Origin: Bacillota bacterium
GTDB lineage: Bacteria > Bacillota > Clostridia > Christensenellales > CAG-138
Direction: 5' to 3'
Assembly (NCBI GenBank): GCA_023435025.1
Contig: JAEYSE010000032.1
Span: 30,424 to 94,423 of the forward strand
Length of the DNA: 64,000 nt
Made by a program: the position numbers and the translations under genes. The notes beneath the pieces were generated by a model that saw only the letters and a program-made list of their open reading frames with translations, did no database searches and had not been told where the DNA came from. This document shows positions 1-64,000 of this stretch, one piece after another. How positions within the stretch are numbered: the stretch's first letter is position 1; each line of letters starts with the position of its first letter.

Positions 1-1125
1 TGAGGATTGCATCCCCTCCGGCTTGAGGTTCATCCATGCAAGACCTTTGGCTTGATAGGTCTTGACGTATTCTGCCAAAGAGTCGATTTCCTTGCGGGAG
101 AATTTTTCCGCTCCGCCCGGCACCACAACGCAGCGCACGCTGCCGCCGTTTTCAATTGCGGCGGTGAACACGGAGAACCCGGCGTCCTTGACAAGATCGC
201 TCACGTCCTGCAGTTCCAGCCCAAAGCGGGTATCCGGCTTGTCCGAACCAAAACGCTCCATAGCCTCCGCATATTTGAGCCTGGGAAGCGGGAGCTTGAT
301 GTCCACGCCCAAGGTCTCCGCAAACATACGCTTTAAGAACCCTTCGTTCACGGCGATGACGTCGTCCTCTTCCACAAAGGACAGTTCAAGGTCGATCTGC
401 GTAAATTCCGGCTGGCGATCCGCACGAAGGTCTTCGTCGCGGAAGCAGCGGGCAATCTGTATATACCTGTCGTAGCCGGAAAGCATCAAAAGCTGCTTAA
501 ATTGCTGCGGGCTTTGCGGCAGGGCATAGAACTTGCCGGGGTGTACGCGGCTGGGCACCAGATAATCCCGCGCGCCTTCGGGCGTACTCTTGGTGAGTAT
601 GGGCGTTTCAATTTCCAAGAAACCCTGCTCGGAAAAATATGTCCGCGCGATGTGCGCGATTTTGTGCCGCAGCATCAGGTTTTTCTGCATGGCGGGGCGG
701 CGGAGGTCCAGGTAGCGATACTTTAAGCGCATCTGCTCGTTCGTCTTGGTATCGTCCCCAATTTCGATGGGGGGTGTTTCGGACTTGCCCAGAATTTTAA
801 AATCCTGTACGCGTACTTCAAACGCGCCCGTCTGCATGCGAGCGTTCACCATATCCGGCGCACGATGCACAAGGGTGCCCTTTACCGCCAGCACGTACTC
901 CGCGCGGATGCTCTGCGCCTTTTCAAACAGCTCCGCCGGAAGCTCGCTTTCGTCAAACGTAACCTGCATGATGCCCGTACGGTCCCTCAGCGCAATGAAT
1001 ATCAGCTTGCCCAAATCCCGCCGTGCATTCGTCCAACCCATCAACGTAACGTTCGTATTGACCTCCGCTTCACCAAGAAGCGCGCAATACTGTGTTCTTT
1101 TCCAGCCGCCCAGCAATTCGCTCAT
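1..1125 (-). CDS. aspS: Aspartyl-tRNA synthetase, N-terminal 375 codons. The 3' end runs off the window, and the gene is absent from the ORF track because no stop lies in the window.
   Basis: My translation of the reverse strand from the ATG (complement of 1123-1125) reads MSELLGGWKRTQYCALLGE...QSPQQFKQLLM...FRDEDLRADRQPEFTQIDLE... These are AspRS class II signatures. An SD-like GGAGAAGGTGGA lies upstream. The start is 21 nt after the hisS stop, as in Firmicute hisS-aspS operons. Confidence 0.9.
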   Translation of the reverse strand, partial: MSELLGGWKRTQYCALLGEAEVNTNVTLMGWTNARRDLGKLIFIALRDRTGIMQVTFDESELPAELFEKAQSIRAEYVLAVKGTLVHRAPDMVNARMQTGAFEVRVQDFKILGKSETPPIEIGDDTKTNEQMRLKYRYLDLRRPAMQKNLMLRHKIAHIARTYFSEQGFLEIETPILTKSTPEGARDYLVPSRVHPGKFYALPQSPQQFKQLLMLSGYDRYIQIARCFRDEDLRADRQPEFTQIDLELSFVEEDDVIAVNEGFLKRMFAETLGVDIKLPLPRLKYAEAMERFGSDKPDTRFGLELQDVSDLVKDAGFSVFTAAIENGGSVRCVVVPGGAEKFSRKEIDSLAEYVKTYQAKGLAWMNLKPEGMQSS

Positions 1126-1146
1126 TGCTAATTCCACCTTCTCCTG

Positions 1147-2406
1147 TTATTTGAGCATATCGGCAACGGCTTGCGCCGTCAGGGATACATACGTTTCTTC
1201 CCCCGTTGCCATCCGCTTTAGTTTGATTTTACCTTCATTGAGTTCGCTTTCGCCCAGCACCGCCACAAAGCGGGCCAAGAGTTTATCCGCATACTTAAAC
1301 TGCGCCTTAATGCTGCGGCCCACGTGGTCGCACTCCACTTTAAACCCAAGCCGCCGTAGCTGGAACGCAAGCGAGAAACCCCTGATCCGTGCTTCTTCTC
1401 CAATCCCTGCGATATAAATATCGTAGGGCGCGGGCTCGGGTATATGAAGACCCTGATTTTCCGCCACCAGCAACAGCCGCTCCATGCCCATGCCAAATCC
1501 TACCCCGGGCATAGAGGGTCCGCCGATCTCCTCCACAAGGCCGTCGTACCGCCCGCCGCCGCACACCGTGCCTTGCGAGCCGATATGTGTGGAAATGATC
1601 TCAAACACGGTACGGGTGTAATAATCAAGCCCTCTCACGATATGGGGATCGATTTCATAAACCACGCCCATCGCGTTTAAACACGCTTTGAGCTCCGCCA
1701 TATGGGCCTGACAGCCTTCACACAGATAATCCAAAATCACCGGTGCTTTCGCGGCAATCTCCTTACAGCCGGGCACTTTACAATCGAGCACCCGCAGCGG
1801 GTTCTTTTCATAGCGCGTCTTGCAGTCCCCGCAAAGCGCGTCATAGCTTTCTTTTAAATAATCCTTGAGCGCCGCGTGATAGTTTGGGCGGCACTCCGGG
1901 CAGCCAATGCTGTTGATGTGTACGCTCAAATCTTTAACGCCCACACGCTCAAACAGCTCCAGCGCAATGCCGATGCATTCGGCATCCGCGCTTGCCTTGG
2001 GCGCGCCGAATATCTCCACGCCGAACTGATGATGCTCGCGTAATCTGCCTGCCTGGGGCTTTTCATAGCGGAACACCGGGCAGTAGAGATAATACATTTT
2101 AGTGGGTTGAGCTTCTGCGAAAAGCTTCTGCTCCACAAACATGCGCACAACCCCGGCGGTGCCTTCGGGCTTTAATGTGATAGAGCGCCCGCCCTTGTCC
2201 TCGAACGTGTACATCTCTTTCTGCACGATATCCGTGGTATCCCCCACGCCGCGCAAAAACAGCTCCGTATGCTCAATCACGGGGGTGCGTGCTTCGCGTA
2301 GGCCGTACTTTTCACAGATCTCCCGTACAAGCCCTTCAATAAAGTGCCATTTGTAGCTGTCCTGCGGGGTCACGTCCTTCGTGCCCTTGGGCGCCTGCAA
2401 CGCCAT
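1147..2406 (-). CDS. hisS: Histidyl-tRNA synthetase
   Basis: The 419-aa ORF has typical HisRS sequence (KGTKD...YRYEKPQAGRLREHHQFGVE...GGGRYDGL). It is preceded by a T-box leader. Confidence 0.93.
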   Translation of the reverse strand: MALQAPKGTKDVTPQDSYKWHFIEGLVREICEKYGLREARTPVIEHTELFLRGVGDTTDIVQKEMYTFEDKGGRSITLKPEGTAGVVRMFVEQKLFAEAQPTKMYYLYCPVFRYEKPQAGRLREHHQFGVEIFGAPKASADAECIGIALELFERVGVKDLSVHINSIGCPECRPNYHAALKDYLKESYDALCGDCKTRYEKNPLRVLDCKVPGCKEIAAKAPVILDYLCEGCQAHMAELKACLNAMGVVYEIDPHIVRGLDYYTRTVFEIISTHIGSQGTVCGGGRYDGLVEEIGGPSMPGVGFGMGMERLLLVAENQGLHIPEPAPYDIYIAGIGEEARIRGFSLAFQLRRLGFKVECDHVGRSIKAQFKYADKLLARFVAVLGESELNEGKIKLKRMATGEETYVSLTAQAVADMLK

Positions 2407-2409
2407 ATG

Positions 2410-2700
2410 CTTCCCTCCTGCTATAACCCGGCAATCCGCCGGATATGATGAAGAAGGCCTTCCATCCCCTATATGAGGGACGGAAGACCCGCGGTGCCAC
2501 CCTGATTGAGCTTAAGAGCTCCACTTTGCGCCTTTAACGCAGGCGTTACGTCGCAGCTTGCCCGAACCTGTCGGGGTCTACAGCGCCGCTCCCGGGTGTC
2601 CTTCCTGCCGCTACCTTGCTTGAAGCGGCTTTCAGCCTGTGACCGCTTCTCTCTTTTGCCGTATGCAGCGCTACTCGCCCGTTCATCGCTTTTGATTGTT
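2410..2700 (-). promoter_or_regulatory. T-box riboswitch leader of hisS-aspS, with candidate specifier codon CAC (His)
   Basis: The reverse strand contains AATCAGGGTGGCACCGCG (complement of 2490-2507), matching the conserved T-box sequence. An AGAGA motif and a stem I-like helix lie upstream, with GGACACCC in the 3' side loop. A terminator-like hairpin CTTCCGTCCC/GGGGATGGAAG follows the T-box sequence. Confidence 0.8.
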
Positions 2701-2701
2701 T

Positions 2702-2730
2702 ATTATACCGGTGGAATACAGGCCTGTCAA
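2702..2730 (-). promoter_or_regulatory. Sigma-A type promoter for the hisS leader
   Basis: The reverse strand reads TTGACA (2730-2725), a 17-nt spacer, then TATAAT (2707-2702). Confidence 0.75.
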
Positions 2731-3004
2731 TGCAAAAGCGCCGTCATAAGCCGGATGTTCTCTGTGAGTACGCATAATAAAAACAACGCTTATAGATCGG
2801 ATTCCCCTATTATCAGCACGTTTCGCCACAATGCCATATATTCTTAACATTTTTAGTTGAAAAATGACAGCTGTTCATATAATATTAATATATCATTTGT
2901 ATGGGATGTTTGTCATTTGTACCCATGGAAATTGATGCGCATTAGGCGCCCATCCGGCCTGTGGTTACCGGCTTAGCAACAACAGCAACAAGGAGATCGG
3001 CAGT

Positions 3005-4756
3005 TTGGATTGGTTGGTCGTCATACTGGTGGTAACCGCATTGGCGATGATCGGAGTTATTTCTTTGATTCATCGCGGGCGGGTTCGCATATGGAGTATT
3101 TGCATGATACTCCTTGGACTCGGCATCAGCGTCCTTCTTTATACACAGATTAGTATTTTAAAAAATTGGCAGACCGTACTCTCTATCGTTTTTTCCGTTG
3201 TATTGGTGCTTGTACTTGTGTACCTGTTTGTGGTGCTTGGTACACGCAGACAGCAGAAGAACGCAAAATTAGATAAAAATCCTGAGGAAGGCGATGTACT
3301 TACCACCGCTTCGCGCGAACCCATGCGGGTTTCAGAGTGGGAGGCTGTGGTTGCGTACAGCGCGGCTCCAGCAAAAGCGAACAAGGAAATTCACCGCATA
3401 AACGCGAACAAAGCGCCGGAAGCCCCCGCGCCCGTTCCATTCTCTTCCGTGTCGTTTACGGCCACCCCCCAAACTGATGCATCCACGACGGAACAGGAAG
3501 AACGGGCGGCAGACGCCATTTCCTCTTTCTTCCGCGAAAATAGCGCTCATATGCCCGTATCAGCCATCCGTATGGATGCTACAGCCCGTCCTAAAGAGAT
3601 AACCGAAAAATCGGAAGAGCGAAAGACGTACCCCGAACCGCTTCGGGTTTCATCTATGGCGAAGCCGACAGCGGTACCTGAAGCCGAAAAACAAGAAGAC
3701 GAGGCTTTTGAAAACCTTTCTTTCCGCGTTGTGAGGGATAAATCCGCTGACGCGCAAAAGAATGAGCCCGTTATTGAACCGAAATTCTCCGTTATAAAAG
3801 AAGCGTCTACAGCCGAAAAGGAAAAGGACGCTCCTGCCGTTTACAGGGTGCATAAGCGCCCATTGTCTGTCCCCGCGGTACAAACGCCGGATGCCGCTAC
3901 TGAACGGGATGAAGCAGCTTCCTCTGTCGGTTTGACTTCAGACTTGAAAGCTTCGAAAGAACCTACTGCAGGCAACGTCCCGATGCAGGCTGACCTTTAC
4001 GTTCCAGTTGCCTCCTTTACTGAGGACCCTGCCGTTTCAGAAGAGTGGCAGGAAGCAACACCGGAGTTGACGGTTGCCGAACCGTTCGGCGAAGTACAGG
4101 CTGAACAGCCGGAATTCGCCGTATTTGTTCCTGCCGATATGGAATTAGCAGAAGTGTCCGTTCCCACTGCACTGCCTGTTTCTGAAGAGCCCATACCGGT
4201 TGAGGAGTCTATGCAGGTCGAAGAGCCCGCACCGGCTGAAGAACAACCCGCACCGGTTGAAGAGCCCGCACCGGTTGAAGAGCCCGCACCGGCTGAAGAA
4301 CCCGCACCGGTTGAAGAACCCGTGCTAGTTGAAGAACCGGCACCGGTTGAAGAACCCGTACTGGTTGAAGAACCCGTACTGGTTGAAGAAACTGTTTCTG
4401 CAATGGAACCCGAGCCGGTTGTGGAACCGGAATTTGTCAGCGACGAGGCGATTGTAACTGAGGAATTCTCCGGCCAGGATACAGTGCTCGAACCAGAGGC
4501 CACAGTAGCGCCCGTTGTGGAAGAAACTGATCCTTCCCTACCCGAGCAAGATACTTCGAAGGTGCAGTTTGAAGCGGGTATGTCCAGGCTGAGCGCAATG
4601 ATCGCTGCAAAAGAATACCGCAAAGCGCAGACTTTGATTTTCGATCTGCTGCGCATGGAATATACTCCGACCGACGAGGAAAAGAAGCGGCTTTTGTTGG
4701 TAATGAAGCTACTCAAAGAAAAGGAAAAGATGAATGCGGACGCGCGCATCCGGTAA
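3005..4756 (+). CDS. Membrane-anchored acidic protein with an EEPAPV tandem-repeat region (function unknown)
   Basis: The 583-aa ORF has a TTG start 8 nt after AAGGAGA. It has two N-terminal hydrophobic helices and a long E/P/A/V-rich region. I recognise no catalytic motif. Confidence 0.7.
   Translation: MDWLVVILVVTALAMIGVISLIHRGRVRIWSICMILLGLGISVLLYTQISILKNWQTVLSIVFSVVLVLVLVYLFVVLGTRRQQKNAKLDKNPEEGDVLTTASREPMRVSEWEAVVAYSAAPAKANKEIHRINANKAPEAPAPVPFSSVSFTATPQTDASTTEQEERAADAISSFFRENSAHMPVSAIRMDATARPKEITEKSEERKTYPEPLRVSSMAKPTAVPEAEKQEDEAFENLSFRVVRDKSADAQKNEPVIEPKFSVIKEASTAEKEKDAPAVYRVHKRPLSVPAVQTPDAATERDEAASSVGLTSDLKASKEPTAGNVPMQADLYVPVASFTEDPAVSEEWQEATPELTVAEPFGEVQAEQPEFAVFVPADMELAEVSVPTALPVSEEPIPVEESMQVEEPAPAEEQPAPVEEPAPVEEPAPAEEPAPVEEPVLVEEPAPVEEPVLVEEPVLVEETVSAMEPEPVVEPEFVSDEAIVTEEFSGQDTVLEPEATVAPVVEETDPSLPEQDTSKVQFEAGMSRLSAMIAAKEYRKAQTLIFDLLRMEYTPTDEEKKRLLLVMKLLKEKEKMNADARIR
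4220..4390 (+). repeat. About 9.5 tandem copies of an 18-bp unit (gaagaRcccgYaccggYt) encoding EEPAPV/EEPVLV
   Basis: The periodicity is directly visible in the DNA and in the translation EEPAPAEEQPAPVEEPAPVEEPAPAEEPAPVEEPVLVEEPAPVEEPVLVEEPVLVEE. Confidence 0.9.
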
Positions 4757-6128
4757 AGACATCAATAAATATGCCTCAGCGCAAAAGCTTGGCATCATAT
4801 TGACGGCAATCGCTACTTCTGTTTTGATATTTCTTGGGGCTTTGGGCGGTTTGACCAAAGCGGCAACCAAACCTGTTTTTGCCCCGGAAACCAGCATCAA
4901 TGGCATCGATATCAGCGGCTTAGGTTTTGAGGAGGGCGAACGCCGGGTACTTGAAAGCGAGCAGTCTGTTCTTACGAAAATCTCACTGCCCGTTTCGTAC
5001 AATGGCGCGACACAGACGTTTGGCGCGACGGAGCTTGGGGTTTCCACCAACGCGAAGGAGCTCCTGGATGAGGCCTACCATCGCAATAAGGCGGGCATGC
5101 TCCACTGGGACTTTAACCTGACCCATACCCCGTTTCACAAGGACACGGAGTTTGTATTGGATGAAACAAAGCTCAGTAGCGCTCTGGGGCGTTTTTTGAA
5201 GGAACGGGATATCCCCGCAAAGAACGCTACAGCGTCCTTTGACACGGTTGCGCGCAAGTTTGTATATACCAATGAAACGACCGGGCATGTTGCCGACATT
5301 GCAGCTATAGTAAGCGCGGTGAAGGATAAGCTCATTAAGAAAGAATATAGTACGTTTGCAGTAAGCAGCGGCTATATCAACACAGTAAAACCTACCGTAA
5401 CGGCTCAAACACTTGCACACAATACCGTGCTGATTGGCCGGTGCGTAACGCTTGCCACCAACGACGAAAACCGCAATACCAATGTGCGGCTGATGTGTGA
5501 AGCGGTGGACGGATTGGTGTTACTCCCCAACGAAACGCTTTCCCTCAACGAGCTTGTGGGCCAACGAACGGAAGCAAAGGGGTTTAAGGCAGCCGCCGCG
5601 ATTGTGGATGGGCAGCTGGCGGACTCTATCGGCGGTGGTATCTGCCAACTCGCTGGCACCTTGTACAATGCGGCGCTATATGCGGATATGGATATTGTGG
5701 AGCGCGTGCACCATACCTGGCCTTCTGAATATTTGCCCATAGGTCTTGATGCTACGCTCAACTGGGACAATAAGGACCTGAAAATACGAAACAGCTCCGA
5801 TTCTCCCATATATATTACCGCTAGCTTACAGGATCTTGTTGTAACGGTGGAGATATTCGGAAAGCAATTGCCGGACGGCATGGAGATCGAAGTGGAGAAC
5901 GTGATACTCAAAGAGATCCCCTCCCCCGATCCTGTCCTCATTTATACGGACGAGCTCCCTGCCGGCACAAAGCGCACCAAGGTGCGAAGCCGTAAGGGAT
6001 ATGAGGTTGTCACCTACCGCCATTATCTCAAAGACGGGGTTGTGGTTGAAAGCGAGGAGCTTTTCAATGATCATTTCCGCGCGATGCGCGGCACAGTCCT
6101 GGTAGGGACCGACGAAATCATCAAATAG
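4734..6128 (+). CDS. VanW-family protein with a C-terminal G5-like domain
   Basis: It has an N-terminal TM segment. The VanW-type core is GGGICQLAGTLYNAALYADMDIVERVHHTWPSEYLPIGLDATLNWDNKDLKIRN. The G5-like tail is AGTKRTKVRSRKGYEVVTYRHYLKDG. It overlaps the upstream gene by 23 nt. Confidence 0.8.
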   Translation: MRTRASGKDINKYASAQKLGIILTAIATSVLIFLGALGGLTKAATKPVFAPETSINGIDISGLGFEEGERRVLESEQSVLTKISLPVSYNGATQTFGATELGVSTNAKELLDEAYHRNKAGMLHWDFNLTHTPFHKDTEFVLDETKLSSALGRFLKERDIPAKNATASFDTVARKFVYTNETTGHVADIAAIVSAVKDKLIKKEYSTFAVSSGYINTVKPTVTAQTLAHNTVLIGRCVTLATNDENRNTNVRLMCEAVDGLVLLPNETLSLNELVGQRTEAKGFKAAAAIVDGQLADSIGGGICQLAGTLYNAALYADMDIVERVHHTWPSEYLPIGLDATLNWDNKDLKIRNSSDSPIYITASLQDLVVTVEIFGKQLPDGMEIEVENVILKEIPSPDPVLIYTDELPAGTKRTKVRSRKGYEVVTYRHYLKDGVVVESEELFNDHFRAMRGTVLVGTDEIIK

Positions 6129-6174
6129 CTTAGCAATGCTTAAGATGGCATGCGAATAATCAGGAGGTAGCACA

Positions 6175-6825
6175 ATGAAAAAGTCAACCGAAGTTCTTGG
6201 GCTGAAGGTCATGGGCATAAAAGAAGGCCGAGACAAGGGCATCATTCAGGATATCGTAATCAACGCGGCAGAGAAGAGCGTTGACTACCTGATTTTGAAG
6301 GATAGCCGCGGCTACGGCTTCTACGGGATCAACTTCAAGGATGTGTTGGGTATGGGCGCGGACTATGCCATAACCTCCACGATTGAGAACGTCAAAAAGA
6401 TCTATGAATCCAAGGAGCTTCTGGAAGTCACCGAGAAAGGCTTCTACCTGCTTGGCGCGACCGCGCTTTCAAACGCCGGCGATATTATCGGCGAGGTCAA
6501 TGACTTCGCCTTCAACCCCAAGTCGGGCGCGATTGAGAAGCTGTTCCTCGGAAACGGCACCGAGTTCGTTGCGGATAAAATCGCGGCGCTTGCCGGAAAT
6601 ACTGCATTTTTGAACCTGGGCGAAGCTGAATTTGCGCCCGAAGAGAGCGCATACAGCGAAATTGAAGAGGATTCCATCCGCTTCCTGTTGGGCAAGGTCG
6701 TAAAGACCGCTGTAACGAGCGAGGACGGCGCGTTCACCGTATCCGCCGGGACTGAGCTGACGCAGGAGGTCTTAAAGCAGGCCGCCGCCCATGACGCGCT
6801 GCTCACCCTCACGCTCAACGTATAA
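6175..6825 (+). CDS. Protein with two PRC-barrel-like repeats
   Basis: The 216-aa ORF follows AGGAGG. The pattern VLGLKVMGIKEGRDKGIIQDIVINAAEKSVDYLIL is repeated as LLGATALSNAGDIIGEVNDFAFNPKSGAIEKLFL. The domain name is from pattern recognition only. Confidence 0.55.
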   Translation: MKKSTEVLGLKVMGIKEGRDKGIIQDIVINAAEKSVDYLILKDSRGYGFYGINFKDVLGMGADYAITSTIENVKKIYESKELLEVTEKGFYLLGATALSNAGDIIGEVNDFAFNPKSGAIEKLFLGNGTEFVADKIAALAGNTAFLNLGEAEFAPEESAYSEIEEDSIRFLLGKVVKTAVTSEDGAFTVSAGTELTQEVLKQAAAHDALLTLTLNV

Positions 6826-6857
6826 ATCCGGGGCTACCTACTACTCCTGATTTTGCA

Positions 6858-6891
6858 GGCAAGGGCTGTTGTGTAGCAGCCCTTGCCTTTT
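6858..6891 (+). terminator. Rho-independent terminator
   Basis: The stem is GGCAAGGGCTG / CAGCCCTTGCC, followed by TTTT. Confidence 0.8.
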
Positions 6892-7198
6892 GCTGTTGTA
6901 TATTTGTGGAAATCTTTACAGTGCAGCGCTTGACAGGTGCATCTGTATATGATAGGATTACAAAGTATTCGGAAGCAACATTGCTCACATGTTTTGTAAG
7001 TCATGGTTCGTTTGATGATTTACAACAGCATGTGTTTTTTTATGCGGATACAAAATTTAAAATTTCAAGGAGGCATCTATCCAACGCTTTGGTGCCGCTG
7101 TGCGCGCAAGATCTGCTTGCTCGCGAGCGCCGATAGGATGACGAACTAAGTTTCGGCTGCTATGCGGGCACAGGCAAACGCGATAGAACAAAACAAGA

Positions 7199-8479
7199 AT
7201 GACACAATCGACCTTTGAACAATTGGGCGTTTCCGCTCCTATGCTGGGAACGCTTGGACGCATGGGCTTCACAACTGCTACGCCCGTGCAGCAGATTTCC
7301 ATCGGCCCGCTTTTAAAGGGCGGCGATATCACCGTGCAGGCTCCCACCGGCACAGGCAAGACCTGCGCCTTCGGTATTCCCGTGGTGGAGCGCATGGACG
7401 CTTTGTCTTCCACCGTACAGACCATCGTTCTCTGCCCCACCCGCGAGCTTGCCGTGCAGATTGCATCGGTCCTGAAAGACCTCACGCACAGTAAGCCGGG
7501 CCTCAAAGTAGTCGCAATTTTCGGCGGTGAACGCATTGAAAAGCAATTTGCGGCTCTTCGCCGCAGGCCGCAGATCGTGGTGGCGACGCCGGGCAGGTTG
7601 TTGGACCACATTGCCCGAAAGACCATCCGGCTCAACGATGTTCGTACCGTAATACTGGATGAAGCAGACCGGATGCTGGATATGGGCTTCCGCCCTGACC
7701 TGACACGCATTTTGGAAAGCGTACCCAAAGAGCGCCAGACGGCTTTGTTTTCCGCCACCATGTCCAAGGGTGTGCTGGATATCGCGAGGAACTTCCAGAA
7801 GGACGCAGAGCAGCTCACAATCGCGCAGAATTCGCTTACGGTAGATTCCGTGAAGCAGTACTATACCGAAGTCCGTACCGGTGCAAAGGAAGGGGCGCTT
7901 GTAAAGCTGCTGAAGGAAGAAGACTTCCGCCTTTCCCTGATATTTGTTAACACCAAGCGCATGGCGGACAGGCTTGCGACAAGCCTTCAGAAAAACGGCT
8001 TTCTCGCGGACGCGCTGCATGGGGACATGCGCCAGAACCAGCGCGACAAGGTCATGGCAAAATACCGTACAGGCGAGCTTCGCATACTCGTAGCCACCGA
8101 CGTCGCTTCCCGTGGTATCGACGTATACCATATCGACGCGGTGATCAACTACGATATCCCGATGGACAGCGATTCGTATGTCCACCGCATCGGCCGCACC
8201 GGCAGGGCCGAACAGCAGGGCGTTTCCTACACGCTGATATTCCCGCGCGAACGGGAGCAGCTTAGGCAGATGATGCGCAGCCTCAAGGCTATCATCATCC
8301 CCACCGGCCCGGCGATTGAAGACGATATCGCGGACGCGGACTTTGTGCGCAAGGCGCGGCCTTACGGGCAGCAGCCAGGCTATGGCGCTCCTGTTGCCGC
8401 AAGCTCCGCACGCTCTTCGTCCCAGACGCGGCATTTCGGCCAGCGCGGCAAAAACCGGCGCGCTTCCTCGTTCCGGTAA
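7199..8479 (+). CDS. DEAD-box ATP-dependent RNA helicase
   Basis: It carries the motifs AQAPTGTGKT, PTRELA, DEAD, SAT and HRIGRTGRA, plus a basic C-terminal tail. Confidence 0.93.
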   Translation: MTQSTFEQLGVSAPMLGTLGRMGFTTATPVQQISIGPLLKGGDITVQAPTGTGKTCAFGIPVVERMDALSSTVQTIVLCPTRELAVQIASVLKDLTHSKPGLKVVAIFGGERIEKQFAALRRRPQIVVATPGRLLDHIARKTIRLNDVRTVILDEADRMLDMGFRPDLTRILESVPKERQTALFSATMSKGVLDIARNFQKDAEQLTIAQNSLTVDSVKQYYTEVRTGAKEGALVKLLKEEDFRLSLIFVNTKRMADRLATSLQKNGFLADALHGDMRQNQRDKVMAKYRTGELRILVATDVASRGIDVYHIDAVINYDIPMDSDSYVHRIGRTGRAEQQGVSYTLIFPREREQLRQMMRSLKAIIIPTGPAIEDDIADADFVRKARPYGQQPGYGAPVAASSARSSSQTRHFGQRGKNRRASSFR

Positions 8480-8497
8480 TAGAGAAGTTTTTTGATA

Positions 8498-8525
8498 AAA
8501 GGCGGCAGGAAAACCTGCCGCCTTT
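8498..8525. terminator. Bidirectional terminator between convergent genes
   Basis: The hairpin is AAAGGCGGCAGG-AAAA-CCTGCCGCCTTT. Confidence 0.75.
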
Positions 8526-8539
8526 GATATTACTTTCGT

Positions 8540-9076
8540 TCAGCGTACAGCCTCTGCGCCTTCTTTGAGCGCTTCTCTGTTGAGTGATAATAGATCCGCC
8601 TTTTTCTCGCCCAGCTTTGCCTTGAGCGCAAGCAGCACGTTCTCGATATCCACGCTGCCTGTCTTTTCGATATACGCGCCAAGCATCACCATGTTGGCGA
8701 CGCGTGCGTTGCCCAGGCGTTCCGCGATTTCGTTGCAGGGCACATAGTAAGTTTCTACATCCTCCCGGCGCGCGGGCCTGTCGATGATGGAGCTGTTGAT
8801 AAATAGTTTCCCGCCCGGCTGCACATTGCCCTCAAATTTATCCAGGGAAGGCCGGTTGAGGGCTATTACGGAAGTCGCCCTGCTCACCACCGGAGAACCG
8901 ATGGCTTCATCCGATATGATAACGCTGCAGTTGGCTGTGCCCCCGCGCATTTCCGGGCCGTAGGCGGGCAGCCATGTAACCTGCTTGCCTTCGAGCATCC
9001 CGGCATAGGCTAGTAATTGCCCCATCAGCAGCACGCCCTGTCCCCCGAACCCAGCGAATAGGTTTTGCTCCAGCAT
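8540..9076 (-). CDS. 2-oxoacid:ferredoxin oxidoreductase, gamma subunit
   Basis: The 178-aa ORF has a typical gamma-subunit N-terminus (GFGGQGVLLMGQLLA). It is the last gene of a delta-alpha-beta-gamma cluster. Confidence 0.85.
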   Translation of the reverse strand: MLEQNLFAGFGGQGVLLMGQLLAYAGMLEGKQVTWLPAYGPEMRGGTANCSVIISDEAIGSPVVSRATSVIALNRPSLDKFEGNVQPGGKLFINSSIIDRPARREDVETYYVPCNEIAERLGNARVANMVMLGAYIEKTGSVDIENVLLALKAKLGEKKADLLSLNREALKEGAEAVR

Positions 9077-9077
9077 G

Positions 9078-9815
9078 CTATACCTCCTTCATAACCCCAA
9101 GCGGGAAATACGGGATCATAGCGCTTTCCAGCCAATCCATGGACTCCGCTGGCGATTTCCCCCAGTTAGTGGGGCATGTGGACAAAACCTCCACCATGGA
9201 AAAGCCTTTGCCCGCCATCTGCGTTTCAAACGCCTTCCTTATGGCCTTTTTGGCGCGCAGGATATTGGCGGTGGAGTTAACTGCCACGCGCTCAATATAA
9301 GCGGCGCCGTCTATTGTTGCAAGCATTTCGGAGACGCGCAGCGGGTTTCCGCTGTGCCCCTGATCTCGCCCGTAGGGCGAAGTCGTGGTGCGCTGGCCCA
9401 ACAGCGTTGTAGGCGCCATTTGCCCGCCCGTCATGCCGTATATCGCGTTATTGATGAATATGGTGGTAATCTTTTCCCCGCGGTGCGCGGCGTGTACGAT
9501 TTCCCCCGCACCGATGGAGGCAAGGTCACCATCCCCTTGGTAAGTGAACACACAGCTATCCGGGCCTAGTACGCGTTTGATGCCGGTCGCCACGGCGGGG
9601 GCACGGCCATGGGCCGCTTCCTGCATATCGATATTAAAGTATTTGTACGCGAACACCGAACAGCCTACTGGCGCCACGCCTACGGCCTTCTCCTGCAGTT
9701 TCAGTTCTTCGATCGCTTCCGCGATCAGCCGGTGCACAATGCCGTGGCCGCAGCCCGGGCAATAATGCATTTCCGTATCCGTCAAAACGGGAGTCTTCTC
9801 AAATACGACAGCCAC
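9078..9815 (-). CDS. 2-oxoacid:ferredoxin oxidoreductase, beta (TPP-binding) subunit
   Basis: The 245-aa ORF has YCPGCGHG and GDGD...IFINNAIYGMTGGQ, a TPP-binding pattern. Confidence 0.88.
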   Translation of the reverse strand: MAVVFEKTPVLTDTEMHYCPGCGHGIVHRLIAEAIEELKLQEKAVGVAPVGCSVFAYKYFNIDMQEAAHGRAPAVATGIKRVLGPDSCVFTYQGDGDLASIGAGEIVHAAHRGEKITTIFINNAIYGMTGGQMAPTTLLGQRTTTSPYGRDQGHSGNPLRVSEMLATIDGAAYIERVAVNSTANILRAKKAIRKAFETQMAGKGFSMVEVLSTCPTNWGKSPAESMDWLESAMIPYFPLGVMKEV

Positions 9816-9817
9816 CG

Positions 9818-10888
9818 TTATACCCCCTCCGTTTGCAGTACTCTGTTCGCGACGTCCTCCGCGGTGGGAACGCGGCTACCAAGGTACGCAAGCATTTCAA
9901 CTTTCTTCTCTCCATTGACTGCCAGGCGGACGTCCTCCACCATCTGTCCCGCGCTCATCTCCACGCAGAACGCTTGCTTCACTGAAGCCTGGGAAACGGC
10001 GTCGTGCACGGCGGCGGACGGGAACGGCCAGAGCGTAATGGGCCGTACCAAGCCGACTTTAACGCCTTTTTTCGCAAGAAGCGCTATTGCGGATTTGCAG
10101 ATGCGCGCCACCGTACCGTAGGCACAGAGTATGTATTCTGCACCTTCAGTATTATAAAGCTCCACCTGCGCTTCGCGCTGCTCCACTTCCTTGTAGCGCG
10201 CCTGCAGGCGCAGGTTCATTTCCTCAAGCTCCTCCACCTCGATGTAGAGGGAATTGACGATTGCCCGCGGCCTTCCGCCTTCTGCTTGGCGGTAACCGGT
10301 CGTGGCCCAGCTTTTGTCATATTGTTTGGGCGCAACCGTATGGATTTCCACCGGCTCCATCATCTGGCCGATAATACCGTCCGCCAGCACCATGACCGGC
10401 ATGCGGTATTGATCCGCCACATCAAACGCCTGCTGCGTGACGTCTATGGCCTCCTGCACGGACGCGGGGGCGTAGACGATCATGCGGTAATCCCCATGGC
10501 CTCCGCCCTTTGTGGCCTGGAAGTAGTCGCCCTGAGAGGCCTGTATGGAGCCTAAGCCCGGGCCGCCGCGCATCATGTTGACGATCACGCACGGAAGCTC
10601 CGCGCCCGCGATGTAGGAAATGCCCTCCATCTTCAGGCTGATACCGGGGCTGGAGGACGAGGTCATAACCCGCGCGCCCGCCCCCGAAGCGCCATACACC
10701 ATATTGATGGCGGCCACTTCGCTTTCCGCCTGCAAAAAACACCCACCGTCCACCTGGGGCAGGCGCATGGACATATATTCCGGAATATCGTTCTGCGGTG
10801 TGATCGGGTACCCGAAAAAGAATTTGCAGCCCGCCTGTATGCCGGCCTCCGCGATCGCCTCGCAGCCCTTCATCAGCTTCTTTGCCAT
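9818..10888 (-). CDS. 2-oxoacid:ferredoxin oxidoreductase, alpha subunit
   Basis: I re-set the start to MAKKLMKGCEAIAEAG (ATG at 10888 after GGAGGAG). The longer track ORF would overlap the delta-subunit gene. Confidence 0.88.
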   Translation of the reverse strand: MAKKLMKGCEAIAEAGIQAGCKFFFGYPITPQNDIPEYMSMRLPQVDGGCFLQAESEVAAINMVYGASGAGARVMTSSSSPGISLKMEGISYIAGAELPCVIVNMMRGGPGLGSIQASQGDYFQATKGGGHGDYRMIVYAPASVQEAIDVTQQAFDVADQYRMPVMVLADGIIGQMMEPVEIHTVAPKQYDKSWATTGYRQAEGGRPRAIVNSLYIEVEELEEMNLRLQARYKEVEQREAQVELYNTEGAEYILCAYGTVARICKSAIALLAKKGVKVGLVRPITLWPFPSAAVHDAVSQASVKQAFCVEMSAGQMVEDVRLAVNGEKKVEMLAYLGSRVPTAEDVANRVLQTEGV

Positions 10889-10896
10889 AGCTCCTC

Positions 10897-11121
10897 CTAT
10901 TTCTCCACCCGGATGACAACATCGGGGCATGTGCGCGCGCAGGCCGCGCATGCGATGCAGGCCGTCATATCCGTTACTTCTGACGGATGGTAGCCCTTTT
11001 CATTGAGCCTGGTTGGAGAGAGCTGCATGATGTGCTTGGGACATGCGCGCACACATAACCCACAACCTTTGCAGCGCTCAAAATTGATTGTTACCTTCGC
11101 CATCCTGATCCTCGCTTTCAT
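10897..11121 (-). CDS. 2-oxoacid:ferredoxin oxidoreductase, delta subunit (2x[4Fe-4S] ferredoxin)
   Basis: The 74-aa ORF has CKGCGLCVRACP and CIACAACARTCP. Confidence 0.85.
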   Translation of the reverse strand: MKARIRMAKVTINFERCKGCGLCVRACPKHIMQLSPTRLNEKGYHPSEVTDMTACIACAACARTCPDVVIRVEK

Positions 11122-11150
11122 CGCGTTGGTCTATTCGTTCCCATGGCATG

Positions 11151-11867
11151 CTAAATGCCCAGTTGTGTAAACCGTTCCCAATCCCTGTGCATATACAATT
11201 CGATTTGCATGGGTTTCCCGATATATTGTAAAGATTTGCCCTGCTGTTCTGCCCAGCTTAGAAACCTTTCAAGATTGTGTTTTGTGCCTGTCGTATAGGC
11301 GACCGGTATTTTAGATGCTTCCGCAACCGCCCGTATGAGTTCATATCCAGCGGCCAAATGCTCGACCTGCGTTTCGGTAGATAGGTTGGCGTTGTTGATA
11401 AAGCCCGTGATTTTGATTCGTGCACGTGCCTCTAAGCGTTCCATCAGTTCCAACACCAGCTCGGGCGTTGCGGAGAATGGACGAAACGGATTGACCACCA
11501 TCAGGACTTCCAGCGCGCCTTCGGGCAATTGCTCAAACTTGCTCTTGTACTGCCCCAGCGCCGCTGCTCCGGAAGGGTCGCCGCCGGCGTCAACTACCAC
11601 GGTATCGTACTGGTCCGTAAATATGGAATAAACCTCCGGCGAAAGCGCAGGAACTTCCACGGTGGAGTACGCGAATACAGGATGAATGAGCTTCACGTTG
11701 GCGCTTGACAGCTCCTCCCTGCGCTCCGCTGAACGGAAATAAGGGTTGATGACGTCAAGATCCGCTAAAACCGTGCGTGAATGCAGCGCGGCGTTCACCG
11801 CGAAATTGATCGCAAGTTCCGTTTTCCCGCTGCCGAAATTGCCCAGCAATACATACACGCGCTTCAT
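11151..11867 (-). CDS. Uncharacterised P-loop NTPase (MinD/ParA-superfamily-like)
   Basis: The start is set at MKRVYVLLGNFGSGKTE, which is a Walker A motif. A Walker B-like VVVDAGGD follows. It lies upstream of the oxidoreductase cluster on the same strand. Confidence 0.6.
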   Translation of the reverse strand: MKRVYVLLGNFGSGKTELAINFAVNAALHSRTVLADLDVINPYFRSAERREELSSANVKLIHPVFAYSTVEVPALSPEVYSIFTDQYDTVVVDAGGDPSGAAALGQYKSKFEQLPEGALEVLMVVNPFRPFSATPELVLELMERLEARARIKITGFINNANLSTETQVEHLAAGYELIRAVAEASKIPVAYTTGTKHNLERFLSWAEQQGKSLQYIGKPMQIELYMHRDWERFTQLGI

Positions 11868-11981
11868 AAAGCAACCGCCTTTATATAGATAACTCCATGG
11901 TTGCATTATACGATAGTTTCCGTCTGTTTTGCTAGAAAGCACGCACAATATATAATCTATACGGGCGAGTAGCGGCTCATG

Positions 11982-13592
11982 TTATTGGGACGCCTTATAG
12001 CGGGAGGCGACGCGTTCGGCGGCGTGCATGCTGTCCACCGCAGCGCTGATGATGCCGCCCGCATAACCCGCGCCCTCCCCCACCGGGAACAGGTTGCGCG
12101 CGCCTTCCGCCTCCCCGAACAAGTCCCTGAGGATGCGCACAGGCGAGCTGGTACGACTCTCCACCGCCGTCAACACTGCGTCTGGCAGTCCATAGCCCGC
12201 AAGCTGGCGGGAAAACGCCGCTATTCCGTCCCGGACGCCCACGGCGATATAGGGTGGCAGCACCGTATCTAGTTGTGCGGCATGAACGCCGGGCCTGTAG
12301 GTAGGCGTCACTTCGCCAAACGACTTTGTTGCCCTCCCCTTCATAAAATCCTCAAGTCGCTGCGCGGGGGCAAAATACGCACCCGTTTTAAGCCCCACTT
12401 CGTAAGCCTTACGCTCAAGCTCACGCTGGAAGCGTACACCGTCCAACGCGCCCCTACCAAAGTCCTCCGGGCCAACCTGCACGATCACCGCTGCGTTGGC
12501 GTTTTTTCCATTCCGTGCGCGGTCGCTCATGCCGTTGACCACAACCTCCGCAGTACCGGACGCCGCGCCCACCACATATCCGCCGGGGCACATGCAGAAC
12601 GTATAGACGCCGCGCGCCCCGCTTTTTCCGGCTAGTCGGTATTCCGCAGCTCCCAGGCGCGGATGGCCCGCCAGCGCGCCGAACTGTGCTTTATTAATCA
12701 GCTCCTGTGGGTGCTCAATACGCACGCCCACCGCAAATGCCTTGGGCTGCAAAGTAAGGCCTCTGCTTAACAGCATCTCATATGTATCCCTTGCCGCCTG
12801 CCCGGTAGCAAGAATAAGCGCCGCACATTCAATGCGCTCCTTCTGCCCGCCTTCATGTAATGATATGGCTCGCAGTTCCCCGTTCTCCAGGTGAATATCC
12901 TCCAACCGGGCCCCAAAGCGAACCTCGCCGCCTAACGCAATGATTTCTTCGCGCATGTTCTTGACCACACGCCGCAGCAGGTCCGTTCCGATATGGGGTT
13001 TTGCCTGATATACGATATCGTCCGGCGCACCGAACTTTCTCAGCGTCTGAAGCGCCACATCCGCGCGCGCGTCCTTGATGCGCGTGGTCAGCTTGCCGTC
13101 CGAAAACGTGCCCGCGCCGCCTTCGCCGAACATGACATTGCTGTCTGGGTCGATCTGCCCTTCCGTCCAGAACCGTTTTACATCCGCCCCGCGCTTTTCA
13201 ATTTCCCGCCCGCGCTCCAAAACAAGTGGCCTGTACCCTTCCCGCGCCAGAAAATACGCCGCAAAAAGGCCCGCAGGCCCAAGGCCCGCCACTGCAATGC
13301 GCCCGCGCGGCTGCTCTGTCCCGCTTATAAGCGTATAGTTGGCGGGTGGCTCATAGGGTTTTATGCGTGAATCCGCTCGCTTTAACAGCCCGGCTTCCAC
13401 TGAAGGGTCCAGGGTCACCAAAGCGGATACCAGAAAGTGGATATCCTGCTTTTTGCGCGCATCCAGAGACTGGCGAACTAGCCGCACCGCCCGCACGCTT
13501 CCTGCCGGAATATGAAATTGCCCGGTGATGACGGCGGGAAGCTCCGCTTCGCCCTGAACCGGAACCTTGATATCAGTGATAAGCAGCGCCAT
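11982..13592 (-). CDS. FAD-dependent dehydrogenase (COG2509-like)
   Basis: The 536-aa ORF has the dinucleotide-binding motif IAVAGLGPAGLFAAYFLAREG. Confidence 0.75.
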   Translation of the reverse strand: MALLITDIKVPVQGEAELPAVITGQFHIPAGSVRAVRLVRQSLDARKKQDIHFLVSALVTLDPSVEAGLLKRADSRIKPYEPPANYTLISGTEQPRGRIAVAGLGPAGLFAAYFLAREGYRPLVLERGREIEKRGADVKRFWTEGQIDPDSNVMFGEGGAGTFSDGKLTTRIKDARADVALQTLRKFGAPDDIVYQAKPHIGTDLLRRVVKNMREEIIALGGEVRFGARLEDIHLENGELRAISLHEGGQKERIECAALILATGQAARDTYEMLLSRGLTLQPKAFAVGVRIEHPQELINKAQFGALAGHPRLGAAEYRLAGKSGARGVYTFCMCPGGYVVGAASGTAEVVVNGMSDRARNGKNANAAVIVQVGPEDFGRGALDGVRFQRELERKAYEVGLKTGAYFAPAQRLEDFMKGRATKSFGEVTPTYRPGVHAAQLDTVLPPYIAVGVRDGIAAFSRQLAGYGLPDAVLTAVESRTSSPVRILRDLFGEAEGARNLFPVGEGAGYAGGIISAAVDSMHAAERVASRYKASQ

Positions 13593-13676
13593 ATCTTGTC
13601 CTTTCCTACCCTTGGAAACTCTATTGTAATCTATTACCCGTTGCGCGGTTGCCTAAACCCAACGTATAAGGGCATG

Positions 13677-13703
13677 CAAAAGGCGCCCGCTTTCACGGCG
13701 CCT
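13677..13703 (-). terminator. Terminator after cdaR
   Basis: The stem is AGGCGCC / GGCGCCT, flanked by a T-run on the reverse strand. Confidence 0.65.
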
Positions 13704-13728
13704 TGTTTACGCTGTGTATCCGCCCGAG

Positions 13729-15024
13729 TCACTTCTTGGTAATATCCACGTGGATCAAAGCTACGCTAGACACGGAGGTGAGTTCCAGAGTGGTTTCATC
13801 GTTTTTGAGGTATACGCTCACATACATGTCGTACTGGCCTTCCTTCAAATCCTTTAGGTCCACATAAGCCTCAACGTCGTCCCGGTTCAAAAGATCCACA
13901 AGGCTGATGCGGCCCTGTACGCTGATATCCGTGGTATCTTTGCTCAGGGTAGCCTTTAATCCCCGGTCCAGCCCTCTTATTTCAATGGGTACCGCTTCAA
14001 AGTCCTTCTTGCTCGTCTTTTCACGGATATCCACAAAGACTTCTACCTCGGTGGTGCTGCCCAATATCAACGCGTTTTCCGGCACGACAATTGCGGATTT
14101 CTGGTGGATCGATTCGCGCCTTCCCGCCACATCCAGACCGGGGATCTTCAGGGAGGTGATGCTGTCAAGAACCGCCTGGTCTCCCGCGATATCAATCGTT
14201 GCGGGAGTCGCGGTAGCCGCAACAAGCTCATAGTTCGCAGGCAGATTGTCCGTGCCCAACAGCGACCCGATGATATCCACCGGCACCGTCTTCTTAGGGT
14301 AGACCGGCATTTTTACCGTGACGGAGGGAAGGTTCCCTAAAACAAAGCTTGAATCCATCTCGTTGCCATTCTCGTCCACCGGCACCACAGCCACAGCGTC
14401 GTTATAGCTCTGCTTGCGGTCCGTCAGCTGGATTTTGCAGATGGCCCGCGTCACGCGGTCCACATCCTGCTTGGGGCCTCTGATCTCCACGAAGGAGCTG
14501 CTCAATACCGCTTTGTCCGCCCAATAACCGTCTGGAATGGAGCCTTCATAAGACGGCTCTACCGGAACGTTCTTGGTGCTAAGCGTATCGATTTCCACCG
14601 TAATTTTTTCCGGGCTTTTGCTTTCCACGTTGGTATTCGCCGGGCGCCCGGAAATGTCGGCTTCGACCGGCAGTATCCATTGTCCTGTAGTGGTAACCCT
14701 GTTTAGGTTGACATATGCGCTGATTTGGTCCGCGTTCAAATCCATATAGTTTGTGATGGGCGTGCTCACGCGCACCGTCACGCCGCCAAGCTCCTCAAGC
14801 GGCTTCCCTCGCACCACAAGATTGCGGTTATTGAGATCGTATGTTCCTTCAAAGCTGATCGGAACATTTTCTATCACCTTAACGCGGTTGGGATTTTGTA
14901 CGGTGAGAACGACGCCCCAGAGCACAGTAGCAAACACCAAGCATATGATCTTGATGCTGACATTTTTCAGAAACAGATTTTTAAAAAATGTCCCGACCTT
15001 GCTGGGATCATTCTCTCTTTCCAT
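13729..15024 (-). CDS. cdaR: YbbR-domain protein (CdaR, regulator of diadenylate cyclase)
   Basis: The 431-aa ORF has an N-terminal TM segment and repeated YbbR-like beta-rich modules. It overlaps cdaA by 17 nt. Confidence 0.8.
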   Translation of the reverse strand: MERENDPSKVGTFFKNLFLKNVSIKIICLVFATVLWGVVLTVQNPNRVKVIENVPISFEGTYDLNNRNLVVRGKPLEELGGVTVRVSTPITNYMDLNADQISAYVNLNRVTTTGQWILPVEADISGRPANTNVESKSPEKITVEIDTLSTKNVPVEPSYEGSIPDGYWADKAVLSSSFVEIRGPKQDVDRVTRAICKIQLTDRKQSYNDAVAVVPVDENGNEMDSSFVLGNLPSVTVKMPVYPKKTVPVDIIGSLLGTDNLPANYELVAATATPATIDIAGDQAVLDSITSLKIPGLDVAGRRESIHQKSAIVVPENALILGSTTEVEVFVDIREKTSKKDFEAVPIEIRGLDRGLKATLSKDTTDISVQGRISLVDLLNRDDVEAYVDLKDLKEGQYDMYVSVYLKNDETTLELTSVSSVALIHVDITKK

Positions 15025-15856
15025 TCTTGTTCCTCCGCATGAGAGAAGAGAACGCGCTGCTGCGTTCCTTCAGATAGATGCCTTCCAGGAGGTCTTTGAG
15101 CGCCTTGGAGTCGATGTAGCGCATTAACTTGCCATCCTGCGCCACGGATATGATGCCCGTCTCCTCGGAAACAACGATCGTCACGCTATCCGACACGCCG
15201 GAAATGCCCAGCGCCGCCCTATGGCGCGTACCCAGTTCCCGGGCGATATCAACATCGTCCGAAAGCGGCAAAAAGCAGCCTGCGGCAAGTATGGTATCAT
15301 TCCTTACAATCACGGCTCCGTCATGCAGCGGCGTGTTGGGCTCGAATATGTTCTCTAGGAGAGGGCTTGAAATAACGCCCTCTATACGGGTCCCCGTCGC
15401 TATAATATCGCCAAGCGCAACGCTCTGTTCCATGACGATCAGCGCCCCTATGCGGCGGCGCGCCATGCTCATGACCGCTTTATGCAGTTCCCGCACAATT
15501 TCGTTAGGGCTGCTTGCAAACGCTGCAAATACGTTTTTATCGAATATGCTGCCGCGCCCGATGTGCTCAAACGCGCGCCGGATTTCCGGCTGGAACAGCA
15601 CCACGACCACGACGATACCGGCCTGCACGATGGATCCCAACAAAAAGCTCAGCGTATGTAGCGCCAATATCTGGCTGAGGAAATAAGCGCCGACTATGAA
15701 GCCAAAGCCTTTTAACACCTGATAGGCACGCGTCTTTTTCGTCCATACTATAAGTTTATATAATAGCAGTGTGATAAGGATGATATCGAGCGCGTCCCCA
15801 AACGAAAACTGGCCAAAGCCGCTGGCAATGGCGTTTACGATTTCGTCATAGGACAT
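15008..15856 (-). CDS. cdaA: Diadenylate cyclase CdaA
   Basis: The start is set at MSYDEIVNAI. It has three N-terminal TM helices and a DisA_N domain (GALIVMEQ..., PLHDGAVIV, LGTRHRAALGIS). Confidence 0.9.
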   Translation of the reverse strand: MSYDEIVNAIASGFGQFSFGDALDIILITLLLYKLIVWTKKTRAYQVLKGFGFIVGAYFLSQILALHTLSFLLGSIVQAGIVVVVVLFQPEIRRAFEHIGRGSIFDKNVFAAFASSPNEIVRELHKAVMSMARRRIGALIVMEQSVALGDIIATGTRIEGVISSPLLENIFEPNTPLHDGAVIVRNDTILAAGCFLPLSDDVDIARELGTRHRAALGISGVSDSVTIVVSEETGIISVAQDGKLMRYIDSKALKDLLEGIYLKERSSAFSSLMRRNKNGKRE

Positions 15857-16025
15857 AGCCACACCCCCCTCAGGCTGCTTGCGCTTACCGGCAAGTACCA
15901 ATCATGTGGCAAACCGCGCGCATATATTACCTGCTGTTATGCAAAATGCATGTGAACATTATACCGCATGTATTCCCTTTTTGAAAAGCCGTCATTCCTC
16001 TGAGGTTTCAATTTTAAAGATTCGT

Positions 16026-17102
16026 TCATGCTTCAGATGCGCTCTCATACGCGATGTGCAGCATGCAGACGTCGTCCTCATGGTTGACATACACCTGCTT
16101 TTCTAAGGTACTTAAGAGTTCCTCTCCGCCCTGCCGCTGCATACGGCGTTCCAGCTCCGCTTCAGTAAGGCGGCTGCTTCTATGGTCCAGCAGACCGTCC
16201 GTATACATCAAAAGTCTGGCCGAAGCGCCCAAATGAAGCGTGTGTTCCCGATACGTCGGCGTTTCCTCCCAGTTGCACAGGGGCAGAGAGGGAGAGTAAA
16301 GGTAGCTAAGCCCTTCCCCCGTTAACAGCAGCGGAATAGCGTTTAAACCCGCGTTGGCCCATGCGAGCGTGCCGGTTTTGGGGTCCAGCATTGCCACAAA
16401 CATGGCGACATACAATTGATCGTCCTGCAACATGGCTAAAAACGATTTGCGTGCGGCGTTAAGAAACTCGACGGGGTTATCCGCCTGCGTATTGCGCAGC
16501 ACATTCGCCAAAAGCAGCGTGATCATGGCCGCTGCCATCCCGTGGCCGGAAACGTCCGCCACATAAAAGCCGATACGGCCATCCTTTTGTTTTAAACACC
16601 CGAACATATCCCCGCCCAGGCTGCTTGCGGGTAAGTAGCGTGAGGAAACTGACACGCGGGGGTCCGGCTGCTCCTGTGTCAAAAACAGCTCGCGCTGCAT
16701 GCGCGCGGCCCAGTTCGCCTCGCGCAGCAGGCGTTTGTTCTGTGCACGCAATACGTCTCTCTGGCGGATTTGCTCCGTAACGTCGCGAAACACCTCCACC
16801 GTCCCCAGGGGGTTTCCCAAGGAGTCATAAAAAGGCGAGGCATTCACATGATATGTCCGCCCACGAAAGCGTTTGTTCTTTTCCTGGGTCTGTCCCGTTA
16901 GAATCGCCTTTTTCGAGATGCACGTCCTGCAGGTGCCCGTTACGCAGAACATCTCATTGCACGCACGGCCTTCCTGAAGCCCAAACTGTTCCGAATAGCT
17001 GCGGTTCACCAGAATAACGCGTTGCGATAAATCCAATACGCGCAGCATGTCCTGCATGGCGTCCACAATGCCCAGCAGCATCTCCGCGCTTGACAAAAAC
17101 AT
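16026..17102 (-). CDS. PAS-domain PP2C (SpoIIE/RsbU-type) serine phosphatase
   Basis: The N-terminus is PAS-like with a Cys cluster (CNEMFCVTGTCRTC). The C-terminus has PP2C motifs (GGDMF, ADVSGHG, YTDGL). Confidence 0.8.
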   Translation of the reverse strand: MFLSSAEMLLGIVDAMQDMLRVLDLSQRVILVNRSYSEQFGLQEGRACNEMFCVTGTCRTCISKKAILTGQTQEKNKRFRGRTYHVNASPFYDSLGNPLGTVEVFRDVTEQIRQRDVLRAQNKRLLREANWAARMQRELFLTQEQPDPRVSVSSRYLPASSLGGDMFGCLKQKDGRIGFYVADVSGHGMAAAMITLLLANVLRNTQADNPVEFLNAARKSFLAMLQDDQLYVAMFVAMLDPKTGTLAWANAGLNAIPLLLTGEGLSYLYSPSLPLCNWEETPTYREHTLHLGASARLLMYTDGLLDHRSSRLTEAELERRMQRQGGEELLSTLEKQVYVNHEDDVCMLHIAYESASEA

Positions 17103-17149
17103 TGCGTTCCTCCATCGAAAATCTAGTAAAAAGCGCCCTAAACGGATTC

Positions 17150-17353
17150 TTATTCATTCTCAATCAGGTGCTGCTGTGCGATCCTGATAAATTCTGTATT
17201 CGCCTTTTGGAGTTCTTCCCCCACAAGCGTTCCATGGGTCTCGTACTCCTCTAACGCGATAGCGTTCAGGCGGGCACGTTCCGTTTCTCCGATTTCGTCA
17301 AGTTCCGGAACTTCAACAGGCATGCCTTCTATGATATTAATCCGTCGTTTCAT
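17150..17353 (-). CDS. Small acidic hypothetical protein (67 aa from MKRRINIIEG)
   Basis: The ORF is preceded by AGGAGCG. I recognise no motif. Confidence 0.45.
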   Translation of the reverse strand: MKRRINIIEGMPVEVPELDEIGETERARLNAIALEEYETHGTLVGEELQKANTEFIRIAQQHLIENE

Positions 17354-17544
17354 TATACCACGCTCCTGCTGTTGCACTCAATAATAGGGACCGGACTGCT
17401 CACACTAAATATACCATAAATTTTGATGATTCTCGACAGTTTTCGACGATGCAGCTATGGATGATATTTCCTTCCATTCCTGAAACTCAAGGGGTATAAT
17501 TGCTTATATGAAAAAAGCATCTCATAGATGAAAGGGGGCGCAAT

Positions 17545-17766
17545 ATGCTCATACTTGATCGCTTCGAAGGAGACTATGCCGTCTGCGAGTGCGAGGACGG
17601 CACGCTGATATATATCGCACGACATTTGATTATCGAAAGCGTGCGAGAAGGAGATGTATTGGATTCGTGGGAAGACATGTTTGCGCCCAACAAGGCGCAA
17701 ACCGATAAATTAAAGGGCCGGGTCCGCAAAAAAATGGATTACCTGTTTTCACGGAATGCGGATTAA
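17545..17766 (+). CDS. DUF3006-like small protein
   Basis: MLILDRFEGDYAVCECEDG... fits the DUF3006 N-terminal pattern. The call is from memory of that family. Confidence 0.55.
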   Translation: MLILDRFEGDYAVCECEDGTLIYIARHLIIESVREGDVLDSWEDMFAPNKAQTDKLKGRVRKKMDYLFSRNAD

Positions 17767-17924
17767 ACCACGTAAATCAGAAGCAGCGCGCCCATTGCAA
17801 AGGATACCAGGGAGAGGAGCCATGCGCCAAAAGCGCCAAGTCTCTCCCCTTTTTTTCTGCAATGGATGATGTACGCGCCGCCATACAGCGCAGCAATCCC
17901 CTCCAATATGGCAAACAACGCCAT
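17763..17924 (-). CDS. Unannotated 53-aa two-helix membrane peptide (below the track's size cut-off)
   Basis: My translation is MALFAILEGIAALYGGAYIIHCRKKGERLGAFGAWLLSLVSFAMGALLLIYVV. GGAGGAAAGGAT precedes the ATG. Confidence 0.45.
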   Translation of the reverse strand: MALFAILEGIAALYGGAYIIHCRKKGERLGAFGAWLLSLVSFAMGALLLIYVV

Positions 17925-17960
17925 ATCCTTTCCTCCTCCTGTCCGCTCTAAGCTTTAAGC

Positions 17961-19304
17961 CTATTCCACCCGGGAACCCGTCGGGTTATATTCAAGAAAC
18001 GCCGTTACGTCAAACTCCGCCCGAATCTGTGGATATACGTCCCGGAAGGAATACGCTTCCCATTGTTTGGCGGACGTAAACTGGCGGACGGCAGCTTCTC
18101 CCAGATCAAACGAATCACACCCAAGCTGCTGGCAAGCTAAAAACACCTGCCGCATACCGTCTTCCAGGTATTTTTCAATATCCTGCCTGATCTTTTCTTT
18201 ATCAAGCCCCGCAACCGCCGCAGGCTGCTCCACCGAGGCATAGACCGAAACCAGAAATTCTGCCTTTTTCTCTTTCCCCAAAGAAAGCCTGACATTAGGC
18301 GTTCCTTTTCTTGTAAGTAATATGCTGATATTATCGCCATTTTTATCTTTAAGTTGAATTCTTCCATTTTTAAAATCGCCCTTGCCCAGAAGCAGCAGCA
18401 TCGTATGCGGGCCGTTCAAAAAGCCCTTTAATTCCGTTCCGCGAAACAGCGCGCTTCCCATCATGCCCGCTTCCAGTCCGCCCAGCCGCCCGGTCTGCCC
18501 AGGAAGATCCTCCACCGCGCCCAAAGCGTCCACCAAAAGCGGCTCCGGTTCATTCTTTTTTTGTTCACTTTTCTCCTTTTCCTCTTTTTCCCCTTCCGCT
18601 TTCGTGGAGTCCTCATTACCTCCGGCTTTCATAGGGTCGCCCTGGCCTTCTTCGCCCTTTTCTCCGGCTTTTGCCTGCTCCTCTTCTCCACCGGTGTCCC
18701 GTTTTTCAAACCCACCCAGCGGCAACACGACATCCCCCGCCTCGCCCCAGGCGCGGTCATAGAATTCCGTGAGCGTAATGGCCGGTATCATGCCCGTTTT
18801 CTCCTTATACTCAATGAAATTGTATTGTATCTTGGCGATATTGGGGTTGATTTCGCTTTGCATACCGCTTAAGTAATCTTCCGCGCGCCCGCCGGATACG
18901 ATGAGGTTCGCAAAATAGCGGATATGCAGCGAACCCAGAGAAGCGGCAAGAAATTGTTCCAGCAGAGGGCCGCGCGCCACGTCCTGGCTGAACACGATTG
19001 CGGTTGTGCGCGCAAGACTCAATGAAAATGGCAGGCCGGATTCGGCAACCTCCACCGCTTCAAACAGATCGTCGCATTCCACGCCCACTAACGCCGCCAT
19101 AGCGCCTTCGGAGCTCTGTTTATCGCCGTTGCCCCGCTGCAGAAGCATGCTCACAAAATAGGGCTTTGTCTTGCCTTTGTCTATCCCGATAAGCAGCGCG
19201 TAGCCGTATTCATCAGGGCTGCGCGCGCCCATGCAGCCCGAGAATACGACCAAAAGAAGCAGCATTAGCGCCAATATACGGACGCAGCGACAATAGCGCC
19301 TCAT
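17961..19304 (-). CDS. Germinant receptor C subunit (Ger(x)C lipoprotein)
   Basis: I re-set the start to MRRYCRCVRILALMLLLLVVFSGC, a lipobox. Its ATG overlaps the B-subunit stop as ATGA (19301-19304). Confidence 0.8.
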   Translation of the reverse strand: MRRYCRCVRILALMLLLLVVFSGCMGARSPDEYGYALLIGIDKGKTKPYFVSMLLQRGNGDKQSSEGAMAALVGVECDDLFEAVEVAESGLPFSLSLARTTAIVFSQDVARGPLLEQFLAASLGSLHIRYFANLIVSGGRAEDYLSGMQSEINPNIAKIQYNFIEYKEKTGMIPAITLTEFYDRAWGEAGDVVLPLGGFEKRDTGGEEEQAKAGEKGEEGQGDPMKAGGNEDSTKAEGEKEEKEKSEQKKNEPEPLLVDALGAVEDLPGQTGRLGGLEAGMMGSALFRGTELKGFLNGPHTMLLLLGKGDFKNGRIQLKDKNGDNISILLTRKGTPNVRLSLGKEKKAEFLVSVYASVEQPAAVAGLDKEKIRQDIEKYLEDGMRQVFLACQQLGCDSFDLGEAAVRQFTSAKQWEAYSFRDVYPQIRAEFDVTAFLEYNPTGSRVE

Positions 19305-20413
19305 GCGCCCACCTCCTTTTGGGGCTTTCCGGCATTTCGCATAGTGCTGACAAATGAAGCCAACAGGGCCGGAACAAGCGCGAATATCCACCCGTAAAGA
19401 GAAATATAGCTTGCGATTGCACGGAAAAGCGTGTTGTCCACATGCATCAGCATGGCGGCAGCTCCCGCCGCCGCACCCGCCGTAAGCACCGCGGGGCGGA
19501 TATCCTGCTGCGCGAACGCCTCGGCAAATAAAAGCGCCGCCGTATACAGGTAAAAGCCTGTGGCCACCATGCCGGAAATCACCCATCCCATCAAAAGAAG
19601 CAGGTCAAGTCTGGGATAATATCCGCCGGAGCGGAAACTCATGGTCAGCCGGTACATGGGCGAATGCATCCTCGCCAGGTCCTTGTAAGTGTATGTCATG
19701 CCCAGGCAAACCTGGCAGAGGGAACTCAATACCCCCGCCGCAATACCCGCACCGTAGCCCGCGCGCCTTGCTGCCCTTACCCCGTGTACGCCGCGCGCCA
19801 ACACAAGAAGCGCTAGCATGCCGGGGAAGTACAGCGCCACACTTCTGAGCGCCATACCGGCCATATGGTCAAATCCGTCGCCTAAGAAGGGCGCGAGCCG
19901 GTACGGCTCATAGTTATAGCCCGCGAACACCAGCGCGCCCAATATGGAAAGGAGCATCACCCACGCAAACAACCGGGACATGCGGCCTATGCCCTCCAAG
20001 CCCAAAAAGGCCAGCGCAAGTGCTGCGGCAAGCGGGTATATCAACACCTGCCATTCCGAAGCGTCCGGATACACGAACAGCCCCAGCATTAGCGAAAACC
20101 GGCTTAAGAGCGCCGCGGCGCAGAATACGAGCAGAGCAGCGTAAAAAAAAGCCGCGACGCGGCCCAATACGCCGCCCAGGCCGTGTTGCAGCAGTGCAAA
20201 GAGCGTTTTATGCGCCCCCCTTTGCATGGCCCCCGCAACCAGCAGAAACGCCAGCAATGCAAGCGCCGCCGCAATGGGCGTGGAAACATACGCGGAGTTT
20301 CCTTTCACGTAAAGCGAAGCGTTATCTGTTGTGAATATGCCGCTTACGGCAACAGCGACAGCTGCGGCGGCAAGCGTTTCCTGCCGCCCGATGCGGCCCT
20401 GACGTAACTTCAC
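19301..20413 (-). CDS. Germinant receptor B subunit (GerAB-type permease)
   Basis: The 370-aa polytopic membrane protein sits between the A and C subunits. Confidence 0.8.
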   Translation of the reverse strand: MKLRQGRIGRQETLAAAAVAVAVSGIFTTDNASLYVKGNSAYVSTPIAAALALLAFLLVAGAMQRGAHKTLFALLQHGLGGVLGRVAAFFYAALLVFCAAALLSRFSLMLGLFVYPDASEWQVLIYPLAAALALAFLGLEGIGRMSRLFAWVMLLSILGALVFAGYNYEPYRLAPFLGDGFDHMAGMALRSVALYFPGMLALLVLARGVHGVRAARRAGYGAGIAAGVLSSLCQVCLGMTYTYKDLARMHSPMYRLTMSFRSGGYYPRLDLLLLMGWVISGMVATGFYLYTAALLFAEAFAQQDIRPAVLTAGAAAGAAAMLMHVDNTLFRAIASYISLYGWIFALVPALLASFVSTMRNAGKPQKEVGA

Positions 20414-22003
20414 TTACTTTCCCTCCCGCGTGTTCATGTAATCCGACGAACGGTCTTGCTGTGTGATGGGACCACGCAATATAGCAGGGCGATTGGAGTA
20501 GGTCTTGGGTACAACGGGCGCTAAGAACGGCACCCCGTAGGACTTCAAGGACGCCATCCACGCCGCGATCAACACGACGCCTACGGCAATACCAAGCAGC
20601 CCCCCGGCCCAGCCCAGCAGCACGAGTATAATGCGAAAATATTCCCCCGCGATCTGCGTGGAATAATCCGGTATCGTGAAATTGCCCATGCCAGCCAGTG
20701 CCACGATAATCAATACCACGGTGCTGACAATATTGGCGGTAACCGCCGCCTGTCCCAATATCAGACCGCCAATAATGCCAATTGCGTGCCCGACGCTGCC
20801 CGGTACGCGGATGCCCGCCTCCCTCAGAAGCTGGAACACCCAAAGCAAAAACAACATCTCAATAGGCAGTGGCAAAAACACCATCTGCCGGGATGCTATG
20901 ATGGTGCTTATGACCTCAGTGGACATCATACCCTGATGATAGAGCGCCACGGCAATAAAGTAACCTGGCAGCAATATGCTCAATGCCGCGCCGATATAGC
21001 GCACCACGCGCAGTACGCTGCCTAAGGGTCTGCGCATGTACGAATCCTCCGGTGTAGCCATCAGAGAAAACAGCGTAGCGGGCATGATATTGGCGGAAGG
21101 GCTTCCTTCGCACAGCAGCGCCACATGTCCCTGCATGATATGCGCCGCCGCGCGGTCCGGCCGCTCGGTATTTAAAACCTGCGGCAAGGGAGAAAGCGGG
21201 TAACGCTCTGTTAGCTGCTCCAGCGTGCCATCGTTTAGTACCATGTGCGTGTCGATATTCTGCAGGCGGGTTTTGACCTCCTTAAGCAATGCGGGGTTGA
21301 TCACGCTTTTGCGGTAAGCAAGCACGCACACCACGTTGTTTTTACCGCCGGCGTTCATAAATTCGCAAATAAAATCATCCGTCTTAATGATGCGCCTTAA
21401 TAACGTGATATTGGTGCGTATGCTTTCGGTAAAGCCCTCCTGCGGACCACGGACGACCTTTTCGTTCTGCGGGGTCGATACGCTACGCTTTTCAAAACCA
21501 CGCGTATCCATGATTATGGCTTTATCGTCACCATCGATAAATACGGCGGTCTGCCCTTCTGATATGGACTTCTTTACCTTCGCCCAGTCGGTGGTAAGCG
21601 TTGCCTCCTGCTGGGCGAACACATGGTCCACCGCATGCTGCGAAAGGCTGCCGGAGGCGTTATCCATGCAGCCCGCCTCCATACCCTGGCGCAGGATAAA
21701 GTCATTGATCTGTGAGCCGTCCGCCATGCCGTTGATGCACGCCGTCAGCGCCTGAACGTTGCCGCCAAGCATAAAGCGCCTCAAAAGAATATCCGGGTTA
21801 ATATCCACATAGTATTCCTGCCGCAACCGCTGCTCATTTTCCGAAACTGAAGCGCTCGGCGGCGGTTCCGGCTGGGGCGGAGCGGGCGGCTGTTCCTTTT
21901 CCGCGCCTCCAAAGAAGCCGGGCTTCCCTTCCTCGGTTTCCAAAAGCTCAAATTCCTGCTCCGGCTCGTCGAAACGAAGTATTTTCCATAAGGATTTTGT
22001 CAT
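20414..22003 (-). CDS. Germinant receptor A subunit (GerAA/KA type)
   Basis: The 529-aa ORF has a GerA-family core (DGTLEQL...IMPATLFSLM...) and C-terminal TM helices. It carries a Pro/Glu-rich N-terminal extension. Confidence 0.85.
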   Translation of the reverse strand: MTKSLWKILRFDEPEQEFELLETEEGKPGFFGGAEKEQPPAPPQPEPPPSASVSENEQRLRQEYYVDINPDILLRRFMLGGNVQALTACINGMADGSQINDFILRQGMEAGCMDNASGSLSQHAVDHVFAQQEATLTTDWAKVKKSISEGQTAVFIDGDDKAIIMDTRGFEKRSVSTPQNEKVVRGPQEGFTESIRTNITLLRRIIKTDDFICEFMNAGGKNNVVCVLAYRKSVINPALLKEVKTRLQNIDTHMVLNDGTLEQLTERYPLSPLPQVLNTERPDRAAAHIMQGHVALLCEGSPSANIMPATLFSLMATPEDSYMRRPLGSVLRVVRYIGAALSILLPGYFIAVALYHQGMMSTEVISTIIASRQMVFLPLPIEMLFLLWVFQLLREAGIRVPGSVGHAIGIIGGLILGQAAVTANIVSTVVLIIVALAGMGNFTIPDYSTQIAGEYFRIILVLLGWAGGLLGIAVGVVLIAAWMASLKSYGVPFLAPVVPKTYSNRPAILRGPITQQDRSSDYMNTREGK

Positions 22004-22025
22004 ATCAAAATCATCCTTTCAGGTA

Positions 22026-22055
22026 GAGTATTTGCAGACAACAAAAAAAGCATTC
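22026..22055 (-). promoter_or_regulatory. Possible forespore (sigma-G/F-like) promoter for the ger operon
   Basis: The reverse strand reads GAATG, an 18-nt spacer, then AATACTC. This resembles GAATA-17/18-CATACTA. It is a weak, by-eye match. Confidence 0.25.
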
Positions 22056-22074
22056 TCCATAATTGGAAAATGCT
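22043..22074 (-). terminator. Rho-independent terminator ending the upstream MarR operon
   Basis: The reverse strand reads AGCATTTTCCA-ATTA-TGGAGAATGCT followed by TTTTTTT. Confidence 0.8.
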
Positions 22075-22192
22075 TCAGTATAGCAAGACCTACGCTCCAC
22101 ATCAGAGAAACACAGAAATGTCTTTTCATGTACGGGTTCTTAGGGTCGTTACGACCCTAAGCGGATGTTTGGAGGCAGAGCTTCCAAATAGC

Positions 22193-22654
22193 CTAGGACT
22201 TTATGCGCATACGCATGGCGTCAAGCCCCTTGTACATGCGCTGGATAACCTTGAGCGCAAGCTCGCGTTCTTCCGCTGCAAAATCCTCCAGCATGTTGTT
22301 TGCGATCATATCCACGTCCATTTCGCACCAGCGCGCGATTTCCTGGCCTTTTTTCGTAAGCGCCACACGGTTGCAGCGGCTGTCCGCAGGGTCCTGCTCG
22401 CGCTTGACAAATCCGCTTTTTTCAAGCCTTCGAAGCGTCACGCCCGCAGAGGCCTTGCTTACCCCCAGCGCCTTTGCAAGTTCGTTCTGGCTGGGCCTGC
22501 CCATATCCCTGATCTGAAATAAATAGACGGGCTGGCCCTCATACAGGCCGTATTTTTTAAGCGTATGCTGCATGCAAAAGCCATGCACCTGGTTGAGAAG
22601 CATGAATTGTTCCCACGCTTGCCGCGTGACGTTTTGCTGTTCCTTTCCGATCAT
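22193..22654 (-). CDS. MarR-family transcriptional regulator
   Basis: The 153-aa ORF has a winged-HTH segment (PSQNELAKALGVSKASAGVTLRRLEKSGFVKRE). Confidence 0.85.
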   Translation of the reverse strand: MIGKEQQNVTRQAWEQFMLLNQVHGFCMQHTLKKYGLYEGQPVYLFQIRDMGRPSQNELAKALGVSKASAGVTLRRLEKSGFVKREQDPADSRCNRVALTKKGQEIARWCEMDVDMIANNMLEDFAAEERELALKVIQRMYKGLDAMRMRIKS

Positions 22655-22668
22655 ACGCCCTCCAAAGC

Positions 22669-24195
22669 TCAGCGTTTGTTTTTGCGGGCGGACACGCGCT
22701 CAATTTCCCTGCCCAGGCGGATGAAGCGGAACATACGCTCCGCCGCACCGTCAAAGCGTTCCACAAGTTCTTCCGACGTACTGTCATCGGGCGCTTCGGC
22801 AATGACCATGCTGCTGCAATCACGCTTTTGCAGCAACTCCTCCCCGCCTTCGCCCATATATCCGGCAATCACACCAACCGGCACCTTCATGCGTGAAGCG
22901 CGGGAGAGTATCTCCCCCACGGCGCGCCCTGGCGCGAAGCTTGTTTCATCCACGCAGCCTTCGCCTGTCAAAATCAGGGAGACATTTTTCGCTCTGCGTC
23001 CAAATTCGTATACGCTTAGCAGCGCCTCAATGCCGGATTGGCATGCCGCTCCAAAGAATGCGAGCATCGCCGCGCCCAGGCCTCCCGCTGCCCCAGTGCC
23101 CGGCTGGGCATAGACATCGAATGCTGCGGCCTCCTTTACCAGCGCGGCGTAAGACGCGCGCAGCGGTTCATGGAGCGCTTCCTCTTTCAGGTGCCCTGCG
23201 TCATCTGTCATCATGACAAAGCGGGTGTTGCGGATGCGCGGATGCAACAGCTCCGTATCAATTTTGGCGATAGCGGCGTAATCTTCCCCGTTCAGCTCGG
23301 CCCCTTCGGCGCTTAGCAGTTTCACCCCCAGCGCGCGCAGGCAGCCCAGCCCGCCATCGTTGACGCGCCCCGGCGTGAGGCCGATTACGATTTCGCTCAA
23401 GCCCTCGTCCAAAGCCCGGCGGATCAGTTCCCCCATGCCAAAGCTGGAGTAGAGCTTGTCATCGGACATCGTACCGCAGAAAGCCTCCGGCATTTCAATC
23501 ACCGCCGTCCTGCCGCCCAACACGGCATACAAGGCCTCCATCTTTTCTCCAGTGGGTCCTGTGATATGTACTTTACGCATGGTGCCGTTACGCGCCATCA
23601 GTATGGCGTCCACAGTACCCGGCCCGCCGTTCGCGATGGGGAGCGGCAGAACGCGCACGCCTGGAATCTGCCTCCTAGCTGCCAAAGTCAGCCTTCGGAT
23701 CGCCTGTTTGGAGGAAAGGTAGGAAAAAAACGAATCCGGAGCAAGCAGGAACACAATTCCCTTACCCACCGGCCTGCGCTTGCCGCGCTTTTTGCAGATG
23801 CGAACGTCAAAGAGTGGCTCTTCCCCGCCTGAAAGCGAGCCATCCCGCTGGACTTTTCCGTAATACGTCAGCCCTTCTACTTTCTCAAGCGCATTGTTCT
23901 GCAGGAACGGATGGGTCGCAGTCAGGTACATGCCGATGCCCTCGTCCTGCTCAAGCATTCGGTATACCCTGCGCAGCTGTTTGAGGCCGCCGTTGGTCAA
24001 CACGCACAGGTAACATGGCTCCGCCGGAGAATATTCGTCAAACGACGTCATTCCGCCGTATAACTGCAGACCCTTCGTATCGCTGGTGGTGAGTACGGAG
24101 AAAATCTCCTCCCATATCTGTGCAGGGGTCGCCTGCCCTTCCTCACCCGCCATAATATCAAAACGCAAGCCCAGGCTGAATTTACGTGTTTGCAT
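22669..24195 (-). CDS. Divergent glycerate-kinase-family protein with a ~145-aa N-terminal extension
   Basis: The C-terminal ~360 aa align by eye with the GlxK family (APDSF..., TGAAGGLGAAM, LILTGEGCVDETS). The N-terminal 145 aa have no motif I recognise. Confidence 0.7.
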   Translation of the reverse strand: MQTRKFSLGLRFDIMAGEEGQATPAQIWEEIFSVLTTSDTKGLQLYGGMTSFDEYSPAEPCYLCVLTNGGLKQLRRVYRMLEQDEGIGMYLTATHPFLQNNALEKVEGLTYYGKVQRDGSLSGGEEPLFDVRICKKRGKRRPVGKGIVFLLAPDSFFSYLSSKQAIRRLTLAARRQIPGVRVLPLPIANGGPGTVDAILMARNGTMRKVHITGPTGEKMEALYAVLGGRTAVIEMPEAFCGTMSDDKLYSSFGMGELIRRALDEGLSEIVIGLTPGRVNDGGLGCLRALGVKLLSAEGAELNGEDYAAIAKIDTELLHPRIRNTRFVMMTDDAGHLKEEALHEPLRASYAALVKEAAAFDVYAQPGTGAAGGLGAAMLAFFGAACQSGIEALLSVYEFGRRAKNVSLILTGEGCVDETSFAPGRAVGEILSRASRMKVPVGVIAGYMGEGGEELLQKRDCSSMVIAEAPDDSTSEELVERFDGAAERMFRFIRLGREIERVSARKNKR

Positions 24196-24207
24196 GTTTG
24201 CCTCCCG

Positions 24208-26124
24208 TTATACTTGCTCAATAAGCGTTTGCAATGCTTCTTCCGCCTGCTCCCAAAGCGCGATACACGCCTCCAGTTCGGCCCTGCAGGCCGCAAGCTT
24301 TGTGGAAAGCGCCGCCGCATGCTCATAATCCGCCGCCACGCTGGGATCCGAGAGCTGCTTTTCCAGTTCCGCGTTCTCGTTTTCCTTTTTGGCCACTTCC
24401 CGCTCCGCGCGGGCGACTTCGCCTTTTGCGCGGACGATTGCGCTCTGCCGTTCCTTCTTTGCCCGGTACTCGTTTTGCGGCCTCTCTTCGTCCTGCGGCT
24501 CGGCTGGTTTTTCTTCCGAACTGCGTCCGGCTAAATACGCGTCATATCCGCCGATTGTCTCCGTCAGGCCGGAAGGGCCCATGTACAGCACGCGGTCCGC
24601 AAGCCTGTTTACCAAAAAACGGTCATGGGTCACGACAAGCAGCGCGCCATCGTATTCTTCCAGCGCCTGTTCAAGCGCCTCCCGCGAAGCGATGTCCAAG
24701 TGGTTGGTGGGTTCGTCCAGTAACAGCAGGTTTGCCCCCGAAAGCATCAGTTTCAAGAGCTGCACCCGCGCGCGTTCCCCACCCGAAAGCATTTGGATGC
24801 GCTTGTCCACGTCCTCGTTGCGGAACAAAAACGCCGCCAGCGCATTGCGTATTTCCGTCTGCCGCATGCGCGGGTACGCGTCCCACACCTCCTGCAGCAC
24901 CGTGTTTTCTTCGTTGAGCGAGCGCATGTTCTGCTCGTAATAGGCGGGCTTTACGCCAGCGCCAAACGCGTTTCTTCCCGCATCCGGTACTTCCCGCCCC
25001 ATGAGTATGCGCAAAAGCGTCGTCTTCCCGCAACCGTTCGGTCCTAACAGGAATACCCGCTCCCCGCGCCGTACCAGCATAGAGGCGTCCGTGAAAAGCT
25101 TCTTTTCACCGTACGCTTTCTTGAGATCTTCGGCAATGAGCACTTCATTGCCGCCAGGTTCCTTTGCGGTAAACGTAAAGCGTATGGAGGCAGCCTCTTT
25201 TTCCGGCTCCACCAGTGTCGCCTTTAGACGTTCGATCTGCTTGAGCTTTGATTCCGCCGTGCGGATGTTGCGCTCCTTGTTCCAGCGGCGCTGCTGTTCA
25301 ACGATGCCGTATATACGCCGAATTTCCTTTTGCGTATTGAGGTAATGCCGCCGGGCGATCTCGTTTGCGTTGAGCGTGCGCTCCACATGGGTGGAATAGT
25401 TGCCCGGCGTAGTATGCAGGCGCATGTTACGCAGCTCTATCGTGCGGTTGGTGACCTGGTCCAAAAAGTATCGGTCATGTGAAATCAAAATAAACGCGCC
25501 GGTATACGCCTTTAAGTATGCTTCGAGCCACTCCGTGGCCGCGATATCCAGATGGTTGGTGGGTTCGTCCAAAAACAGCAGGTCCGCACCCAAAAGAAGG
25601 ACCCTGGCTAACATTGTTTTATTTAGCTGTCCGCCACTTAAAGAAAGGGCCGGAAGTTCCAATTCCTCCTGCGCAAATCCAAGCCCCAGAAGCGTGGACC
25701 GCGTACGGCTGCGAAACGTCAGGCCGCCACCCTGCTCGTAGCGTTCCTGCACCTGATGCTGCTTTTTTACAAGCTGCTCGTGCGGCGCGTGGGGCAGTAA
25801 AAGCTGCGCTTCGATCTCTTTTAACTCTTCCTCGGCTTTTAAAAGAGGCGCAAATGCGTCGAGCGTAAAATCGTAGAGCGTCTGATTTTCCTTAAGCACC
25901 GGCGTTTGTTCCAATGTCGCCGCAACGATAAGTTTGTCACGGTGCACGGCGCCGCCGTCCGCCTGCTCCATACCTGTTAGAATGCGCATCAGCGTTGTTT
26001 TTCCAGTGCCATTCGCGCCGACAAGGCCGATATGATCCTTTTGTGCAACCTCGAAGGACACATCCTCAAACAACGTGCGCCCGCCGAAGGATTTCGAAAG
26101 CTTATAAGCCGCCAACAATGCCAT
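24208..26124 (-). CDS. ABC-F family ATPase (Uup-like, with a C-terminal coiled coil)
   Basis: The 638-aa ORF has two ABC cassettes (GANGTGKTT, LSGGQ; GPNGCGKTT, LSGGE), no TM domain, and a charged helical tail. Confidence 0.9.
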   Translation of the reverse strand: MALLAAYKLSKSFGGRTLFEDVSFEVAQKDHIGLVGANGTGKTTLMRILTGMEQADGGAVHRDKLIVAATLEQTPVLKENQTLYDFTLDAFAPLLKAEEELKEIEAQLLLPHAPHEQLVKKQHQVQERYEQGGGLTFRSRTRSTLLGLGFAQEELELPALSLSGGQLNKTMLARVLLLGADLLFLDEPTNHLDIAATEWLEAYLKAYTGAFILISHDRYFLDQVTNRTIELRNMRLHTTPGNYSTHVERTLNANEIARRHYLNTQKEIRRIYGIVEQQRRWNKERNIRTAESKLKQIERLKATLVEPEKEAASIRFTFTAKEPGGNEVLIAEDLKKAYGEKKLFTDASMLVRRGERVFLLGPNGCGKTTLLRILMGREVPDAGRNAFGAGVKPAYYEQNMRSLNEENTVLQEVWDAYPRMRQTEIRNALAAFLFRNEDVDKRIQMLSGGERARVQLLKLMLSGANLLLLDEPTNHLDIASREALEQALEEYDGALLVVTHDRFLVNRLADRVLYMGPSGLTETIGGYDAYLAGRSSEEKPAEPQDEERPQNEYRAKKERQSAIVRAKGEVARAEREVAKKENENAELEKQLSDPSVAADYEHAAALSTKLAACRAELEACIALWEQAEEALQTLIEQV

Positions 26125-26126
26125 GA

Positions 26127-27143
26127 TTAATACCGATTCCTGACTTTTTCTGCAAACCCTAGCAGTTCTTTTATTTGTAATTCGGTCCCGTCGTCCAACA
26201 CAGCCCGGCCAGAAAAGCGGCCGAACACCTGGTGCTGGTCCGTCTCAATTACGACGGCGTTCGTCCTCACGGCGCGGTCCAGTATCGGCGCAAACGCCAT
26301 TTCAAACCTGCCGTCCGAGGAGGAAAACGTCCACGGTTTTAGATAGTTCCCCTCAGGGATATGGAACGTCACATGCTCCAGTTTGTGGAGTTTATGATCA
26401 TAGAGTATCGCGTTTTCCGTCGCTTCACGCGTATCCCCAAAGCCATAACCGATGTTGAACCCAAACGGTTTGCCGTTCACCACGCCGTTCGCGCTGCCCC
26501 AGTACCACGTGTTGTCGTAAGTCCATACGCCGCGTCCCCAATCGAGCGTACCGAGCGCATGGTCTTTTGAAAACGCAAACTCCTGATCCCCGAGCCGTAC
26601 ATGTCCCTCGGCTGGCATACAGTTGATCTTTTGGTTGTAGTAAAAATGCCGGGGCTTGTAAAAGGGCGTTGCGATCACAATCGATTCGGTTTCCGGAACG
26701 CTTAACGTTATGTCCACATCCAACGTATGGTTTTCATAAAACTGCTGATACGTACAAACAATCCGCCGTTGTGCGCCCCGGTTTAAAAACCGCATGGAAC
26801 AGCCCTTTTTAGACACTTCCACATCCCCGTTCTGGGAAGTTGGAGGCATGCGGTATTTGCCAAATGGAAACGCCTCCATGAAGGTATTCGTGTGTTCCCA
26901 CGGACGCATAAAATCCAGAATCGACGCCGATAAGAGGCCCATATATCCGTTGTCCGCTACGGTTAACGCAACGGCGCGCTGCCCGTCGCTGATGATGTAA
27001 TAATCCCATTCCTTGATATTCCACGCGCTCTTTTTGACAGCCGCGCGATCATAACGAAGCAGCATACGCCTTGCCCATCCGGGCTCGATGAGGTTCCCCG
27101 CGCCATCCAACAAGGGGCCTTCCGACGTGATTTCATGCTGCAT
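26127..27143 (-). CDS. DUF2804-like hypothetical protein
   Basis: The 338-aa ORF is aromatic-rich. Its sequence (WNIKEWDYYII..., WYWGSANG) recalls DUF2804. The family name is from memory only. Confidence 0.5.
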   Translation of the reverse strand: MQHEITSEGPLLDGAGNLIEPGWARRMLLRYDRAAVKKSAWNIKEWDYYIISDGQRAVALTVADNGYMGLLSASILDFMRPWEHTNTFMEAFPFGKYRMPPTSQNGDVEVSKKGCSMRFLNRGAQRRIVCTYQQFYENHTLDVDITLSVPETESIVIATPFYKPRHFYYNQKINCMPAEGHVRLGDQEFAFSKDHALGTLDWGRGVWTYDNTWYWGSANGVVNGKPFGFNIGYGFGDTREATENAILYDHKLHKLEHVTFHIPEGNYLKPWTFSSSDGRFEMAFAPILDRAVRTNAVVIETDQHQVFGRFSGRAVLDDGTELQIKELLGFAEKVRNRY

Positions 27144-27422
27144 AACCGTTCTCCTTGGTCTATTTTTCCGCCAAAGATACTGTCGTCCAGGCGGAATTTT
27201 ACCTGTTTATCATACCACATGATAACACGGTTTGCCAGTTTCAAGCTTTCCTTGGTGCAAATTCGGCCGTTTGGCTGTTTTTCTGCATATTTTTATAAAT
27301 ATGCACACGAAATACTAATGAAAGTGTTGGAATATGCCGATAAAATGGTATATACTCTATGTATAAGAAACACTATCCTATTTTAGCTTTTTCTTGTACA
27401 GGCCAACCGAAAGGAGCCTAAA

Positions 27423-28742
27423 ATGGACAACCTCTCCCGCAAGAAAACCCGCAAGGCAAGACCCGGCCGCTTTACCAAGCGTTCGCGTGCATTTTTGCTG
27501 CTGCTGGGTGGAATTGTGCTGGTGGGTTTTATTGGATACCCGCTGCTCTACAACGGCTACCTGTTTACCACCCCGATACAGGAAGAGGTGTTTGCCGCAG
27601 CGCCCGTGGTCACGCAAGGCGTCTCCTCCCTGTCCGTCATTCCAGACCCTACGCCCACGCCCACGCCTATCCCCGAACCCACGCCAGCGCCCGTTACCAT
27701 ATCCCTTTCAGCTTATGAAACGCTGCAGGAGGAAACGGAAAGCGAGGCCGTATCGGTTCTACAAGGCAGGCTGATGGAGCTTGGCTACTTTGATTACGAT
27801 GAAATCACCACATATTTTGGTACTGCCACCAAGAGCGCCGTCATGCTCTTCCAACGCACAGCTGGGCTGGAGCAGACCGGCATTGCGGATTCAAATACGC
27901 AGGAATTGTTATACAGTGTCACCGCACAGCCTTATCGCATGAAATTGGGAGACAAGGGCTCTGACGTGCGCGGCATGCAGCGCCGTTTAAGCGAGCTTGG
28001 CTACTATGAAGGCAAGGACAACGGCTATTTCGGCGTGGCGACCGAGCGTGCAGTAAAGAGCTTCCAGACACGCAACAAAATCGAGCAGACGGGCGCAGTT
28101 GACCAGGATGTAAGGAACCTCCTCTATTCCCCGAACGCGCGGTATCTGGTTGACCCCACGCCCACCCCAAAGCCCACGTTGAAAGCTACACCCAAACCCA
28201 CGCCAAAGCCTACCCCGAAGGCCACGCGCACCCCGGATGAAGACTGGGACATCCCCATACTGGACCCGGGCGGTTCCGGTCAGGATGAACCCGATGCAAC
28301 GCCGAAAGCGGAAAAAACGCCCAAACCCACCGAAAGGCCCTCCAATCCCGGTTCTTATGAAACCAGCGTGGACGGTTATATCGCGGCGGCCAGAGACCAA
28401 CTTGGGAAACCCTATGTATGGAGCGAGGAAGGGCCGGATTCATTCGACTGCTCCGGTCTTGTATACTACAGCCTGCGCCTGGCGGGCATCAGCACGGGCC
28501 GGTACAACGCCATAGGCTTCAGCGAGGTATCCAGTTGGGAAGCGGTCACCAGCCTCTCCAAGTGCCGCCGGGGGGACCTGCTGTTCTATAAATCGGACAC
28601 CAACCCCAATGTCAATCACACCGGCATCTACTTGGGCAACGGTCAGTTCATACACGCTTCGTCTTCGAAGGGTGAGGTCATGATCAGCTCCACCACGGGC
28701 TACTACGAGCGCAACTTCGTGATCGCCCGCAGAATTTTCTAG
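27423..28742 (+). CDS. Cell-wall hydrolase with two PG_binding_1 domains and a C-terminal NlpC/P60 domain
   Basis: It has a signal-anchor and Pro/Thr linkers. LQGRLMELGYF and MQRRLSELGYY are PG-binding repeats. DCSGLVYYS...HTGIYLG...IHASS is the NlpC/P60 catalytic pattern. Confidence 0.88.
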   Translation: MDNLSRKKTRKARPGRFTKRSRAFLLLLGGIVLVGFIGYPLLYNGYLFTTPIQEEVFAAAPVVTQGVSSLSVIPDPTPTPTPIPEPTPAPVTISLSAYETLQEETESEAVSVLQGRLMELGYFDYDEITTYFGTATKSAVMLFQRTAGLEQTGIADSNTQELLYSVTAQPYRMKLGDKGSDVRGMQRRLSELGYYEGKDNGYFGVATERAVKSFQTRNKIEQTGAVDQDVRNLLYSPNARYLVDPTPTPKPTLKATPKPTPKPTPKATRTPDEDWDIPILDPGGSGQDEPDATPKAEKTPKPTERPSNPGSYETSVDGYIAAARDQLGKPYVWSEEGPDSFDCSGLVYYSLRLAGISTGRYNAIGFSEVSSWEAVTSLSKCRRGDLLFYKSDTNPNVNHTGIYLGNGQFIHASSSKGEVMISSTTGYYERNFVIARRIF

Positions 28743-28758
28743 CACTTTATGAACATAC

Positions 28759-28791
28759 AGGCTGCCATATTGCATGGCAGCCTTTTTTTTT
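28759..28791 (+). terminator. Rho-independent terminator after the NlpC/P60 gene
   Basis: The stem is AGGCTGCCAT / ATGGCAGCCT followed by T9. It lies inside the 5' part of track ORF 28749-29708. Confidence 0.85.
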
Positions 28792-28829
28792 GTACAATAC
28801 TGCATGAATCAATTTCGGGAGGGCTTCCT

Positions 28830-29708
28830 TTGACTTTATGCAACTGCTGCCCGCGGCGCTGCAACATAGACCGCGCAGAAAAAACAGGGTTTTGTGGCGC
28901 GGGGGATATTCCCCGCGTTGCGCGCGCGGCGCTCCATCACTGGGAGGAGCCGATGTTCAGCGGCACGTGCGGATCGGGTGCGGTGTTTTTTTCCGGCTGC
29001 GCGCTACGCTGCATATTCTGCCAGAACATGGACATCAGCGCGTATCAGAAGGGCGAATTGTGCGACGAAGCGAAGCTCGTTGATCTATTCTTATCATTGC
29101 AGGAACAGGGCGCGCACAACATCAACCTCGTCACGCCTACACCGCACATTGGGGCGATAAAGTCCGCGCTTTCAACAGCGAAAAAAAACGGCCTCAACAT
29201 TCCCGTACTTTATAACACCAGCGGATACGAAACGGTGGAAATGATCCGCTCTCTTGAGGGGCTCATCGACATTTACCTGCCGGACCTTAAATACGTAACA
29301 CCGCAGGTAAGTCTTGCGCTGTCCGGCGCTGCGGACTACTTTCAATTTGCGGGGCCAGCCATACTCGAAATGCATCGGCAGGCAGGCACGTTGCAGATGG
29401 ATCACGCGGGCATTGCAACGCGCGGCCTTCTGATACGGCACCTCGTGCTCCCCGGCTGCATTGACGAAACCCGGCGCGTGCTGGATTTTATAGTGAATAA
29501 CGTTCCCAAAGAAACATACCTTTCCCTGATGCGGCAGTACACGCCCGCTTCGCCTTCGTTAAAAGCGCCACTCAACCGTGCATTAACGGCGCGCGAGTAT
29601 GACCGCTCCGCGGATTACTGCCTTCAGCTTGGTCTTACTAACGTGCTGCTCCAGGAGGCGTCCGCTGCAACCTCCGCTTATACCCCGCCTTTTTTTGACA
29701 TGTTATAG
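28830..29708 (+). CDS. Radical SAM enzyme (PflX / activase-like, COG1313-type)
   Basis: I moved the start to an in-frame TTG at 28830 after GGGAGGG, because the ATG at 28749 lies upstream of the terminator. It has CNCCPRRC and CALRCIFCQN cysteine clusters. Confidence 0.75.
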   Translation: MTLCNCCPRRCNIDRAEKTGFCGAGDIPRVARAALHHWEEPMFSGTCGSGAVFFSGCALRCIFCQNMDISAYQKGELCDEAKLVDLFLSLQEQGAHNINLVTPTPHIGAIKSALSTAKKNGLNIPVLYNTSGYETVEMIRSLEGLIDIYLPDLKYVTPQVSLALSGAADYFQFAGPAILEMHRQAGTLQMDHAGIATRGLLIRHLVLPGCIDETRRVLDFIVNNVPKETYLSLMRQYTPASPSLKAPLNRALTAREYDRSADYCLQLGLTNVLLQEASAATSAYTPPFFDML

Positions 29709-29714
29709 CCGTGT

Positions 29715-29873
29715 TCACAATTTGTTTTCAAGTTTTGGGCAATAAAACACTAAATATGGCCAATAATAGTCAAATAAGCAGTTGTAAACCACCAAATATG
29801 GTGGTACAATAAATGCAAGAAGAACGTGAAAAAGATTATTTCTTTCCGTCCGGAAAACAACAGTATTCTTCAT
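29715..29873 (-). CDS. Candidate 52-aa hydrophobic/aromatic peptide (not in the track)
   Basis: My translation is MKNTVVFRTERNNLFHVLLAFIVPPYLVVYNCLFDYYWPYLVFYCPKLENKL. AAGGAGGA lies 10 nt upstream of the ATG. I found no convincing promoter of its own. It is antisense to the promoter and RNA below. Confidence 0.3.
   Translation of the reverse strand: MKNTVVFRTERNNLFHVLLAFIVPPYLVVYNCLFDYYWPYLVFYCPKLENKL
29782..29810 (+). promoter_or_regulatory. Strong sigma-A promoter in an intergenic island
   Basis: It reads TTGTAA, a 17-nt spacer, then TACAAT preceded by TGg (extended -10). Confidence 0.65.
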
Positions 29874-30021
29874 TGACTGTTCTTCCTCCTTAAATAAGAC
29901 GCAAACGAACTACTTTGTACTTCATAACCGGGACCCGGGCGGGTAGGGCAACCGAACGGGAAACGGCGACCGGACGGAATTATTCGAAACAGGGGCTGCA
30001 TCGCAGCCCCTGTTTATTTTA
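29817..30021 (+). ncRNA. Candidate ~200-nt stand-alone RNA of unknown class
   Basis: It is bounded by the promoter above and a 13-bp GC-rich terminator (AAACAGGGGCTGC/GCAGCCCCTGTTT plus a T-run, 29987-30021). No + strand gene follows. An internal 9-bp long-range helix pairs TCCGTCCGG with CCGGACGGA. It has a CUUCCUCCUU motif and a G-tract block. Confidence 0.45.
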
Positions 30022-30209
30022 GTTTCGAAAAAAGTAGCAAGCTACTTTTTCGAAGTTTTCCGCACCAGAATGGCGTAGCATCCTAGCGCGAGAGGCGTCC
30101 GATTTAAAGCACATGTCGTCAAATCGGACGTATTTATATAGATGGTTTTCAGTTTCTGGCGTTCGCAGGGCAACGGAGCTCCCTGCTTGGGAGAGTTTTC
30201 TTGTTTTGT

Positions 30210-31160
30210 TTACCCCTCGTTGCGCGCGAGCATGGCCGCTCCTACGATGCCAGCGTCGTTTCCAAGCTGCGCAGGTACGATTTTGCCGATCTCATCAAAA
30301 AAGCACTTCTTGCGTACGTTTTCACGGACGGGTTCAAACAAAAAGTCCCCCGCATGGCTGACGCCGCCGCCCAGCGCGATCACTTCTGGATCGAGCAAAT
30401 TGATGCAGGAGGTAATGGCCGAACCCAACTGGTCCACATAGCGATCAAATATATCCACCGCTATGGCATCCCCCGCCTTCGCGCAGTCAATCACGAGCTT
30501 AGCAGTCACCTTATTCATATCGCCTTCCACCGACGTGCAGATCAGCGCGTTCGGATAATCGATCACGCTGCGCCGTCCCTGCTGAATAAGCCAAGTAGAG
30601 GTGCAGACCGATTCGATGCAGCCGTGTACGCCGCAGGTGCAAAGCGGGCCGTCGTGCACAAGCACCATATGCCCAAGCTCCACCCCATGTCCCATGCCGC
30701 CGTTGAACATCTTGCCGCCTAATATGAGGCCGCCTCCTATGCCGGTACCCAGGGTGAGTAGCACGGCGGTTTTGCAGCCGCGGAATGCCCCAGCGTGGAG
30801 TTCGGCAAGAGCCGCGCCGTTCGCGTCATTGGCAAGATACACCGGGATATCCGGGTAGTGTTCCTGCATGGCCTTTTTCAACGGCACATCATGAAACTGC
30901 AGGTTATAAGCATGCAGTACACGCTCGCAGGCCGGATCGATGCTGCCCGGTACCACAATGCCGATGGACTGGAACTCTCCGCTTGCAATATGCAGTTCGC
31001 CCGCAAGCTCCTCCACAAGATTTTTCATTAGGCCAACCGTATGCGGATACGGCTTGCCCGTAGGAAACTTTATGCTGCGCCGGGCGACGATGCGCATATC
31101 ATCATCCACAACTCCGGCCGCGATATTGGTACCGCCAATGTCAAAACCCACCTGCAGCAT
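30210..31160 (-). CDS. glcK: ROK-family glucokinase
   Basis: The 316-aa ORF has VGFDIGGTNI and the ROK Zn motif CTCGVHGCIE. Confidence 0.85.
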   Translation of the reverse strand: MLQVGFDIGGTNIAAGVVDDDMRIVARRSIKFPTGKPYPHTVGLMKNLVEELAGELHIASGEFQSIGIVVPGSIDPACERVLHAYNLQFHDVPLKKAMQEHYPDIPVYLANDANGAALAELHAGAFRGCKTAVLLTLGTGIGGGLILGGKMFNGGMGHGVELGHMVLVHDGPLCTCGVHGCIESVCTSTWLIQQGRRSVIDYPNALICTSVEGDMNKVTAKLVIDCAKAGDAIAVDIFDRYVDQLGSAITSCINLLDPEVIALGGGVSHAGDFLFEPVRENVRKKCFFDEIGKIVPAQLGNDAGIVGAAMLARNEG

Positions 31161-31171
31161 ACCGCTACCCC

Positions 31172-32095
31172 CTATACGTTTTCCAATTCTTCCATCCAGC
31201 GCTTGTCGAATTCCTTGGCCGCGTCATATCCGAGCTTTTTCAACCGGTAATTGCGCGCCGCCACCTCCACGATGATTGCGAGGTTCCGCCCCGGACGGAC
31301 GGGCATGAGGATATGGGGCAATTCCACATCCAATATTGAAATGGTCTGGTCGTCAAGACCCAATCTGTCGTATGCCTTGCCGTCCTCCCACATTTCCATT
31401 TCCATGACGATGTCTATGGACTTTTCCTGTATCACGGCGCCCACGCCGTACATATACCGCACGTCTATGATGCCGATACCGCGGATTTCCAAAAGATACC
31501 GCGTCAGCGCAGGTGCGGTGCCCGAAAGCCGGTTGTCCGCCACTCTACGGATTTCCAGCACATCGTCCGCAACAAGTCGATGCCCGCGCTTGACCATTTC
31601 GAGCGCCGTTTCGCTTTTGCCCATGCCGCTTTCGCCTATGAGCATCACGCCCACGCCATATACGTCGAGCAGTACGCCATGCCTTGTGATGCTGGGCGCA
31701 AGCAGACGGTCCAGCAGATTTGTGATGGAATGGCTGACCTTGGTAGTCGGCCGGGGGCTTGAAAATATGGGGATCTGCCGTACGCGCGCCTCCTGCATGA
31801 ATGCGTCGGGCGGCTCATGATCGCGCGCAAACACCACGCAGGGGACGTCGTATTGCATCAATATCCCCACTCGATTTTGCATTTCCTCCTTGGAAAGCTG
31901 CATGAGATAGTATGTTTCCGCGTTGCCGATAAGCTGCACGCGGTCATACGCGAAGTGCTGGAAATACCCGGTCAACTGCAGGCCAGGCCGGTTGATTTCG
32001 CTTTCGGAAATCACCATATGTCCGCGACCCTTGCTTTTGATTGTCAGGCCAAGGGAATTCGCAAATTCCTCTACTGATACCGTCGTACTCTGCAC
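31172..32095 (-). CDS. hprK: HPr kinase/phosphorylase
   Basis: The 307-aa ORF has GESGMGKSETALEMVKRGHRLVADD and the LEIRGIGIIDV signature. Confidence 0.93.
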   Translation of the reverse strand: MQSTTVSVEEFANSLGLTIKSKGRGHMVISESEINRPGLQLTGYFQHFAYDRVQLIGNAETYYLMQLSKEEMQNRVGILMQYDVPCVVFARDHEPPDAFMQEARVRQIPIFSSPRPTTKVSHSITNLLDRLLAPSITRHGVLLDVYGVGVMLIGESGMGKSETALEMVKRGHRLVADDVLEIRRVADNRLSGTAPALTRYLLEIRGIGIIDVRYMYGVGAVIQEKSIDIVMEMEMWEDGKAYDRLGLDDQTISILDVELPHILMPVRPGRNLAIIVEVAARNYRLKKLGYDAAKEFDKRWMEELENV

Positions 32096-32110
32096 AATAC
32101 CCTCTCCTTT

Positions 32111-32914
32111 TTATTTCTGCAAAAGGACATTGTCTATGACCCAGGCAACGCCGTCCGCCTCACAGGCGGGCGCGATGAGCGAGGCAACATCCTTCACAAC
32201 CTGCTGTCCGTTTTCCACGCATACGCCCAGGCCAGCCATCTGTATCATCTGCAGATCCAACGTGTTGTCCCCCACGGCCACGGTTTCCGCCTGGGATATG
32301 CCCAAAAGCTCCGCTGTGCGCAGCATGGCCGTCCCTTTGTTCATGCCAAATTGGTTCAGCTCAATGAACCCGGGCTTGGAGGAGGCAACCTCCAGCCGCT
32401 CATAAAAATGCCTGTTGAAACGGGCGATCATTTCACGTTCCTGTTCACCGGGCTCGGCGTATACAAGCACCTTGGGTACATTGTGCCATTCTTTCTTATT
32501 CATATCCGGATCTACGACATAGGGTAGCCGCAGATAGGAGGTATAGCTTTGAGTAAAACCGTTCTCCTTGGCAAATATCACCGTATCATCCTGGTAGATC
32601 TGGCCGTGCAGCCCCCATTCTTGTGCGCACTCCAAAGCCTCTCTGATCAGGGCCGGGTCTATGGGGGCGCTGAATATCTCTTTGTCGGTTCTGGTATCCA
32701 TCACCCGAGCCCCGCCGTAAACGATGACGGGGCCGCGGATGCCAATCTTTTCCCATATGCCGGCTGCGCCGAGGTATCCCCTCCCCGTTGCGATGGTGAC
32801 AAATATGCCGTTCGCCTGCGCACGCCGTATTGCTTCTAAATTCTTCTCGCTGATCCGTTTGTCGCTGCCAACCAGGGTATCGTCAATGTCCAAAAAAAGC
32901 GCCTTGTATTTCAT
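32111..32914 (-). CDS. Cof-type HAD-IIB hydrolase
   Basis: The start is set at MKYKALFLDIDDTLV, which is HAD motif I. The C-terminal motif is GDNTLDLQM. Confidence 0.8.
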   Translation of the reverse strand: MKYKALFLDIDDTLVGSDKRISEKNLEAIRRAQANGIFVTIATGRGYLGAAGIWEKIGIRGPVIVYGGARVMDTRTDKEIFSAPIDPALIREALECAQEWGLHGQIYQDDTVIFAKENGFTQSYTSYLRLPYVVDPDMNKKEWHNVPKVLVYAEPGEQEREMIARFNRHFYERLEVASSKPGFIELNQFGMNKGTAMLRTAELLGISQAETVAVGDNTLDLQMIQMAGLGVCVENGQQVVKDVASLIAPACEADGVAWVIDNVLLQK

Positions 32915-33050
32915 CCGTTCCATCCTTCTTGCGTGTTGCCTTTCCTGTCGGGTATCTCTCACCCATTGTAATGAAATTCCACGCAAAATGGAAGAACAAA
33001 TTTCCCCGCATGGCTGTCACAAGCCTGCCGTAGACCGACAACAGACCTTG

Positions 33051-34448
33051 TTATTCGACCGAATTCAGCTCTACCGCCTCCGGCTCATCCGGTACCCCAT
33101 AATAAATATCAGAAGATATATACACAATGCCCTTAATGGAGCGGTATGTATCCGAATAGATCAACTTGCGCTCTATAAGATTGCCCTCGAGATCGTAATA
33201 TTCCTTATAGGTTTCAGACTTCTTCCCCCTGCGTGCTTCGCGGTAAACCTCCCTTGTATTGGCAGGCAGACTTTCATCCAGCATAACGTCCTCGCCAAGT
33301 GAGGGCAGCGTTGCCACGCGTTTGGAAGAGATCTTGACTACCCTGTCGTCATAGAGCGGCTTTCCATAAAGGGAAATCGTCAGCTTCTTTTTGCTGGAAG
33401 TCTCCGCGATAACATACAGGTCATACCCCGTGTTGTTGACAAATTTGAAGTTCGGGCCCCCGGTGCTGATTGTGGCGTCGCGGCCGATATCCACATAACC
33501 GGACGGCCAGCTATGCGGCGTCCTCGTTGTTACGGAAAGATCGGCAAGAAGCACCGCGTTAAAGAGCGTGGTACTCACCTGGCAGACCCCGCCGCCGTAT
33601 TCCTGCTCATACCGCCCTTCCCGGATGCCTGGCGCAGTTCTCCAGCCGGTCTCTTTGTTGCGCGGGCCGAGTATGCCGTTGGTATCAAACTCTTCCCCGG
33701 GTTTGAGCAGGTGGCCGCTGATGATGCCCGCCGCCTTCGTAATATTGTGCACCCGTCCGGAGGCATTCAGCGGGGACTTCGAATAGGAGGTACTGAACGT
33801 GGAAATCAGCCGGTGCTCGTCGCGGGCCTGCGCTTCGGTATACGTGGGATTGAGTACGGTATGGGAAAGCGTAAGCGTTGCGCTTTCCTCCGTTTCCACC
33901 GCTTGCGCGATAAGCTGGGTCAATTCTTCGGGACGGGTTTCCCTCCCGCTGTGCTCAGATGTAAATGTGAAATATCCTTCCTGCTCCAGGTCGAACTTTA
34001 CGGTGGCGTCAACAGGCGCCACATAAAAGGAATCACTAACCTCCCGGATACGCTGCTGCGCCGCCTCCTTATCGAGCCTAAGCGAGACGTTCAATGTTCT
34101 TGGCTGCTTTCTTAGCCCGTTGTGCAACGGCAAGTACGAAGCTTCCCGCACCATTTCCTCCACGTTCGCAAGTATCGGCAGCTCCGAAGCTTCGATATGG
34201 ACCGTATTTACACCCGGAATATCCGCAAGTGAAACTTCATACGCCATGCGGCTGATCTTTTCCTGCATATGGCGTTTGATTGTCTCCTCCGCTTCCTGCA
34301 CCTGCATGCGGGAAACGTCCACCCCTTCTATAAAGATATCCTCGCCAAGCTCAAACGTGGGCGGCGGGATTTGGCCGCGCGGCACCGCCTGGCAGCCGTA
34401 TGCCAGTATGCCAAGTAACAGGACGAAAAATATGAAATAACGGCGCAA
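33051..34448 (-). CDS. VanW-family lipoprotein (second paralog)
   Basis: A TTG start after AAAGGAG gives (M)RRYFIFFVLLLGILAYGC, a lipobox. The VanW core is GGGVCQVSTTLFNAVLLADL...HSWPSGYVDIGRDATI. An alternative ATG lies at 34490. Confidence 0.78.
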   Translation of the reverse strand: MRRYFIFFVLLLGILAYGCQAVPRGQIPPPTFELGEDIFIEGVDVSRMQVQEAEETIKRHMQEKISRMAYEVSLADIPGVNTVHIEASELPILANVEEMVREASYLPLHNGLRKQPRTLNVSLRLDKEAAQQRIREVSDSFYVAPVDATVKFDLEQEGYFTFTSEHSGRETRPEELTQLIAQAVETEESATLTLSHTVLNPTYTEAQARDEHRLISTFSTSYSKSPLNASGRVHNITKAAGIISGHLLKPGEEFDTNGILGPRNKETGWRTAPGIREGRYEQEYGGGVCQVSTTLFNAVLLADLSVTTRTPHSWPSGYVDIGRDATISTGGPNFKFVNNTGYDLYVIAETSSKKKLTISLYGKPLYDDRVVKISSKRVATLPSLGEDVMLDESLPANTREVYREARRGKKSETYKEYYDLEGNLIERKLIYSDTYRSIKGIVYISSDIYYGVPDEPEAVELNSVE

Positions 34449-34665
34449 GAATGGCACTCCTTTCCTTGGGTGTGGATGCCCCGAACTCATACGGGGCTTC
34501 CAAATATATTTGATATTTTATATTTGCCCGATCGTATTTTTTGCATGTGTCGGTTTGGACGTGTGATATACAGTTTTCATTTCCAACTGCGTATTTCAGC
34601 TTTTTTGTGTATATTCGCCCCTCCTCTTTCAATAGAAATCAGTATCGAGTGATTTTAGCGGCGAT

Positions 34666-36120
34666 ATGAAAAGAGGTGCAGACTTGGAACTTGTTTCTAA
34701 AATAAACGCTTCTGTCAACGCGCTTGTATGGGGAATTCCCATGCTCGTTCTCATCATGGGCACCGGGGTTTATTTCTCCCTGCGCACCGGCTGGCTTCAG
34801 TTTTTTAAATTCCCACTGGTGATGAAAAAAATATTCAGTAGCGCAAAACCGGAAACCAGGCGCGATAAAGGAGCCGTCTCCCCATTCCAGGCGGTCACCA
34901 CCGCGCTTGCGGCCACATTGGGCACAGGCAATATCGCAGGAGTCGCGGGCGCGATCGCGCTCGGCGGCCCGGGCGCAGTGTTCTGGATGTGGGTTTCCGC
35001 GTTATTCGGCATGGCAACAAAATACGCCGAAGTCCTTCTTGCCATACGTTTTCGCAAGCGCAACGCGAAGGGCGAATGGGTTGGCGGACCTATGTACTAT
35101 ATCACGCGTGGATTGGGCAAGAACTGGCGGTGGCTTGCGGTTCTTTTTGCATGCTTTGGCGCGGCTGCCGCGTTCGGTATAGGTAATATGGCGCAGATGA
35201 ACACCATATCCACGGCGGTGATCAGCCTGTTTGAAAGCTTTTCTGCCGACCCGAACATGGTCATTGATAACGGCCATACCATAAAACTCATAGCCGGCAT
35301 ACTCGTGGCGTTTCTTTCCGCTTTGGTGATTATGGGGGGAATGAAGCGGATTGGACAAGTGACGGAAAAATTCATTCCGCTGATGAGCGTGCTTTACCTG
35401 CTGGGCGCCGTCATTATCATAGGGGTTAATATTGAAAAACTTGGGCCGGTACTTTCGGATATCGTAACGGGAGCGTTCCGGCCCGAGGCCGTTACGGGAG
35501 GTACTGCCATATCCATGCTCACCTCCATGCAGCGCGGCATAGGCCGGGGCGTATTCTCCAACGAAGCAGGTATGGGCTCGGCACCCATCGCTCATGCGGC
35601 GGCAGACACAAAAAGCCCCGTAGAACAGGGCTTTTTCGGCATATTTGAAGTGTTTGCGGATACTATCGTAATTTGCACGGTCACCGCGCTTGTGATTTTG
35701 ATGGGACTAAACGACATCTCTTACGGGCAGAACGCGGGTGCGGAGCTCACGGTGCGCGCATTTGCCACCGTGTTTACGGATAAAGGCGCTTCCGCCATCG
35801 TCGCGGTGGGCATTTTGTTCTTCGCTGTGGCCACCATATTCAGCTGGTCGCTCTATGGCACGCGCTGCTGCGAATTTCTGCTGGGCCCGAAGTCCACAAA
35901 GCCCTACCAGTTGTTGTTCCTTGGGTTTACCGTGCTCGGCGCAACCATGGAAATGGGCCTTGTGTGGGAGATTGCAGATACGTTAAACGGGCTGATGTCA
36001 CTTCCCAACCTTATCGCCATACTCGCGCTTTCGGGTACCGTAGCACGGCTGACAAAAGAATATAAAAGTACGCTCCTTACGCGCCCAAAGCGGGGACGTA
36101 GGCCCGCCGCATTCAAGTAA
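34666..36120 (+). CDS. Alanine/glycine:cation symporter (AGCS family)
   Basis: The 484-aa polytopic ORF has GPGAVFWMWVSALFGMATKYAE, typical of AGCS. An alternative TTG start lies at 34684. Confidence 0.88.
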   Translation: MKRGADLELVSKINASVNALVWGIPMLVLIMGTGVYFSLRTGWLQFFKFPLVMKKIFSSAKPETRRDKGAVSPFQAVTTALAATLGTGNIAGVAGAIALGGPGAVFWMWVSALFGMATKYAEVLLAIRFRKRNAKGEWVGGPMYYITRGLGKNWRWLAVLFACFGAAAAFGIGNMAQMNTISTAVISLFESFSADPNMVIDNGHTIKLIAGILVAFLSALVIMGGMKRIGQVTEKFIPLMSVLYLLGAVIIIGVNIEKLGPVLSDIVTGAFRPEAVTGGTAISMLTSMQRGIGRGVFSNEAGMGSAPIAHAAADTKSPVEQGFFGIFEVFADTIVICTVTALVILMGLNDISYGQNAGAELTVRAFATVFTDKGASAIVAVGILFFAVATIFSWSLYGTRCCEFLLGPKSTKPYQLLFLGFTVLGATMEMGLVWEIADTLNGLMSLPNLIAILALSGTVARLTKEYKSTLLTRPKRGRRPAAFK

Positions 36121-36122
36121 AA

Positions 36123-36869
36123 TCAGGCTTCCGTTGGCCGCAGCACGCGCCGCAAAAATTCCCGCGTGCGCTGTTGGGACGGGTTGTTGAATATAACGTC
36201 GGGTTTGTCGTCCTCCACAATGACGCCTTCGTCCATGAATACCACACGGTGCGCAACGTCCTTCGCAAACGCCATTTCGTGCGTCACCACTAACATGGTA
36301 AGGCCAGATTTGGCAAGGTCCTGCATGACCAGCAGCACATCCCCTACCATTTCCGGGTCCAGCGCGGAGGTGGGTTCATCAAAGAGCAGCACCTCCGGAT
36401 CCATGCAAAGCGCACGTGCGATGGCCACGCGCTGCTTCTGCCCGCCGGATAGCTGCTTGGGCTTTGCGTTGACATAGGGCAGCATGCCGACCTTGTCGAG
36501 ATACTGCTTCGCCTTTTCCTCACTTTCGGCGCGGCTGCGCTTTAACACCTTCATCTGGCCGACTACGCAGTTCTGGAGCGCAGTCATGTTATAGAAGAGG
36601 TTAAACTGCTGGAACACCATACCCACTCGGGCGCGATATTCCGCGACACGGAAGTTTTTGGACTGAATATCCTCCCCATGGAAGAGGATGCTGCCGCCCG
36701 TGGGGCGCTCGAGCAGATTGATACATCTTAGCAGCGTGCTCTTGCCCGAGCCCGACGCACCAATGATGCAGACGACATCCCCCGCCGAAACAGAAAAATC
36801 GATATCCCGCAGCACGGCATGGTCGCCAAAGCTTTTGCTTAGATGCTGTACTTCTATGTTATATGCCAT
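36123..36869 (-). CDS. Amino-acid ABC transporter ATP-binding protein
   Basis: It has [24 protein letters not shown] and the polar-amino-acid-type C-terminus. Confidence 0.9.
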
Positions 36870-36870
36870 A

Positions 36871-37665
36871 TTAGCGACCTCCTTTGCGCGTCGTTTTGAG
36901 GTTGGTATTCACGATCGCGCTTATATCCGTCTGGGAGCCGGGAATGATGCGGTAATTCTCCGGTCCATCCATCTTCTTTTCGATCAGCCGGAGTATGCGC
37001 GTGGTGGTAAACGTCAGCACAAAATAGATGACGGCCGCAACGGTGAACGCCTCAAAGAACTTATAGTATGTGCCCGCAACGGATTTTGCGGTAAAGAACA
37101 GTTCCGATACCGCAATGACGTTTAATACGGAGCTGTCCTTGATATTTACGACAAACTCATTGCCAATGGAAGGCATGATATTGCGTACCGCCTGCGGCAA
37201 CACGACATTGACCATGGTCTGCCAATGCGTCATGCCGAGTGAATGCGCGCCCTCCGTCTGGCCGCTGTCCACCGAGATGATACCACCTCTTATAATTTCC
37301 GCCATGTACGCGCCTGTGTTAATGGAAATGACGATGATGGCTGCTGTGGTGGACGCAAGGTCAATCCCCATATACTGCATCGCGCCATAGAAAATGACCA
37401 CGGCTTGCACGATCATCGGCGTACCGCGGAACACTTCAATGTAAGCGGATAATATGAACCGAAGGATATAAAGCAATATCCGTTTTACAATGTTATCATC
37501 CGGGTTGATCGGAATGGTTCTTAAAACCGCCACCAAAAGGCCGATCACAAAGCCAATGACGGTGCCCGTGATTGCCACCAGCATCGTCATTCCCGTTCCC
37601 CTGAGGAACAGCATTCCGTTTTCCTGCAATATAAATGCTATCCAGCCCCAAAATGTTGTAGGCAT
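36871..37665 (-). CDS. Amino-acid ABC transporter permease
   Basis: The 264-aa ORF is HisM/GlnP-like, with an EAA-loop region ([13 protein letters not shown]). Confidence 0.88.
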
Positions 37666-37691
37666 TCATCCACTTCCCATCTGACGTATTC

Positions 37692-37720
37692 AAGGCCGGG
37701 CCCGAGAACGGCCCGGCCTT
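37692..37720 (-). other. Intercistronic 11-bp GC-rich stem-loop between the binding-protein and permease genes
   Basis: The stem is AAGGCCGGGCC / GGCCCGGCCTT, a perfect inverted repeat with a 7-nt loop. Confidence 0.7.
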
Positions 37721-37735
37721 GTCATTTCGTATTCT

Positions 37736-38638
37736 TTACTCGGAGAGCGGCTGCCTTGCAACAGCTTCATCCATCATCTGCTGGCGCTGCTCCTTGCTGA
37801 CGCCGGCAAGTATCTCGTTGATAGGCCCAACTAGTTCGCTGCCCTTGGGCAGGCCGACTGCGACCGCGACATCCTCGGGGGAAGCTTCAAAGCCCTGGCC
37901 CGCTTCAAACTGTATGAACGCGAGTTCCGGGTTGGAGGCAACAGCAGAGACCGCGCCCGGCCGCTCGGATACGTAGCCATCCACCTTGCCAGAAGTAAGC
38001 GCCACGATCATAGCGGGGAAGTTTTCCATGGGAGTCTGATGCTGGACTTCGGGGATCTGATCCACAACGGTATCATGGAATGTGTTCAGCTGGGCGACGA
38101 TCTTCGTGCCCTTGAAATCCGCAAGGCTCTTGGCGGCGGCAAGCGGGCTGTCCTTCTTGACGACGACCACAAGATCGCTCTCATAGTACGGATCGGTAAA
38201 ATCAATTGTGATCGCGCGCTCTGCGGTGGGGCTCATACCGGCGATGATAGCGTCGATCTTGCCGGAAATGAGCGCGGGCGGCAGGCCATCCCACTCGGTC
38301 TTGACGATGACAAGTTCACGGCCGAGCGCGTCGGCGATGAGTTTCGCCATCTGCACGTCATAACCATCCGCAAAGCCGCCTTCGGGGATGGGAACGGTTG
38401 TTTCGCTCTCATTTTGTTGTGTCCAGTTGAAGGGTGCGTAGTTGCATTCCAGGCCAACGCGGAAGGGTTCCTTGGCGGCAGGGGCTTCGGTAGCCGCGGG
38501 CGCTTCCGTCGCGGTGGCAGGGGCTTCGGTCGCCGCAGCGGGCGCTTCGGTTGCGGCGGGCGCCGCTACGGGTGCCGCGCAGGCAGCAAGCCCAAGGCAA
38601 AGTGCGAGCGCAAGCAGCAGGGCAATACTCTTCTTCAT
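37736..38638 (-). CDS. Amino-acid ABC transporter substrate-binding lipoprotein
   Basis: It has the lipobox LGLAAC and an Ala/Thr/Glu/Pro repeat linker (ATEAPAA x4). A type 3 SBP fold pattern follows (GLECNYAPFNW...). Confidence 0.88.
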   Translation of the reverse strand: MKKSIALLLALALCLGLAACAAPVAAPAATEAPAAATEAPATATEAPAATEAPAAKEPFRVGLECNYAPFNWTQQNESETTVPIPEGGFADGYDVQMAKLIADALGRELVIVKTEWDGLPPALISGKIDAIIAGMSPTAERAITIDFTDPYYESDLVVVVKKDSPLAAAKSLADFKGTKIVAQLNTFHDTVVDQIPEVQHQTPMENFPAMIVALTSGKVDGYVSERPGAVSAVASNPELAFIQFEAGQGFEASPEDVAVAVGLPKGSELVGPINEILAGVSKEQRQQMMDEAVARQPLSE

Positions 38639-38670
38639 TGTGGTTCCTCCTGTAATTTTAATATTTTTGG

Positions 38671-38920
38671 AAAAATAAAACGGCCGGAGCGATTACTCCA
38701 GCCGCTAGGTAGACATTTCCCTGTGCGAACTGATGAATAGCGCTCCACAGCGCCAACATGCGCTGCGACAGTCGGCAGGATATTCTCCTGCAAACCAGCA
38801 ACATACCGCCCAAGCCGATACCCTGCTTCGGCAAGTTCCCCTTTCACAAAGCCTCTTCGCCCCTTGAGCGGCTCCGCCCTGCTACTGTTGAAACCTGCGC
38901 CTCTATCCTTCTATGACCCG
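38671..38920 (-). promoter_or_regulatory. Lysine riboswitch (L-box) with an intrinsic terminator
   Basis: The reverse strand reads ATAGAGGCGC...CAACAGTA...GTGAAAGGGGA...GCCGAAGC...GCTGG...CTGTC. This matches the order and sequence of the conserved L-box blocks of B. subtilis lysC. The terminator is CGGCTGGAG/CTCCGGCCG plus TTTTATTTTT (38671-38704). Confidence 0.85.
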
Positions 38921-38943
38921 CAACTCACATTGCGGTTTAAGTC

Positions 38944-38972
38944 ATTATGATACAGGAGCCATCAAAAGTCAA
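38944..38972 (-). promoter_or_regulatory. Sigma-A promoter for the L-box leader
   Basis: The reverse strand reads TTGACT, a 17-nt spacer, then CATAAT. Confidence 0.7.
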
Positions 38973-39027
38973 TACAAAACCTCTGCCATAAATAAAAGAA
39001 TGTATCGTTAACCTTGGCGCACCATAC

Positions 39028-40596
39028 CTACGCCAAATCGATGTCATGCAGTATCCCCCTGCTGAAGAAAACAATCAGCATGGAGATAAGTATGTTCCAT
39101 CCGATGAAAAGGAAGTACGTGAGCAACCCGGGAATGCTTTCGCTTAGAATCATGGAAACAATCATTCCCGGCATAACCAGCAACAGAAGTATGACGATAT
39201 ACACGGTCATCACGAGTGCTTTATTTTTAGAGGGCCCCAGCACGCGCTCCACAATCAGCATCCCCGCCATATACAGCAGGGAAATGCTTGCATAGCACAG
39301 AACAGCCGCAACGCCTTCCAGGAACGTCCCGTGATACAGCAACACGCCGAGTATTGCGAATAGTACGCCGTCAACAAGCGCCTTTTCTATCTGTGGCAGT
39401 AGCACCGCCATCAGCTTGCTCCAGGCGTTTGCGGGTGCAAGATACAATACGGGATACTGAAGTTCCCTTGCAATGCCACCTGTCATGTTCAAGAATATCA
39501 TCATCCAGACGCTCATGTTGAGCACGCCCCATAGCCAACCGCTTTCGATCGCTTCCTTGGGCAGGAACAGCAGGCCCATGATGGGGCCAGCAAACGCGCC
39601 GAGCGAATAGAGGTCGACCACAAATATGCCGCTGCGCGACTGCTCCCGCAGGATACGGCCCGTAAAAGCGAGCGCGCCTGTGCCGTACAGCGGCCCTTTG
39701 TCCCGTACGATTTTTGCGCTGACCTCTCCCTGTGAGGAAGTAAAGCGGCCCGCCTTTGCGTCCTCCTGTTTCTGATTGGCGCGTTCCGCTGCGAGTAGAA
39801 CATCCTCAAAATAATCCATATGGGTGCGCTGCAGCAGCAGCGCGCACACCAGCGTGCCAAGGAGGATCAATACAAAGTAGAGCACGGCCCCGGTCCATTG
39901 GTAACTTGCAAAACATACGGCAAGCCCGCGCACCCAACCGACAAACGGAAAATAGTTCCACGCATCCGCGCTAAAGTACATAGTCAGCGCGGTCTGCAAG
40001 TCTCCCTTGCCGGGCATGAACAGAAAAAAGCCGCCCACAATGCCAATACAGATCAGAGAAAGCGCGTAATTGACATAGTTGCGCCGTTTAGAAGACCCTG
40101 CGCAAAATGCATACAAAAGGGCGGACAATATCTGCGAGGCGAAGCCGATGAGCGCGTAGGAGGCCATAAGCCCTAGCAGCGCATAGCCGTCCAGACCCGC
40201 CGCGTTGCGCATATTGGGGTATTGGAATATCATGAAAACCGAAGCCGCAAGCAGTATGCCCGCCTGCTTCAAAATGCCGCCCACCAGAATTTTTCTTGGG
40301 CTGATTGGCGCAACAAACATAAAGTTGACGTCCGCCATGGAAAAAAGCGCCGTCCCCTGCTTAAGCCCCGTCATGACGGAAATTCCGGCAATGAAGAAGA
40401 ACACGCCGAATAGTATGGCGGAATACCCTGAAATCACCTTTTCTTTGGGCGCTTCGCCGGAAACACCCAGGCCGAAGATCATGTAGCCGACAAACCCCAG
40501 CAACAGCAGGTACAAAACCAGTATGAGCGGTTTTTTGAGCACCAGCAAAAAGCGATTTTTTAGCGACCGAAGCCACAGATAGACGATCGCTCTCAT
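39028..40596 (-). CDS. Polytopic membrane component of an ABC exporter (putative ABC-exporter permease)
   Basis: The 522-aa ORF has about 12 hydrophobic segments. It overlaps the upstream ABC ATPase gene by 4 nt. Confidence 0.7.
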   Translation of the reverse strand: MRAIVYLWLRSLKNRFLLVLKKPLILVLYLLLLGFVGYMIFGLGVSGEAPKEKVISGYSAILFGVFFFIAGISVMTGLKQGTALFSMADVNFMFVAPISPRKILVGGILKQAGILLAASVFMIFQYPNMRNAAGLDGYALLGLMASYALIGFASQILSALLYAFCAGSSKRRNYVNYALSLICIGIVGGFFLFMPGKGDLQTALTMYFSADAWNYFPFVGWVRGLAVCFASYQWTGAVLYFVLILLGTLVCALLLQRTHMDYFEDVLLAAERANQKQEDAKAGRFTSSQGEVSAKIVRDKGPLYGTGALAFTGRILREQSRSGIFVVDLYSLGAFAGPIMGLLFLPKEAIESGWLWGVLNMSVWMMIFLNMTGGIARELQYPVLYLAPANAWSKLMAVLLPQIEKALVDGVLFAILGVLLYHGTFLEGVAAVLCYASISLLYMAGMLIVERVLGPSKNKALVMTVYIVILLLLVMPGMIVSMILSESIPGLLTYFLFIGWNILISMLIVFFSRGILHDIDLA

Positions 40597-41297
40597 TTTT
40601 GGCCCTCCGTGATGGAGAAGAACAATTCTTCAAGCTGTTCCCCACTTTCGCTCATGTCCTCCCTGTTGCGTTCCGCAGCGATGCGGCCGTTCTTCATGAT
40701 TAAAAGCCTGTCCCAGATTTCCTCTGCGCTGTTGAGTAGATGGGTTGAGAGCAATATGGCCGCGCCGCGCTGCTTTTCTTCTACAAGAACCTCCTTTAAC
40801 ACCTTGATGGCATGCGGATCAAGCCCTACCATGGGTTCATCCACCAAGATCGCTAAGGGTTCGGGGAGCAGCGCACAACACAGGCTGACCTTTTGCTGCA
40901 TGCCCTTGCTCAGCTCCCGACCGACCTTTTTTTCATGCTCCAAAAGCTCAAAGCGTTCAAGCAGCAATTTCGCCCTGTCACGCCACCGTTCTTCCAAAGA
41001 ATATGCGCGTGCGATGAACTCCATATGCTCTGCGATTGTCAGCATACCGTATACCGCCGGGGTTTCGGGTACATAGCCCAATACGCGCTTTGCCTCAATG
41101 CTTTTGTTCGGCTTCCCGGCCACCGTTACACTGCCCTGATACCGTAACAGCCCCGCCATTGCCTTGATGGCGGTGGACTTTCCCGCGCCGTTTGGCCCCG
41201 CAAGCACAGTAAGCGTTTCATATGGGACAGTAAAGCTCAACTGGTCGTTCGCAAGCACTTTTCCGTATTTTTTGGTCAACCCTTCCACAACAAACAT
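40593..41297 (-). CDS. ABC transporter ATP-binding protein (ABC-2 type)
   Basis: It has GPNGAGKST, LSKGMQQKV and LVDEP. Confidence 0.88.
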   Translation of the reverse strand: MFVVEGLTKKYGKVLANDQLSFTVPYETLTVLAGPNGAGKSTAIKAMAGLLRYQGSVTVAGKPNKSIEAKRVLGYVPETPAVYGMLTIAEHMEFIARAYSLEERWRDRAKLLLERFELLEHEKKVGRELSKGMQQKVSLCCALLPEPLAILVDEPMVGLDPHAIKVLKEVLVEEKQRGAAILLSTHLLNSAEEIWDRLLIMKNGRIAAERNREDMSESGEQLEELFFSITEGQK

Positions 41298-41421
41298 CGT
41301 GACACCGCCTTTAGCCTTCTTTTTCTAATTCCGGTTAAGTATACCACAAATTGTATTAGTGCGTATGTCCGATTGTCAAAAATCGTATGCCCAATCCGCC
41401 TTTTACCGGTGCCGCCGCTTC

Positions 41422-41449
41422 ACCAACGCCGCCGCTCCCGCATACCATA
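41422..41449 (+). promoter_or_regulatory. Possible mother-cell (sigma-K-like) promoter for cotJ
   Basis: It reads AC, a 17-nt spacer, then CATACCATA. This fits the AC-17-CATAnnnTA consensus as I recall it. It is by-eye only. Confidence 0.3.
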
Positions 41450-41521
41450 ACAGCAGAAGCCGGCCGTAAAAACGCACATCTACGCGGCCGAACGCCGATC
41501 CAAACAAGGAGGAACACCCAT

Positions 41522-41788
41522 ATGTATCAAAACCAGAATACGATGGGTAGCTGCTGCTTCAAACCATGCGGCTGCCAATTAAATCCTTTGGATGTGAAGA
41601 ACACGCTGCTTGCGGGCAATGTCTGCGAAACCAGCAGAGCATGTGGAATCACATCCAAGGAGGAGCCAGGATGCTTACTCGCGACCGCATTCATCGCAAA
41701 ACAGGATTACAAAGCAGGTTACTGTCCAAATGAAGCCCTGTGCCAGGGTACGATGTTCCCGGAACTTTTGCGCCCGTACTTGCGTTAG
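41522..41788 (+). CDS. cotJA: Spore coat-associated protein CotJA
   Basis: The start is set at MYQNQN after AGGAGGA. The C-terminus (ATAFIAKQDYKAGYCPNEALCQGTMFPELLRPY) matches the CotJA signature. Confidence 0.85.
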   Translation: MYQNQNTMGSCCFKPCGCQLNPLDVKNTLLAGNVCETSRACGITSKEEPGCLLATAFIAKQDYKAGYCPNEALCQGTMFPELLRPYLR

Positions 41789-41798
41789 GAGGCCCAAC

Positions 41799-42047
41799 AT
41801 GGATGCGAAGCAACATGCTCTTCTGATGAAGATCAGCGAATGCGAATTTGTGTGCGTAGAACTCAATTTATACCTCAATACGCATCCCAAGGATAAGGAT
41901 GCGCGCGCTGATTATTTCTGCTACTCGAAAAAGCTTGCGGAATTGATCACCAAATACGAACAGTGCTATGGACCCTTGCTTGGCTTTGGCCATTCCCCCA
42001 CGGATGTGGGGTGCTGGGTTTGTTCACCATGGCCGTGGCAAATGTAA
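41799..42047 (+). CDS. cotJB: Spore coat protein CotJB
   Basis: MDAKQHALLMKISECEFVCVELNLYLNTHP...YEQCYGPL...WPWQ fits the CotJB pattern. TAGGAGG lies upstream. Confidence 0.88.
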   Translation: MDAKQHALLMKISECEFVCVELNLYLNTHPKDKDARADYFCYSKKLAELITKYEQCYGPLLGFGHSPTDVGCWVCSPWPWQM

Positions 42048-42059
42048 GGAGGCTCTGCT

Positions 42060-42163
42060 ATGTGGATCTATGAAAAGAAACTGCAATACCCTGTTAACAT
42101 CTGCTCGCCCGATGTAAGAATGGCTAAATTGCTCATGGCACAATATGGCGGCCCTGATTCGGA
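42060..42163 (+). pseudogene. cotJC: cotJC 5' segment (codons 1-34 plus 2 nt), interrupted by the element
   Basis: MWIYEKKLQYPVNICSPDVRMAKLLMAQYGGPDSE matches the CotJC N-terminus. After 42163 the reading frame continues into unrelated sequence (LSGYKPHKCG...) and stops at 42251. Confidence 0.85.
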
Positions 42164-42183
42164 GCTATCCGGTTACAAACCAC
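42141..42183 (+). other. attL junction with GA core at 42162-42163 and the element-side half-site GGTTACAAACCAC (42171-42183)
   Basis: See the findings. The half-site is the inverted repeat of GTGGTTTGTGACC at the other end. Both lie 7 nt from GA. Confidence 0.75.
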
Positions 42184-42369
42184 ATAAATGCGGGACAAGC
42201 CAAAGGATCAGTGTAAGACTTGGCTTGGCTGGTATGAGCAGAATAAAATGAACAAAAGATATCATTCATATTCCGGTTGGGCAGGCGACTACTTTCATGA
42301 TTTCGGACTTATTGGGTGGGGAGCTTTTCCTCATCTTTTTTTATCTCCTGTCAAAGAAAGGAAGACCAT

Positions 42370-43350
42370 ATGCAGTTTTTTCTATTGATTTTAGGTCTTG
42401 CAATGATTGTGAAGAGCGCGGATGTGCTCATTGACTCCTCATCCAGAATTGCACGCAGGTATGGGGTTTCCTCATTTGTTATCGGATTAACGGTTGTTGC
42501 CTTCGGCACAAGCGCGCCGGAACTCGCGGTAGGGATTGTTTCGGGTATCGCCCGCACAAACCAATTGACGCTTGGGAATATTGTAGGGAGCTCGCTTTCC
42601 AACATCGCTCTCATTGTCGGAATATCATCCATCATCATGCCGCTTCGGGTAAGGGATGCCGTAGCAAAGCGAGAAATGCCCATGTTAATTGGAATCGAGC
42701 TCATTCTTTGCGCCATGATGCTTTTTGACAACGTCTTGTCTAGACTGGATGGCGTGTTCCTGCTGCTTGGTTTTGCCGGATTTATGGCATATATCATCCG
42801 CGACACAAAGAGTTCCACGCAGCCCGAACTCGATAAGGACAACAATATCGATACCGACGGCGAAAGGAACCAGCTTCCAAACAAAAAGAAAGAATCCAGC
42901 ATGGGCAAGCTCTGGCTCTTTTCGGCGCTTTCTCTGGCGGGATTGTTTTTGGGCGGAAAACTGACGGTGGACAGCAGCACGCAGATTGCGCAATCCTTTG
43001 GGTTAAGCGAAACACTCATCGGCCTTACTGTGGTATCGCTTGCCACTACCATGCCCGAGCTCATCACAAGCATTATGGCCGCAGTAAAAAAGGAACCGGA
43101 TATTGTGCTTGGCAACTGCATCGGCAGTAATATATTCAATATCTTGCTCGTGCTTGGTTTTTCCTCCGCCATCTCTCCTATTCCGGTGGAAAGCAGCCTG
43201 ATTTTGGATGCTGCAGCAATGGGAATCGTAACGATATTCTTATTTATTGTCTCTATCATTCAAAAGCAGATCCGGCGGGGTACCGGTATCCTGTTGCTTA
43301 TAAGCTATGTTGGATATCTTTCTTATAAGATTGCTACCGCTTTCATTTAA
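42370..43350 (+). CDS. Ca2+/Na+ antiporter (CaCA / YrbG family)
   Basis: The start is set at MQFFLLILGL. Two alpha-repeat motifs are present (GTSAPELAVG and ATTMPELITS). Confidence 0.85.
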   Translation: MQFFLLILGLAMIVKSADVLIDSSSRIARRYGVSSFVIGLTVVAFGTSAPELAVGIVSGIARTNQLTLGNIVGSSLSNIALIVGISSIIMPLRVRDAVAKREMPMLIGIELILCAMMLFDNVLSRLDGVFLLLGFAGFMAYIIRDTKSSTQPELDKDNNIDTDGERNQLPNKKKESSMGKLWLFSALSLAGLFLGGKLTVDSSTQIAQSFGLSETLIGLTVVSLATTMPELITSIMAAVKKEPDIVLGNCIGSNIFNILLVLGFSSAISPIPVESSLILDAAAMGIVTIFLFIVSIIQKQIRRGTGILLLISYVGYLSYKIATAFI

Positions 43351-43479
43351 CCCAACAACACAATGGATGCCCCACAGGCACTCCTTTTTTACTTTACGCT
43401 TTTACCCGCTAACGTAGGCCCTCAGAACGAGGAAGACATTGAATTGCTCCGCCTCAATGTGCTATGGTGAAAAAAATGG

Positions 43480-44637
43480 ATGGCGGGTGAACCCATGAAT
43501 GTTGAAGTATCCATAGCGCCCTGCGAGGACTATGACCTCAAAAAAGTAAAAAGCGCAATTCAGGCGGCGCTCCGGCCCATCAACGGGCTTGATTGGGTAA
43601 CGCCCGGCATGAAAATCGCCGTGAAAGCGAATTTGATGATGCGGTCAAAGCCGGAAAAGGCGGCGACCGTACACCCGCAAGTTGCAGTGGCATTGTGTGA
43701 GCTTCTGATTGAAAAGCAGGCAAATGTGGTCCTTGGGGACAGCCCGGGCGGCCCTTTTCACCCGGGCTATTTGGCGTCCGTGTACGCAGGTACGGGGATG
43801 ACTGAAGTGCTCAAAACCGGCGCTACGCTAAACCATGACTGCACTTATGAGGAGGTATCCTATCCGGACGCCGTTACTGCAAAGACATTCCAGATCACCA
43901 AGTATCTTTTGGATGTAGACGCCATTATCGATTTGTGCAAGATAAAGACGCATGGCCTGATGGCATATACCGGCGCATGCAAGAATTTCTTTGGCGCTGT
44001 TCCCGGTATGCATAAGTCCGAATACCACTACAAGTACCAGACACACGAGACGTTTGCCAATATGCTTGTGGATATCTGCGAGTGGTGTAAGCCCCGCTTA
44101 TGCATTGCCGACGCCGTAATGGCCATGGAGGGAAACGGCCCGTCCGGCGGGGCGCCACGCTTTATGGGCGCAATTCTTGCCGCTTTTAATCCGCATGCGC
44201 TTGATCTGGCCGCCGCACACCTGCTGAACCTTGGCTCAAAGGATGTTCCGACGTTGCATGCAGCGTATCAGCGCGGCCTCATTCCGCAAAGTGTTTCTGA
44301 GCTCTCCATTCACGGCGATATATCCCGGTTTGTCATACCCGATTTTCAGCTGACTCCGAAGCACGATGTCCAATTGTGGGGATCAAAAAACAAAACCATT
44401 GCGAAGCTATTGTCCAAAATGTTTGCGAGCCGGCCTGCGATAAACCTGAAAAGATGCATCGGATGTGCAGAGTGCCAGAAAGTCTGCCCTGCCCAAGCGA
44501 TTACCATGGTAAATCAAACAGCAAGAATTCAAAAAGATAGGTGCGTGCGCTGCTTTTGCTGCCAGGAGTTTTGTCCCAAAGGAGTTATCAGCGTGCACCG
44601 GCCATATGTTGCGCGCATCATGGATAGTCAAAGATAA
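43480..44637 (+). CDS. DUF362-domain protein with a C-terminal 2x[4Fe-4S] ferredoxin domain
   Basis: It has IAVKANLM...HPQVAVAL...VLGDSPGG (DUF362 pattern), plus CIGCAECQKVCP and CVRCFCCQEFCP. Confidence 0.75.
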   Translation: MAGEPMNVEVSIAPCEDYDLKKVKSAIQAALRPINGLDWVTPGMKIAVKANLMMRSKPEKAATVHPQVAVALCELLIEKQANVVLGDSPGGPFHPGYLASVYAGTGMTEVLKTGATLNHDCTYEEVSYPDAVTAKTFQITKYLLDVDAIIDLCKIKTHGLMAYTGACKNFFGAVPGMHKSEYHYKYQTHETFANMLVDICEWCKPRLCIADAVMAMEGNGPSGGAPRFMGAILAAFNPHALDLAAAHLLNLGSKDVPTLHAAYQRGLIPQSVSELSIHGDISRFVIPDFQLTPKHDVQLWGSKNKTIAKLLSKMFASRPAINLKRCIGCAECQKVCPAQAITMVNQTARIQKDRCVRCFCCQEFCPKGVISVHRPYVARIMDSQR

Positions 44638-44879
44638 CCTCATAAAAAAAGGAACACAAAAGCGAGGCCATATGCGTCGCTTTTCTTTTTTACAGCGAGC
44701 AAAATGTCAGCCTGTCCCACGCCTGGTATATTAATCCTTTTCGCCAAACCGCCCGATATTTTGAAAGAATAGGGTTGCCCCTCATTGCAGGTATTTGTTA
44801 TGATAATAGGGAAAGGCATTTGTTGTGCAACAACTTATACCTCGTTAATTTTCTGACAACAGGAAGAGCAGGTGAAATA

Positions 44880-46214
44880 ATGAAAGCCCATCCTTTTGCC
44901 GGCGGCGTGCATCCACTCAAATCATCCCATCATGGCAAGACACTCTCCAACGAAAGCGCCATCTCCGTCATGCCCGCGCCGGACATTGTGGCAATCCCCA
45001 TGGTACGGGTCACGGGCGCGCCATGTACCCCGCTTGTGAAGAAAGGGGACAGCGTGAAACTGGGGCAGTGTATCGGTAGAAGCGAAAGTTATGTGAGTGC
45101 ACCCATACACGCCAGCGTCTCCGGTACGGTAATCGCCGTGGAAAACCGGCCGCACCCCACGGGGAAAAGTCTCGTGCTTTCGGTAGTAATCCGAAACGAC
45201 CATCTCGACACCAAAGATGAAAGCTACGCACCGCCAGAAAACATAGATGCTCTGAGCGGGCCCCAACTCATATCGATCATTCGTGAAAAAGGTATTGTCG
45301 GCTTAGGTGGCGCCACGTTCCCTACACATGTCAAGCTTACCATTCCCAAAGACAAAAAAGTCGACGTATTGATCGCGAATGGGGCGGAATGCGAGCCGTA
45401 CCTTACGGCGGACGATCGCCTGTTGCAGGAGCATGCCGAAAACGTCATCGCGGGCATGCGGTTCGTGATGCGCGCGCTTCAAGTCAAGCAGGCATTTGTC
45501 GGCATTGAAGGGAACAAACTTCGGGCCATACGCGCCATGCGCGAGGCGGCGAAGGGCACGCCAATTGAAGTATGTCCGCTACGCGTCAAATACCCGCAAG
45601 GCGGAGAAAAGCAATTGATTTACGCCATCACCGGGCGGGAGGTCCCAAGCGGCGGCCTTCCGGCGGACGCGGGCTGCGTGGTGTTAAACGTCGGCACCTG
45701 CAACGCGATCTACGAGGCGGTTGCACTGGGCAAGCCGCTCCTTGAGCGCGTGGTAACTGTGACGGGTGGCGGCGTAAACACGCCCGGCAACCTCCTTGTA
45801 CGCATCGGCATAAGCTTCCGGGACTGCATCGCGTTCTGTGGCGGCATGGTAGAAGATACACAAAAGATACTTTCCGGCGGGCCTATGATGGGCATCGCGC
45901 AGTATACGGACGAAGTTCCGGTGATTGCAGGAACTTCGGGTATCCTGGTGCTTGCCGGGAAAGAAGCCCATGTACCGCCTGCCTCCCCCTGCATCCACTG
46001 CGGGCGCTGTTATCAAGTCTGCCCAGCGGGTTTGCAGCCCTATATCATTTCCGCAGCGGCAGACCGCAGTGACGCCGCGCAGGCGGCTTTGTTCCACGCG
46101 CTTGACTGCGTGGAGTGCGGCGCTTGCGCATATATCTGCCCCGCGCACAGGCAGCTTTTACAGAGCATGCGCCTTGCAAAGCTGAAAGTCCGCGGCGCGG
46201 CTATAAAGAAATAA
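44880..46214 (+). CDS. rnfC: Rnf complex subunit C
   Basis: The start is set at MKAHPFAGGVHP. It has GIVGLGGATFPTHVK, CIHCGRCYQVCP and CVECGACAYICP. Confidence 0.92.
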   Translation: MKAHPFAGGVHPLKSSHHGKTLSNESAISVMPAPDIVAIPMVRVTGAPCTPLVKKGDSVKLGQCIGRSESYVSAPIHASVSGTVIAVENRPHPTGKSLVLSVVIRNDHLDTKDESYAPPENIDALSGPQLISIIREKGIVGLGGATFPTHVKLTIPKDKKVDVLIANGAECEPYLTADDRLLQEHAENVIAGMRFVMRALQVKQAFVGIEGNKLRAIRAMREAAKGTPIEVCPLRVKYPQGGEKQLIYAITGREVPSGGLPADAGCVVLNVGTCNAIYEAVALGKPLLERVVTVTGGGVNTPGNLLVRIGISFRDCIAFCGGMVEDTQKILSGGPMMGIAQYTDEVPVIAGTSGILVLAGKEAHVPPASPCIHCGRCYQVCPAGLQPYIISAAADRSDAAQAALFHALDCVECGACAYICPAHRQLLQSMRLAKLKVRGAAIKK

Positions 46215-46264
46215 TCGGTAACATCCAAGTTCGCCTTATTCGGCATGTTCGGAGGTCATATGGC

Positions 46265-47263
46265 ATGAAGTTGAACGTTTCCCCTTCCCCCCACATCCGC
46301 GCCCCGCAAGATACGCGCTCGCTGATGCGGGATGTGCTCATTGCGCTTGCGCCCGCATGTATTATGGGTGCATATCGCTTTGGCTACCAGGCGCTGTATG
46401 TGCTGCTTCTCTGCACTGCGGCGGCAGTGCTGACCGAGTGGGCATTACAAAAGTTATTAAAGCGTGCCGTCACGATCGGGGATCTTTCCGCGGCGGTTAC
46501 CGGCATCCTCATAGGCATGAACCTGCCGGTTTCTAGCCCGTGGTGGATGTGCGTACTGGGCTCAGTATTCGCAATCGGGCTGGTAAAGGTGCCGTTTGGC
46601 GGCATCGGCAATAATTTCGTGAACCCCGCGCTTGCTGCGCGCGGCTTTCTTTTGGCCAGCTTTCCGGTGCAGATGACGGCATGGACGGCCCCGGTCAATT
46701 CATTCTTAACATCCACAGCGGATGCCGTTTCCACCGCCACGCCGCTTTCCCTGCTGGCGCAGGGCGGAAGCGCGACAGTCGCAGCAACGACGCCAATGCA
46801 GGAGTTTTTTGCGCTCGCTTTGGGGAATAGAGGCGGGTGTATCGGAGAGGTCAGTTCCGTTGCGTTGCTGATCGGGTTTCTCTACCTGCTGATACGCAAT
46901 GTCATCTCCTGGCGTATCCCGCTGATCTATATTGCCACAGTGTTTGTCGGCGTGGCGCTTTTGGGCGGCGGCGCAGGACAGACTGGTTACGCGCCGTTAT
47001 GGGCCGCCGCCATGCATACGGTATCCGGCGGATTGCTGCTTGGCGCGTGCTTTATGGCGACGGATTACTCCACGTCCCCCGTCACCCCCAAGGGACAGCT
47101 GATCTACGCACTGGGCTGCGGGCTACTTACGGTGGTCATCCGCCTGTATGGCGGGTACCCGGAGGGCGTTAGCTACTCCATACTCATCATGAACCTGTGT
47201 GTGCCGCTCATTGAGCGCTATATGCGCGCGCGGGTCTACGGGGAGGTAAAGCGCCATGCGTGA
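46265..47263 (+). CDS. rnfD: Rnf complex subunit D
   Basis: The start is set at MKLNVSPSPHIR. It has the FMN-attachment-type motif FMATDYSTSP. Confidence 0.92.
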   Translation: MKLNVSPSPHIRAPQDTRSLMRDVLIALAPACIMGAYRFGYQALYVLLLCTAAAVLTEWALQKLLKRAVTIGDLSAAVTGILIGMNLPVSSPWWMCVLGSVFAIGLVKVPFGGIGNNFVNPALAARGFLLASFPVQMTAWTAPVNSFLTSTADAVSTATPLSLLAQGGSATVAATTPMQEFFALALGNRGGCIGEVSSVALLIGFLYLLIRNVISWRIPLIYIATVFVGVALLGGGAGQTGYAPLWAAAMHTVSGGLLLGACFMATDYSTSPVTPKGQLIYALGCGLLTVVIRLYGGYPEGVSYSILIMNLCVPLIERYMRARVYGEVKRHA

Positions 47264-47801
47264 TCTTTTACATCTGGGAGGACGGCTGTTTTTGATTTCG
47301 TTAATCGCTGGACTTGCGCTGGGCGCAACCTATTTTGTAACAAAAGATCCGATCGCGGATCAGACACGCCTTGCTGCGGAAGCCGCACGCGCTGAGGTGT
47401 TTGAAGGGACTTTCGCACAGGATACGCAGGAAAAGCTGCCCGGAAACATAAAAACCTTGTACTTGGCCAAGGGCGAACAGGACGGCTATGTGATGGAAGT
47501 GGAGGCAACCGGCTACGGCGGCATATTCACCGTAACGGTGGGCGTAACGATGGACGGCGTGATCACAGGCGTTGTGGTAGGCGACAACAGCGAAACGCCG
47601 GGCTTAGGTAAAAACGCGCAAAATCCCGAGTTCGCCGCACAGTTTGTTGGCAAGGACGGACCCATTTCTGTGAAAAAGGGCGGCGGTGCCAGTGGGAATG
47701 AAGTAGACGCGTTAACCGGTGCCACCATTACCGCCCAGGCTGTAGTGAACGCCGTAAACGAAGCGCGTGAGTTCGCGCTTACGATTGGAGGGCAGTCATG
47801 A
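47256..47801 (+). CDS. rnfG: Rnf complex subunit G
   Basis: The 181-aa ORF has an FMN-binding domain and the motif VDALTGATIT. Confidence 0.9.
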   Translation: MRDLLHLGGRLFLISLIAGLALGATYFVTKDPIADQTRLAAEAARAEVFEGTFAQDTQEKLPGNIKTLYLAKGEQDGYVMEVEATGYGGIFTVTVGVTMDGVITGVVVGDNSETPGLGKNAQNPEFAAQFVGKDGPISVKKGGGASGNEVDALTGATITAQAVVNAVNEAREFALTIGGQS

Positions 47802-48460
47802 AAGCGCTCAAAGTCGTAATTAACGGCATATGGAAGGAAAACCCCACATTCCGCCTGCTTTTGGGCATGTGCCCCACGCTTGCGGTTTCTACCGCAGCAA
47901 TAAACGGTGTGGGTATGGGGCTTGCCGCAACATTCGTGCTGATATGCTCCAACGTATTCGTGTCCTTGCTGCGCAACTTTATCCCAACCAGGGTGCGTAT
48001 CCCCGCGTATGTAGTCATTATCGCGTCGTTTACGACGATTGTGGAGCTGTTGTTAAAGGCGTTTGTCCCCTCGCTAGACAAGGCGCTGGGGCTGTATATC
48101 CCGCTCATCGTCGTCAACTGCATTATACTCGCACGCGCAGAGGCTTTCGCAAGCTCCAATACCCCAATTATGAGCGCGCTCGATGGATTGGGCATGGGCC
48201 TTGGCTTTACGGCGGCGTTGACGTTCTTCGCTTCCATACGCGAGCTGATCGGCGCGGGCAGCATATTCGGCATTTCAGTGCTTGGTGACGGTTATGTCCC
48301 GGTGGTCATCATGCTGCTTGCACCCGGCGGGTTTATTACGCTGGGTTTGGTGCTGGGGGCTCTGAACGCCCTCTCCAACAAGAAAAAGAAGGGAGTGAAC
48401 AGCAATGACATGGCTTGTAAGGCTTGCCCTCATAGCGATCACTGCGGCGCTGGTCAATAA
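47798..48460 (+). CDS. rnfE: Rnf complex subunit E
   Basis: The 220-aa ORF has the RnfE/NqrD pattern (NPTFRLLLGMCPTLAV). Its 3' end overlaps rnfA by 56 nt. Confidence 0.9.
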   Translation: MKALKVVINGIWKENPTFRLLLGMCPTLAVSTAAINGVGMGLAATFVLICSNVFVSLLRNFIPTRVRIPAYVVIIASFTTIVELLLKAFVPSLDKALGLYIPLIVVNCIILARAEAFASSNTPIMSALDGLGMGLGFTAALTFFASIRELIGAGSIFGISVLGDGYVPVVIMLLAPGGFITLGLVLGALNALSNKKKKGVNSNDMACKACPHSDHCGAGQ

Positions 48461-48992
48461 CTTTGTTCTGGTGCGGTTTTTGGGCATCTGCCCCTTCTTA
48501 GGCGTATCCCAAAACGTAAAATCCGCCTCCGGTATGGGTATGGCCGTGACATTCGTCATGGGCATGGCTTCTCTGTTTACATGGATGATCCAGCAGTGGG
48601 TGCTTGAACCTTTGGGCATCGGCTTCATGCAGACCATCGCCTTTATTTTGACCATCGCGGCGCTGGTTCAGTTTGTGGAGATGGTGCTTCAAAAGACGAA
48701 CCAGACGCTCTACAAGGCGCTGGGCGTATATCTCCCGCTCATCACCACCAACTGCGCGGTGTTGGGCGTCGCAATACTTAACATAGAGCAAAACTACACG
48801 CTTATAGAGAGCGTGGTAAACGGCGTGTTTGGCGGCGTGGGCTTCACCATCGCCATCGTGCTGATGGCGGGCGTGCGCGAAAAGCTGGAAAACGCCGAAA
48901 TACCTAAAGCCTTGCGCGGTTTCCCCATTACGCTTCTGGCGGCTGGGCTGATGGCGATTGCATTTATGGGTTTTTCCGGTTTGGGCCGATAA
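48405..48992 (+). CDS. rnfA: Rnf complex subunit A
   Basis: The 195-aa ORF has the RnfA/NqrE pattern (VNNFVLVRFLGICPFLGVS). GGGAG lies upstream. Confidence 0.9.
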   Translation: MTWLVRLALIAITAALVNNFVLVRFLGICPFLGVSQNVKSASGMGMAVTFVMGMASLFTWMIQQWVLEPLGIGFMQTIAFILTIAALVQFVEMVLQKTNQTLYKALGVYLPLITTNCAVLGVAILNIEQNYTLIESVVNGVFGGVGFTIAIVLMAGVREKLENAEIPKALRGFPITLLAAGLMAIAFMGFSGLGR

Positions 48993-49001
48993 GGAGGAAC
49001 A

Positions 49002-49817
49002 ATGACTTCGATTATATGGATCAGCGCGGGAGCAGTCGCCCTTCTTGGGCTGCTGCTGGGGGTGGCGCTGAGTGTGGCCGGAAAGTTCTTTTCCGTAAAA
49101 AGGGATGAGCGTATCGATGCGGTACGGGAACTATTGCCCGGCGCAAACTGCGGCGCTTGTGGCTATCCCGGTTGCGACGGGCTCGCAACCGCGATCGCAA
49201 CGGAAGGCGCAGCCGTTAATCTGTGTACCGTCAACACTGCTGAAAACGCATTGAAGATCGCGGAGTTGATGGGTGCCGACGAAAGCGGAATACAGCCGCT
49301 GATCGCGCATGTGCAGTGCCGCGGAACGCTTGACAATACGCAATTGAAATTTAATTATGAAGGGCTTTCGGATTGCGCCGCCGCAATGGCCATTGCCGAC
49401 GGCACCAAAAGTTGCCCCATGAGCTGCCTGGGCTTTGGAAACTGCGCGCGGGTCTGCCCTGTGGACGCCATCACAATCATCAACGGTCTCTCTACAATCG
49501 ATCACAGCCGCTGCATTACCTGCGGCAAATGCGTTGCGGAATGCCCGCGCCACATCATACGCCTGCTGCCAAAAAACAGCGTGGTGCGCGTGGACTGTTC
49601 CAACGTGCTCAAAGGCAAGGCGGTAAGCGAGAACTGCAAGGTCGGCTGCATTGGCTGCAGTATCTGCGCAAAAAGCTGCAAGTACGACGCAATCACCATG
49701 GTGAACGATCTGCCGGTATTCGACTACGAAAAATGCGTGGGCTGCATGGAGTGCGCAAAAAAATGCCCGCGCCAGATCATCTGGGGCACGGACAGCCCGC
49801 AAATGCAATCCGTCTGA
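49002..49817 (+). CDS. rnfB: Rnf complex subunit B (polyferredoxin)
   Basis: It has an N-terminal TM segment, CGACGYPGCDG, and several CxxCxxCxxxCP motifs. Confidence 0.92.
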   Translation: MTSIIWISAGAVALLGLLLGVALSVAGKFFSVKRDERIDAVRELLPGANCGACGYPGCDGLATAIATEGAAVNLCTVNTAENALKIAELMGADESGIQPLIAHVQCRGTLDNTQLKFNYEGLSDCAAAMAIADGTKSCPMSCLGFGNCARVCPVDAITIINGLSTIDHSRCITCGKCVAECPRHIIRLLPKNSVVRVDCSNVLKGKAVSENCKVGCIGCSICAKSCKYDAITMVNDLPVFDYEKCVGCMECAKKCPRQIIWGTDSPQMQSV

Positions 49818-49845
49818 AAGATGCAGCATATTGTTACAAAAATTA

Positions 49846-49880
49846 AGCGGGTGATTTTTAAAATCCCCCGCTTTTCATTT
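49846..49880 (+). terminator. Terminator after rnfB
   Basis: The stem is AGCGGGTGATTT / AAATCCCCCGCT followed by TTTTCATTT. Confidence 0.75.
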
Positions 49881-49978
49881 ACTTTCAATACTATTGCCAA
49901 ATCGGTGATAATTCGGCACCGCTGTATTTGGAACTACCTAAGCCCAGCGGATGAAGCCCAACTCTAACGCTGGCTTAT

Positions 49979-51256
49979 TTATATCCCCCAGAACAGCCAG
50001 ATCAACACATAACCGGAAAACACGGCGGCGAGCGTGAAGGGTACGCTGACCTTCATGAAATCCTGGGCCTTGACCTCGTGCCCTTCCTTGCGCAGGATAC
50101 CAAGGCCGGCGATGTTTGCGGAGGCCCCAATCGGCGTAAGGTTTCCGCCCAACGTCGCGCCGGCGAGCAGTCCAAAGTACAATACCGTGGGATCAACGCC
50201 CATGATCTGCGCAATGCCTGAAGTAACCGGCAGCATGGTCGCGATGTACGGAATGTTGTCGATAAACGCGGAAAGCAGCACGGAAGTCCAGACTAAAAGC
50301 GTATACATCAGGAACACGTTGTTGTTGCTGATGCTCACGAATATCCGGCTGACTTCGGTGATCACGCCCGCTTCCGTAATGCCCGCAATGACGACAAACA
50401 GCCCGGCCAGCAGCAGCAGGGTGAAATAATCAATTTCCTTGACCGTATCTTTAATGAACGCAACCCGCTTTTTAAACAGCTCCCGCACAATGCCGATCAG
50501 GAACAATCCCACGCAGATATATCCATTGATGTTTTGTGGTTTGTTGGGCAAGAAAGAGGCCAGTATCAACAACACAATGGTAGATACAAGAAGTACGGTT
50601 GGAAAATAATCCTTTACCACAGTGCGCTCACCCACGCTGATGGGCTGGCGTTGTTTCCTAAATACAAACAGCAGCACAAACGCGGAAGCAATTGCTCCAA
50701 TCTGAACCACAAAGAACATGCCAGGTCGGTTCTGGTAGAAGAAAAAGTCCAGGAAATCCATGTTGGCGTAACCGCCCAGCAGTATGGATGTGGTGTCTCC
50801 AACCAGTGTGGCCGCGCCCTGCAGGTTGGATGAAATGGCGATTGCGATAATGGGCATTACGGGCGAAATTTTAAGCTTTTTTGAAATATCCACCGCCACG
50901 GGCGCAACCATGAGCACAGTCGCCACATTGTCCACAAACGCGGAAATGAGGCCTGCAAACAGGGCCAGCGCGATAATTGCCCACCTGACATCAGGCATTT
51001 TATCCAATATCATATCCGCAAGTAACGCGGGCATCTTGGAATCAATAAACAATGCCACAATACCCATGGTACCGAAAATCATCATGATTACATTCCAGTC
51101 GATGGCGGAAAATATCTTGTTGGCCGGTAGAATCCCCAGTATAACGAACATCGCCGCAGAAACGAGCGCGATATAAGCACGCACCTTTGGGAAAGCGATG
51201 AGGCATACATAGGTCACAAGAAACAGAATCAGCGCAAGAGTCATTTTGAAAACCAC
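49979..51256 (-). CDS. ArsB/NhaD-superfamily ion transporter
   Basis: The 425-aa polytopic ORF has an internal repeat architecture typical of CitMHS/ArsB/NhaD permeases. Confidence 0.7.
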   Translation of the reverse strand: MVFKMTLALILFLVTYVCLIAFPKVRAYIALVSAAMFVILGILPANKIFSAIDWNVIMMIFGTMGIVALFIDSKMPALLADMILDKMPDVRWAIIALALFAGLISAFVDNVATVLMVAPVAVDISKKLKISPVMPIIAIAISSNLQGAATLVGDTTSILLGGYANMDFLDFFFYQNRPGMFFVVQIGAIASAFVLLFVFRKQRQPISVGERTVVKDYFPTVLLVSTIVLLILASFLPNKPQNINGYICVGLFLIGIVRELFKKRVAFIKDTVKEIDYFTLLLLAGLFVVIAGITEAGVITEVSRIFVSISNNNVFLMYTLLVWTSVLLSAFIDNIPYIATMLPVTSGIAQIMGVDPTVLYFGLLAGATLGGNLTPIGASANIAGLGILRKEGHEVKAQDFMKVSVPFTLAAVFSGYVLIWLFWGI

Positions 51257-51306
51257 CTCCGTATTATATAAGCCAGGACATCTGCCCTGTCCTATTCACA
51301 CATCCC

Positions 51307-51951
51307 CTATCTTGATTTCAAAAGTATCAGATCATCGTCGGCATACAGTTCCGTTTTTGCATCCAGAACCGCGATTACCTCAGAATTCCGGATAATAGCA
51401 ATGATATTGATGCCTTCCGTCTGCCTCAGGCGCAGCTTTTCCAAGCTTTTTCCCACCCAGTTCGGAAGGGGTTTCATTTCGATGATGTCATATTTTTCAG
51501 ATCGATGGATGGATTCCATGAGCCCGTTTGTAATCAGGCTGTAAGCGACCCTCTCCCCCATCTCCTTTTCAGGCAATATCACGCGGTCCACGCCGATGGA
51601 CTCCAAAATAAGTTTCTGGCGCGAACCGTTTGCCTTTGCAATGATGCAGGGCACCTTGAGTTCTTTTAATATCGTCGCGGTGACGGCAGCCGCCTCAAAA
51701 TCGGCGCTAAACGCGATGATGACCACATCAAAGTTTCCTATTCCCAATTTTTCCAGAACGGCCTTGTCGGAAGCGTCCGCTTGTACGGCATGCGTAGCAA
51801 AATCCGCAGCCTCGTGTACCAAATGCTCATCGATATCGCAGCAGAGCACATGGTGGCCGTTCTCAAACAGCGTGCATGCGAGGCCTCGGCCAAACTTTCC
51901 AAGGCCAAGTATGGCAAACTGCGTGTTTTCATCAACAGTAATCTTATACAT
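51307..51951 (-). CDS. trkA: K+ uptake system NAD-binding subunit (TrkA/KtrA)
   Basis: The 214-aa ORF has FAILGLGKFG (Rossmann, TrkA-N) plus a TrkA-C domain. Confidence 0.88.
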   Translation of the reverse strand: MYKITVDENTQFAILGLGKFGRGLACTLFENGHHVLCCDIDEHLVHEAADFATHAVQADASDKAVLEKLGIGNFDVVIIAFSADFEAAAVTATILKELKVPCIIAKANGSRQKLILESIGVDRVILPEKEMGERVAYSLITNGLMESIHRSEKYDIIEMKPLPNWVGKSLEKLRLRQTEGINIIAIIRNSEVIAVLDAKTELYADDDLILLKSR

Positions 51952-51980
51952 CAGCTTTTACCACCTTATATACTGTTTCA

Positions 51981-53372
51981 TTAACCGATCATAACGTCTT
52001 CATCCGGATATTGGATGCGCTCGTTTACAGTGCTTGTTCGTTGCTGGAGTGAAAGTATGATGGTGATTGGCCCAATCCTTCCGACATACATGCACAGCAT
52101 CAAAAGCAGCTTCCCAAAGGGGGAAAGAAAAGGCGTGATGCCCGTGGATACCCCAACTGTACCCAGCGCCGAAGCCACTTCAAAGAGTAGATCCGCAGGG
52201 GTATGGGCAAATGTGGAGGCGCGCTCCGTAACCGCCAGTATCACTCCTCCGCCCATCCACAGCAGCAGCATAATCACGATAATGGTCAGTGCCCGTTGCA
52301 GCGTAAGCACCGGTAGAGTCCTTCCAAATGCATACATGTTCCGCCTGCCGCTCAACGTGCTCCATACGCTTAAGAACAAAATAGCAACGGTAACAGTCTT
52401 CATGCCGCCCGCCGTCCCGCCCGGCGACCCGCCTATGAGCATCAGGATGCTGGATATCATTTTGGAGGTTTCGCTCAACCCGTTCTGGGCTATGGTAAAA
52501 AACCCTGCCGTGCGCAACGTAATGGACTGAAAGAAGGAGCATATGATCTTACCGCCAACCGAAAGCGGCCCCAACGTTTCTGGATTATTGTACTCCGAAA
52601 TGAAAAAGTAGGCTGCACCACCTACAATGAGTACCGCGGTTGCAATAAGCGCAAGCCTGGAATGCAATGAAAGCCTGTGTTTCCTTTTAATATCCGGCTT
52701 TAGTCTGTATTTGATCTTCAGGCCCACATCCCGCCACACAGAAAAACCGATACCACCCATCACAATGAGACCCATAATGACCAAGTTAATGACGGGATCG
52801 GTCGCATAGGGCATCAGGCTGAATTCACCTAAATTATCGAACCCCGCGTTGCAGAAAGCGGAAACCGCGTGAAACACGCCGTTTGCAATCGCGTCGTACC
52901 AGACGAAGCCCTTATCGAGAAACGAGAATGTCAGTATCAGCGCGCCTATGCCCTCGCAAAAGAATGTTCCGCGGATGACCAACAAGACCAGGCGTACCAT
53001 GCCGCTCAAGTCGTTGATATTGAACGTGGCCTGTACAGTCAGACGGTCTTTTAACGTCACCTTCCTGCCAAGGTAGACAATAAAGAAAGTAAATATGGTG
53101 ACTAAGCTGAGCCCGCCGATCTGAATCAGCAACAATATGACAATCTTTCCGAAAATGCTCCATGTCGTGGCGGTAACAAGCGGAACCAGCCCTGTAACGC
53201 AAACCGCCGAGGTAGCGGTGAAGAATGCGTCCAGCGCAGATACTTCCACTCCCGGCTGGTGCGAGATAGGAAGCCACAAAAGCAGGCCGCCGAACACAAT
53301 CACCGTCAGAAAGCTGATGGCGATTATTCTGGGAGTAGACATGTTCTTCTGTAATCTTGCAAGCGCCTTCAT
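51981..53372 (-). CDS. trkH: K+ uptake system membrane subunit (TrkH/KtrB)
   Basis: The 463-aa ORF has repeated selectivity-filter-like segments (CVTGL, NAGF, RTAGF, GTVGVSTG). Confidence 0.88.
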   Translation of the reverse strand: MKALARLQKNMSTPRIIAISFLTVIVFGGLLLWLPISHQPGVEVSALDAFFTATSAVCVTGLVPLVTATTWSIFGKIVILLLIQIGGLSLVTIFTFFIVYLGRKVTLKDRLTVQATFNINDLSGMVRLVLLVIRGTFFCEGIGALILTFSFLDKGFVWYDAIANGVFHAVSAFCNAGFDNLGEFSLMPYATDPVINLVIMGLIVMGGIGFSVWRDVGLKIKYRLKPDIKRKHRLSLHSRLALIATAVLIVGGAAYFFISEYNNPETLGPLSVGGKIICSFFQSITLRTAGFFTIAQNGLSETSKMISSILMLIGGSPGGTAGGMKTVTVAILFLSVWSTLSGRRNMYAFGRTLPVLTLQRALTIIVIMLLLWMGGGVILAVTERASTFAHTPADLLFEVASALGTVGVSTGITPFLSPFGKLLLMLCMYVGRIGPITIILSLQQRTSTVNERIQYPDEDVMIG

Positions 53373-53416
53373 TCGATATTGCCTTATCTGATCTCTTTCG
53401 TAATACTGCCTGTACT

Positions 53417-53446
53417 ATTATACTCGCTTGAACAGCACCCTGTCCA
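53417..53446 (-). promoter_or_regulatory. Sigma-A promoter for trkH-trkA
   Basis: The reverse strand reads TGGACA, an 18-nt spacer, then TATAAT. Confidence 0.6.
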
Positions 53447-53568
53447 TAAATGTCTTGAACTACTCGGATTGGGTAATGGACTCAAAAACGTACCAAATGG
53501 GCCGCTTTTCCTTCTAGGACAACGATCTCTCCTCATAGTATGACAGTAGCAATAACGGGAGGTAATAT

Positions 53569-53784
53569 ATGGGACGTCTCGCTGTGCAATATTCCGTCCC
53601 GGAAGAAAAGCTCGCGTGGAGCCACCCGCTGCTACGGCTTGTCATGCTCAAATCACTCAAAGCGCAGGGCGTTATTCCGGAGGCGATCTATATGCGCTGC
53701 CTCGAGCAGCTTGACTTGTCGGATGGCTACGATGCGCAAAAAGAGCGGGTGGCTGGAACGATAAAATATGAAGCCGAGCATTGA
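53569..53784 (+). CDS. 71-aa hypothetical protein immediately upstream of the recombinase (candidate accessory factor / RDF)
   Basis: GGGAGG lies 6 nt before the ATG. It overlaps the recombinase start by 17 nt. I recognise no motif. Confidence 0.5.
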   Translation: MGRLAVQYSVPEEKLAWSHPLLRLVMLKSLKAQGVIPEAIYMRCLEQLDLSDGYDAQKERVAGTIKYEAEH

Positions 53785-55435
53785 GAACATGCGCGCCCAG
53801 CTTATTTGGGGAAAGCGGCTGGCGGATATCCCTTTGAGAGCGACGTATTACGCACGGGTCAGCACGGACAGGGACGAGCAGTTGAGTAGCCTGTATAACC
53901 AGAAGGCTTATTTTGAAGAGAAAATACGCGCAAACCCGGCGTGGATATTCGTGCCGGGGTATGTGGACGAAGGCGTGACGGGTACTTCTACAAAAAAGCG
54001 GACGGAATTCTTACGCATGGTGGCGGACGCCAAAGCCGGGTTGTTCGATCTCATATTGACCAAGGAAGTTTCCCGCTTTGCGCGCGATCTGCTGGACTCT
54101 ATCGCCTATACCCGGGAGCTTCTGCATTATGATGTTGGCGTGGTGTTTGAGGACACGGGCTTAAACACCATTGACGCCGATTCCGAATTCCGCCTTGCCA
54201 TTATGGCGACCGTCGCACAGGAAGAATCGCGCAAGCTATCCGAGCGCGTAAAATTTGGCTGGAAGCGCGCACAGGAGGCCGGAAAGCGCCATGGCGCCGT
54301 AGCACCCGTGGGGTATGTGTTCAACAACAAAATCAACGGCTACGACATCGACCCGGAGACCGCTCCGGCTGTACAATATATTTACCGGCGCTATGCGGAG
54401 AATATTGTAGGCACTCGCACCATTGCGCAGGAGCTCAAGGACCGGGGCTATGTTAACCTGAGCGGGAACGCGTACTACCCGAGCACCATACGCCGCATCA
54501 TTGAAAACCCGCTATACAAGGGGTATATCGTAAGCCGAAAATCCGTAAGCATCTCCTACCGCAGCCAAAAAAAGCAATATAACCCTCCTGTGGAATGGCT
54601 GCTGCATTATGATCCTTGCCGCGTACCGCCGCTTGTTACGGAGGATGAATGGGACGCCGCGAACCGCGTAGCACGTTTGCGCGGTGAGTTCATGAAAGGG
54701 ATCGACTGCGGCGCTTATCATAAATCGGGTGGCAAGTATCCGTACACGGGCAAGATTTTTTGCTCCGCCCATCATTGCAATTATCAACGTGCACAGCAGC
54801 AGTGGAACGCTGACGGTGAACCAAAAAAGCGGAGTTATTGGCGCTGTGCCTGCTACAAACGCCCGGAACAGCCCTCCATCTGCGACGCACCGCGCCTGTA
54901 TACGGACCAACTGGACAGAATGATGCGCGAGCTTTTTCGAATACTGATTGACGAAAGTTTGGGCTCATCCCTGCCCGATGTGGTAAAAAGCGCGCTTTCT
55001 GCCCGGGATTGTTCTGCCAAACCGGAAAAGTTTACACAACGGCTGTTGCAGCTTCAAAACAAAAAAGCCAAATTGGTAAAAGGCTGGCTGGACGGCGTGA
55101 TACAGGATGCGGATTATCGCGTTTTGGATCAGGAAATCAGCGGGAAAATCGCAGCACTTGAAGCACAAAAAATGTGCAATCCCGTGCCGGAACAGGTAGA
55201 TTTAGTCGATCTTGAACGGAGTATGCATGAAAACGCCGCCATCAATACGCCGGAAGCGCTCGAAGAACTCATACGCTGCCTAGTACATCAAATACGGGTG
55301 GAACCCGTCCCGGACGAAGCGGGGGCGTATATTCTTAAAGTTGTACTCGATATTCCGGGCGTTGCCTTTTCCGGCACGGAACGCTTTGTGGTTTGTGACC
55401 CGAAAGGGAACTTGCCGCGGGGGTCCGGTACCTGA
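53768..55435 (+). CDS. Large serine recombinase (SpoIVCA/SprA/TnpX class)
   Basis: The 555-aa ORF has an N-terminal resolvase catalytic domain (YARVSTDRDEQ, SRFARD, EESRKLSERVK). It also has a recombinase domain, a Cys-rich zinc-ribbon region (CSAHHCNY...YWRCACY) and a coiled-coil tail. The last 26 nt lie beyond the attR core. Confidence 0.9.
   Translation: MKPSIENMRAQLIWGKRLADIPLRATYYARVSTDRDEQLSSLYNQKAYFEEKIRANPAWIFVPGYVDEGVTGTSTKKRTEFLRMVADAKAGLFDLILTKEVSRFARDLLDSIAYTRELLHYDVGVVFEDTGLNTIDADSEFRLAIMATVAQEESRKLSERVKFGWKRAQEAGKRHGAVAPVGYVFNNKINGYDIDPETAPAVQYIYRRYAENIVGTRTIAQELKDRGYVNLSGNAYYPSTIRRIIENPLYKGYIVSRKSVSISYRSQKKQYNPPVEWLLHYDPCRVPPLVTEDEWDAANRVARLRGEFMKGIDCGAYHKSGGKYPYTGKIFCSAHHCNYQRAQQQWNADGEPKKRSYWRCACYKRPEQPSICDAPRLYTDQLDRMMRELFRILIDESLGSSLPDVVKSALSARDCSAKPEKFTQRLLQLQNKKAKLVKGWLDGVIQDADYRVLDQEISGKIAALEAQKMCNPVPEQVDLVDLERSMHENAAINTPEALEELIRCLVHQIRVEPVPDEAGAYILKVVLDIPGVAFSGTERFVVCDPKGNLPRGSGT
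55388..55430 (+). other. attR junction with element-side half-site GTGGTTTGTGACC (55388-55400) and GA core at 55408-55409
   Basis: It is the inverted repeat of the left-end half-site (12/13 match) at the same 7-nt distance from GA. Confidence 0.75.
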
Positions 55436-55728
55436 CACAGCGTTTTTCCATGCCGGATAACCGGGTCCGCGCAACGGTAAACGACATCGGCACGGAGGAA
55501 CTTGCCCACTGGGAAATGATCGGAACCATGATCCATCAGTGCATGAGGGGCGCTACCGCCTCGGAGCTTAGGGCGGCGGGGCTGGAAGGGTTCTATACCA
55601 TGCACGACTGCGGCGTATTCCCCGCAGACCCCAACGGCGTCCCCTTTACAGCATCGTATATCCAATGTACGGGCGACCCCATTGCAGACCTTCACGAAGA
55701 CCTTGCAGCAGATGCTGCGATCGCATAA
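55410..55728 (+). pseudogene. cotJC: cotJC 3' segment (resumes at codon 35, then ends prematurely relative to canonical CotJC)
   Basis: In-frame translation is (E)LAAGVRYLTQRFSMPDNRVRATVNDIGTEELAHWEMIGTMIHQ...GVPFTASYIQCTGDPIADLHEDLAADAAIA*. This matches CotJC from the GELAAALRYL region on. It stops about 50 residues early. Confidence 0.8.
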
Positions 55729-55853
55729 GCGCAACTTAGTAGAGCGGCAACGCTTCTCCTTTCGGCCTCTCTTTTTGCCTAACTATCAAAATGCCAAGGA
55801 ATATGGTATGATAGACGAATTGTTTTATAATAAAAGGAAATACATGAGGTACT

Positions 55854-57479
55854 ATGATCAGCGCACAAGGAATATCTCTTCAGTTTGGCGGACGGCAGCT
55901 TTTTCAAAACGTTGACGTTCAATTTACCCCCGGCAACTGTTACGGCCTGATCGGAGCGAACGGAACCGGAAAATCTACATTTTTACGCATATTGTCAGGC
56001 GAGCTGGAACCGAATAAGGGCGAGGTTTTTATAACGCCGGGAGACCGTCTCGCGGTATTGCGCCAGGACCACTACGCCTATGAGCAACATACCCCGATCG
56101 AAACCATTATCATGGGATATCGGCGCCTGTATGAGGTCATGCAGCAAAAAGAGACGCTATACGCAAAGACAGATTTTGACGATGCCGATGGATTGAAGCT
56201 GGCCGAACTTGAAGCCGAATTCTCGGAAATGGACGGCTGGAATGCGGAGCCCGATGCGGAGACTCTACTCAATGGTCTCGGCGTCACCGGCGAATATCAC
56301 TATAAAAAAATGGCCGAATTGGACGGCCCGCGCAAGGTCAAAGTCTTGTTGGCGCAGGCCCTGTTTGCAAAGCCGGATATCCTTTTGCTTGACGAACCCA
56401 CCAACAACCTTGACATCTACGCCATTAAATGGCTGGAAGAGTTTTTAATGGATTTCCCCAATACGGTGATCGTGGTTTCCCATGACCGCCACTTTTTGAA
56501 CAAGGTCTGCACGCACATCGTCGATATCGACTATGGCAAGATTCAGCTATACGTGGGCAATTACGACTTCTGGTACGAATATACGCAGCTTGCCGCACGT
56601 CAGGCCAAGGACAAGCAAAAACAAAACGAGCAAAAAGCAAAGGAACTGCAGGAATTCATCCGGCGGTTCAGCGCCAATGCCTCAAAATCGCGCCAGGCAA
56701 CTTCCCGCAAAAAAATGCTGGATAACCTGCAGATGGATAATTTCGCTCCCTCCTCCCGCCGTTACCCCTTCATACATTTTAAGCCCGACCGCGAGCTGGG
56801 CAACGATGTGCTGTTTGTCAACGGCATCAGCAAGACAATTGGCGAGCGAAAAGTGCTTGATCAGGTTAGCTTTGTTGTACTACCGGGCGATAAAATCGTA
56901 TTTGTGGGCGAAGATGAACTTGCCCGCACCACGCTCTTCCAGATTCTTGCCGGAGAAGTGGAGCCCGATGAAGGGACGTACAAATGGGGCGTAACCACAA
57001 CACAGTCCTATCTCCCTTCCGATAATTCCGATTATTTCAATGGTTTGGAAATATCTTTGATCGATTGGCTGCGCCAGTACTCCAAGGATCAGTACGAATC
57101 AACCATTCGCGGCTGGCTGGGGCGCATGCTTTTCTCCGGTGAAGAGGCGCTTAAAAAGGTCAAGGTGCTCTCGGGCGGAGAAAAGGGACGCTGCATGTTC
57201 GCAAAGATGATGGTGTCCGGCGCAAACGTATTGATCATGAACGAACCGACCAACCATATGGATCTTGAAGCGATCACCGCGCTCAATGAAGGTATGACGG
57301 AGTTTAACGGTGTGATGCTGTTCGCGACGCACGATCATCAAATTGCGCAGACGGTCGCAAACCGGGTCATCGAGATCTTGCCTGGAATGCTAATAGACCG
57401 AAACATATCCTTTGACGATTATATGGATAACCCGGAAGTCATCCGGCTGCGTGCGCTGTATGCGAGCGGCAATGAATAA
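55854..57479 (+). CDS. ABC-F family ATPase (541 aa, YbiT/EttA-size class)
   Basis: It has two ABC cassettes (GANGTGKST, DEPTNNLD; LSGGEKGR, NEPTNHMD) and no TM domain. Confidence 0.9.
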   Translation: MISAQGISLQFGGRQLFQNVDVQFTPGNCYGLIGANGTGKSTFLRILSGELEPNKGEVFITPGDRLAVLRQDHYAYEQHTPIETIIMGYRRLYEVMQQKETLYAKTDFDDADGLKLAELEAEFSEMDGWNAEPDAETLLNGLGVTGEYHYKKMAELDGPRKVKVLLAQALFAKPDILLLDEPTNNLDIYAIKWLEEFLMDFPNTVIVVSHDRHFLNKVCTHIVDIDYGKIQLYVGNYDFWYEYTQLAARQAKDKQKQNEQKAKELQEFIRRFSANASKSRQATSRKKMLDNLQMDNFAPSSRRYPFIHFKPDRELGNDVLFVNGISKTIGERKVLDQVSFVVLPGDKIVFVGEDELARTTLFQILAGEVEPDEGTYKWGVTTTQSYLPSDNSDYFNGLEISLIDWLRQYSKDQYESTIRGWLGRMLFSGEEALKKVKVLSGGEKGRCMFAKMMVSGANVLIMNEPTNHMDLEAITALNEGMTEFNGVMLFATHDHQIAQTVANRVIEILPGMLIDRNISFDDYMDNPEVIRLRALYASGNE

Positions 57480-57578
57480 TGCTTTGCCGTTTATATAGTC
57501 GGAGCAGCCCACTATAAAATTTGTTCTTTGCATGATTGTCCGTTGAAACTCAAACACTACTTTATGGAGGTGATTGAG

Positions 57579-57722
57579 ATGGAGGAACGCGATTGGTATC
57601 CGGATATTTCAGAGACAGCTTCTTTCCATGAATGTACCGGATTGATGCCCCGGCTGCCAATAACTGAGGCAGAGCGCGAATCATATAAGGAACTCTTTGG
57701 AATGGAGATACCAAAGGACTAA
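57579..57722 (+). CDS. 47-aa hypothetical protein
   Basis: The start is set at MEERDWYP after GGAGGTG. A terminator follows. Confidence 0.4.
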   Translation: MEERDWYPDISETASFHECTGLMPRLPITEAERESYKELFGMEIPKD

Positions 57723-57726
57723 AGAA

Positions 57727-57760
57727 ATATCCCGCGCGATGTAGGCGCGGGATATTTTTT
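57727..57760 (+). terminator. Rho-independent terminator
   Basis: The stem is ATATCCCGCGC / GCGCGGGATAT followed by TTTTTT. Confidence 0.85.
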
Positions 57761-57848
57761 ACGCATCACGCTCTCCCAATACCAATTTTGACAAGTATTC
57801 GGCGTTCGTGTATGATTGTTTCCAAATACAAGTAATGAAGGACACTTT

Positions 57849-58730
57849 ATGATTCAACACTTATCATTGGGTCAACTCGCTAGTCACCTGGATTTCTTCA
57901 AAACCATGTATGACGCTGTACGGCTGGTGGACCCGGTTCAAAAAAGCGTGCTGGACTACCGTGAAAATGAAAGGTTCTCTACCGACGAGCTCTGTTTTAA
58001 CTATTGGAAGGATGCGAAAATCTGCGATAACTGCATTTCAATCAGAGCCCATAACGATCTTCGGTGTTATATGAAGCTGGAGCAGGCACCCAGCGTCATT
58101 ATGATGGTGACAGCGCTTCCCATTGAGAATACGCAGAGTCCCATTGTGCTGGAGCTTATTAAAAACGCAACGGAGACCATGCTCTTTGGGCAAGGCGTTT
58201 ACCCGGAAGGGCGCATGATGAAAGACGTTGTTATTGAATTGAACGATCTGATTATAAAAGACAATTTGACAGGCTTATACAACAGGCGGTACGTGGACGA
58301 GCGTCTGCCTGTGGATATCGTCAAAGCCACATATTCCGATCAGCCGCTGAGCCTCGCTTTTCTGGATATCGACAATTTAAAGGCCATCAACGATGCGTAC
58401 GGGCATACGGCCGGGGACAAAACCATTGCTTCCATGGCGGCCGCCATGAACAGCTGCATAAGAGCAGGAGCGGATTGGGTCGCCCGGTACGGCGGCGACG
58501 AGTTTATTGTGTGCCTGAACAACACGTCCTACGAGGCCGCCGAGATAATTATGGCGCGGATACGCACGAAGATTCTGGAAATCGAACAGTTCCGGAATGA
58601 TGGGATTGCGGGATCCGTTTCTTACGGAATCTACACCATGCATCGGGAGCAGCTGACGGCACAGGCGCTGATCGCCCGGGCGGACGAACGCATGTATCAG
58701 GCAAAGATTAAGTCAAAAGCTGAGAAATGA
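57849..58730 (+). CDS. Diguanylate cyclase (GGDEF) with an N-terminal Cys-containing sensor region
   Basis: It has LTGLYNRRY, DIDNLKAINDAYGH and RYGGDEFIV. The start is set at MIQHLSL after GAAGGA. Confidence 0.85.
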   Translation: MIQHLSLGQLASHLDFFKTMYDAVRLVDPVQKSVLDYRENERFSTDELCFNYWKDAKICDNCISIRAHNDLRCYMKLEQAPSVIMMVTALPIENTQSPIVLELIKNATETMLFGQGVYPEGRMMKDVVIELNDLIIKDNLTGLYNRRYVDERLPVDIVKATYSDQPLSLAFLDIDNLKAINDAYGHTAGDKTIASMAAAMNSCIRAGADWVARYGGDEFIVCLNNTSYEAAEIIMARIRTKILEIEQFRNDGIAGSVSYGIYTMHREQLTAQALIARADERMYQAKIKSKAEK

Positions 58731-58737
58731 TGCCTCA

Positions 58738-59142
58738 TTATGTGCGACATTGGCTGGATTCTCCTGCATGGCTTGCGATATATGTATCATAGCGTGCAGA
58801 ATAATACGCAATCTTATGTGAAACCTTGTTCAGATATTGTTGCATATCCCTGATTTGCGCCTCTACATTGTTCTTATGTTCCTGCAGCATCTCACAGCGC
58901 TGCTTTAATGTGGCATCCCCTTCTATGCTCAAGTCCACAAAGTCCTTGATTTGTTTGATGGACATGCCGGTATTCTTTAGACAGCAAATCAGCCCCAGCC
59001 ACTCCAGATCATCCTCAGAATAATGGCGGATGCCGCTTTTACTGCGCCCGACCTGGGGCAGCAGGCCTTCTTTTTCATAGTAACGAAGAACGTGCGCGGC
59101 CAGATTTGTTTTTTCCGATACCTGTTTGACCGTGTAACCCAT
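58738..59142 (-). CDS. MerR-family transcriptional regulator
   Basis: MGYTVKQVSEKTNLAAHVLRYYEKEGLL is the MerR HTH. A coiled-coil dimerisation helix follows. Confidence 0.88.
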   Translation of the reverse strand: MGYTVKQVSEKTNLAAHVLRYYEKEGLLPQVGRSKSGIRHYSEDDLEWLGLICCLKNTGMSIKQIKDFVDLSIEGDATLKQRCEMLQEHKNNVEAQIRDMQQYLNKVSHKIAYYSARYDTYIASHAGESSQCRT

Positions 59143-59172
59143 ATGCTCCTCCCAAAATTATGATCTTTGCTA

Positions 59173-59203
59173 TTGACTTAACGTTAACGTTAAGATTTAT
59201 GAT
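59173..59203 (+). promoter_or_regulatory. MerR-type promoter with a 19-nt spacer containing a perfect 18-bp palindromic operator
   Basis: It reads TTGACT, a 19-nt spacer, then TATGAT. The palindrome CTTAACGTTAACGTTAAG (59177-59194) spans the spacer. Confidence 0.75.
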
Positions 59204-59289
59204 ATAAAAAATACCGCATAGTCAGGCCTAAGTCAAACGAAGTTTTTGAAATGCCGGGCATTCTAAGAAGATGAAAGTGAGGAAAACGT

Positions 59290-60468
59290 ATGCTCAATTT
59301 TGATTTTTACTCCCCCGCGCGCATCCTTTTTGGCAGGGATACGCAAAAGAAGATTGGCGAGCTTTTAAAGCCGCACGCCAAAAAGATTCTGCTGCACTAT
59401 GGTGGTAGCAGCATTAAAAAAAGCGGCCTGTATGATACGGTAGTTGCCTCTCTGAGAGAAAACGGGCTGGAATATGTGGAACTTGGCGGTGTGGTCCCCA
59501 ACCCGCGCCTTTCTTTGGTGCACACGGGCATTGAGCTGTGCAAAAAGGAAAACGTGGACCTCATACTCGCCGTAGGCGGCGGCAGCGCGATTGATTCGGC
59601 CAAAGCCATCGCCATGGGAGTGTATTATGAGGGCGACGTGTGGGACGTCTATGAGCAGGGCATCGCGATTGAAAAGGCCCTCCCCGTGGCGATTATACTC
59701 ACAATCCCGGCGGCAGGCAGCGAATCGAGCGGGGATACCGTTATTACAAATGAGGAGAAGCAGTTGAAGTACGGCTACGGCAGCCCGCGTCTAAGGCCGC
59801 TTTTGAGCATCATCAACCCCGAACTGTTCTTTACGTTACCCAAAAACCAGATCGCAAACGGCGTGGCGGATATGATGAGCCATGTATTTGAGCGTTATTT
59901 CACCAATACCACGCATACCGACCTGACTGACGGACTGTGCGAAACGACGCTCAGGACCATCATGAAAAACGGGCTGATCGTGAACAAAGACCCACAGAAT
60001 TACGAAGCCTGGTGCGAGGTAGGCTTTGGCGGCACAGTGGCCCACAACGGTCTTCTGGGCATGGGCCGCGAGCAGGATTGGGCCTGCCACAACATGGAGC
60101 ACGAACTGAGCGCCATATACGACGTGGCCCACGGCGCAGGGCTTGCCGTGCTGACCCCGGCGTGGATGCAGTATGTATATAAGGATAATGTAAACATGTT
60201 TGTGCAGTTCGCCGTGAATGTCATGGGCGTAACCGGCAGCTACCGCGACCCCGACGCCATCGTACAGGAAGGGATCAGCCGCTTAAGTGAATTCTTCAAG
60301 AAGATGGGCCTTCCCTCCACGTTGGGCGAATTGGGTATCGACGAAAGCAAGCTCGAGCTGATGGCGAAAAAATCCACCGGCGCGGCGTTCGGCAGCGAAC
60401 ACCCCATCGGTGGTCTCAAAAAGCTCTATTGGCAGGACGTGCTGAATATTTATCAGCTGGCGAAGTAG
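59290..60468 (+). CDS. Iron-containing (group III) alcohol dehydrogenase, butanol-dehydrogenase-like
   Basis: The 392-aa ORF has GGGSAIDSAK and the His-rich metal site region (HNMEHELSAIYDVAHGAGLA). Confidence 0.88.
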   Translation: MLNFDFYSPARILFGRDTQKKIGELLKPHAKKILLHYGGSSIKKSGLYDTVVASLRENGLEYVELGGVVPNPRLSLVHTGIELCKKENVDLILAVGGGSAIDSAKAIAMGVYYEGDVWDVYEQGIAIEKALPVAIILTIPAAGSESSGDTVITNEEKQLKYGYGSPRLRPLLSIINPELFFTLPKNQIANGVADMMSHVFERYFTNTTHTDLTDGLCETTLRTIMKNGLIVNKDPQNYEAWCEVGFGGTVAHNGLLGMGREQDWACHNMEHELSAIYDVAHGAGLAVLTPAWMQYVYKDNVNMFVQFAVNVMGVTGSYRDPDAIVQEGISRLSEFFKKMGLPSTLGELGIDESKLELMAKKSTGAAFGSEHPIGGLKKLYWQDVLNIYQLAK

Positions 60469-60494
60469 ACCTCCATTCTTTTATGATAGAAAAA

Positions 60495-60524
60495 CGCCCC
60501 CAACCTGCGTTGGAGGCGTTTTTT
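60495..60524. terminator. Bidirectional terminator between convergent genes
   Basis: The stem is CGCCCCCAAC / GTTGGAGGCG, flanked by an A-run and T6. Confidence 0.75.
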
Positions 60525-60535
60525 AACGGTCGTAA

Positions 60536-61648
60536 TCAAACCTGCGGCAGTTCGCGTTCTTCTTCCCTGCCCTTTGGAACAGACGGACCCTTGATTGCTG
60601 TGATAAATTTGGTTGCGTATGCCAAATTCTCGGTAGGGCACGCATCCACGCAGTGTCCGCAGCCTACGCAGCTGATATCTCTTACGTCAATGCCCTTTAT
60701 GGCGTTTGTCTTGATATCAATGGACATAGGGCAAGCGACATTGCATTTATTGCACGCTATGCATCTTGTTTGTGCTGTTGCTATTCTTTGACCGGCGATT
60801 TTTGAAACAAATCCCAGCACCGTGCCCAAGGGACAATAAAAGCAATACCCTCTGCCCATGAACGCGATCCAGAAGAAGATCGCCGCCAACAGCTCCCCAG
60901 CAAGATACTTGTATGATTCCGCTCTTGCAACCATCTCTTTGTCTAAAGGCAGCGGCACACCGATAAGATTTAGCACCCAATACAGGAAAAATAGCAGCCC
61001 AATGCCCAAGAACACCCACCGGAGCACATACAACGCTTTAAGGGTACCGTCCTTAGGTTGGCGGCGCTTTCCGATTAAGGGCATTGCGGGGTTGAAAACC
61101 TCGGCAGCAAACCCGTTAAACAGGCATATGGTGGAACACTGGAACCTACGCCCATATAACAGCGTAACGATCAATACGATTACGCAGACGCAGATATAAA
61201 CGATCAGCGCCGCCATGATGCCGCGGACACCCCAGGCGGCGAGGTTGCTCTGATAAAAAGAAGTTGTCTGGTCCAACAGCCGCATAGGAGTCGTGGTCCA
61301 TGGAAACGGCATGGTATAGAAATACAGTTCAAAATTGTTCGCAAGAAACGGTACGGCAATATGAAGTATCAAAGCGGCGGCAATGAAGCCAATAAGGTTC
61401 CTTTTACGCATCGATGAGCGTTTTGATGATGAGATGATTCTGATGGTGAGTAGGCTCCCAAGAATAATAAATGCCGTCTTCACCCAGTTTTCATAGATCA
61501 GCCAGATCCATGTGATGGTATGTGCAACGGCCTCCGGTGCCTTTTTTACATAACCATAGTTTAATCCGGCAATCACAAAGCACATGATAATGTACACCCA
61601 CAGGATGACTTTTAACAGCTTAACGTGGATATCACGACGTGTCTTCAT
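60536..61648 (-). CDS. Membrane-bound 4Fe-4S ferredoxin-type protein (NapH/MauN-like)
   Basis: The 370-aa ORF has several TM helices. It has CFYCPLG, CIACNKCNVACP and CVGCGHCVDACP. Confidence 0.7.
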   Translation of the reverse strand: MKTRRDIHVKLLKVILWVYIIMCFVIAGLNYGYVKKAPEAVAHTITWIWLIYENWVKTAFIILGSLLTIRIISSSKRSSMRKRNLIGFIAAALILHIAVPFLANNFELYFYTMPFPWTTTPMRLLDQTTSFYQSNLAAWGVRGIMAALIVYICVCVIVLIVTLLYGRRFQCSTICLFNGFAAEVFNPAMPLIGKRRQPKDGTLKALYVLRWVFLGIGLLFFLYWVLNLIGVPLPLDKEMVARAESYKYLAGELLAAIFFWIAFMGRGYCFYCPLGTVLGFVSKIAGQRIATAQTRCIACNKCNVACPMSIDIKTNAIKGIDVRDISCVGCGHCVDACPTENLAYATKFITAIKGPSVPKGREEERELPQV

Positions 61649-61978
61649 TGCTATCCCCCGAATTTAAAGAGTACAGACTATTATACCGCTTCAATTACTA
61701 TGGTCAATCCGTCAAGCTATTCCAATTTTCGACATAATACTTTATTTCAAAAGCTGCCCCTTCCATTTCATACCATGATACGCTATGATGTTTCTTGGAG
61801 TGTATGACCCCAAACAGAAATTAGGCTTGGGGAAATATTTGCCCAAGCAAGAGAGGAGCGATGGAATATGAAGTTTACAAAGATTGTGGATATTGTCCCG
61901 AACGGGGAGGGAAAAAGAATTTCATAATCCTCTTTTTGCCCTCCAAAAAGCAACTATGAAATTTTTTTGGAGGATAAC

Positions 61979-63055
61979 ATGTATTTTCAGAATTTAAAAC
62001 GATATGGTTTTTCCCCGCGCTTCGAACAGGAAGCGACTCTGTATGAAGGGCTGTTTCCGGCAAGGGTTTTGGAACAGCATCGCGAACTCTATAAGCTGAT
62101 TTCTGAAGATGGGGAACTTTGGGCGGCTGTTTCAGGTAAACTCGCCCATAACGCTGTTACCAACGTGGATTTCCCCGCCGTCGGGGATTGGGTGATGATT
62201 GACAGGGTGGACAATTGCGGCGGGAATGCCGTTATCCACCATGTGCTTCGCCGAAAAAGCACGTTTGCGCGCAAGGCCGCAGGAACCTCCAACGCATCCC
62301 AGGTGGTTGCTTCCAACATCGATATCGTGTTCATCTGTATGTCGCTGAACGCGAACTTCAATTTGAGGCGCCTGGAACGCTACCTGTCTATCGCCTGGGA
62401 CAGCATGGCTACCCCCGTTATCGTGTTAACCAAAGCCGACCTGTGCGGGGATCTGGACGCGCGGCTTTCGGAAATATCCGCAGTCGCCGTTGGGACGGAC
62501 GTCGTAACCTGCTCAGCCATGGAAAAGGACGGCTACCAGGGTGTCCTGCCCTATGTCACTGCCGGGAGAACCGTCGCGTTTATCGGGTCTTCCGGCGTAG
62601 GAAAATCCACGCTGATCAACCGACTTATGGGGGAAGACGTACTTTTCACAAACGAGATCGGCATGGACGACAAAGGGCGGCACACCACAACGCACCGCCA
62701 GCTTCTGCTTTTGCCGGACGGCGGCCTTGTGATCGATACTCCTGGCATGCGGGAATTGCAGCTTGAGTCCGGGGACCTTTCCAAAGCCTTTGAGGACATT
62801 GAAGATTTGGCCGCATTATGCAGGTACCGCGACTGTTCCCATGCCACAGAGCCGGGGTGCGCGGTAAAGCAGGCCATTGAGGCCGGAACCCTGCCGGTGG
62901 AGCGCCTGGAAAGCTACAACAAGCTGCAAAAGGAAATCGGGTACGCAGAACAGAACGCGCGCCAGCGGGAACAGGAAAAAATTAACCGGATGTTCGGCAG
63001 CAAGGGCCAAATGAAGCAGGCCATGCGCGAAATCAAGAACAGGAACAAGTTCTAG
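61979..63055 (+). CDS. rsgA: Ribosome small-subunit-dependent GTPase A
   Basis: It has circularly permuted GTPase motifs (LTKADL, GSSGVGKSTLINRL, DTPGMRE) and a zinc knuckle (CRYRDCSHATEPGCAV). The ATG follows GGAGGA. Confidence 0.9.
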   Translation: MYFQNLKRYGFSPRFEQEATLYEGLFPARVLEQHRELYKLISEDGELWAAVSGKLAHNAVTNVDFPAVGDWVMIDRVDNCGGNAVIHHVLRRKSTFARKAAGTSNASQVVASNIDIVFICMSLNANFNLRRLERYLSIAWDSMATPVIVLTKADLCGDLDARLSEISAVAVGTDVVTCSAMEKDGYQGVLPYVTAGRTVAFIGSSGVGKSTLINRLMGEDVLFTNEIGMDDKGRHTTTHRQLLLLPDGGLVIDTPGMRELQLESGDLSKAFEDIEDLAALCRYRDCSHATEPGCAVKQAIEAGTLPVERLESYNKLQKEIGYAEQNARQREQEKINRMFGSKGQMKQAMREIKNRNKF

Positions 63056-63062
63056 CGGTATC

Positions 63063-63097
63063 AAAAATGGAACTCTCAACAGAGGGTTCCATTTTTT
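63063..63097. terminator. Bidirectional terminator between rsgA and the vWA gene
   Basis: The stem is AAAATGGAAC / GTTCCATTTT with flanking A/T runs. Confidence 0.75.
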
Positions 63098-63102
63098 ATC
63101 GT

Positions 63103-63765
63103 TCAACCCTTCTTTTCAGGTGCCCGGCGCATTCGATAATCATCCTCAACGCCGTCCTTCCAATCCGCTGAAAGCAGTGCATTCGTTCTGAGCTGCGCAA
63201 CCGCTTCGCCTACCGCCCTATAATTGAGCTGAACGCCATGGCTATCCGCCATAAAGTTGGCGGCGCGGTCCTGGTGGATGCCGAACGCTTTTGCTGTAGC
63301 GATTGCGTCGATATTTGCGCCTAAAAAAATAAACTCCCAGCCGCATTCTTCCTGCTGCCGTTCTACCATAGCTTTGATTTTTTCGCCTGCGTATTCCCGG
63401 CTGGCGTTTTCCATGCCGTCAGTCGTAATGACGATGATCACTTTGCTGGCTTTATGATTCGGCAGAACATTTTTCTGGGCGTTATCGATCTTTTGAAGGG
63501 TACGCCCGATCGCGTCCAGCAGTGCCGTGGTTCCTCTGACATAGTACTCTTTTTGCGTAATGGGCGCAATCCCCGCAATATTTGCCCGGTCATGCAGCAG
63601 CTCGTACTGATCGTCAAATAACACGGTGGTCACCAGTGCCTCGCCGGGGACCTGCTTCTGCTTATCCAGCATAGCGTTATACCCGCCTATGGTATCGCTC
63701 TCCAGCCCTGCCATGGAACCGCTGCGGTCCAGTATGAATACGAGTTCCGTATGGTTGTTTTCCAT
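63103..63765 (-). CDS. von Willebrand factor type A (vWA) domain protein
   Basis: The 220-aa ORF has the MIDAS motif DRSGSM and a TDGMEN-type loop. Confidence 0.8.
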   Translation of the reverse strand: MENNHTELVFILDRSGSMAGLESDTIGGYNAMLDKQKQVPGEALVTTVLFDDQYELLHDRANIAGIAPITQKEYYVRGTTALLDAIGRTLQKIDNAQKNVLPNHKASKVIIVITTDGMENASREYAGEKIKAMVERQQEECGWEFIFLGANIDAIATAKAFGIHQDRAANFMADSHGVQLNYRAVGEAVAQLRTNALLSADWKDGVEDDYRMRRAPEKKG

Positions 63766-63863
63766 TGCGCTATCCTCCCTGTTCGTTGTGCTTTAGAGGA
63801 TAGCATCCGATAAACGCTCAAAGGTCGCCTAGGAAGCGACAGTTTTGCGACAATACCGACCTC

Positions 63864-64000
63864 TTACCGCATCCCGCCCAAAAGCGGCTGATCGAACGCA
63901 AACAGCGTCTCATTGATTTCAAATATGTCGTAGTTTCCTTCCCGGATAAAATACTCCACGATGATATCCTGTTTATGGCTGCGGGAAAGGGCGTATCCAG
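63864..64000 (-). CDS. C-terminal 45 codons of an unidentified protein (the 5' end lies outside the window)
   Basis: The open frame to the window edge reads ...[45 protein letters not shown] could not assign a family. Confidence 0.35.

Follow-up and report, generated by a model that had tools for sequence, protein, structure and literature searches.

The locus described here is an intergenic gap in a window of 64,000 nt (the whole stretch of DNA that was analysed). The gap extends from the stop codon of a radical-SAM gene at 29706-29708 to the 3' end of a convergent glcK gene at 30210. It is clearly AT-rich, with a G+C content of 0.31 to 0.35 in successive 100-nt windows over 29700-29899, compared to 0.5 to 0.65 in the flanks. 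An earlier note on this DNA, made from the single sequence, had described an AT-rich island, with a spot count of 19/60 G+C at 29761-29820, and our recount gave the same figure. All of the features that the note listed were found where it had placed them. They are collected in Table 1, together with those that emerged from the comparison with relatives.

Table 1. Features of the intergenic gap and its flanking genes (positions are those of the window; P1, P2, and P3 are predicted RNA helices)
Feature	Position	Strand	Remarks
PflX-like radical-SAM gene	28830..29708	+	Pfam Radical_SAM; weak matches to glycyl-radical activase models
52-codon antisense ORF	29715..29873	-	Fortuitous: the conserved RNA core, read as its complement, supplies the SD and first ~10 codons
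Putative sigma-A-type promoter (TTGTAA, 17 nt, extended -10 TGgTACAAT)	29782..29810	+	TTGTAA at 29782-29787, TGgTACAAT at 29802-29810; consensus scan and conservation in relatives
Predicted primary transcript, ~205 nt	29817..30022	+	Transcription start inferred ~7 nt past the -10 element
P1, 5' strand UUCCGUCCGG	29844..29853	+	Pairs with 29970-29979
P2, weak hairpin (AACAGU/ACUGUU)	29859..29881	+	Loop AUUCUUCAUUG at 29865-29875
Anti-Shine-Dalgarno stretch CUUCCUCCUU	29882..29891	+	UUCCUCC does not vary in the set of 35 sequences
Second conserved single-stranded block AACGAACUACUUUGUAC	29904..29920	+	Universal core GAACU
P3, three-part hairpin	29928..29966	+	Conserved loop GUAGGGCAA at 29943-29951; covariation
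P1, 3' strand CCGGACGGAA	29970..29979	+	Pairs with 29844-29853; covariation
Intrinsic terminator, 13-bp stem and U-run	29987..30025	+	Stem 29987-30015 (13 pairs, 8 G-C), then T-run; terminator scan and covariation
A/T-flanked hairpin CGAAAAAAGUAGC...GCUACUUUUUCG	30026..30052	.	Read from sequence
glcK (ROK family)	30210-31160		Convergent to the RNA

Two of the flanking assignments call for comment. The radical-SAM gene probably starts at the TTG at 28830, which has GGGAGG ahead of it; the ORF that begins at 28749 has a 5' part that overlaps the terminator of the gene upstream of the radical-SAM gene. The A/T-flanked hairpin that follows the RNA terminator lies outside the RNA and is probably the terminator of the convergent glcK, acting on the - strand; it was not flagged by the terminator scan because that scan requires at least 3 G-C pairs.

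The gap was proposed earlier to hold a stand-alone + strand RNA of about 200 nt, which begins at a near-consensus promoter and ends about 200 nt later at a GC-rich intrinsic terminator with no + strand gene behind it. Promoter and terminator are present as described, and the next gene is indeed the convergent glcK. Taken by itself, however, the single sequence proves little, because the consensus scans do not rise above chance (1 promoter where 0.8 would be expected, and 2 terminators where 1.1 would be) and the folding energy is only modestly unusual and much the same on both strands (-67.3 kcal/mol for the + strand, z = -3.9 relative to shuffles; z = -4.3 for the opposite strand). What carries the case is the conservation and covariation found in relatives, on which grounds we judge the RNA to be real: the comparative sequence evidence confirms a + strand RNA gene of ~200 nt at this locus. 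A promoter of the form TTGnnn-17-TGnTAnAnT is found at the equivalent place in most of 60 homologous loci, about 12 of which have a weaker or atypical version. Judged by eye, the TTG and TG-extended -10 elements fit a sigma-A-like promoter better than a sigma-F/G promoter. With a putative promoter and an intrinsic terminator of its own, kept in position and orientation, the RNA reads as an independent unit, and we infer that it is transcribed.

Homologues of the region are abundant among close relatives and are confined to one family. A DNA search found the region to be 90 to 98% identical in all eight other species of the genus and 71 to 83% identical in further genera of the family. In the alignments the place of the promoter is kept and the next 10 to 45 nt vary freely in sequence and length. 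This variable part corresponds to the 5' tail of the predicted transcript (29817-29842), which differs in sequence and length among genera, and the distance from the -10 element to P1 ranges from 11 to 64 nt in homologues with a recognizable promoter. A first covariance model, built from 19 sequences, detected the RNA in 80 of 151 sampled genomes of the family, representing 32 of 50 genera, nearly always as a single copy. A second model, built from 57 sequences, gave matches in five of five genomes from the window's own family; across the rest of the order, 145 genomes sampled from 41 families gave none. The fast filters of the covariance search passed over at least one more diverged copy, in genome G062. 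A scan with an exact pattern across the genomes of 185,579 species returned 22 matches, all in metagenome-assembled or single-cell genomes, with titles that name uncultured Oscillospiraceae, Feifaniaceae, Eubacteriales, or Bacillota. We read it as a family-specific structured small RNA, with a size across the family of ~165 to 205 nt.

The RNA does not correspond to a catalogued family. Searches of both strands at permissive thresholds gave no Rfam 15 matches at E<=1 over 29000-31000, and at E<=10 over 29800-30030 gave only terminator-shaped chance matches far below threshold. The impression recorded earlier, that the RNA fits neither 6S, SRP, tmRNA, and RNase P nor the riboswitches, is thereby borne out. 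Identity with 6S RNA is rejected, a bona fide 6S RNA being located on another contig of the assembly (C77:82744-82919). By these sequence comparisons the RNA appears to represent a previously uncatalogued type, restricted to a single family among the uncultured Clostridia of the gut.

A 9-bp long-range helix, UCCGUCCGG/CCGGACGGA at 29845-29853 and 29970-29978, had been pointed out in the predicted RNA. This helix is present; it forms the greater part of the 10-bp P1, and it covaries. In the 57-sequence alignment, double changes occur in all 10 pairs of P1 and 97.1% of cells are paired. The three helices of P3 (helices 2 to 4) are 77 to 96% paired, with double changes in 11 of 11 pairs, and the GGGC of the P3 loop is nearly invariant, although the whole of P3 is missing from the shortest variants (L101 and L103-L109). 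G-tracts that might suggest a G-quadruplex turned out to be the strands of P3, and other genera do not keep them. In the terminator stem the sequence changes among relatives while the pairing is kept: covariation extends to each of the 12 modelled pairs, with 95.7% of cells paired. Over the entire structure, 93.8% of cells are in standard pairs and double changes are seen in 33 of 33 pairs. None of 500 shuffles did as well, and when the pairing partners were slid out of register only 36 to 50% of cells were paired. P2 is a different matter. It displays UUCAU in its loop in many lineages, but we treat it as weak because the register of its stem is not the same in every lineage and one lineage lacks the stem.

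Because the 57-sequence alignment was fitted to the model and leans towards it, we also ran RNAalifold on plain MAFFT alignments. For 19 sequences this recovered P1, part of P3, and the terminator; for 35 diverse sequences, again aligned blind to structure, P1 was recovered with compensatory changes in 7 of 8 pairs. The helix UUUCCGUCCGG...CCGGACGGAAA, which follows the variable 5' region, shows compensatory substitutions across the alignments. The predicted architecture that these comparisons show is one in which the 10-bp P1 closes a large loop, containing an exposed core, the GAACU block, and a variable P3 with its GGGC loop.

The exposed core is the most distinctive part of the RNA. It lies between the helices and consists of the nearly invariant, unpaired sequence UUCAU-(6-11 nt)-UUCCUCC. 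Its second half was recognized earlier as a stretch complementary to Shine-Dalgarno (SD) sequences, and it proves to be both the most conserved and the most accessible part of the RNA. UUCAU is invariant in 57 homologues, and in 48 of them it is mostly in a loop or otherwise unpaired. The spacer between CAU and CCUCC is 6 to 11 nt long in 55 of the 57, which matches functional SD-AUG spacing. On the other strand the core reads GGAGGAA-N-AUGAA, that is, an SD, a spacer of functional length, a start codon, and a lysine codon; the P2 loop AUUCUUCAUUG is the complement of AUGAAGAA, the start codon plus second codon. The predicted probability of being unpaired is 0.89 for CCUCC and averages 0.67 for the UUCAU/P2 region, compared to 0.42 for the whole RNA. 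Invariance and unpaired probabilities together mark the core as an accessible, conserved seed complementary to ribosome-binding sites. Over 30 nt the core does not differ at all among about 20 sequences that represent several genera, in which the adjacent radical-SAM protein is only 48 to 84% identical. The second conserved block, AACGAACUAC in the alignments, is also unpaired, its GAACU core is universal, and no pairing partner for it within the RNA is supported. Coding potential on the + strand was considered and rejected: the core tolerates indels of 1, 2, and 4 nt and has neither a conserved start nor a conserved SD. By sequence comparison, then, it is established that the RNA is conserved, structured, and accessible, that it is single-copy, and that it keeps a fixed position.

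Opposite the RNA, the - strand contains the 52-codon hydrophobic ORF reported earlier, with the sequence quoted for it, and an RNA starting near 29817 does cover its first 19 codons, as had been proposed. From this layout the earlier note drew a type I toxin-antitoxin reading, in which a 52-residue hydrophobic toxin encoded on the - strand is repressed by the antisense + strand RNA. In this one genome the arrangement does look the part, with a hydrophobic ORF that has a strong SD and a 5' end overlapped by the + strand RNA. The relatives, however, do not preserve it. The complete antisense ORFs within the genus have 10, 12, 15, 15, 32, 32, 34, 52, and 52 codons, so that other species of the genus offer as few as 10 to 34, and the ORF is cut by stops and frameshifts within that same genus. 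In other genera the antisense ORFs have 20 to 30 codons of unrelated sequence; the ORF of the homologue L013 has 29 codons. The shared part is limited to MKNTVVFRTE, which is read from the strand complementary to P2 and P1. A consensus scan of 29500-30400 found no promoter-like site on the - strand; the only Pfam match to the 52-residue peptide was a chance one (E-value 0.16), and PADLOC returned none. The locus is, moreover, single-copy and syntenic throughout the family, whereas type I loci are, as we understand them, more often patchy and multi-copy. We reject the toxin-antitoxin reading, already largely refuted by the non-conservation of the ORF among the sequences compared, and regard it as extremely improbable.

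A related possibility is that the ribosome-binding site on the - strand is itself the functional element, serving a mini-ORF whose sequence does not matter, on an antisense transcript controlled by the + strand RNA. In its favor, every homologue preserves a perfect SD, a spacer of 6 to 11 nt, and an ATG on the - strand, and in none of the genomes is there a fully complementary sequence apart from the locus. Against it, P1 covaries as RNA, third-codon positions are as invariant as the others, and the lengths of 10 to 52 codons fit random expectation. Nor does the - strand offer a starting point for such a transcript, with no promoter-like site and, in the alignments, no conserved sequence past the terminator from which to act. 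We consider this very unlikely. As read from these sequences, the antisense ORF is an accident, a by-product of the conserved core of the RNA. The note had also offered another suggestion, a trans-acting anti-SD RNA opposite a fortuitous ORF; of this, the fortuitous ORF and the conserved, accessible anti-SD stretch have stood up, and the RNA would probably act in trans.

The position of the RNA relative to the radical-SAM gene is nearly constant. In 56 of 60 loci the RNA follows a PflX-like radical-SAM gene that has the same orientation, at a distance of 52 to 218 nt (stop codon to P1). The gap has a median length of 100 nt over 57 loci, which leaves room for a promoter and the 5' tail only, and no terminator-like hairpin was found in any of those 57 gaps. 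Because the gap has no terminator, the radical-SAM mRNA is expected to run into the RNA and to end at its terminator, so that the terminator probably serves both transcripts. With no intervening terminator and a predicted shared 3' end, the RNA would fall among the sRNAs that are embedded in a 3' UTR and have a promoter of their own, and a long form of the mRNA that has the RNA as its 3' UTR would be expected as well. The link between gene and RNA is not obligatory: the RNA occurs without an adjacent radical-SAM gene at three loci (L066, L068, and L101), and four genomes of the family have the gene with other genes directly after it and no RNA. The downstream neighbor varies, with glcK-hprK following in some lineages only.

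Such an arrangement raises the question of whether the element acts in cis, as a terminator, stabilizer, processing platform, or autoregulatory anti-RBS in the 3' UTR of the radical-SAM mRNA. The association with the same gene extends over more than 30 genera, with no terminator in between, and is not shared by the downstream neighbor, all of which would suit a cis element. Against it stands the conserved promoter that the RNA appears to have between the gene and itself, along with the occurrences of gene and RNA apart. The radical-SAM initiation region is also only an average partner for the RNA, ranking 6617 of 14,875 candidate starts, and over 51 loci the RNA paired with its cognate initiation region no better than with non-cognate ones (-19.98 versus -19.57 kcal/mol). 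We think a purely cis-acting role unlikely.

The invariant single-stranded core could just as well bind a protein, with the RNA acting as a sponge, as a scaffold, or as a partner of the radical-SAM enzyme, and with the invariant blocks and the GGGC loop as the protein contacts. The unpaired regions are invariant in sequence across genera, the RNA adheres strictly to one enzyme gene, and our target searches (below) found no convincing mRNA partner. Yet the core is exactly anti-SD plus anti-AUG at SD-AUG spacing, which a plain protein site would not need. In addition, P3 with its GGGC loop is dispensable in the short variants, gene and RNA are each found without the other, and PflX-type enzymes resemble protein-radical activases. 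This alternative strikes us as improbable.

The reading that we prefer is a transcribed RNA whose pairing with the SD and start codon of mRNAs represses translation, and we put its chances at slightly better than even. Transcription would begin at the sigma-A-type promoter that belongs to the RNA and stop at the intrinsic terminator. Its core, the complement of a complete translation-initiation region (SD, spacer of normal length, and AUGAAG/A), would pair with the initiation regions of mRNAs, and this pairing would block binding of the 30S subunit and so repress translation.

Several searches were made for the mRNAs that might be paired in this way, and none of them gave a candidate that stood out from chance. 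No site of more than 14 nt complementary to the core was found elsewhere in the RNA's own genome. In five genomes of another lineage, the predicted perfect target was searched for with up to three mismatches, and the hits were the RNA gene itself and one 3-mismatch site, the latter matched by a control with the reversed pattern. We then scored duplexes between the RNA and 14,875 candidate SD-preceded starts in its own genome. The best duplex, far ahead of the others, involves a 66-codon membrane ORF (C60:14136) and has 46 pairs and an energy of -45.5 kcal/mol, spanning the predicted 5' end of the RNA to codon 6 of the ORF. Extrapolation of the tail gives it P of ~0.05 to 0.1. We discounted this candidate. 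It is an accessory gene, found in two of nine genomes of the genus; it is a pseudogene here, with a 170-nt deletion that breaks the frame; and an intact copy (in genome G008) has a changed SD region and pairs less well. A two-genome comparison was made with the complete 2.44-Mb genome G018, scanned with its own RNA, by combining the ranks of orthologues with consistent starts. The best rank product was 5.6e-5; if ~1500 orthologue pairs are assumed, chance alone should yield about 0.9 pairs as good as this.

A broader class of candidates, no more than a lead, is suggested by the core itself. In genome G000, 36 genes read GGAGG-N5-11-ATGAAGA, and about half of them encode lipoproteins or solute-binding proteins. 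This share is not independent evidence, because signal peptides start with MKK. A more far-reaching form of the preferred reading is a "whole-initiation-site clamp," in which two short helices would form on the many mRNAs with GGAGG-N-AUGAAG/A, so that in this family the RNA would govern the envelope and transport proteome globally. The anti-SD part would resemble the tail of 16S rRNA, and the CAU the anticodon of the initiator tRNA, at a ribosome-like spacing, and the bound mRNAs would be largely those of secreted lipoproteins and transporter binding proteins. We regard this as speculative and rather unlikely, and a variant in which the clamp RNA works together with the adjacent radical-SAM enzyme is more remote.

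Comparison with known systems places the RNA in a familiar general class without identifying it with any member. The small antisense RNAs of type I toxin-antitoxin systems, IstR-1/TisB, SR4/BsrG, and RatA/TxpA, are likewise complementary to a small hydrophobic ORF at its SD and start; here the ORF is unconserved and has no promoter, and the RNA is conserved as a structured molecule independently of it. MicL and DapZ of enterobacteria are 3' UTR-embedded sRNAs with an internal promoter, and the RNA described here would resemble them in sharing the terminator of an upstream protein gene and in having its own promoter just ahead. In MicL and DapZ, however, the promoter is inside the coding sequence, whereas here it is predicted from sequence after the stop codon; the phylum is another, and there is no homology. 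GcvB, also of enterobacteria, represses a class of mRNAs for lipoproteins and solute-binding proteins, using a GU-rich seed against CA-rich enhancers. Any likeness to GcvB would be a functional analogy only, through the roughly half of the 36 G000 genes noted above; there is no homology and the seed logic is different, and since the proposed target class is derived from the sequence of the seed, it does not count as independent evidence.

Closer in kind are RoxS/RsaE and FsrA, trans-acting sRNAs of Bacillus and Staphylococcus with C-rich seeds for SD sequences. Like the RNA described here, as we read it, they have their own promoter and intrinsic terminator, and an unpaired pyrimidine-rich stretch complementary to the SD, in Gram-positive hosts. 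The C-rich single-stranded region of FsrA interacts with ribosome-binding sites (PMC4152353). RoxS/RsaE and FsrA have repeated CCC motifs, whereas the RNA here has UUCCUCC and a linked anti-start-codon element and is confined to one family of Oscillospirales-type Clostridia. There is also no match to them in sequence or structure: the Rfam search, in a database that we take to include RsaE, gave no RsaE match. CsfG, a sporulation sRNA (Marchais et al. 2011, as cited in PMC4152353 and PMC9147052) and the only one reported to be conserved widely among endospore formers, is similar in being a conserved sRNA of spore-forming Firmicutes with no known target. Going by those descriptions, CsfG would be set apart by the promoter, which appears sigma-A-like here rather than sigma-F/G, and by the limitation of the present RNA to one family.

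The RNA thus appears to define a new family of sRNAs whose general kind is already known, and its complete anti-RBS design and its fixed, predicted 3' UTR position set it apart from the average candidate. To our knowledge, very few regulatory RNAs have been described from Oscillospirales-type gut Clostridia, which are mostly uncultured. This family has 57 aligned members, covaries strongly, is present once per genome, and is anchored at a fixed genomic position; it could enter RNA family databases and help to annotate metagenomes. It also carries a caution for annotation, in that an sRNA with an anti-RBS seed can produce, as a by-product on the opposite strand, a hydrophobic ORF that has a perfect SD. 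In this RNA the core reflects an entire ribosome-binding site, in which SD and start codon are naturally spaced, and not the SD alone, which provides a testable hypothesis as to how such an RNA may select its targets.

The predicted + strand RNA (sRNA) is bordered on its 5' side by the PflX-like radical-SAM gene and, on the far side of its terminator, by the convergent glcK string, and the features around it are collected in the table. Called mechanically, the radical-SAM ORF begins at ATG 28749 and its 5' part runs across the intrinsic terminator of the NlpC/P60 gene that lies upstream; the true start is probably TTG 28830, which is preceded by GGGAGG, and TGTACAAT may be the -10 of this gene. 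Closer to the sRNA, 12-30 nt 5' of its -35, is a near-palindrome rich in A and T, AAATATGGCCAATAATAG. Several other genera have a counterpart that resembles AAAAATGGCCTATATTT, and the element may be a UP element or a regulator site. On the 3' side, two more hairpins separate the sRNA terminator from glcK, of which the first could be the terminator of glcK on the - strand. The neighbourhood of glcK, hprK and the HAD phosphatase gene is retained in only part of the family.

Features of the sRNA locus and related sites (window coordinates unless a contig is named)
Feature	Location	Strand	Remarks
NlpC/P60 gene intrinsic terminator	28759-28791		NlpC/P60 gene lies upstream of radical-SAM gene
Possible radical-SAM gene -10	28791-28798
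Near-palindrome	29752-29770
G-quadruplex motif	29930-29948
Hairpin 1	30026-30052		stem flanked by A-tract/T-tract
Hairpin 2	30094-30131		11-bp stem, 16-nt loop, without U-run
glcK (ROK glucokinase), hprK (HPr kinase/phosphorylase) and Cof-type HAD phosphatase gene string	30210-32986	-	convergent to sRNA
Contig breaks near P1 start	G003:C136 (L021); G005:C2/C18 (L006/L020); G008:C161 (L009)
6S RNA match	G000 C77:82744-82919 (L121)
Small membrane-protein gene	G000 C60:14065-14375 (L115:3930-4240)

Within the sRNA, a G-quadruplex motif coincides with the strands and loop of P3, the three-part hairpin. A conserved quadruplex is unlikely, because the G-tracts are not conserved among the sRNA homologues compared from other genera. 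In three MAGs of the genus a contig ends at, or a few bases from, the start of the closing helix P1, and in one of them (G005) the two contig ends share a 127-nt, k-mer-sized overlap. These breaks suggest strain heterogeneity in the variable region of the sRNA that comprises the promoter and 5' tail.

Elsewhere in the window's own genome (G000), a 6S RNA match scores 76 bits, exceeding the Rfam cut-off. The same genome holds a small membrane-protein gene (MKKIVVIGSAAVV...) whose 5' UTR and start are complementary to the sRNA core over 46 pairs; this gene is a pseudogene in G000, since 170 nt present inside the G008 copy (L117) are deleted from it. Genome G023 gave no match to the sRNA model. 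At its locus L124, 3' of the same radical-SAM gene, GGTCTTCCCTCCCGTTTCCGTCCGC is followed by a terminator, an arrangement that may represent a vestige of the sRNA or a strongly reduced relative of it.

What the first reader, a model, noticed from the sequence alone, without database searches (positions are those of the whole stretch)
42060..55728. cotJC is a split gene, with a 13.2-kb intervening element carrying a large serine recombinase between its two halves
A CotJC N-terminus (MWIYEKKLQYPVNICSPDVRMAKLLMAQYGGPDSE) starts directly after cotJA and cotJB. It loses all similarity after nt 42163 and stops at 42251. CotJC similarity resumes 13.2 kb downstream, exactly where it broke off: (E)LAAGVRYLTQRFSMPDNRVRATVNDIGTEELAHWEMIGTM...GDPIADLHEDLAA, beginning at 55410. 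For comparison, B. subtilis CotJC as I recall it reads ...QYGGADGELAAALRYLNQRYTIPDKVIGLLTDIGTEEFAHLEMIATM... Joining 42163 to 55410 is in frame and gives ...GGPDSELAAGVRYL... with no residue missing or duplicated. A 555-aa large serine recombinase occupies the right end of the intervening DNA. This is the architecture of sporulation-specific intervening elements, namely skin in sigK with SpoIVCA and SPbeta in spsM with SprA. Those are excised in the mother cell to rebuild a late sporulation gene. I cannot verify from here whether a cotJC-targeting element of this type has been catalogued.
Basis: partly seen in the sequence, partly recalled or inferred. Interest (0 to 1): 0.9.

Follow-up and report, generated by a model that had tools for sequence, protein, structure and literature searches.

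The report
Spore-coat gene split in three pieces
The spore-coat gene cotJC of this uncultured gut Clostridia bacterium is cut into three pieces by two unrelated DNA elements, each carrying its own recombinase, and the pieces have stayed under strong selection in several related species, so the gene is very probably rebuilt by cutting both elements out during spore formation.

Summary
cotJC breaks at codon 35/36 (nt 42163) and resumes at nt 55408. The intervening 13.2 kb ends in a 555-aa large serine recombinase (LSR1).

The joined gene is still truncated at 140 aa, against about 196 aa in intact homologues. A second break lies at codon 135/136 (nt 55712). An 11.1-kb second element runs past the window end, to about 66,800 on the source contig. 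It carries an unrelated LSR (LSR2, 23% identical), and the last 61 codons follow directly.

Both elements have attP-like palindromes around a GA core. Relatives show all four occupancy states.

Element 1 carries rnfCDGEAB, trkAH and transporter genes. Element 2 carries an ABC-F ATPase gene, a GGDEF-domain gene, an iron-alcohol-dehydrogenase gene and rsgA. Neither carries recognisable phage structural or conjugation genes.

Four species share element 1. At least two of them, probably three, also carry element 2. The cotJC pieces have dN/dS of 0.01 to 0.10, so the gene is still used.

Excision in the mother cell is inferred, not shown. cotJC is already listed as a target of such elements. The three-piece arrangement with two recombinases and metabolic cargo appears to be a new variant.

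The parts
41522..41788 (+). cotJA
   Evidence: Pfam CotJA at 4.6e-10 on the ORF 41387-41788. The start at 41522 is inferred from the 88-89-aa orthologues.
41799..42047 (+). cotJB
   Evidence: Pfam CotJB at 6.9e-26. It is 82 aa, like the orthologues.
42060..42163 (+). cotJC piece 1 (codons 1-35). The ORF runs on into element 1 and stops at 42251.
   Evidence: tblastn; Pfam Mn_catalase profile positions 1-37; blastn to the intact relative ends at 42163.
42136..42189 (+). attL1 (core GA at 42162-42163). The host-side arm is cotJC. The element-side arm is GCTATCCGGTTACAAACCACATAAAT.
   Evidence: Reconstructed attP1 is 18/26 symmetric around GA. The null is 6.5 +/- 2.3, and 0 of 20,000 positions reached 18. 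The motif TTTGTGACC-N7-GA-N7-GGTYACAAA is shared with L109.
42164..55409 (+). Element 1 (13,246 bp between the two GA cores)
   Evidence: Absent from relatives L007/L008, L004 and L017, which keep the flanking synteny. Present in L097, L109 and L110.
42316..44637 (+). Cargo at the left end of element 1: a Na/Ca exchanger (42316-43350) and a DUF362 Fe-S protein (43480-44637)
   Evidence: Pfam. Both are missing from element 1 of L109.
44880..49817 (+). rnfCDGEAB operon (cargo of element 1)
   Evidence: Pfam and called genes. dN/dS is 0.02-0.12 against species 2.
49979..53372 (-). CitMHS-family permease, trkA and trkH (cargo of element 1)
   Evidence: Pfam. dN/dS is 0.04-0.08.
53569..53784 (+). 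71-aa ORF overlapping the LSR1 start; candidate recombination directionality factor
   Evidence: It has no Pfam or PHROG hit. It is present upstream of every LSR1 orthologue. dN/dS is 0.11-0.49. A conserved non-coding block lies upstream.
53768..55435 (+). LSR1, a 555-aa large serine recombinase. Its stop codon lies 25 nt beyond the crossover.
   Evidence: Pfam Resolvase, Recombinase and Zn_ribbon (24.6 bits against a cut-off of 25.3). phrog_95 integrase at 4e-99. dN/dS is 0.14-0.19.
55382..55435 (+). attR1 (core GA at 55408-55409)
   Evidence: Conserved in L097, L109 and L110.
55410..55712 (+). cotJC piece 2 (codons 36-135 plus the first bases of codon 136). The ORF reads on to a stop at 55728.
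   Evidence: tblastn. blastn to intact relatives covers 55407-55712. dN/dS is 0.013 against species 2.
55685..55738 (+). attL2 (core GA at 55711-55712). The element-side arm is TGCTGCGATCGCATAAGCGC.
   Evidence: Reconstructed attP2 is 18/26 symmetric around GA. The element-side arm TGCTGCRWYC is conserved in unrelated genomes truncated at the same codon.
55713..64000 (+). Element 2, the part inside the window. The whole element is 11,089 bp and ends at the GA core at 66800-66801 on the source contig, outside the window. Beyond the window lie a Macro-HTH gene, a 47-aa ORF (65048-65191), LSR2 (65227-66774, 515 aa), attR2 and then cotJC piece 3 (66800-66985).
   Evidence: Source contig fetched as L001 and L003. 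Element 2 is precisely absent from L110, which keeps synteny on both sides.
55854..63765 (.). Cargo of element 2 inside the window: ABC-F ATPase (55854-57479), 47-aa ORF (57579-57722), GGDEF (57849-58730), MerR (58738-59142, minus strand), Fe-ADH (59290-60468), Fer4 protein (60536-61648, minus strand), rsgA homologue (61979-63055) and a vWA protein (63103-63765, minus strand)
   Evidence: Pfam, NCBIfam and PHROGs. Gene calls on L001 and L003.

Best explanation
cotJC is a three-piece gene interrupted by two independent integrative elements that have become permanent, vertically inherited residents of the chromosome.

Shown:
- Element 1 (13.2 kb) sits in the codon for Glu35. Element 2 (11.1 kb) sits in the codon for Glu136.
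- Each element ends on its right side with its own large serine recombinase gene, which reads towards the next cotJC piece. The two recombinases are 23% identical.
- Each recombinase gene is preceded by a small conserved ORF (71 aa and 47 aa).
- Each element is bounded by attL and attR sites whose element-side arms form an attP-type palindrome around a GA core.
- Joining at both GA cores gives an uninterrupted 196-aa Mn-catalase-family CotJC.
- Relatives show every combination of empty and occupied sites.
- The pieces, both recombinases and the small ORFs are under purifying selection in the species that inherited the arrangement.

Inferred:
- During sporulation each recombinase, helped by its small partner acting as a directionality factor, recombines attL with attR in the mother cell and releases two circles.
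- Only when both have left can the cotJ operon produce full-length CotJC for the spore coat.
- The forespore chromosome keeps both elements, so they pass to the next generation.
- Element 2 descends from a very abundant family of integrative (ICE/IME-type) elements of gut Clostridia that use cotJC codon 136 as their attachment site. It has lost its transfer genes.
For: Anatomy.

Att sites: attP1 and attP2 are each 18/26 symmetric around GA, against a null of 6.5 +/- 2.3. The element-side arm at site 2 is conserved across unrelated genomes.

Empty sites:
- Both sites empty in L004 and L017.
- Site 1 empty in L007/L008.
- Site 2 empty in the Feifaniaceae MAG L110, with the same aminotransferase-dnaX downstream synteny.

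Inheritance: the same element 1 is present in L097/L098, L109 and L110. Both elements are present in L097/L101.

Selection:
- cotJC pieces 2+3 against species 2 show 24 synonymous and 1 non-synonymous difference, omega 0.010.
- Against L110, omega is 0.06.
- Piece 1 against L109 shows 9 synonymous and 1 non-synonymous difference.
- The neighbouring core genes dnaX, recR and ybaB have omega 0.02-0.09.
- LSR1 has omega 0.14-0.19 and LSR2 0.16.

The full join scores 181 bits on Pfam Mn_catalase, against 130 bits for the single join. It aligns over residues 2-177 with solved Mn catalases.

The organism has germination genes (gerXA-like, gerXC-like and a SleB domain) in the same window.

Precedent for LSR plus small directionality factor in sporulation-gene rearrangement: GirC/GirX (PMC5595907), SprA/SprB (PMC5499854) and the C. 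difficile skin element (PMC5025042).
Against: - No excision junction (attB or attP) was seen in any assembly. Only the interrupted form of this species is in the databases.
- No recognisable sigma-E or sigma-K promoter could be assigned upstream of either recombinase operon. There is only a conserved block containing TAGGACAA and CATAGTAT.
- The small ORFs have no known domain, so their role as directionality factors is a guess.
- Site 2 is the ordinary attachment site of active mobile elements in many hosts. Integration there therefore needs no developmental rationale.
- The organism is known only from MAGs, and sporulation has not been observed.
Confidence: 0.7

Rival explanations
1. Plain insertional inactivation. 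Two integrative elements, one of them a decayed ICE/IME, landed in their preferred attachment sites inside cotJC and simply knocked it out. They are never excised in a programmed way, and CotJC is dispensable in this lineage.
For: Site 2 is the standard target of a very abundant, evidently mobile LSR family. The identical integrase P0343 sits next to five different cotJC 3' ends. No sporulation promoter was identified. No rejoined form is in the databases.
Against: A dead gene would not keep omega at 0.01-0.10 in all three pieces across four species with dS of 0.3-0.9. No frameshift or stop codon occurs in any piece. Both recombinases and their small partner ORFs are also conserved. The elements have lost all recognisable transfer genes yet persist.
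Confidence: 0.13
2. The elements do excise and restore cotJC, but not as a mother-cell programme. Excision might instead be a reversible or stochastic switch in growing cells (active-lysogeny style, as with Listeria comK), or a stress response.
For: The relatives of element 2 are mobile elements that must excise in vegetative cells in order to transfer. Purifying selection only requires that the gene be rebuilt somewhere.
Against: In B. subtilis, CotJC is known to be needed only in the mother cell, where the cotJ operon is sigma-E dependent (from memory). Excision in dividing cells would lose rnf, trk and rsgA unless the circles re-integrate. Every characterised case of a split sporulation gene is mother-cell specific (PMC4191935, PMC5595907, PMC5025042).
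Confidence: 0.12
3. Assembly or binning artefact: a chimeric MAG scaffold places unrelated DNA between cotJC fragments.
For: The source is a metagenome scaffold.
Against: The same junctions occur in independent assemblies from different samples and pipelines (ENA, Logan and NCBI) and in four diverged species. The junctions fall on well-formed att sites.
Confidence: 0.01
4. The three pieces are translated separately and assemble without covalent joining, so no DNA rearrangement is needed.
For: Purifying selection alone cannot tell this apart from DNA rejoining.
Against: Pieces 2 and 3 have no start codon or ribosome-binding site at the junctions. The first ATG of piece 2 is 13 codons in, and piece 3 begins inside the attR2 site just after the LSR2 stop. 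The breaks cut through the codons aligned with Glu35 and Glu148 of the four-helix Mn site.
Confidence: 0.02

Closest known systems
skin element / SpoIVCA in sigK (B. subtilis; skinCd with CD1231 and the directionality factor CD1234 in C. difficile)
   Same: It interrupts the coding sequence of a mother-cell sporulation gene. The LSR gene lies at the element edge, immediately upstream of the 3' gene piece. The join is precise and in frame. The element is inherited vertically through the forespore.
   Different: The target is cotJC rather than sigK. The elements here have no recognisable phage structural genes and carry metabolic and ion-transport operons. Two elements must leave, not one. Excision has not been shown.
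gin element in gerE of B. cereus ATCC 10987 (GirC plus the 42-aa GirX directionality factor; PMC5595907)
   Same: It is a non-prophage intervening element. An LSR works with a very small protein of no known domain as the directionality factor. The attP site is an imperfect palindrome around a central dinucleotide.
   Different: gin has three recombinase genes and low GC, and it is strain-specific and recently transferred. The elements here match the host composition, are shared by several species, and each has one LSR with the small ORF directly upstream.
SPbeta / SprA-SprB in spsM (B. subtilis)
   Same: An LSR plus a small directionality factor rebuilds a spore-envelope gene during sporulation.
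   Different: SPbeta is an active 134-kb phage. No phage functions are present here.
cotJC-interrupting elements already noted: a skin-like element in Laceyella sacchari (bioRxiv 10.1101/2022.02.25.481979), and cotJC listed as an integration target by Abe et al. 2013 (cited in bioRxiv 10.1101/2021.11.22.469490)
   Same: The same target gene and the same general kind of element.
   Different: Those reports concern Bacilli and are single mentions. I could not read Abe 2013. I found no description of two elements in one cotJC, of the insertion codons, or of this cargo.
Interruption elements in nif/hup genes of heterocyst-forming cyanobacteria (PMC4874684; Calothrix NIES-4101 nifBHDK in 13 parts, PMC11249958)
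   Same: Genes needed only in a terminally differentiated cell are broken into several pieces by several elements, each with its own recombinase. All must be removed.
   Different: The phylum, the cell type and mostly the recombinase families differ.
Tn5397 / TndX and Tn4451 / TnpX, LSR-driven clostridial transposons (from memory)
   Same: Large serine recombinases with a GA crossover dinucleotide. Relatives of element 2 carry ICE/IME-type genes (ParA/ParB, DUF3801, TnpV, sigma-70 region 4 plus HTH_16).
   Different: Element 2 in this genome has none of the transfer genes, and it is fixed in at least two species.

Membership tests
Large serine recombinase (integrase) family | N-terminal resolvase catalytic domain with the serine nucleophile | tested here: met
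   Pfam Resolvase: LSR1 at 1.4e-26 and LSR2 at 2.7e-20. The motifs YARVS(32) and YCRLS(10) are visible in the sequences.
Large serine recombinase (integrase) family | Recombinase domain followed by a zinc-ribbon domain | tested here: met
   Pfam Recombinase hits both proteins. Zn_ribbon_recom scores 41 bits for LSR2. It scores 24.6 bits for LSR1, just under the 25.3 cut-off. Both proteins hit phrog_95 integrase at about 1e-100.
Large serine recombinase (integrase) family | An attP of about 50 bp that is an imperfect palindrome around a central dinucleotide, and an attB with a different sequence | tested here: met
   Both reconstructed attP sites are 18/26 symmetric around GA. The attB sites score 6/26 and 2/26. 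The null is 6.5 +/- 2.3.
Large serine recombinase (integrase) family | Excision requires a separate recombination directionality factor | not testable with these tools
   The candidates are the 71-aa and 47-aa ORFs directly upstream, conserved with each LSR. They have no domain hit.
Sporulation gene-intervening element (skin, SPbeta, vfbin, vrin, gin type) | Interrupts the coding sequence of a sporulation gene expressed in the mother cell | tested here: met
   The target is cotJC, which lies in a cotJA-cotJB-cotJC operon. That the operon is mother-cell (sigma-E) expressed is known for B. subtilis only (from memory).
Sporulation gene-intervening element (skin, SPbeta, vfbin, vrin, gin type) | Precise in-frame reconstitution of the gene on removal of the element | tested here: met
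   The double join gives 196 aa, collinear with intact homologues and with solved Mn catalases.
Sporulation gene-intervening element (skin, SPbeta, vfbin, vrin, gin type) | The composite gene is functional | tested here: inconclusive
   The evidence is indirect but strong: omega 0.01-0.10 on the pieces across four species. No protein or phenotype data exist.
Sporulation gene-intervening element (skin, SPbeta, vfbin, vrin, gin type) | Excision occurs during sporulation, in the mother cell only | not testable with these tools
   This needs DNA from sporulating cells. No junction was found in the public assemblies searched.
Sporulation gene-intervening element (skin, SPbeta, vfbin, vrin, gin type) | Element retained in the germ line and inherited vertically | tested here: met
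   Element 1 sits at the same codon in four diverged genomes. Element 2 is in at least two. Flanking synteny is kept.
Prophage or prophage remnant | Phage structural, packaging, lysis or replication genes | tested here: not met
   The proteins scanned against PHROGs hit only the two integrases, one unknown-function family (phrog_7371, the vWA protein) and a weak hit for the Macro protein. Pfam shows metabolic and transport genes for the rest.
ICE/IME family that uses LSR2-type integrases | An integrase about 70% identical, preceded by the small CKxVF...TKKW..INRLE ORF and integrated at cotJC codon 136 | tested here: met
ICE/IME family that uses LSR2-type integrases | Partition, mobilisation or conjugation genes | tested here: not met
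   These genes are present in the relatives. They are absent from element 2 of the window and of species 2.
CotJC / Mn-catalase family (PF05067) | Full four-helix di-metal domain with conserved Glu and His residues | tested here: met
   This holds only after both joins: 181 bits, profile positions 1-198. E35, E136 and H169 align with E35, E148 and H181 of 1JKU. That E35 and E148 are Mn ligands is from memory; His69 and His181 are among the listed catalytic residues of 1JKU (EEEEHH; PMC11796326).

The most novel reading that the evidence does not exclude
This would be a heritable two-recombinase AND gate. A spore-coat gene is rebuilt only when two unrelated serine recombinases both fire in the mother cell. 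The two elements are locked into the germ line because they have become the carriers of host core functions: the Rnf energy-conserving complex, Trk potassium uptake and RsgA. Losing either element from the forespore line would then be costly. Terminal differentiation of the mother cell would include programmed removal of these genes from its chromosome.
Probability: 0.25. Interest if true: 0.8.

Novelty: new variant of a known kind. Interest (0 to 1): 0.62.

Why it matters
Split sporulation genes rebuilt by recombinases are a classic case of programmed DNA rearrangement in bacteria. Nearly all described cases involve one element, usually a decayed prophage, in Bacillus or Clostridioides.

This case differs in three ways:
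- One gene needs two independent excisions.
- The elements carry central metabolic operons rather than phage remnants.
- The arrangement has been kept through several speciation events, with measurable purifying selection on the pieces.

This gives a natural system for asking why such elements are retained and how they are domesticated from mobile ancestors. Element 2 has abundant, still-mobile relatives at the same codon, which helps with that question. It also allows the question of whether the cargo stabilises the element.

There is a practical warning as well. cotJC is cut at codon 136 in very many gut-Clostridia assemblies, so truncated "Mn catalase" calls of 140-165 aa are att-site artefacts of annotation rather than short isoforms.

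Finally, both crossovers fall in the codons aligned with two of the Mn-site glutamates. Mobile elements seem to pick the most invariant DNA of a gene as their landing site.

Tried and rejected
- **Relatives of LSR1.** I searched JGI metagenome contigs and IMG/VR with the single protein and found none. This lineage is not in those collections. Orthologues came from the protein search instead.
- **Circle junctions.** Exact-pattern scans for the predicted attP1 junction (JGI metagenomes) and the attP2 junction (IMG/VR) gave nothing. This is uninformative for the same reason.
- **Genome scan with full-length CotJC.** The GTDB genome scan returned only intact genes, because ranking by E-value pushes split copies out of the best 80. 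It showed that intact cotJC is the norm but did not find the source species.
- **Rejoined protein.** I looked for the rejoined form of this species among clustered proteins. The best hit was 85% identical, so no rejoined form is on record.
- **Sigma factor.** I tried to assign a sigma factor to the conserved block upstream of the 71-aa ORF. CATAGTAT resembles the CATA-type -10 box of sigma-E/sigma-K, and TAGGACAA resembles a SpoIIID box (from memory). The -35 region and spacing fit neither, so I draw no conclusion.
- **Abe et al. 2013 (Mol Microbiol).** This paper reportedly lists cotJC, but it is not held.
- **Compositional signal.** GC content and skew profiles show no contrast between the elements and their flanks.
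- **A spurious ORF.** I rejected the 94-aa ORF called antisense and abutting the LSR2 start. The plus-strand 47-aa ORF, with a strong ribosome-binding site and homologues in the ICE family, is the real gene there.
- **L099 as ancestor.** I considered and could not settle whether the L099 arrangement is the ancestor of element 1 (see the items noticed in passing).

Full report
**1. The observation**

cotJA (Pfam CotJA) and cotJB (Pfam CotJB) are followed by an ORF at 42060-42251. Its first 35 residues are CotJC, and it then runs into unrelated sequence.

CotJC similarity resumes at 55408 (ELAAGVRYLTQRF...) and continues to a stop at 55728. Residues 1-38 hit 42060-42173 and residues 35-132 hit 55408-55704, so the two stretches abut.

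The in-frame join gives 140 aa with a Pfam Mn_catalase match of 1e-37. The ORF at 53768-55435 is a 555-aa large serine recombinase, LSR1, with Resolvase, Recombinase and a marginal zinc-ribbon domain.

**2.

The joined protein stops at 140 aa, whereas intact homologues are about 196 aa. In an alignment of 18 homologues the intact ones read ...EDLAAE-QKARATYEHL... This gene reads ...EDLAAD-AAIA*. So do many metagenome proteins of 140, 152 and 165 aa, which all diverge after exactly the same residue.

The window holds no further CotJC similarity. I therefore looked up the contigs that encode LSR1 and the last gene of the window. The source is a 323-kb MAG scaffold (ENA ERZ28595025, scaffold_16), which differs from the window at 1 base in the 10.9-kb overlap compared.

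About 1.2 kb beyond the window end lies a second recombinase, LSR2. It is 515 aa, at 65227-66774 in window-continuous coordinates. Its domains are Resolvase, Recombinase and Zn_ribbon. The missing 61 codons follow directly: EQKARATYEHLMRLTDNPAVLDPLRFLRQREINHFQRFGECLMIVQDMACQKRPVREGRCS*.

cotJC is therefore in three pieces:
- codons 1-35 at 42060-42163;
- codons 36-135 at 55410-55712;
- codons 136-196 at 66800-66985.

Element 1 is 13,246 bp and element 2 is 11,089 bp. The double join gives a 196-aa protein. It scores 181 bits on Pfam Mn_catalase over profile positions 1-198, and it aligns over residues 2-177 with solved Mn catalases 6J42 and 1JKU.

**3. The junctions are recombinase attachment sites**

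attL and attR of each element share a GA dinucleotide. For each element I combined the two element-side arms into a predicted attP. Each predicted attP is an imperfect palindrome with 18 of 26 symmetric positions. Random positions on the contig average 6.5 +/- 2.3, and none of 20,000 reached 18. The reconstructed attB sites are not symmetric.

- Site 1 has the form TTTGTGACC-N7-GA-N7-GGTYACAAA, and a second species shares it.
- At site 2 the element-side arm TGCTGCRWYC recurs in unrelated genomes cut at the same codon.
- The other arm at site 2...TTCTTATAWGATWGCAGCR, recurs next to five different cotJC 3' ends.

LSR1 and LSR2 are only 23% identical, so the two elements are independent.

Both crossovers fall in Glu codons, E35 and E136. 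These align with Glu35 and Glu148 of the L. plantarum Mn catalase 1JKU, which I recall as metal ligands. These are among the most invariant codons of the gene.

**4. Content of the elements**

Element 1 carries, in order:
- a Na/Ca exchanger;
- a DUF362 Fe-S protein;
- rnfCDGEAB;
- a CitMHS-family permease;
- trkA and trkH;
- a 71-aa ORF that overlaps the LSR1 start;
- LSR1.

Element 2 carries, in order:
- an ABC-F ATPase;
- a 47-aa ORF;
- a GGDEF protein;
- a MerR regulator;
- an iron alcohol dehydrogenase;
- an Fe-S protein;
- an rsgA homologue that passes the TIGR00157 cut-off;
- a vWA protein (phrog_7371 at 1e-60, unknown function);
- a Macro-HTH protein;
- a 47-aa ORF with a strong ribosome-binding site;
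- LSR2.

No phage structural gene and no conjugation gene is recognisable. Composition does not differ from the flanks.

**5. Comparative evidence**

Relatives show all four occupancy states.

- *Both sites empty.* This is so in GCA_036677445.1 (L004) and in an Oscillospiraceae MAG (L017). In L004 the upstream ABC-transporter synteny is the same. Its cotJC aligns to 39248-42163, then 55407-55712, then 66794-66994.
- *Site 1 empty, site 2 occupied by a different element.* This is L007-L010.
- *Site 1 occupied, site 2 empty.* This is a Feifaniaceae MAG (L110). The order there is rnf-trk, a 67-aa ORF, LSR1, a contiguous 148-aa 3' part of cotJC, then aminotransferase and dnaX. Its DNA jumps from 55712 to 66794 of the window contig.
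- *Both sites occupied.* The whole architecture, with the same flanks, is seen in a second species (L097/L098/L101/L102). There LSR1 is 79% identical and LSR2 81% identical. A third species (L109) has element 1 without the exchanger and DUF362 genes. Its piece 2 also ends AADAAIA*.

**6. The split gene is still under selection**

Between the window and species 2, synonymous divergence of neighbouring genes is 0.5-0.9.

- cotJC pieces 2+3 (161 codons) show 24 synonymous and 1 non-synonymous difference, giving omega 0.010.
- For comparison, dnaX has omega 0.093, recR 0.064 and ybaB 0.016.
- LSR1 has omega 0.14 and LSR2 0.16. The 71-aa ORF has 0.20 and the 47-aa ORF next to LSR2 has 0.27.
- Against L110, omega for the cotJC pieces is 0.06.
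- Against L109, piece 1 shows 9 synonymous and 1 non-synonymous change, and pieces 1+2 together give omega 0.075.
- These values are in the same range as the joined gene compared with intact relatives, 0.06-0.09.

A gene that was simply destroyed would not behave like this. The pieces must still be read as one protein somewhere in the life cycle.

**7. Origin of element 2**

LSR2 belongs to a very large family of integrases, about 70% identical, with thousands of members. One member, P0343, has the identical protein on contigs from many samples. In five of six contexts examined it is followed at once by a cotJC 3' fragment belonging to a different host. It is preceded by a 52-aa ORF homologous to the 47-aa ORF here, and by sigma-70-region-4 and HTH_16 regulator genes.

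Other genomes cut at codon 136 carry ParA/ParB, DUF3801, DUF6017, TnpV and SpaA-type genes just inside the junction. cotJC codon 136 is therefore the regular attachment site of a family of integrative, probably conjugative or mobilisable, elements of gut Clostridia. Element 2 is a stripped-down and fixed descendant.

By contrast, LSR1 has only six close relatives (64-79% identical). All the proteins listed below these are under 50% identical.

**8. Mechanism**

The anatomy, the att sites, the empty sites, the inheritance and the selection are all shown.

The following steps are inferred:
- In the mother cell each LSR, with its small upstream partner acting as directionality factor, recombines attL with attR and releases a circle.
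- Full-length CotJC can be made only after both events.
- The forespore keeps both elements.

The closest tested analogues are GirC/GirX of gin, SprA/SprB of SPbeta, and the C. difficile skin recombinase with its directionality factor.

I could not assign a sporulation sigma factor. A block conserved in three species lies upstream of the 71-aa ORF (CCTTCTAGGACAAC...CCTCATAGTATGGCAGTA). It contains a CATA-type -10-like motif, but the -35 region fits neither sigma-E nor sigma-K.

The window also encodes gerXA-like and gerXC-like proteins and a SleB-domain protein. This is consistent with a spore former.

**9. What is known**

cotJC is already on record as a target. A skin-like element interrupts cotJC of Laceyella sacchari (bioRxiv 10.1101/2022.02.25.481979). 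Abe et al. 2013 are cited for cotJC, gerE, yaaH and yhbH as frequent integration loci (bioRxiv 10.1101/2021.11.22.469490). I could not read that paper.

A non-phage intervening element is known in gin (PMC5595907). Genes split into several pieces by several elements are known in heterocyst cyanobacteria (PMC4874684, PMC11249958).

In the literature I could search, I found no description of:
- a sporulation gene that needs two excisions;
- these insertion codons;
- Rnf/Trk cargo;
- selection measured on the pieces.

I therefore rate the finding as a new variant of a known kind.

**10. Verdict**

- Confidence that this is a real three-piece gene with two LSR elements: about 0.97.
- Confidence that the gene is rebuilt by excision: about 0.8.
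- Confidence that this happens specifically in the sporulating mother cell: about 0.7.

Interest: 0.62.

Noticed in passing
L099 9801-20145 (ENA ERZ28596937 scaffold_14) and L100: A more distant LSR1 orthologue (64% identical), with its 67-aa partner ORF, lies directly upstream of the same rnfCDGEAB-CitMHS-trkA-trkH block. No cotJC piece is nearby. FloA and a V-ATPase operon lie on the left. This is a circular permutation of element 1 without the att motif. The rnf and trk genes are as conserved as in the other species, but the LSR has about twice the non-synonymous divergence. It could be the ancestral state of element 1, or an excised circle re-inserted elsewhere.
   Followed up: partly
L099 20482-20748: An ammonium-transporter gene is truncated after about 65 residues, just right of trkH. 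It may be another interrupted gene.
   Followed up: no
window 55408-55435: The LSR1 reading frame runs 25 nt past the crossover into cotJC DNA. Its last 8 residues are therefore encoded by the target gene. After excision they would be replaced by a different 17-residue tail, read from the left end of the element. The same overlap is seen in L097, L109 and L110.
   Followed up: partly
window 42162-42164 and 55711-55713: Both crossovers lie in Glu codons (E35 and E136) that align with Glu35 and Glu148 of the L. plantarum Mn catalase 1JKU. I recall these as manganese ligands. The two unrelated recombinases both use a GA core inside a GAR codon.
   Followed up: partly
L104-L108 (6001-7800) and L103: One identical integrase protein (P0343, listed in 495 blocks of the contig index) is joined to cotJC codon 136 in five different host backgrounds. 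In a sixth it is joined to a 5'-nucleotidase gene, a secondary site. Truncated 'Mn catalase' proteins of 140-165 aa are therefore common annotation products in gut metagenomes.
   Followed up: partly
window 42201-44753: The Na/Ca exchanger and DUF362 genes at the left end of element 1 are absent from element 1 of L109. The cargo next to attL1 has therefore turned over since the species split.
   Followed up: partly
window 63103-63765, continuing to about 64895 beyond the window: A vWA protein (phrog_7371, 1e-60) and a Macro-domain protein with an HTH tail lie next to LSR2. They are missing from element 2 of species 2, which instead has aldo-keto reductase, FMN dehydrogenase and TetR genes. They may be a leftover defence or addiction module of the mobile ancestor.
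   Followed up: no
L101 11554-11790: Species 2 has about 190 extra bases between the LSR2 stop and attR2, compared with the window contig.
   Followed up: no
window 17961-22003 and 27423-28742: There are a spore germination receptor operon (gerXC-like and gerXA-like, probably with gerXB between them) and a protein with a SleB-type domain plus an NlpC/P60 domain. This supports a spore-forming lifestyle for this MAG.
   Followed up: partly
window 24208-26124 (minus strand) and 55854-57479: There are two ABC-F ATPase genes in the window. One is chromosomal and above the cut-off of the ribosomal-protection-like model. The other, inside element 2, is closest to the PRK15064 model but below its cut-off.
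   Followed up: no
window 53500-53568: A non-coding block conserved in three species lies upstream of the 71-aa ORF (CCTTCTAGGACAAC...CCTCATAGTATGGCAGTA). It is absent from the L099 arrangement and is a candidate regulatory site for the recombinase operon.
   Followed up: partly

Follow-up and report, generated by a model that had tools for sequence, protein, structure and literature searches.

A non-phage element splitting cotJC in a clostridial genome carries a large serine recombinase and probable attachment sites with a GA crossover

The window analysed here, a stretch of 64,000 nt from a genome of the class Clostridia, contains a cotJ operon in which cotJA and cotJB are followed by an interrupted cotJC, a gene of the spore coat (Table 1). 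The 5′ part of cotJC breaks off within the codon for Glu35, and the rest of the gene resumes beyond a 13.2-kb intervening element, whose length of 13,246 bp includes one copy of a GA dinucleotide. The element comprises a block of cargo genes, a small ORF and a gene for a large serine recombinase, and the same layout was observed in L001/L002, L006, L117/L118 and L121, here and below the labels of related loci. The source is a metagenome scaffold, and the layout is nonetheless repeated in independent assemblies. Synteny of cotJA was verified in L006, L109 and L118, and the CotJB domain of Pfam was recognised in the product of the equivalent gene in L006 and L109.

Table 1. Features of the interrupted cotJ locus, in window coordinates
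Feature	Coordinates	Strand	Description
cotJA	41387..41788	+	Pfam CotJA PF11007, E 4.6e-10; true start codon uncertain
cotJB	41799..42047	+	Translation MDAKQHALL...PWPWQM, then stop; 95% identical to L006 cotJB
cotJC 5′ part	42060..42163	+	Codons 1-34 and GA of the Glu35 codon; translation MWIYEKKLQYPVNICSPDVRMAKLLMAQYGGPDS plus GA
attL	42141..42188	+	Host B half-site, GA core 42162-63, element P′ half-site; outer limits approximate
Intervening element	42164..55409	+	Bounded by attL and attR
P′ arm	42171..42186	-	GGTTACAAACCAC extended to ...CATA; minus strand reads TATGTGGTTTGTAACC; 12/13 complementary to 55388-55400
Cargo block overall	42316..53372		Pfam matches
Na/Ca exchanger	42316-43350		Cargo; Pfam
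DUF362 Fe-S protein	43480-44637		Cargo; Pfam
rnfCDGEAB	44775-49817		Cargo; Pfam
citMHS	49979-51256	-	Cargo; Pfam
trkA	51307-51951	-	Cargo; Pfam
trkH	51981-53372	-	Cargo; Pfam
Small ORF, 71 aa	53569..53784	+	Overlaps recombinase start by 17 nt; candidate recombination directionality factor
Large serine recombinase, 555 aa	53768..55435	+	Pfam, PHROG, AlphaFold2, Foldseek
attR	55383..55430	+	Element P half-site, GA core 55408-09, host B′ half-site; outer limits approximate
P arm	55385..55400	+	TTTGTGGTTTGTGACC; within recombinase CDS, codons F-V-V-C-D
cotJC 3′ part	55410..55728	+	Third base of the Glu35 codon to stop

In Bacillus subtilis, cotJ is expressed in the mother cell in a sigma-E-dependent manner, and the interrupted gene is accordingly regarded as a mother-cell sporulation gene. 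The in silico joining of its two parts at GA restored the reading frame and gave a product of 140 aa that matched Mn_catalase in Pfam (E 1e-37) and was collinear, with no indels, with intact homologues from L087, L109 and other loci. Both halves are under purifying selection, with omega of 0.018 for the 5′ part relative to L006 and of 0.012-0.095 for the 3′ part relative to L001, L006 and L008, that is, 0.01-0.09 for the two halves at dS up to 0.86. The possibility that such a short protein reflected a pseudogene was rejected, because the short form also occurs at empty sites and is strongly selected. Of 12 relatives of the recombinase that share 44% identity or more and could be assessed, 11 abut cotJC at the same codon. 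A second recombinase lineage was seen to strike another conserved motif of cotJC, between DIG and TEE.

These features identify a sporulation-gene intervening element, a known class to which skin, SPbeta, vfbin and gin belong, and the assignment is sound but ordinary; what makes the element unusual is mainly its cargo, composed of core energy-metabolism genes. Prophage or prophage-like gene content was not found, the cargo consisting of transporters, rnf and trk, and no genes for transfer, replication or packaging were detected with Pfam among the ORFs scanned in the element. A phage origin was rejected, the closest recombinase relatives in viral contigs being 32-44% identical. The cargo devoid of phage genes, together with these distant viral relatives, places the element in the non-prophage subclass, of which gin is the typical case. 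Three exact viral matches to TTTGTGACCCGAAAGRGA were attributed to chance, none of them lying at the 3′ end of a recombinase gene.

The recombinase presents a resolvase-type catalytic domain with its nucleophilic serine, followed by a recombinase domain and a zinc ribbon into which a coiled-coil motif is inserted. Pfam assigned PF00239 with 93.8 bits (cut-off 23.3), PF07508 with 69.7 bits and the zinc ribbon PF13408 with 24.6 bits, just under its cut-off of 25.3, and in a PHROGs scan that was queried with the recombinase and the small ORF only the former matched (PHROG 95, integrase, E 4e-99). The catalytic Ser32 lies within RVSTD, of which R30-V31-S32-T33 are invariant in 13 relatives; C332, H335, C360 and C372 are invariant as well. 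The AlphaFold2 model (mean pLDDT 70) showed a beta ribbon at 330-360 and a helical hairpin at 419-441/447-468, and Foldseek returned full-length matches to 9y66, 9dxd, 9tep, 9iu2 and 4kis (E 1e-20 to 1e-12), among which are serine integrase-DNA complexes, while the closest solved catalytic domain was 3g13 (E 1e-33, 37-39% identity). The gene is also under purifying selection (omega 0.14-0.17), and its frame crosses attR, the last eight codons and the stop being located in cotJC DNA past the crossover; its tail reads RFVVCDPKG on the element side and NLPRGSGT beyond it. Large serine recombinases generate 2-nt 3′ overhangs, form a covalent phosphoserine link and exchange strands by subunit rotation, and their excision reaction (attL × attR) needs a separate directionality factor.

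The att sites of this family extend over 40-60 bp; in attP an imperfect inverted repeat surrounds a central dinucleotide, attB has little symmetry, and polarity is set by the dinucleotide (PMC5499854; PMC3783163). At the left junction of the element, GATTCG (42156-61) is followed by GA (42162-63), GCTATCC (42164-70) and GGTTACAAACCAC (42171-83), and at the right junction GTGGTTTGTGACC (55388-400) is followed by CGAAAGG (55401-07), GA (55408-09) and ACTTGCC (55410-16). The element-side halves, when joined, give the attP GTGGTTTGTGACC-CGAAAGG-GA-GCTATCC-GGTTACAAACCAC, which in its longer form reads ...GACCCGAAAGG-GA-GCTATCCGGTTAC..., and the longer form of the reconstructed attB is ...CCTGATTCG-GA-ACTTGCCGCG...; the predicted junctions are ...GATTCG-GA-ACTTGCC... 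for joined cotJC and ...CGAAAGG-GA-GCTATCC... for the circle. The outer limits of attL were drawn from the site sizes typical of large serine recombinases. The arms occupy half-site positions 8-23 behind spacers of 7 nt on both sides, and 18 of 25 attP positions are complementary about GA, a value that falls to 5-11 when the centre is moved by 1-3 nt. The reconstructed attP is therefore an imperfect inverted repeat of about 40-60 bp, symmetric about a 2-bp crossover, and the host site, with only 5 of 25 symmetric positions, has little in common with it beyond the dinucleotide. The first-pass annotation of the window had proposed a textbook serine-integrase attP with inverted arms, equal 7-nt spacers and a GA shared by both junctions, and a host side of much weaker symmetry. 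The junction sequences and the two copies of GA proved exact to the base, the arms and spacers agreed at their coordinates, and the remainder of that description is borne out by the symmetry counts and by the large serine recombinase being the sole recombinase in the element. The cotJC target, the non-phage nature of the element and the reading frame across attR come in addition to that description.

The symmetry recurs in relatives, in which 14 of 25 positions (L006) and 21 of 25 (L011) are complementary, and in L117 the arms pair at 13 of 13 positions owing to an A in both where the window has a G in both. Ten of the 13 positions of the P′ arm are invariant among the window, L006, L117 and L121, and the adjoining spacer and outer sequence vary. 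Moreover, all half-sites of the two clades have TTTG at positions 16 to 13 counted from GA. At attL, homology with L006 ends at 42200, about 37 nt inside the element, in agreement with a half-site of about 25 bp. The conservation of the P arm and its spacer is partly a coding constraint, as they lie inside the recombinase coding sequence. The zinc-domain motif that the Listeria integrase model places 5 bp further inward in attB was not recognised by manual inspection.

As an inverted repeat taken without regard to position, the pair of arms is unremarkable: it is one pair (I14) of 294 in 14.5 kb, and a 13-mer inverted repeat with at most two mismatches is expected 1.9 times per window. An argument for significance from such unconditioned statistics was therefore rejected, since only the position at the gene break confers it; the repeat is not attributable to chance because it lies flush with both break points of one gene. 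With the centre fixed, the symmetry had a binomial p of 1e-6 to 4e-6, and of 2,000,000 position pairs drawn at random from the window only 5 reached 18/25.

The exact crossover position was addressed through related loci. In the window, attL and attR share three nucleotides, GGA (42161-63 and 55407-09), so that the window alone permits a crossover at GG or at GA, and among relatives L117 likewise has GGA in common between the two sites, L006 has AGAG and L011 has GA and nothing more. L109 is an empty site from the same species as L006, with flanks 99.6% and 97.2% identical to it, and the blastn break points between the two overlap by 4 nt, AGAG; real empty attB sites are present in L109-L114, L086 and L087. 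In addition, more distant relatives have the element in either orientation, and the core read in the direction of the recombinase is GA at the two loci with element and cotJC in the same orientation (L011 and L012) and TC at the seven with the element inverted (L010, L013-L016, L018 and L059), a correlation on natural variation between the non-palindromic dinucleotide and orientation. A crossover at GA is thereby supported, from comparison of sequences, by four complete relatives, one empty site and a natural polarity flip in nine loci. The first-pass annotation had held that geometry pinpointed the crossover to the base; its choice of GA stands on these comparative data, but the geometry of the window alone leaves GG and GA as alternatives.

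A crossover at the adjacent GG (42161-62, 55407-08) is formally possible because GGA is common to both sites, and it is nonetheless highly unlikely: a GG centre yields 6 of 25 symmetric positions compared with 18 of 25 for GA and makes the spacers 6 and 8 nt long, L011 shares GA only, L006 shares AGAG, which lacks GG, and the TTTG motif keeps a constant distance from GA in both clades. The ends might also be taken for the terminal inverted repeats of a DDE-type transposon, with GA or GGA as target-site duplication, given that the empty site has a single GA and the filled site has one at either end, in formal resemblance to a 2-bp duplication. This reading can practically be dismissed, since no transposase was present among the ORFs scanned between the ends, where the serine recombinase was the sole recombinase found, the repeats begin 8 nt inward and not at the termini, and the apparent duplication is of no fixed length, measuring 2, 3 or 4 nt among relatives; the use of a single codon of a single gene by recombinases with only 44-100% identity is likewise at odds with it.

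Immediately 5′ of the recombinase gene, the small ORF is found in both clades with a common motif, (V/A)M(L/I)(K/E)(S/A)L(K/Y/F)(A/K)Q, and an omega of 0.2-0.5. Its product had no match in Pfam or PHROGs and no detectable likeness to known directionality factors, and it is a candidate for this role. Upstream of the small ORF there is a conserved CATA-type motif, but its spacing misfits the B. subtilis sigma-E/sigma-K consensus and no convincing promoter of either type could be assigned; a sigma-70 scan revealed no strong promoter for the small ORF and the recombinase.

The segments 42141-42183 and 55388-55416 are thus very probably the attL and attR of a non-phage element that splits cotJC within the Glu35 codon and that its own large serine recombinase could excise at GA. 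The recombinase would bind the conserved 13-16-nt arms, which start 8 nt on either side of the centre, cut both strands at the central GA, rotate one pair of half-sites and rejoin them. The attL × attR reaction would release a circle carrying attP and leave an in-frame cotJC of 140 aa, and the reverse reaction, attP × attB, would insert the element in an orientation set by the non-palindromic GA. Excision would probably require the 71-aa protein as directionality factor and would probably occur in the mother cell during sporulation, which would leave the element in the germ line. The view of the first-pass annotation that the sites are still recombination-competent appears well supported by the omega values of the cotJC halves and the recombinase, and by arms conserved amid diverged non-coding DNA, with the matching change in L117. 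In a collection of 15 billion proteins, the joined CotJC predicted for L006 was present verbatim, from empty sites. The same collection contained no exact joined CotJC for the window species, nor an attP-form recombinase of either the window or L006.

The sites could instead be real relics of a dead system, in which the element is fixed in cotJC, excision has ceased and the symmetry is a fossil. Such a reading could invoke the absence from the protein collection of an excised product for the window species, a cargo that resembles housekeeping genes, the decay of the recombinase module in L004 and L115, and the congruent divergence of flanks, cargo and recombinase, which points to long vertical inheritance of the element. 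It is nevertheless improbable, because a permanently split cotJC should decay, yet its halves keep omega values below 0.1 at dS up to 0.86; the recombinase is likewise constrained and its catalytic motif intact, the P′ arm lies in non-coding DNA, is conserved and changes in step with the P arm, and the species of L006 is polymorphic, its filled and empty sites differing exactly at the core. The presence of both states in that species would also agree with active sites in what is mainly a mobile genomic island, for which cotJC is a landing pad inactivated while occupied, with no developmental switch. The cargo beside attL in fact varies among relatives and is wholly different in a more distant clade, and no convincing sporulation promoter was found. 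We consider this unlikely as well, since the congruent divergence among the window, L001, L117 and L006 gives no sign of recent transfer, the scanned ORFs include no genes for transfer, replication or packaging, and strong purifying selection acts on the split halves in lineages that all carry the element, which implies that regular rejoining is required. Moreover, every element of this type that has been studied in a mother-cell gene is excised during sporulation (PMC6957869; PMC5595907).

An element that splits cotJC and would be excised in development finds its closest counterpart in gin, a non-prophage element in gerE of Bacillus cereus ATCC 10987 that is served by the recombinase GirC and the directionality factor GirX (PMC5595907). 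Both are non-prophage elements that interrupt a mother-cell sporulation gene, the frame of which is restored by excision (here in silico), both pair a large serine recombinase with a very small partner that lacks known motifs (here a candidate), and in both the site on the element side forms an imperfect inverted repeat centred on a dinucleotide. They differ in the target, which is gerE in gin and cotJC here, in the sequence shared by attP and attB, 9 bp in gin and only 2-4 nt here, and in the partner, the 42-aa GirX being unrelated in sequence to the 71-aa ORF, which is translationally coupled directly 5′ of the recombinase; the rnf, citMHS and trk cargo is a further difference, and the present element is known from sequence alone. 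Similarly, in SPbeta (in spsM, with SprA/SprB) and skin (in sigK, with SpoIVCA) of B. subtilis, a serine recombinase rebuilds a sporulation gene in development, attP is highly symmetric about the central dinucleotide and attB hardly so (PMC5499854; PMC4191935), and the crossover falls within the codon of a conserved residue. Those elements, however, consist of prophages or their remnants. In SPbeta all four att sites have a 16-bp sequence in common and the core is AA, whereas essentially GA alone is shared here, and only here does the recombinase reading frame cross the site. In bioRxiv 10.1101/2021.11.22.469490, Abe et al. 2013 is cited for cotJC as a listed target of intervening elements, and no att-site anatomy, recombinase clade or rnf cargo was found for cotJC elements in the literature searched.

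Among the clostridial large serine recombinases TndX (Tn5397) and TnpX (Tn4451), the former acts on targets that always have a central GA dinucleotide (PMC4430133), as here, and the nearest solved catalytic domain, 3g13, comes from a conjugative-transposon recombinase of Clostridioides difficile. These enzymes move conjugative or mobilisable transposons with a looser target choice, whereas the present element has no transfer genes and its recombinase clade uses a single codon. The Listeria A118/LI integrase (4KIS, with an attP half-site) and recent cryo-EM complexes of serine integrases display the same domain order (catalytic, recombinase, zinc ribbon with helical hairpin), and the Listeria integrase likewise acts on a pseudo-palindromic attP whose half-sites measure about 25 bp (PMC3783163), but these proteins are only 13-17% identical to the recombinase described here.

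The cargo raises the question of how core genes end up within an excisable cassette, and the block has three other arrangements in sister species. In L119 it lies at a native locus with no recombinase, in L004 it is circularly permuted next to a diverged recombinase and the attP region has been lost, and L115 is a locus of the L004 type from which the recombinase gene itself has been deleted. L004 was also considered as a natural attP junction, its recombinase and rnf being adjacent, and was rejected because about 150 nt across attP are deleted, which precludes a direct reading of attP. A common genome for the empty cotJC of L109 and either L004/L115 or L119 was considered too; cargo and flank distances speak against L004/L115, and MAG membership was uninformative or possibly chimeric. 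A possible but rather doubtful scenario is that core chromosomal genes (for the Rnf ion-pumping complex, the CitMHS transporter and Trk K+ uptake) became enclosed in a serine-recombinase cassette that is inherited vertically, that the mother cell loops these energy-metabolism genes out when it rebuilds cotJC, and that the sister arrangements are traces of recombinase-driven relocation followed by recombinase decay.

The natural variants, namely four complete elements, an empty site and both orientations, constitute a test bed for the reading of the arms and the dinucleotide, and a new attP/attB pair whose overlap is a minimal 2 bp corresponds to the orthogonal type of site that is sought for genome engineering. 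With regard to the biology of these organisms, a whole clade of recombinases in uncultured Clostridia appears specialised on one metal-ligand codon of cotJC. Such intervening elements can also carry housekeeping operons and not phage genes, which extends the non-prophage concept represented by gin beyond Bacillus.

The two ends of the 13.2-kb element that splits the spore-coat gene cotJC were read directly from the sequence, and the junctions described in the first-pass annotation were borne out, including its claim that the element-side arms form an inverted repeat (12 of 13 positions complementary) with equal spacers of 7 nt on each side of GA. In a wider comparison about GA, 18 of 25 positions were complementary, and centres moved by 1-3 nt gave 5-11 of 25. 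The weaker symmetry ascribed to the host side was likewise found, the reconstructed attB scoring 5/25 against 18/25 for the element side. Unconditioned, the arm pair was ordinary, being one of 294 inverted-repeat pairs in 14.5 kb, and about two occurrences of a 13-mer with two mismatches are expected per window. When the centre was fixed beforehand, the binomial probability of 18/25 was 1e-6 to 4e-6, and 5 of 2,000,000 random position pairs in the window reached this score. The repeat is therefore non-random because of its position, and not because of its strength. Moreover, the P arm lies inside coding sequence, so that its conservation is partly a coding constraint.

Features of the element and its attachment sites (window coordinates), with the junctions of two related complete elements
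Feature	Position	Size	Sequence or content
Element	42164-55409	13,246 bp	terminal ORF is the 555-aa recombinase
attL, host side	42156-42161		GATTCG
attL, shared dinucleotide	42162-42163		GA
attL, spacer	42164-42170		GCTATCC
attL, P' arm	42171-42183		GGTTACAAACCAC
Region encoding the predicted excised-form recombinase tail	42164-42214
attL-proximal variable stretch	42200-44754
Cargo	42316-53372
Sigma-70-type promoter, minus strand	53417-53446		TGGACA-18-TATAAT
Motif upstream of small ORF	53511-53548		TTCTAGGACAAC-N11-12-TCATA(G/A)(T/A)ATG(A/G)CAGTA
Small ORF	53569-53784	71 aa	directly upstream of the recombinase, 17-nt overlap with its start
Recombinase	53768-55435	555 aa	Resolvase and Recombinase domains above Pfam cut-offs
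attR, P arm	55388-55400		GTGGTTTGTGACC
attR, spacer	55401-55407		CGAAAGG
attR, shared dinucleotide	55408-55409		GA
attR, host side	55410-55416		ACTTGCC
cotJC, 3' part	55410-55728
L006, left junction			GATTCA-GA-GGACTAC-GGTCACAAATCAC
L006, right junction			GTTGTTTGTGACC-CGAAAGA-GA-GCTTGCC
L117, left junction			GATTCG-GA-TGAGTAT-GGTCACAAACTAC
L117, right junction			GTAGTTTGTGACC-CGAAAGG-GA-GCTTGCC

The further claim that the shared GA fixes the crossover to the base was upheld by comparative evidence; in the window itself the junctions share GGA, so that GG and GA are not separable from the window alone. Recombinase relatives were gathered from collections of proteins, genomes and metagenomes. 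At least five species-level lineages of the close clade (71-100% identity) repeated the layout of the window, and in the distant clade (44-48%) 11 of the 12 assessable loci adjoined cotJC at the same codon. One distant-clade recombinase (L017, 10001-11617; 45% identity) had no adjoining cotJ sequences. The identity between attL and attR was GGA in the window and L117, AGAG in L006 and exactly GA in L011, a complete 5.4-kb element whose attP (TTATCCCTTTGCTTGCGC-CGACA-GA-TGTGT-GCGCAAACAAAGGGATAA) was symmetric at 21/25. The P' arm, situated in non-coding DNA, was unchanged at 10 of its 13 positions in four species, in which the adjoining 7-nt spacer and the outer sequence were variable, and at one position the two arms read A in L117 but G in the window. 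TTTG stood at positions 16 to 13 from GA in every half-site of both clades, indicating that the register of a protein-binding motif to the crossover is conserved. The central dinucleotide of serine integrase sites sets polarity (PMC3783163). The L011 and L012 elements were co-oriented with cotJC and had GA as the core in the recombinase direction, and the elements at seven other loci were inverted, with TC in that direction; this pattern would follow if the crossover dinucleotide setting polarity were the GA within the Glu35 codon.

An empty site was found in genomes closely related to L006. The CotJC join predicted from L006 attL and attR had a verbatim match in the protein collection, and the contigs with joined CotJC (L109-L114, up to 502 kb among those fetched) had cotJA-cotJB-cotJC uninterrupted, and the same ABC-F gene came next. 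The identity of L109 to L006 was 99.6% in the left flank and 97.2% in the right flank, the blastn alignments of the two flanks overlapped by 4 nt, AGAG, and the L109 attB read GGCGGCCCTGATTCA-GA-GCTTGCCGCAGGGGTCCGG. The element is present in L006 and absent from L109, two members of one species, and the difference falls at the predicted base pairs. No empty site or circle form of the window's species was found in the protein collection.

In the window, cotJA, cotJB and codons 1-34 of cotJC lie to the left of attL and the rest of cotJC to the right of attR; CotJC is a spore-coat protein of the manganese catalase family. The conserved motif GG(P/A)D(S/G)ELAA contains the break, which falls after the first two bases of the Glu35 codon. 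When the halves were joined in silico at GA, an in-frame protein of 140 aa resulted (Pfam Mn_catalase, E 1e-37), which aligned without indels to intact metagenome cotJC genes. CotJC of Bacillus subtilis has about 189 aa, and relative to this form the window protein is missing ~50 residues at the C-terminus. A protein of this short form, ending in AADAA(I/T)A, was also observed in L001, L006, L109 and L117; it lacked the RE(R/V)..H motif that L008, L011, L012 and L087 have. Damage to the gene was considered as an explanation and rejected, because these four relatives include empty-site genomes with the same length and the gene is under strong purifying selection, so that the short form is the normal form in this group. 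In another locus (L086, 3263-5052), cotJC was intact at Glu35 and split instead at a DIG|TEE motif (residue 63) by an element with another serine recombinase, also of 555 aa, that was convergently oriented and likewise overlapped the junction with its 3' end; two recombinase lineages have therefore hit cotJC at two conserved (metal-ligand) motifs.

The catalytic serine of the recombinase lies within an invariant RVSTD motif, the Cys/His zinc ligands are conserved, and the zinc ribbon scored just below the Pfam cut-off (24.6 versus 25.3 bits). The protein matched a PHROG integrase family (E 4e-99). Its AlphaFold2 model (mean pLDDT 70) presented the expected domain order of catalytic domain, long helix, recombinase domain, beta ribbon and helical hairpin (residues 419-468), and Foldseek aligned the full-length protein to serine integrase-DNA complexes, including those of PhiC31, Bxb1 and the Listeria integrase (E 1e-20 to 1e-12). 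The nearest solved catalytic domain was that of a Clostridioides difficile conjugative-transposon recombinase. The recombinase frame passes through attR, its final 8 codons and stop being cotJC DNA read in another frame, and the six closest relatives had the same kind of end. Consequently, the two recombination states differ in the C-terminal tail: when integrated, the protein ends in ...DPKG-NLPRGSGT, its tail being read from host DNA, and the excised form is predicted to end in ...GSYPVTNHINAGQAKGSV (...DPKG-SYPVTNHINAGQAKGSV), its tail coming from the P' arm.

A related small ORF occupied the same position in all relatives examined from both clades, and these ORFs shared the motif (V/A)M(L/I)(K/E)(S/A)L(K/Y/F)(A/K)Q; no match to Pfam or PHROG families was obtained. 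By analogy with GirX and SprB, it is a candidate directionality factor. A CATA-type motif was conserved 25-45 nt upstream of it in both clades, in the tabulated form in the window, L001, L006 and L008 and as GCATAA(A/G)(C/A)AT-type motifs at similar distance in the distant clade. These motifs may be mother-cell promoters; their spacing departs from the Bacillus consensus for sigma-E or sigma-K, and they were not counted as evidence.

The cargo comprises a Na/Ca exchanger, a DUF362 Fe-S protein, a complete rnfCDGEAB operon, a CitMHS transporter, trkA and trkH; it looks like core metabolism, and no phage-like genes were found among the cargo scanned. A near-consensus sigma-70-type promoter faces trkH, so that the trk genes appear to own a vegetative promoter inside the element. 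The attL-proximal stretch held the exchanger and DUF362 in the window, DUF362 only in L001 and L117, and neither in L006 and L121, and the L117 element had no trkAH; cargo is gained and lost inside the element. In the distant clade the cargo was unrelated (esterase, DUF6034 proteins, sigma factor). The rnf-citMHS-trkAH block was also found in an ordinary chromosomal context (L119, L120), with no recombinase or cotJ nearby, and the exchanger beside rnfC in L119 was 66% identical to that of the window. At a FloA/V-ATPase locus of one sister species (L004, 9801-20145, and L005), the block was circularly permuted beside a recombinase and ran small ORF, recombinase, rnf...trkH, as if a circle junction had become fixed; ~150 nt spanning attP were missing, and the recombinase was unusually diverged (64-69% identity), with a different C-terminus. 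At the same locus in L115 (9216-18359) and L116, the block was 96-99% identical to L004 and the recombinase gene was deleted, the small ORF being still present in L115. The metagenome-assembled genome GCA_023426265.1 carried both an L117-type cotJC element (L118) and a short trkH-trkA-citMHS contig (L148) whose TrkH was identical to that of L004, so that either part of the block is duplicated in this genome or the bin is chimeric. The window itself is a metagenome scaffold, and its layout recurs in independent assemblies.

The element belongs to the intervening elements of sporulation genes that rely on a serine recombinase. Among described cases it most resembles gin, a non-prophage element in gerE of Bacillus cereus that works with a recombinase and a tiny partner protein (PMC5595907); the classical skin and SPbeta are prophage-derived (PMC4191935, PMC5499854). 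As at the crossover of the window, a central GA is a hallmark of TndX target sites (PMC4430133). According to a text citing Abe et al. 2013, cotJC had already been named as an intervening-element target; in the literature searched, no description was found of its att sites, this recombinase clade or rnf cargo. Established here are the site geometry, the recombinase type, the exactness of the join, a sister species with the site empty, and purifying selection on all parts; comparison of the sequences places the crossover at GA. Following serine integrase chemistry (PMC5499854, PMC3783163), recombinase dimers would bind the arms and make double-strand cuts at GA, leaving 2-nt overhangs, and subunit rotation would precede religation of the strands. 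If the element behaves like skin, SPbeta and gin, excision would depend on the small ORF and be timed in the mother cell.

The evidence for activity of this system is evolutionary or comparative throughout. Omega was 0.012-0.095 for the 3' half of cotJC (dS 0.35-0.86) and 0.018 for its 5' half, 0.14-0.17 for the recombinase, 0.2-0.5 for the small ORF, 0.06-0.08 for trkH and 0.08-0.13 for rnfD. Moreover, the window, L001, L117 and L006 fell into the same groups by nucleotide identity of the flanks, of the cargo and of the recombinase. On the simplest interpretation, the common ancestor of these species already carried the element in cotJC, inheritance has since been vertical, and cotJC has remained functional throughout, which would require regular and precise rejoining of the gene in cells that do not pass on the excised chromosome.
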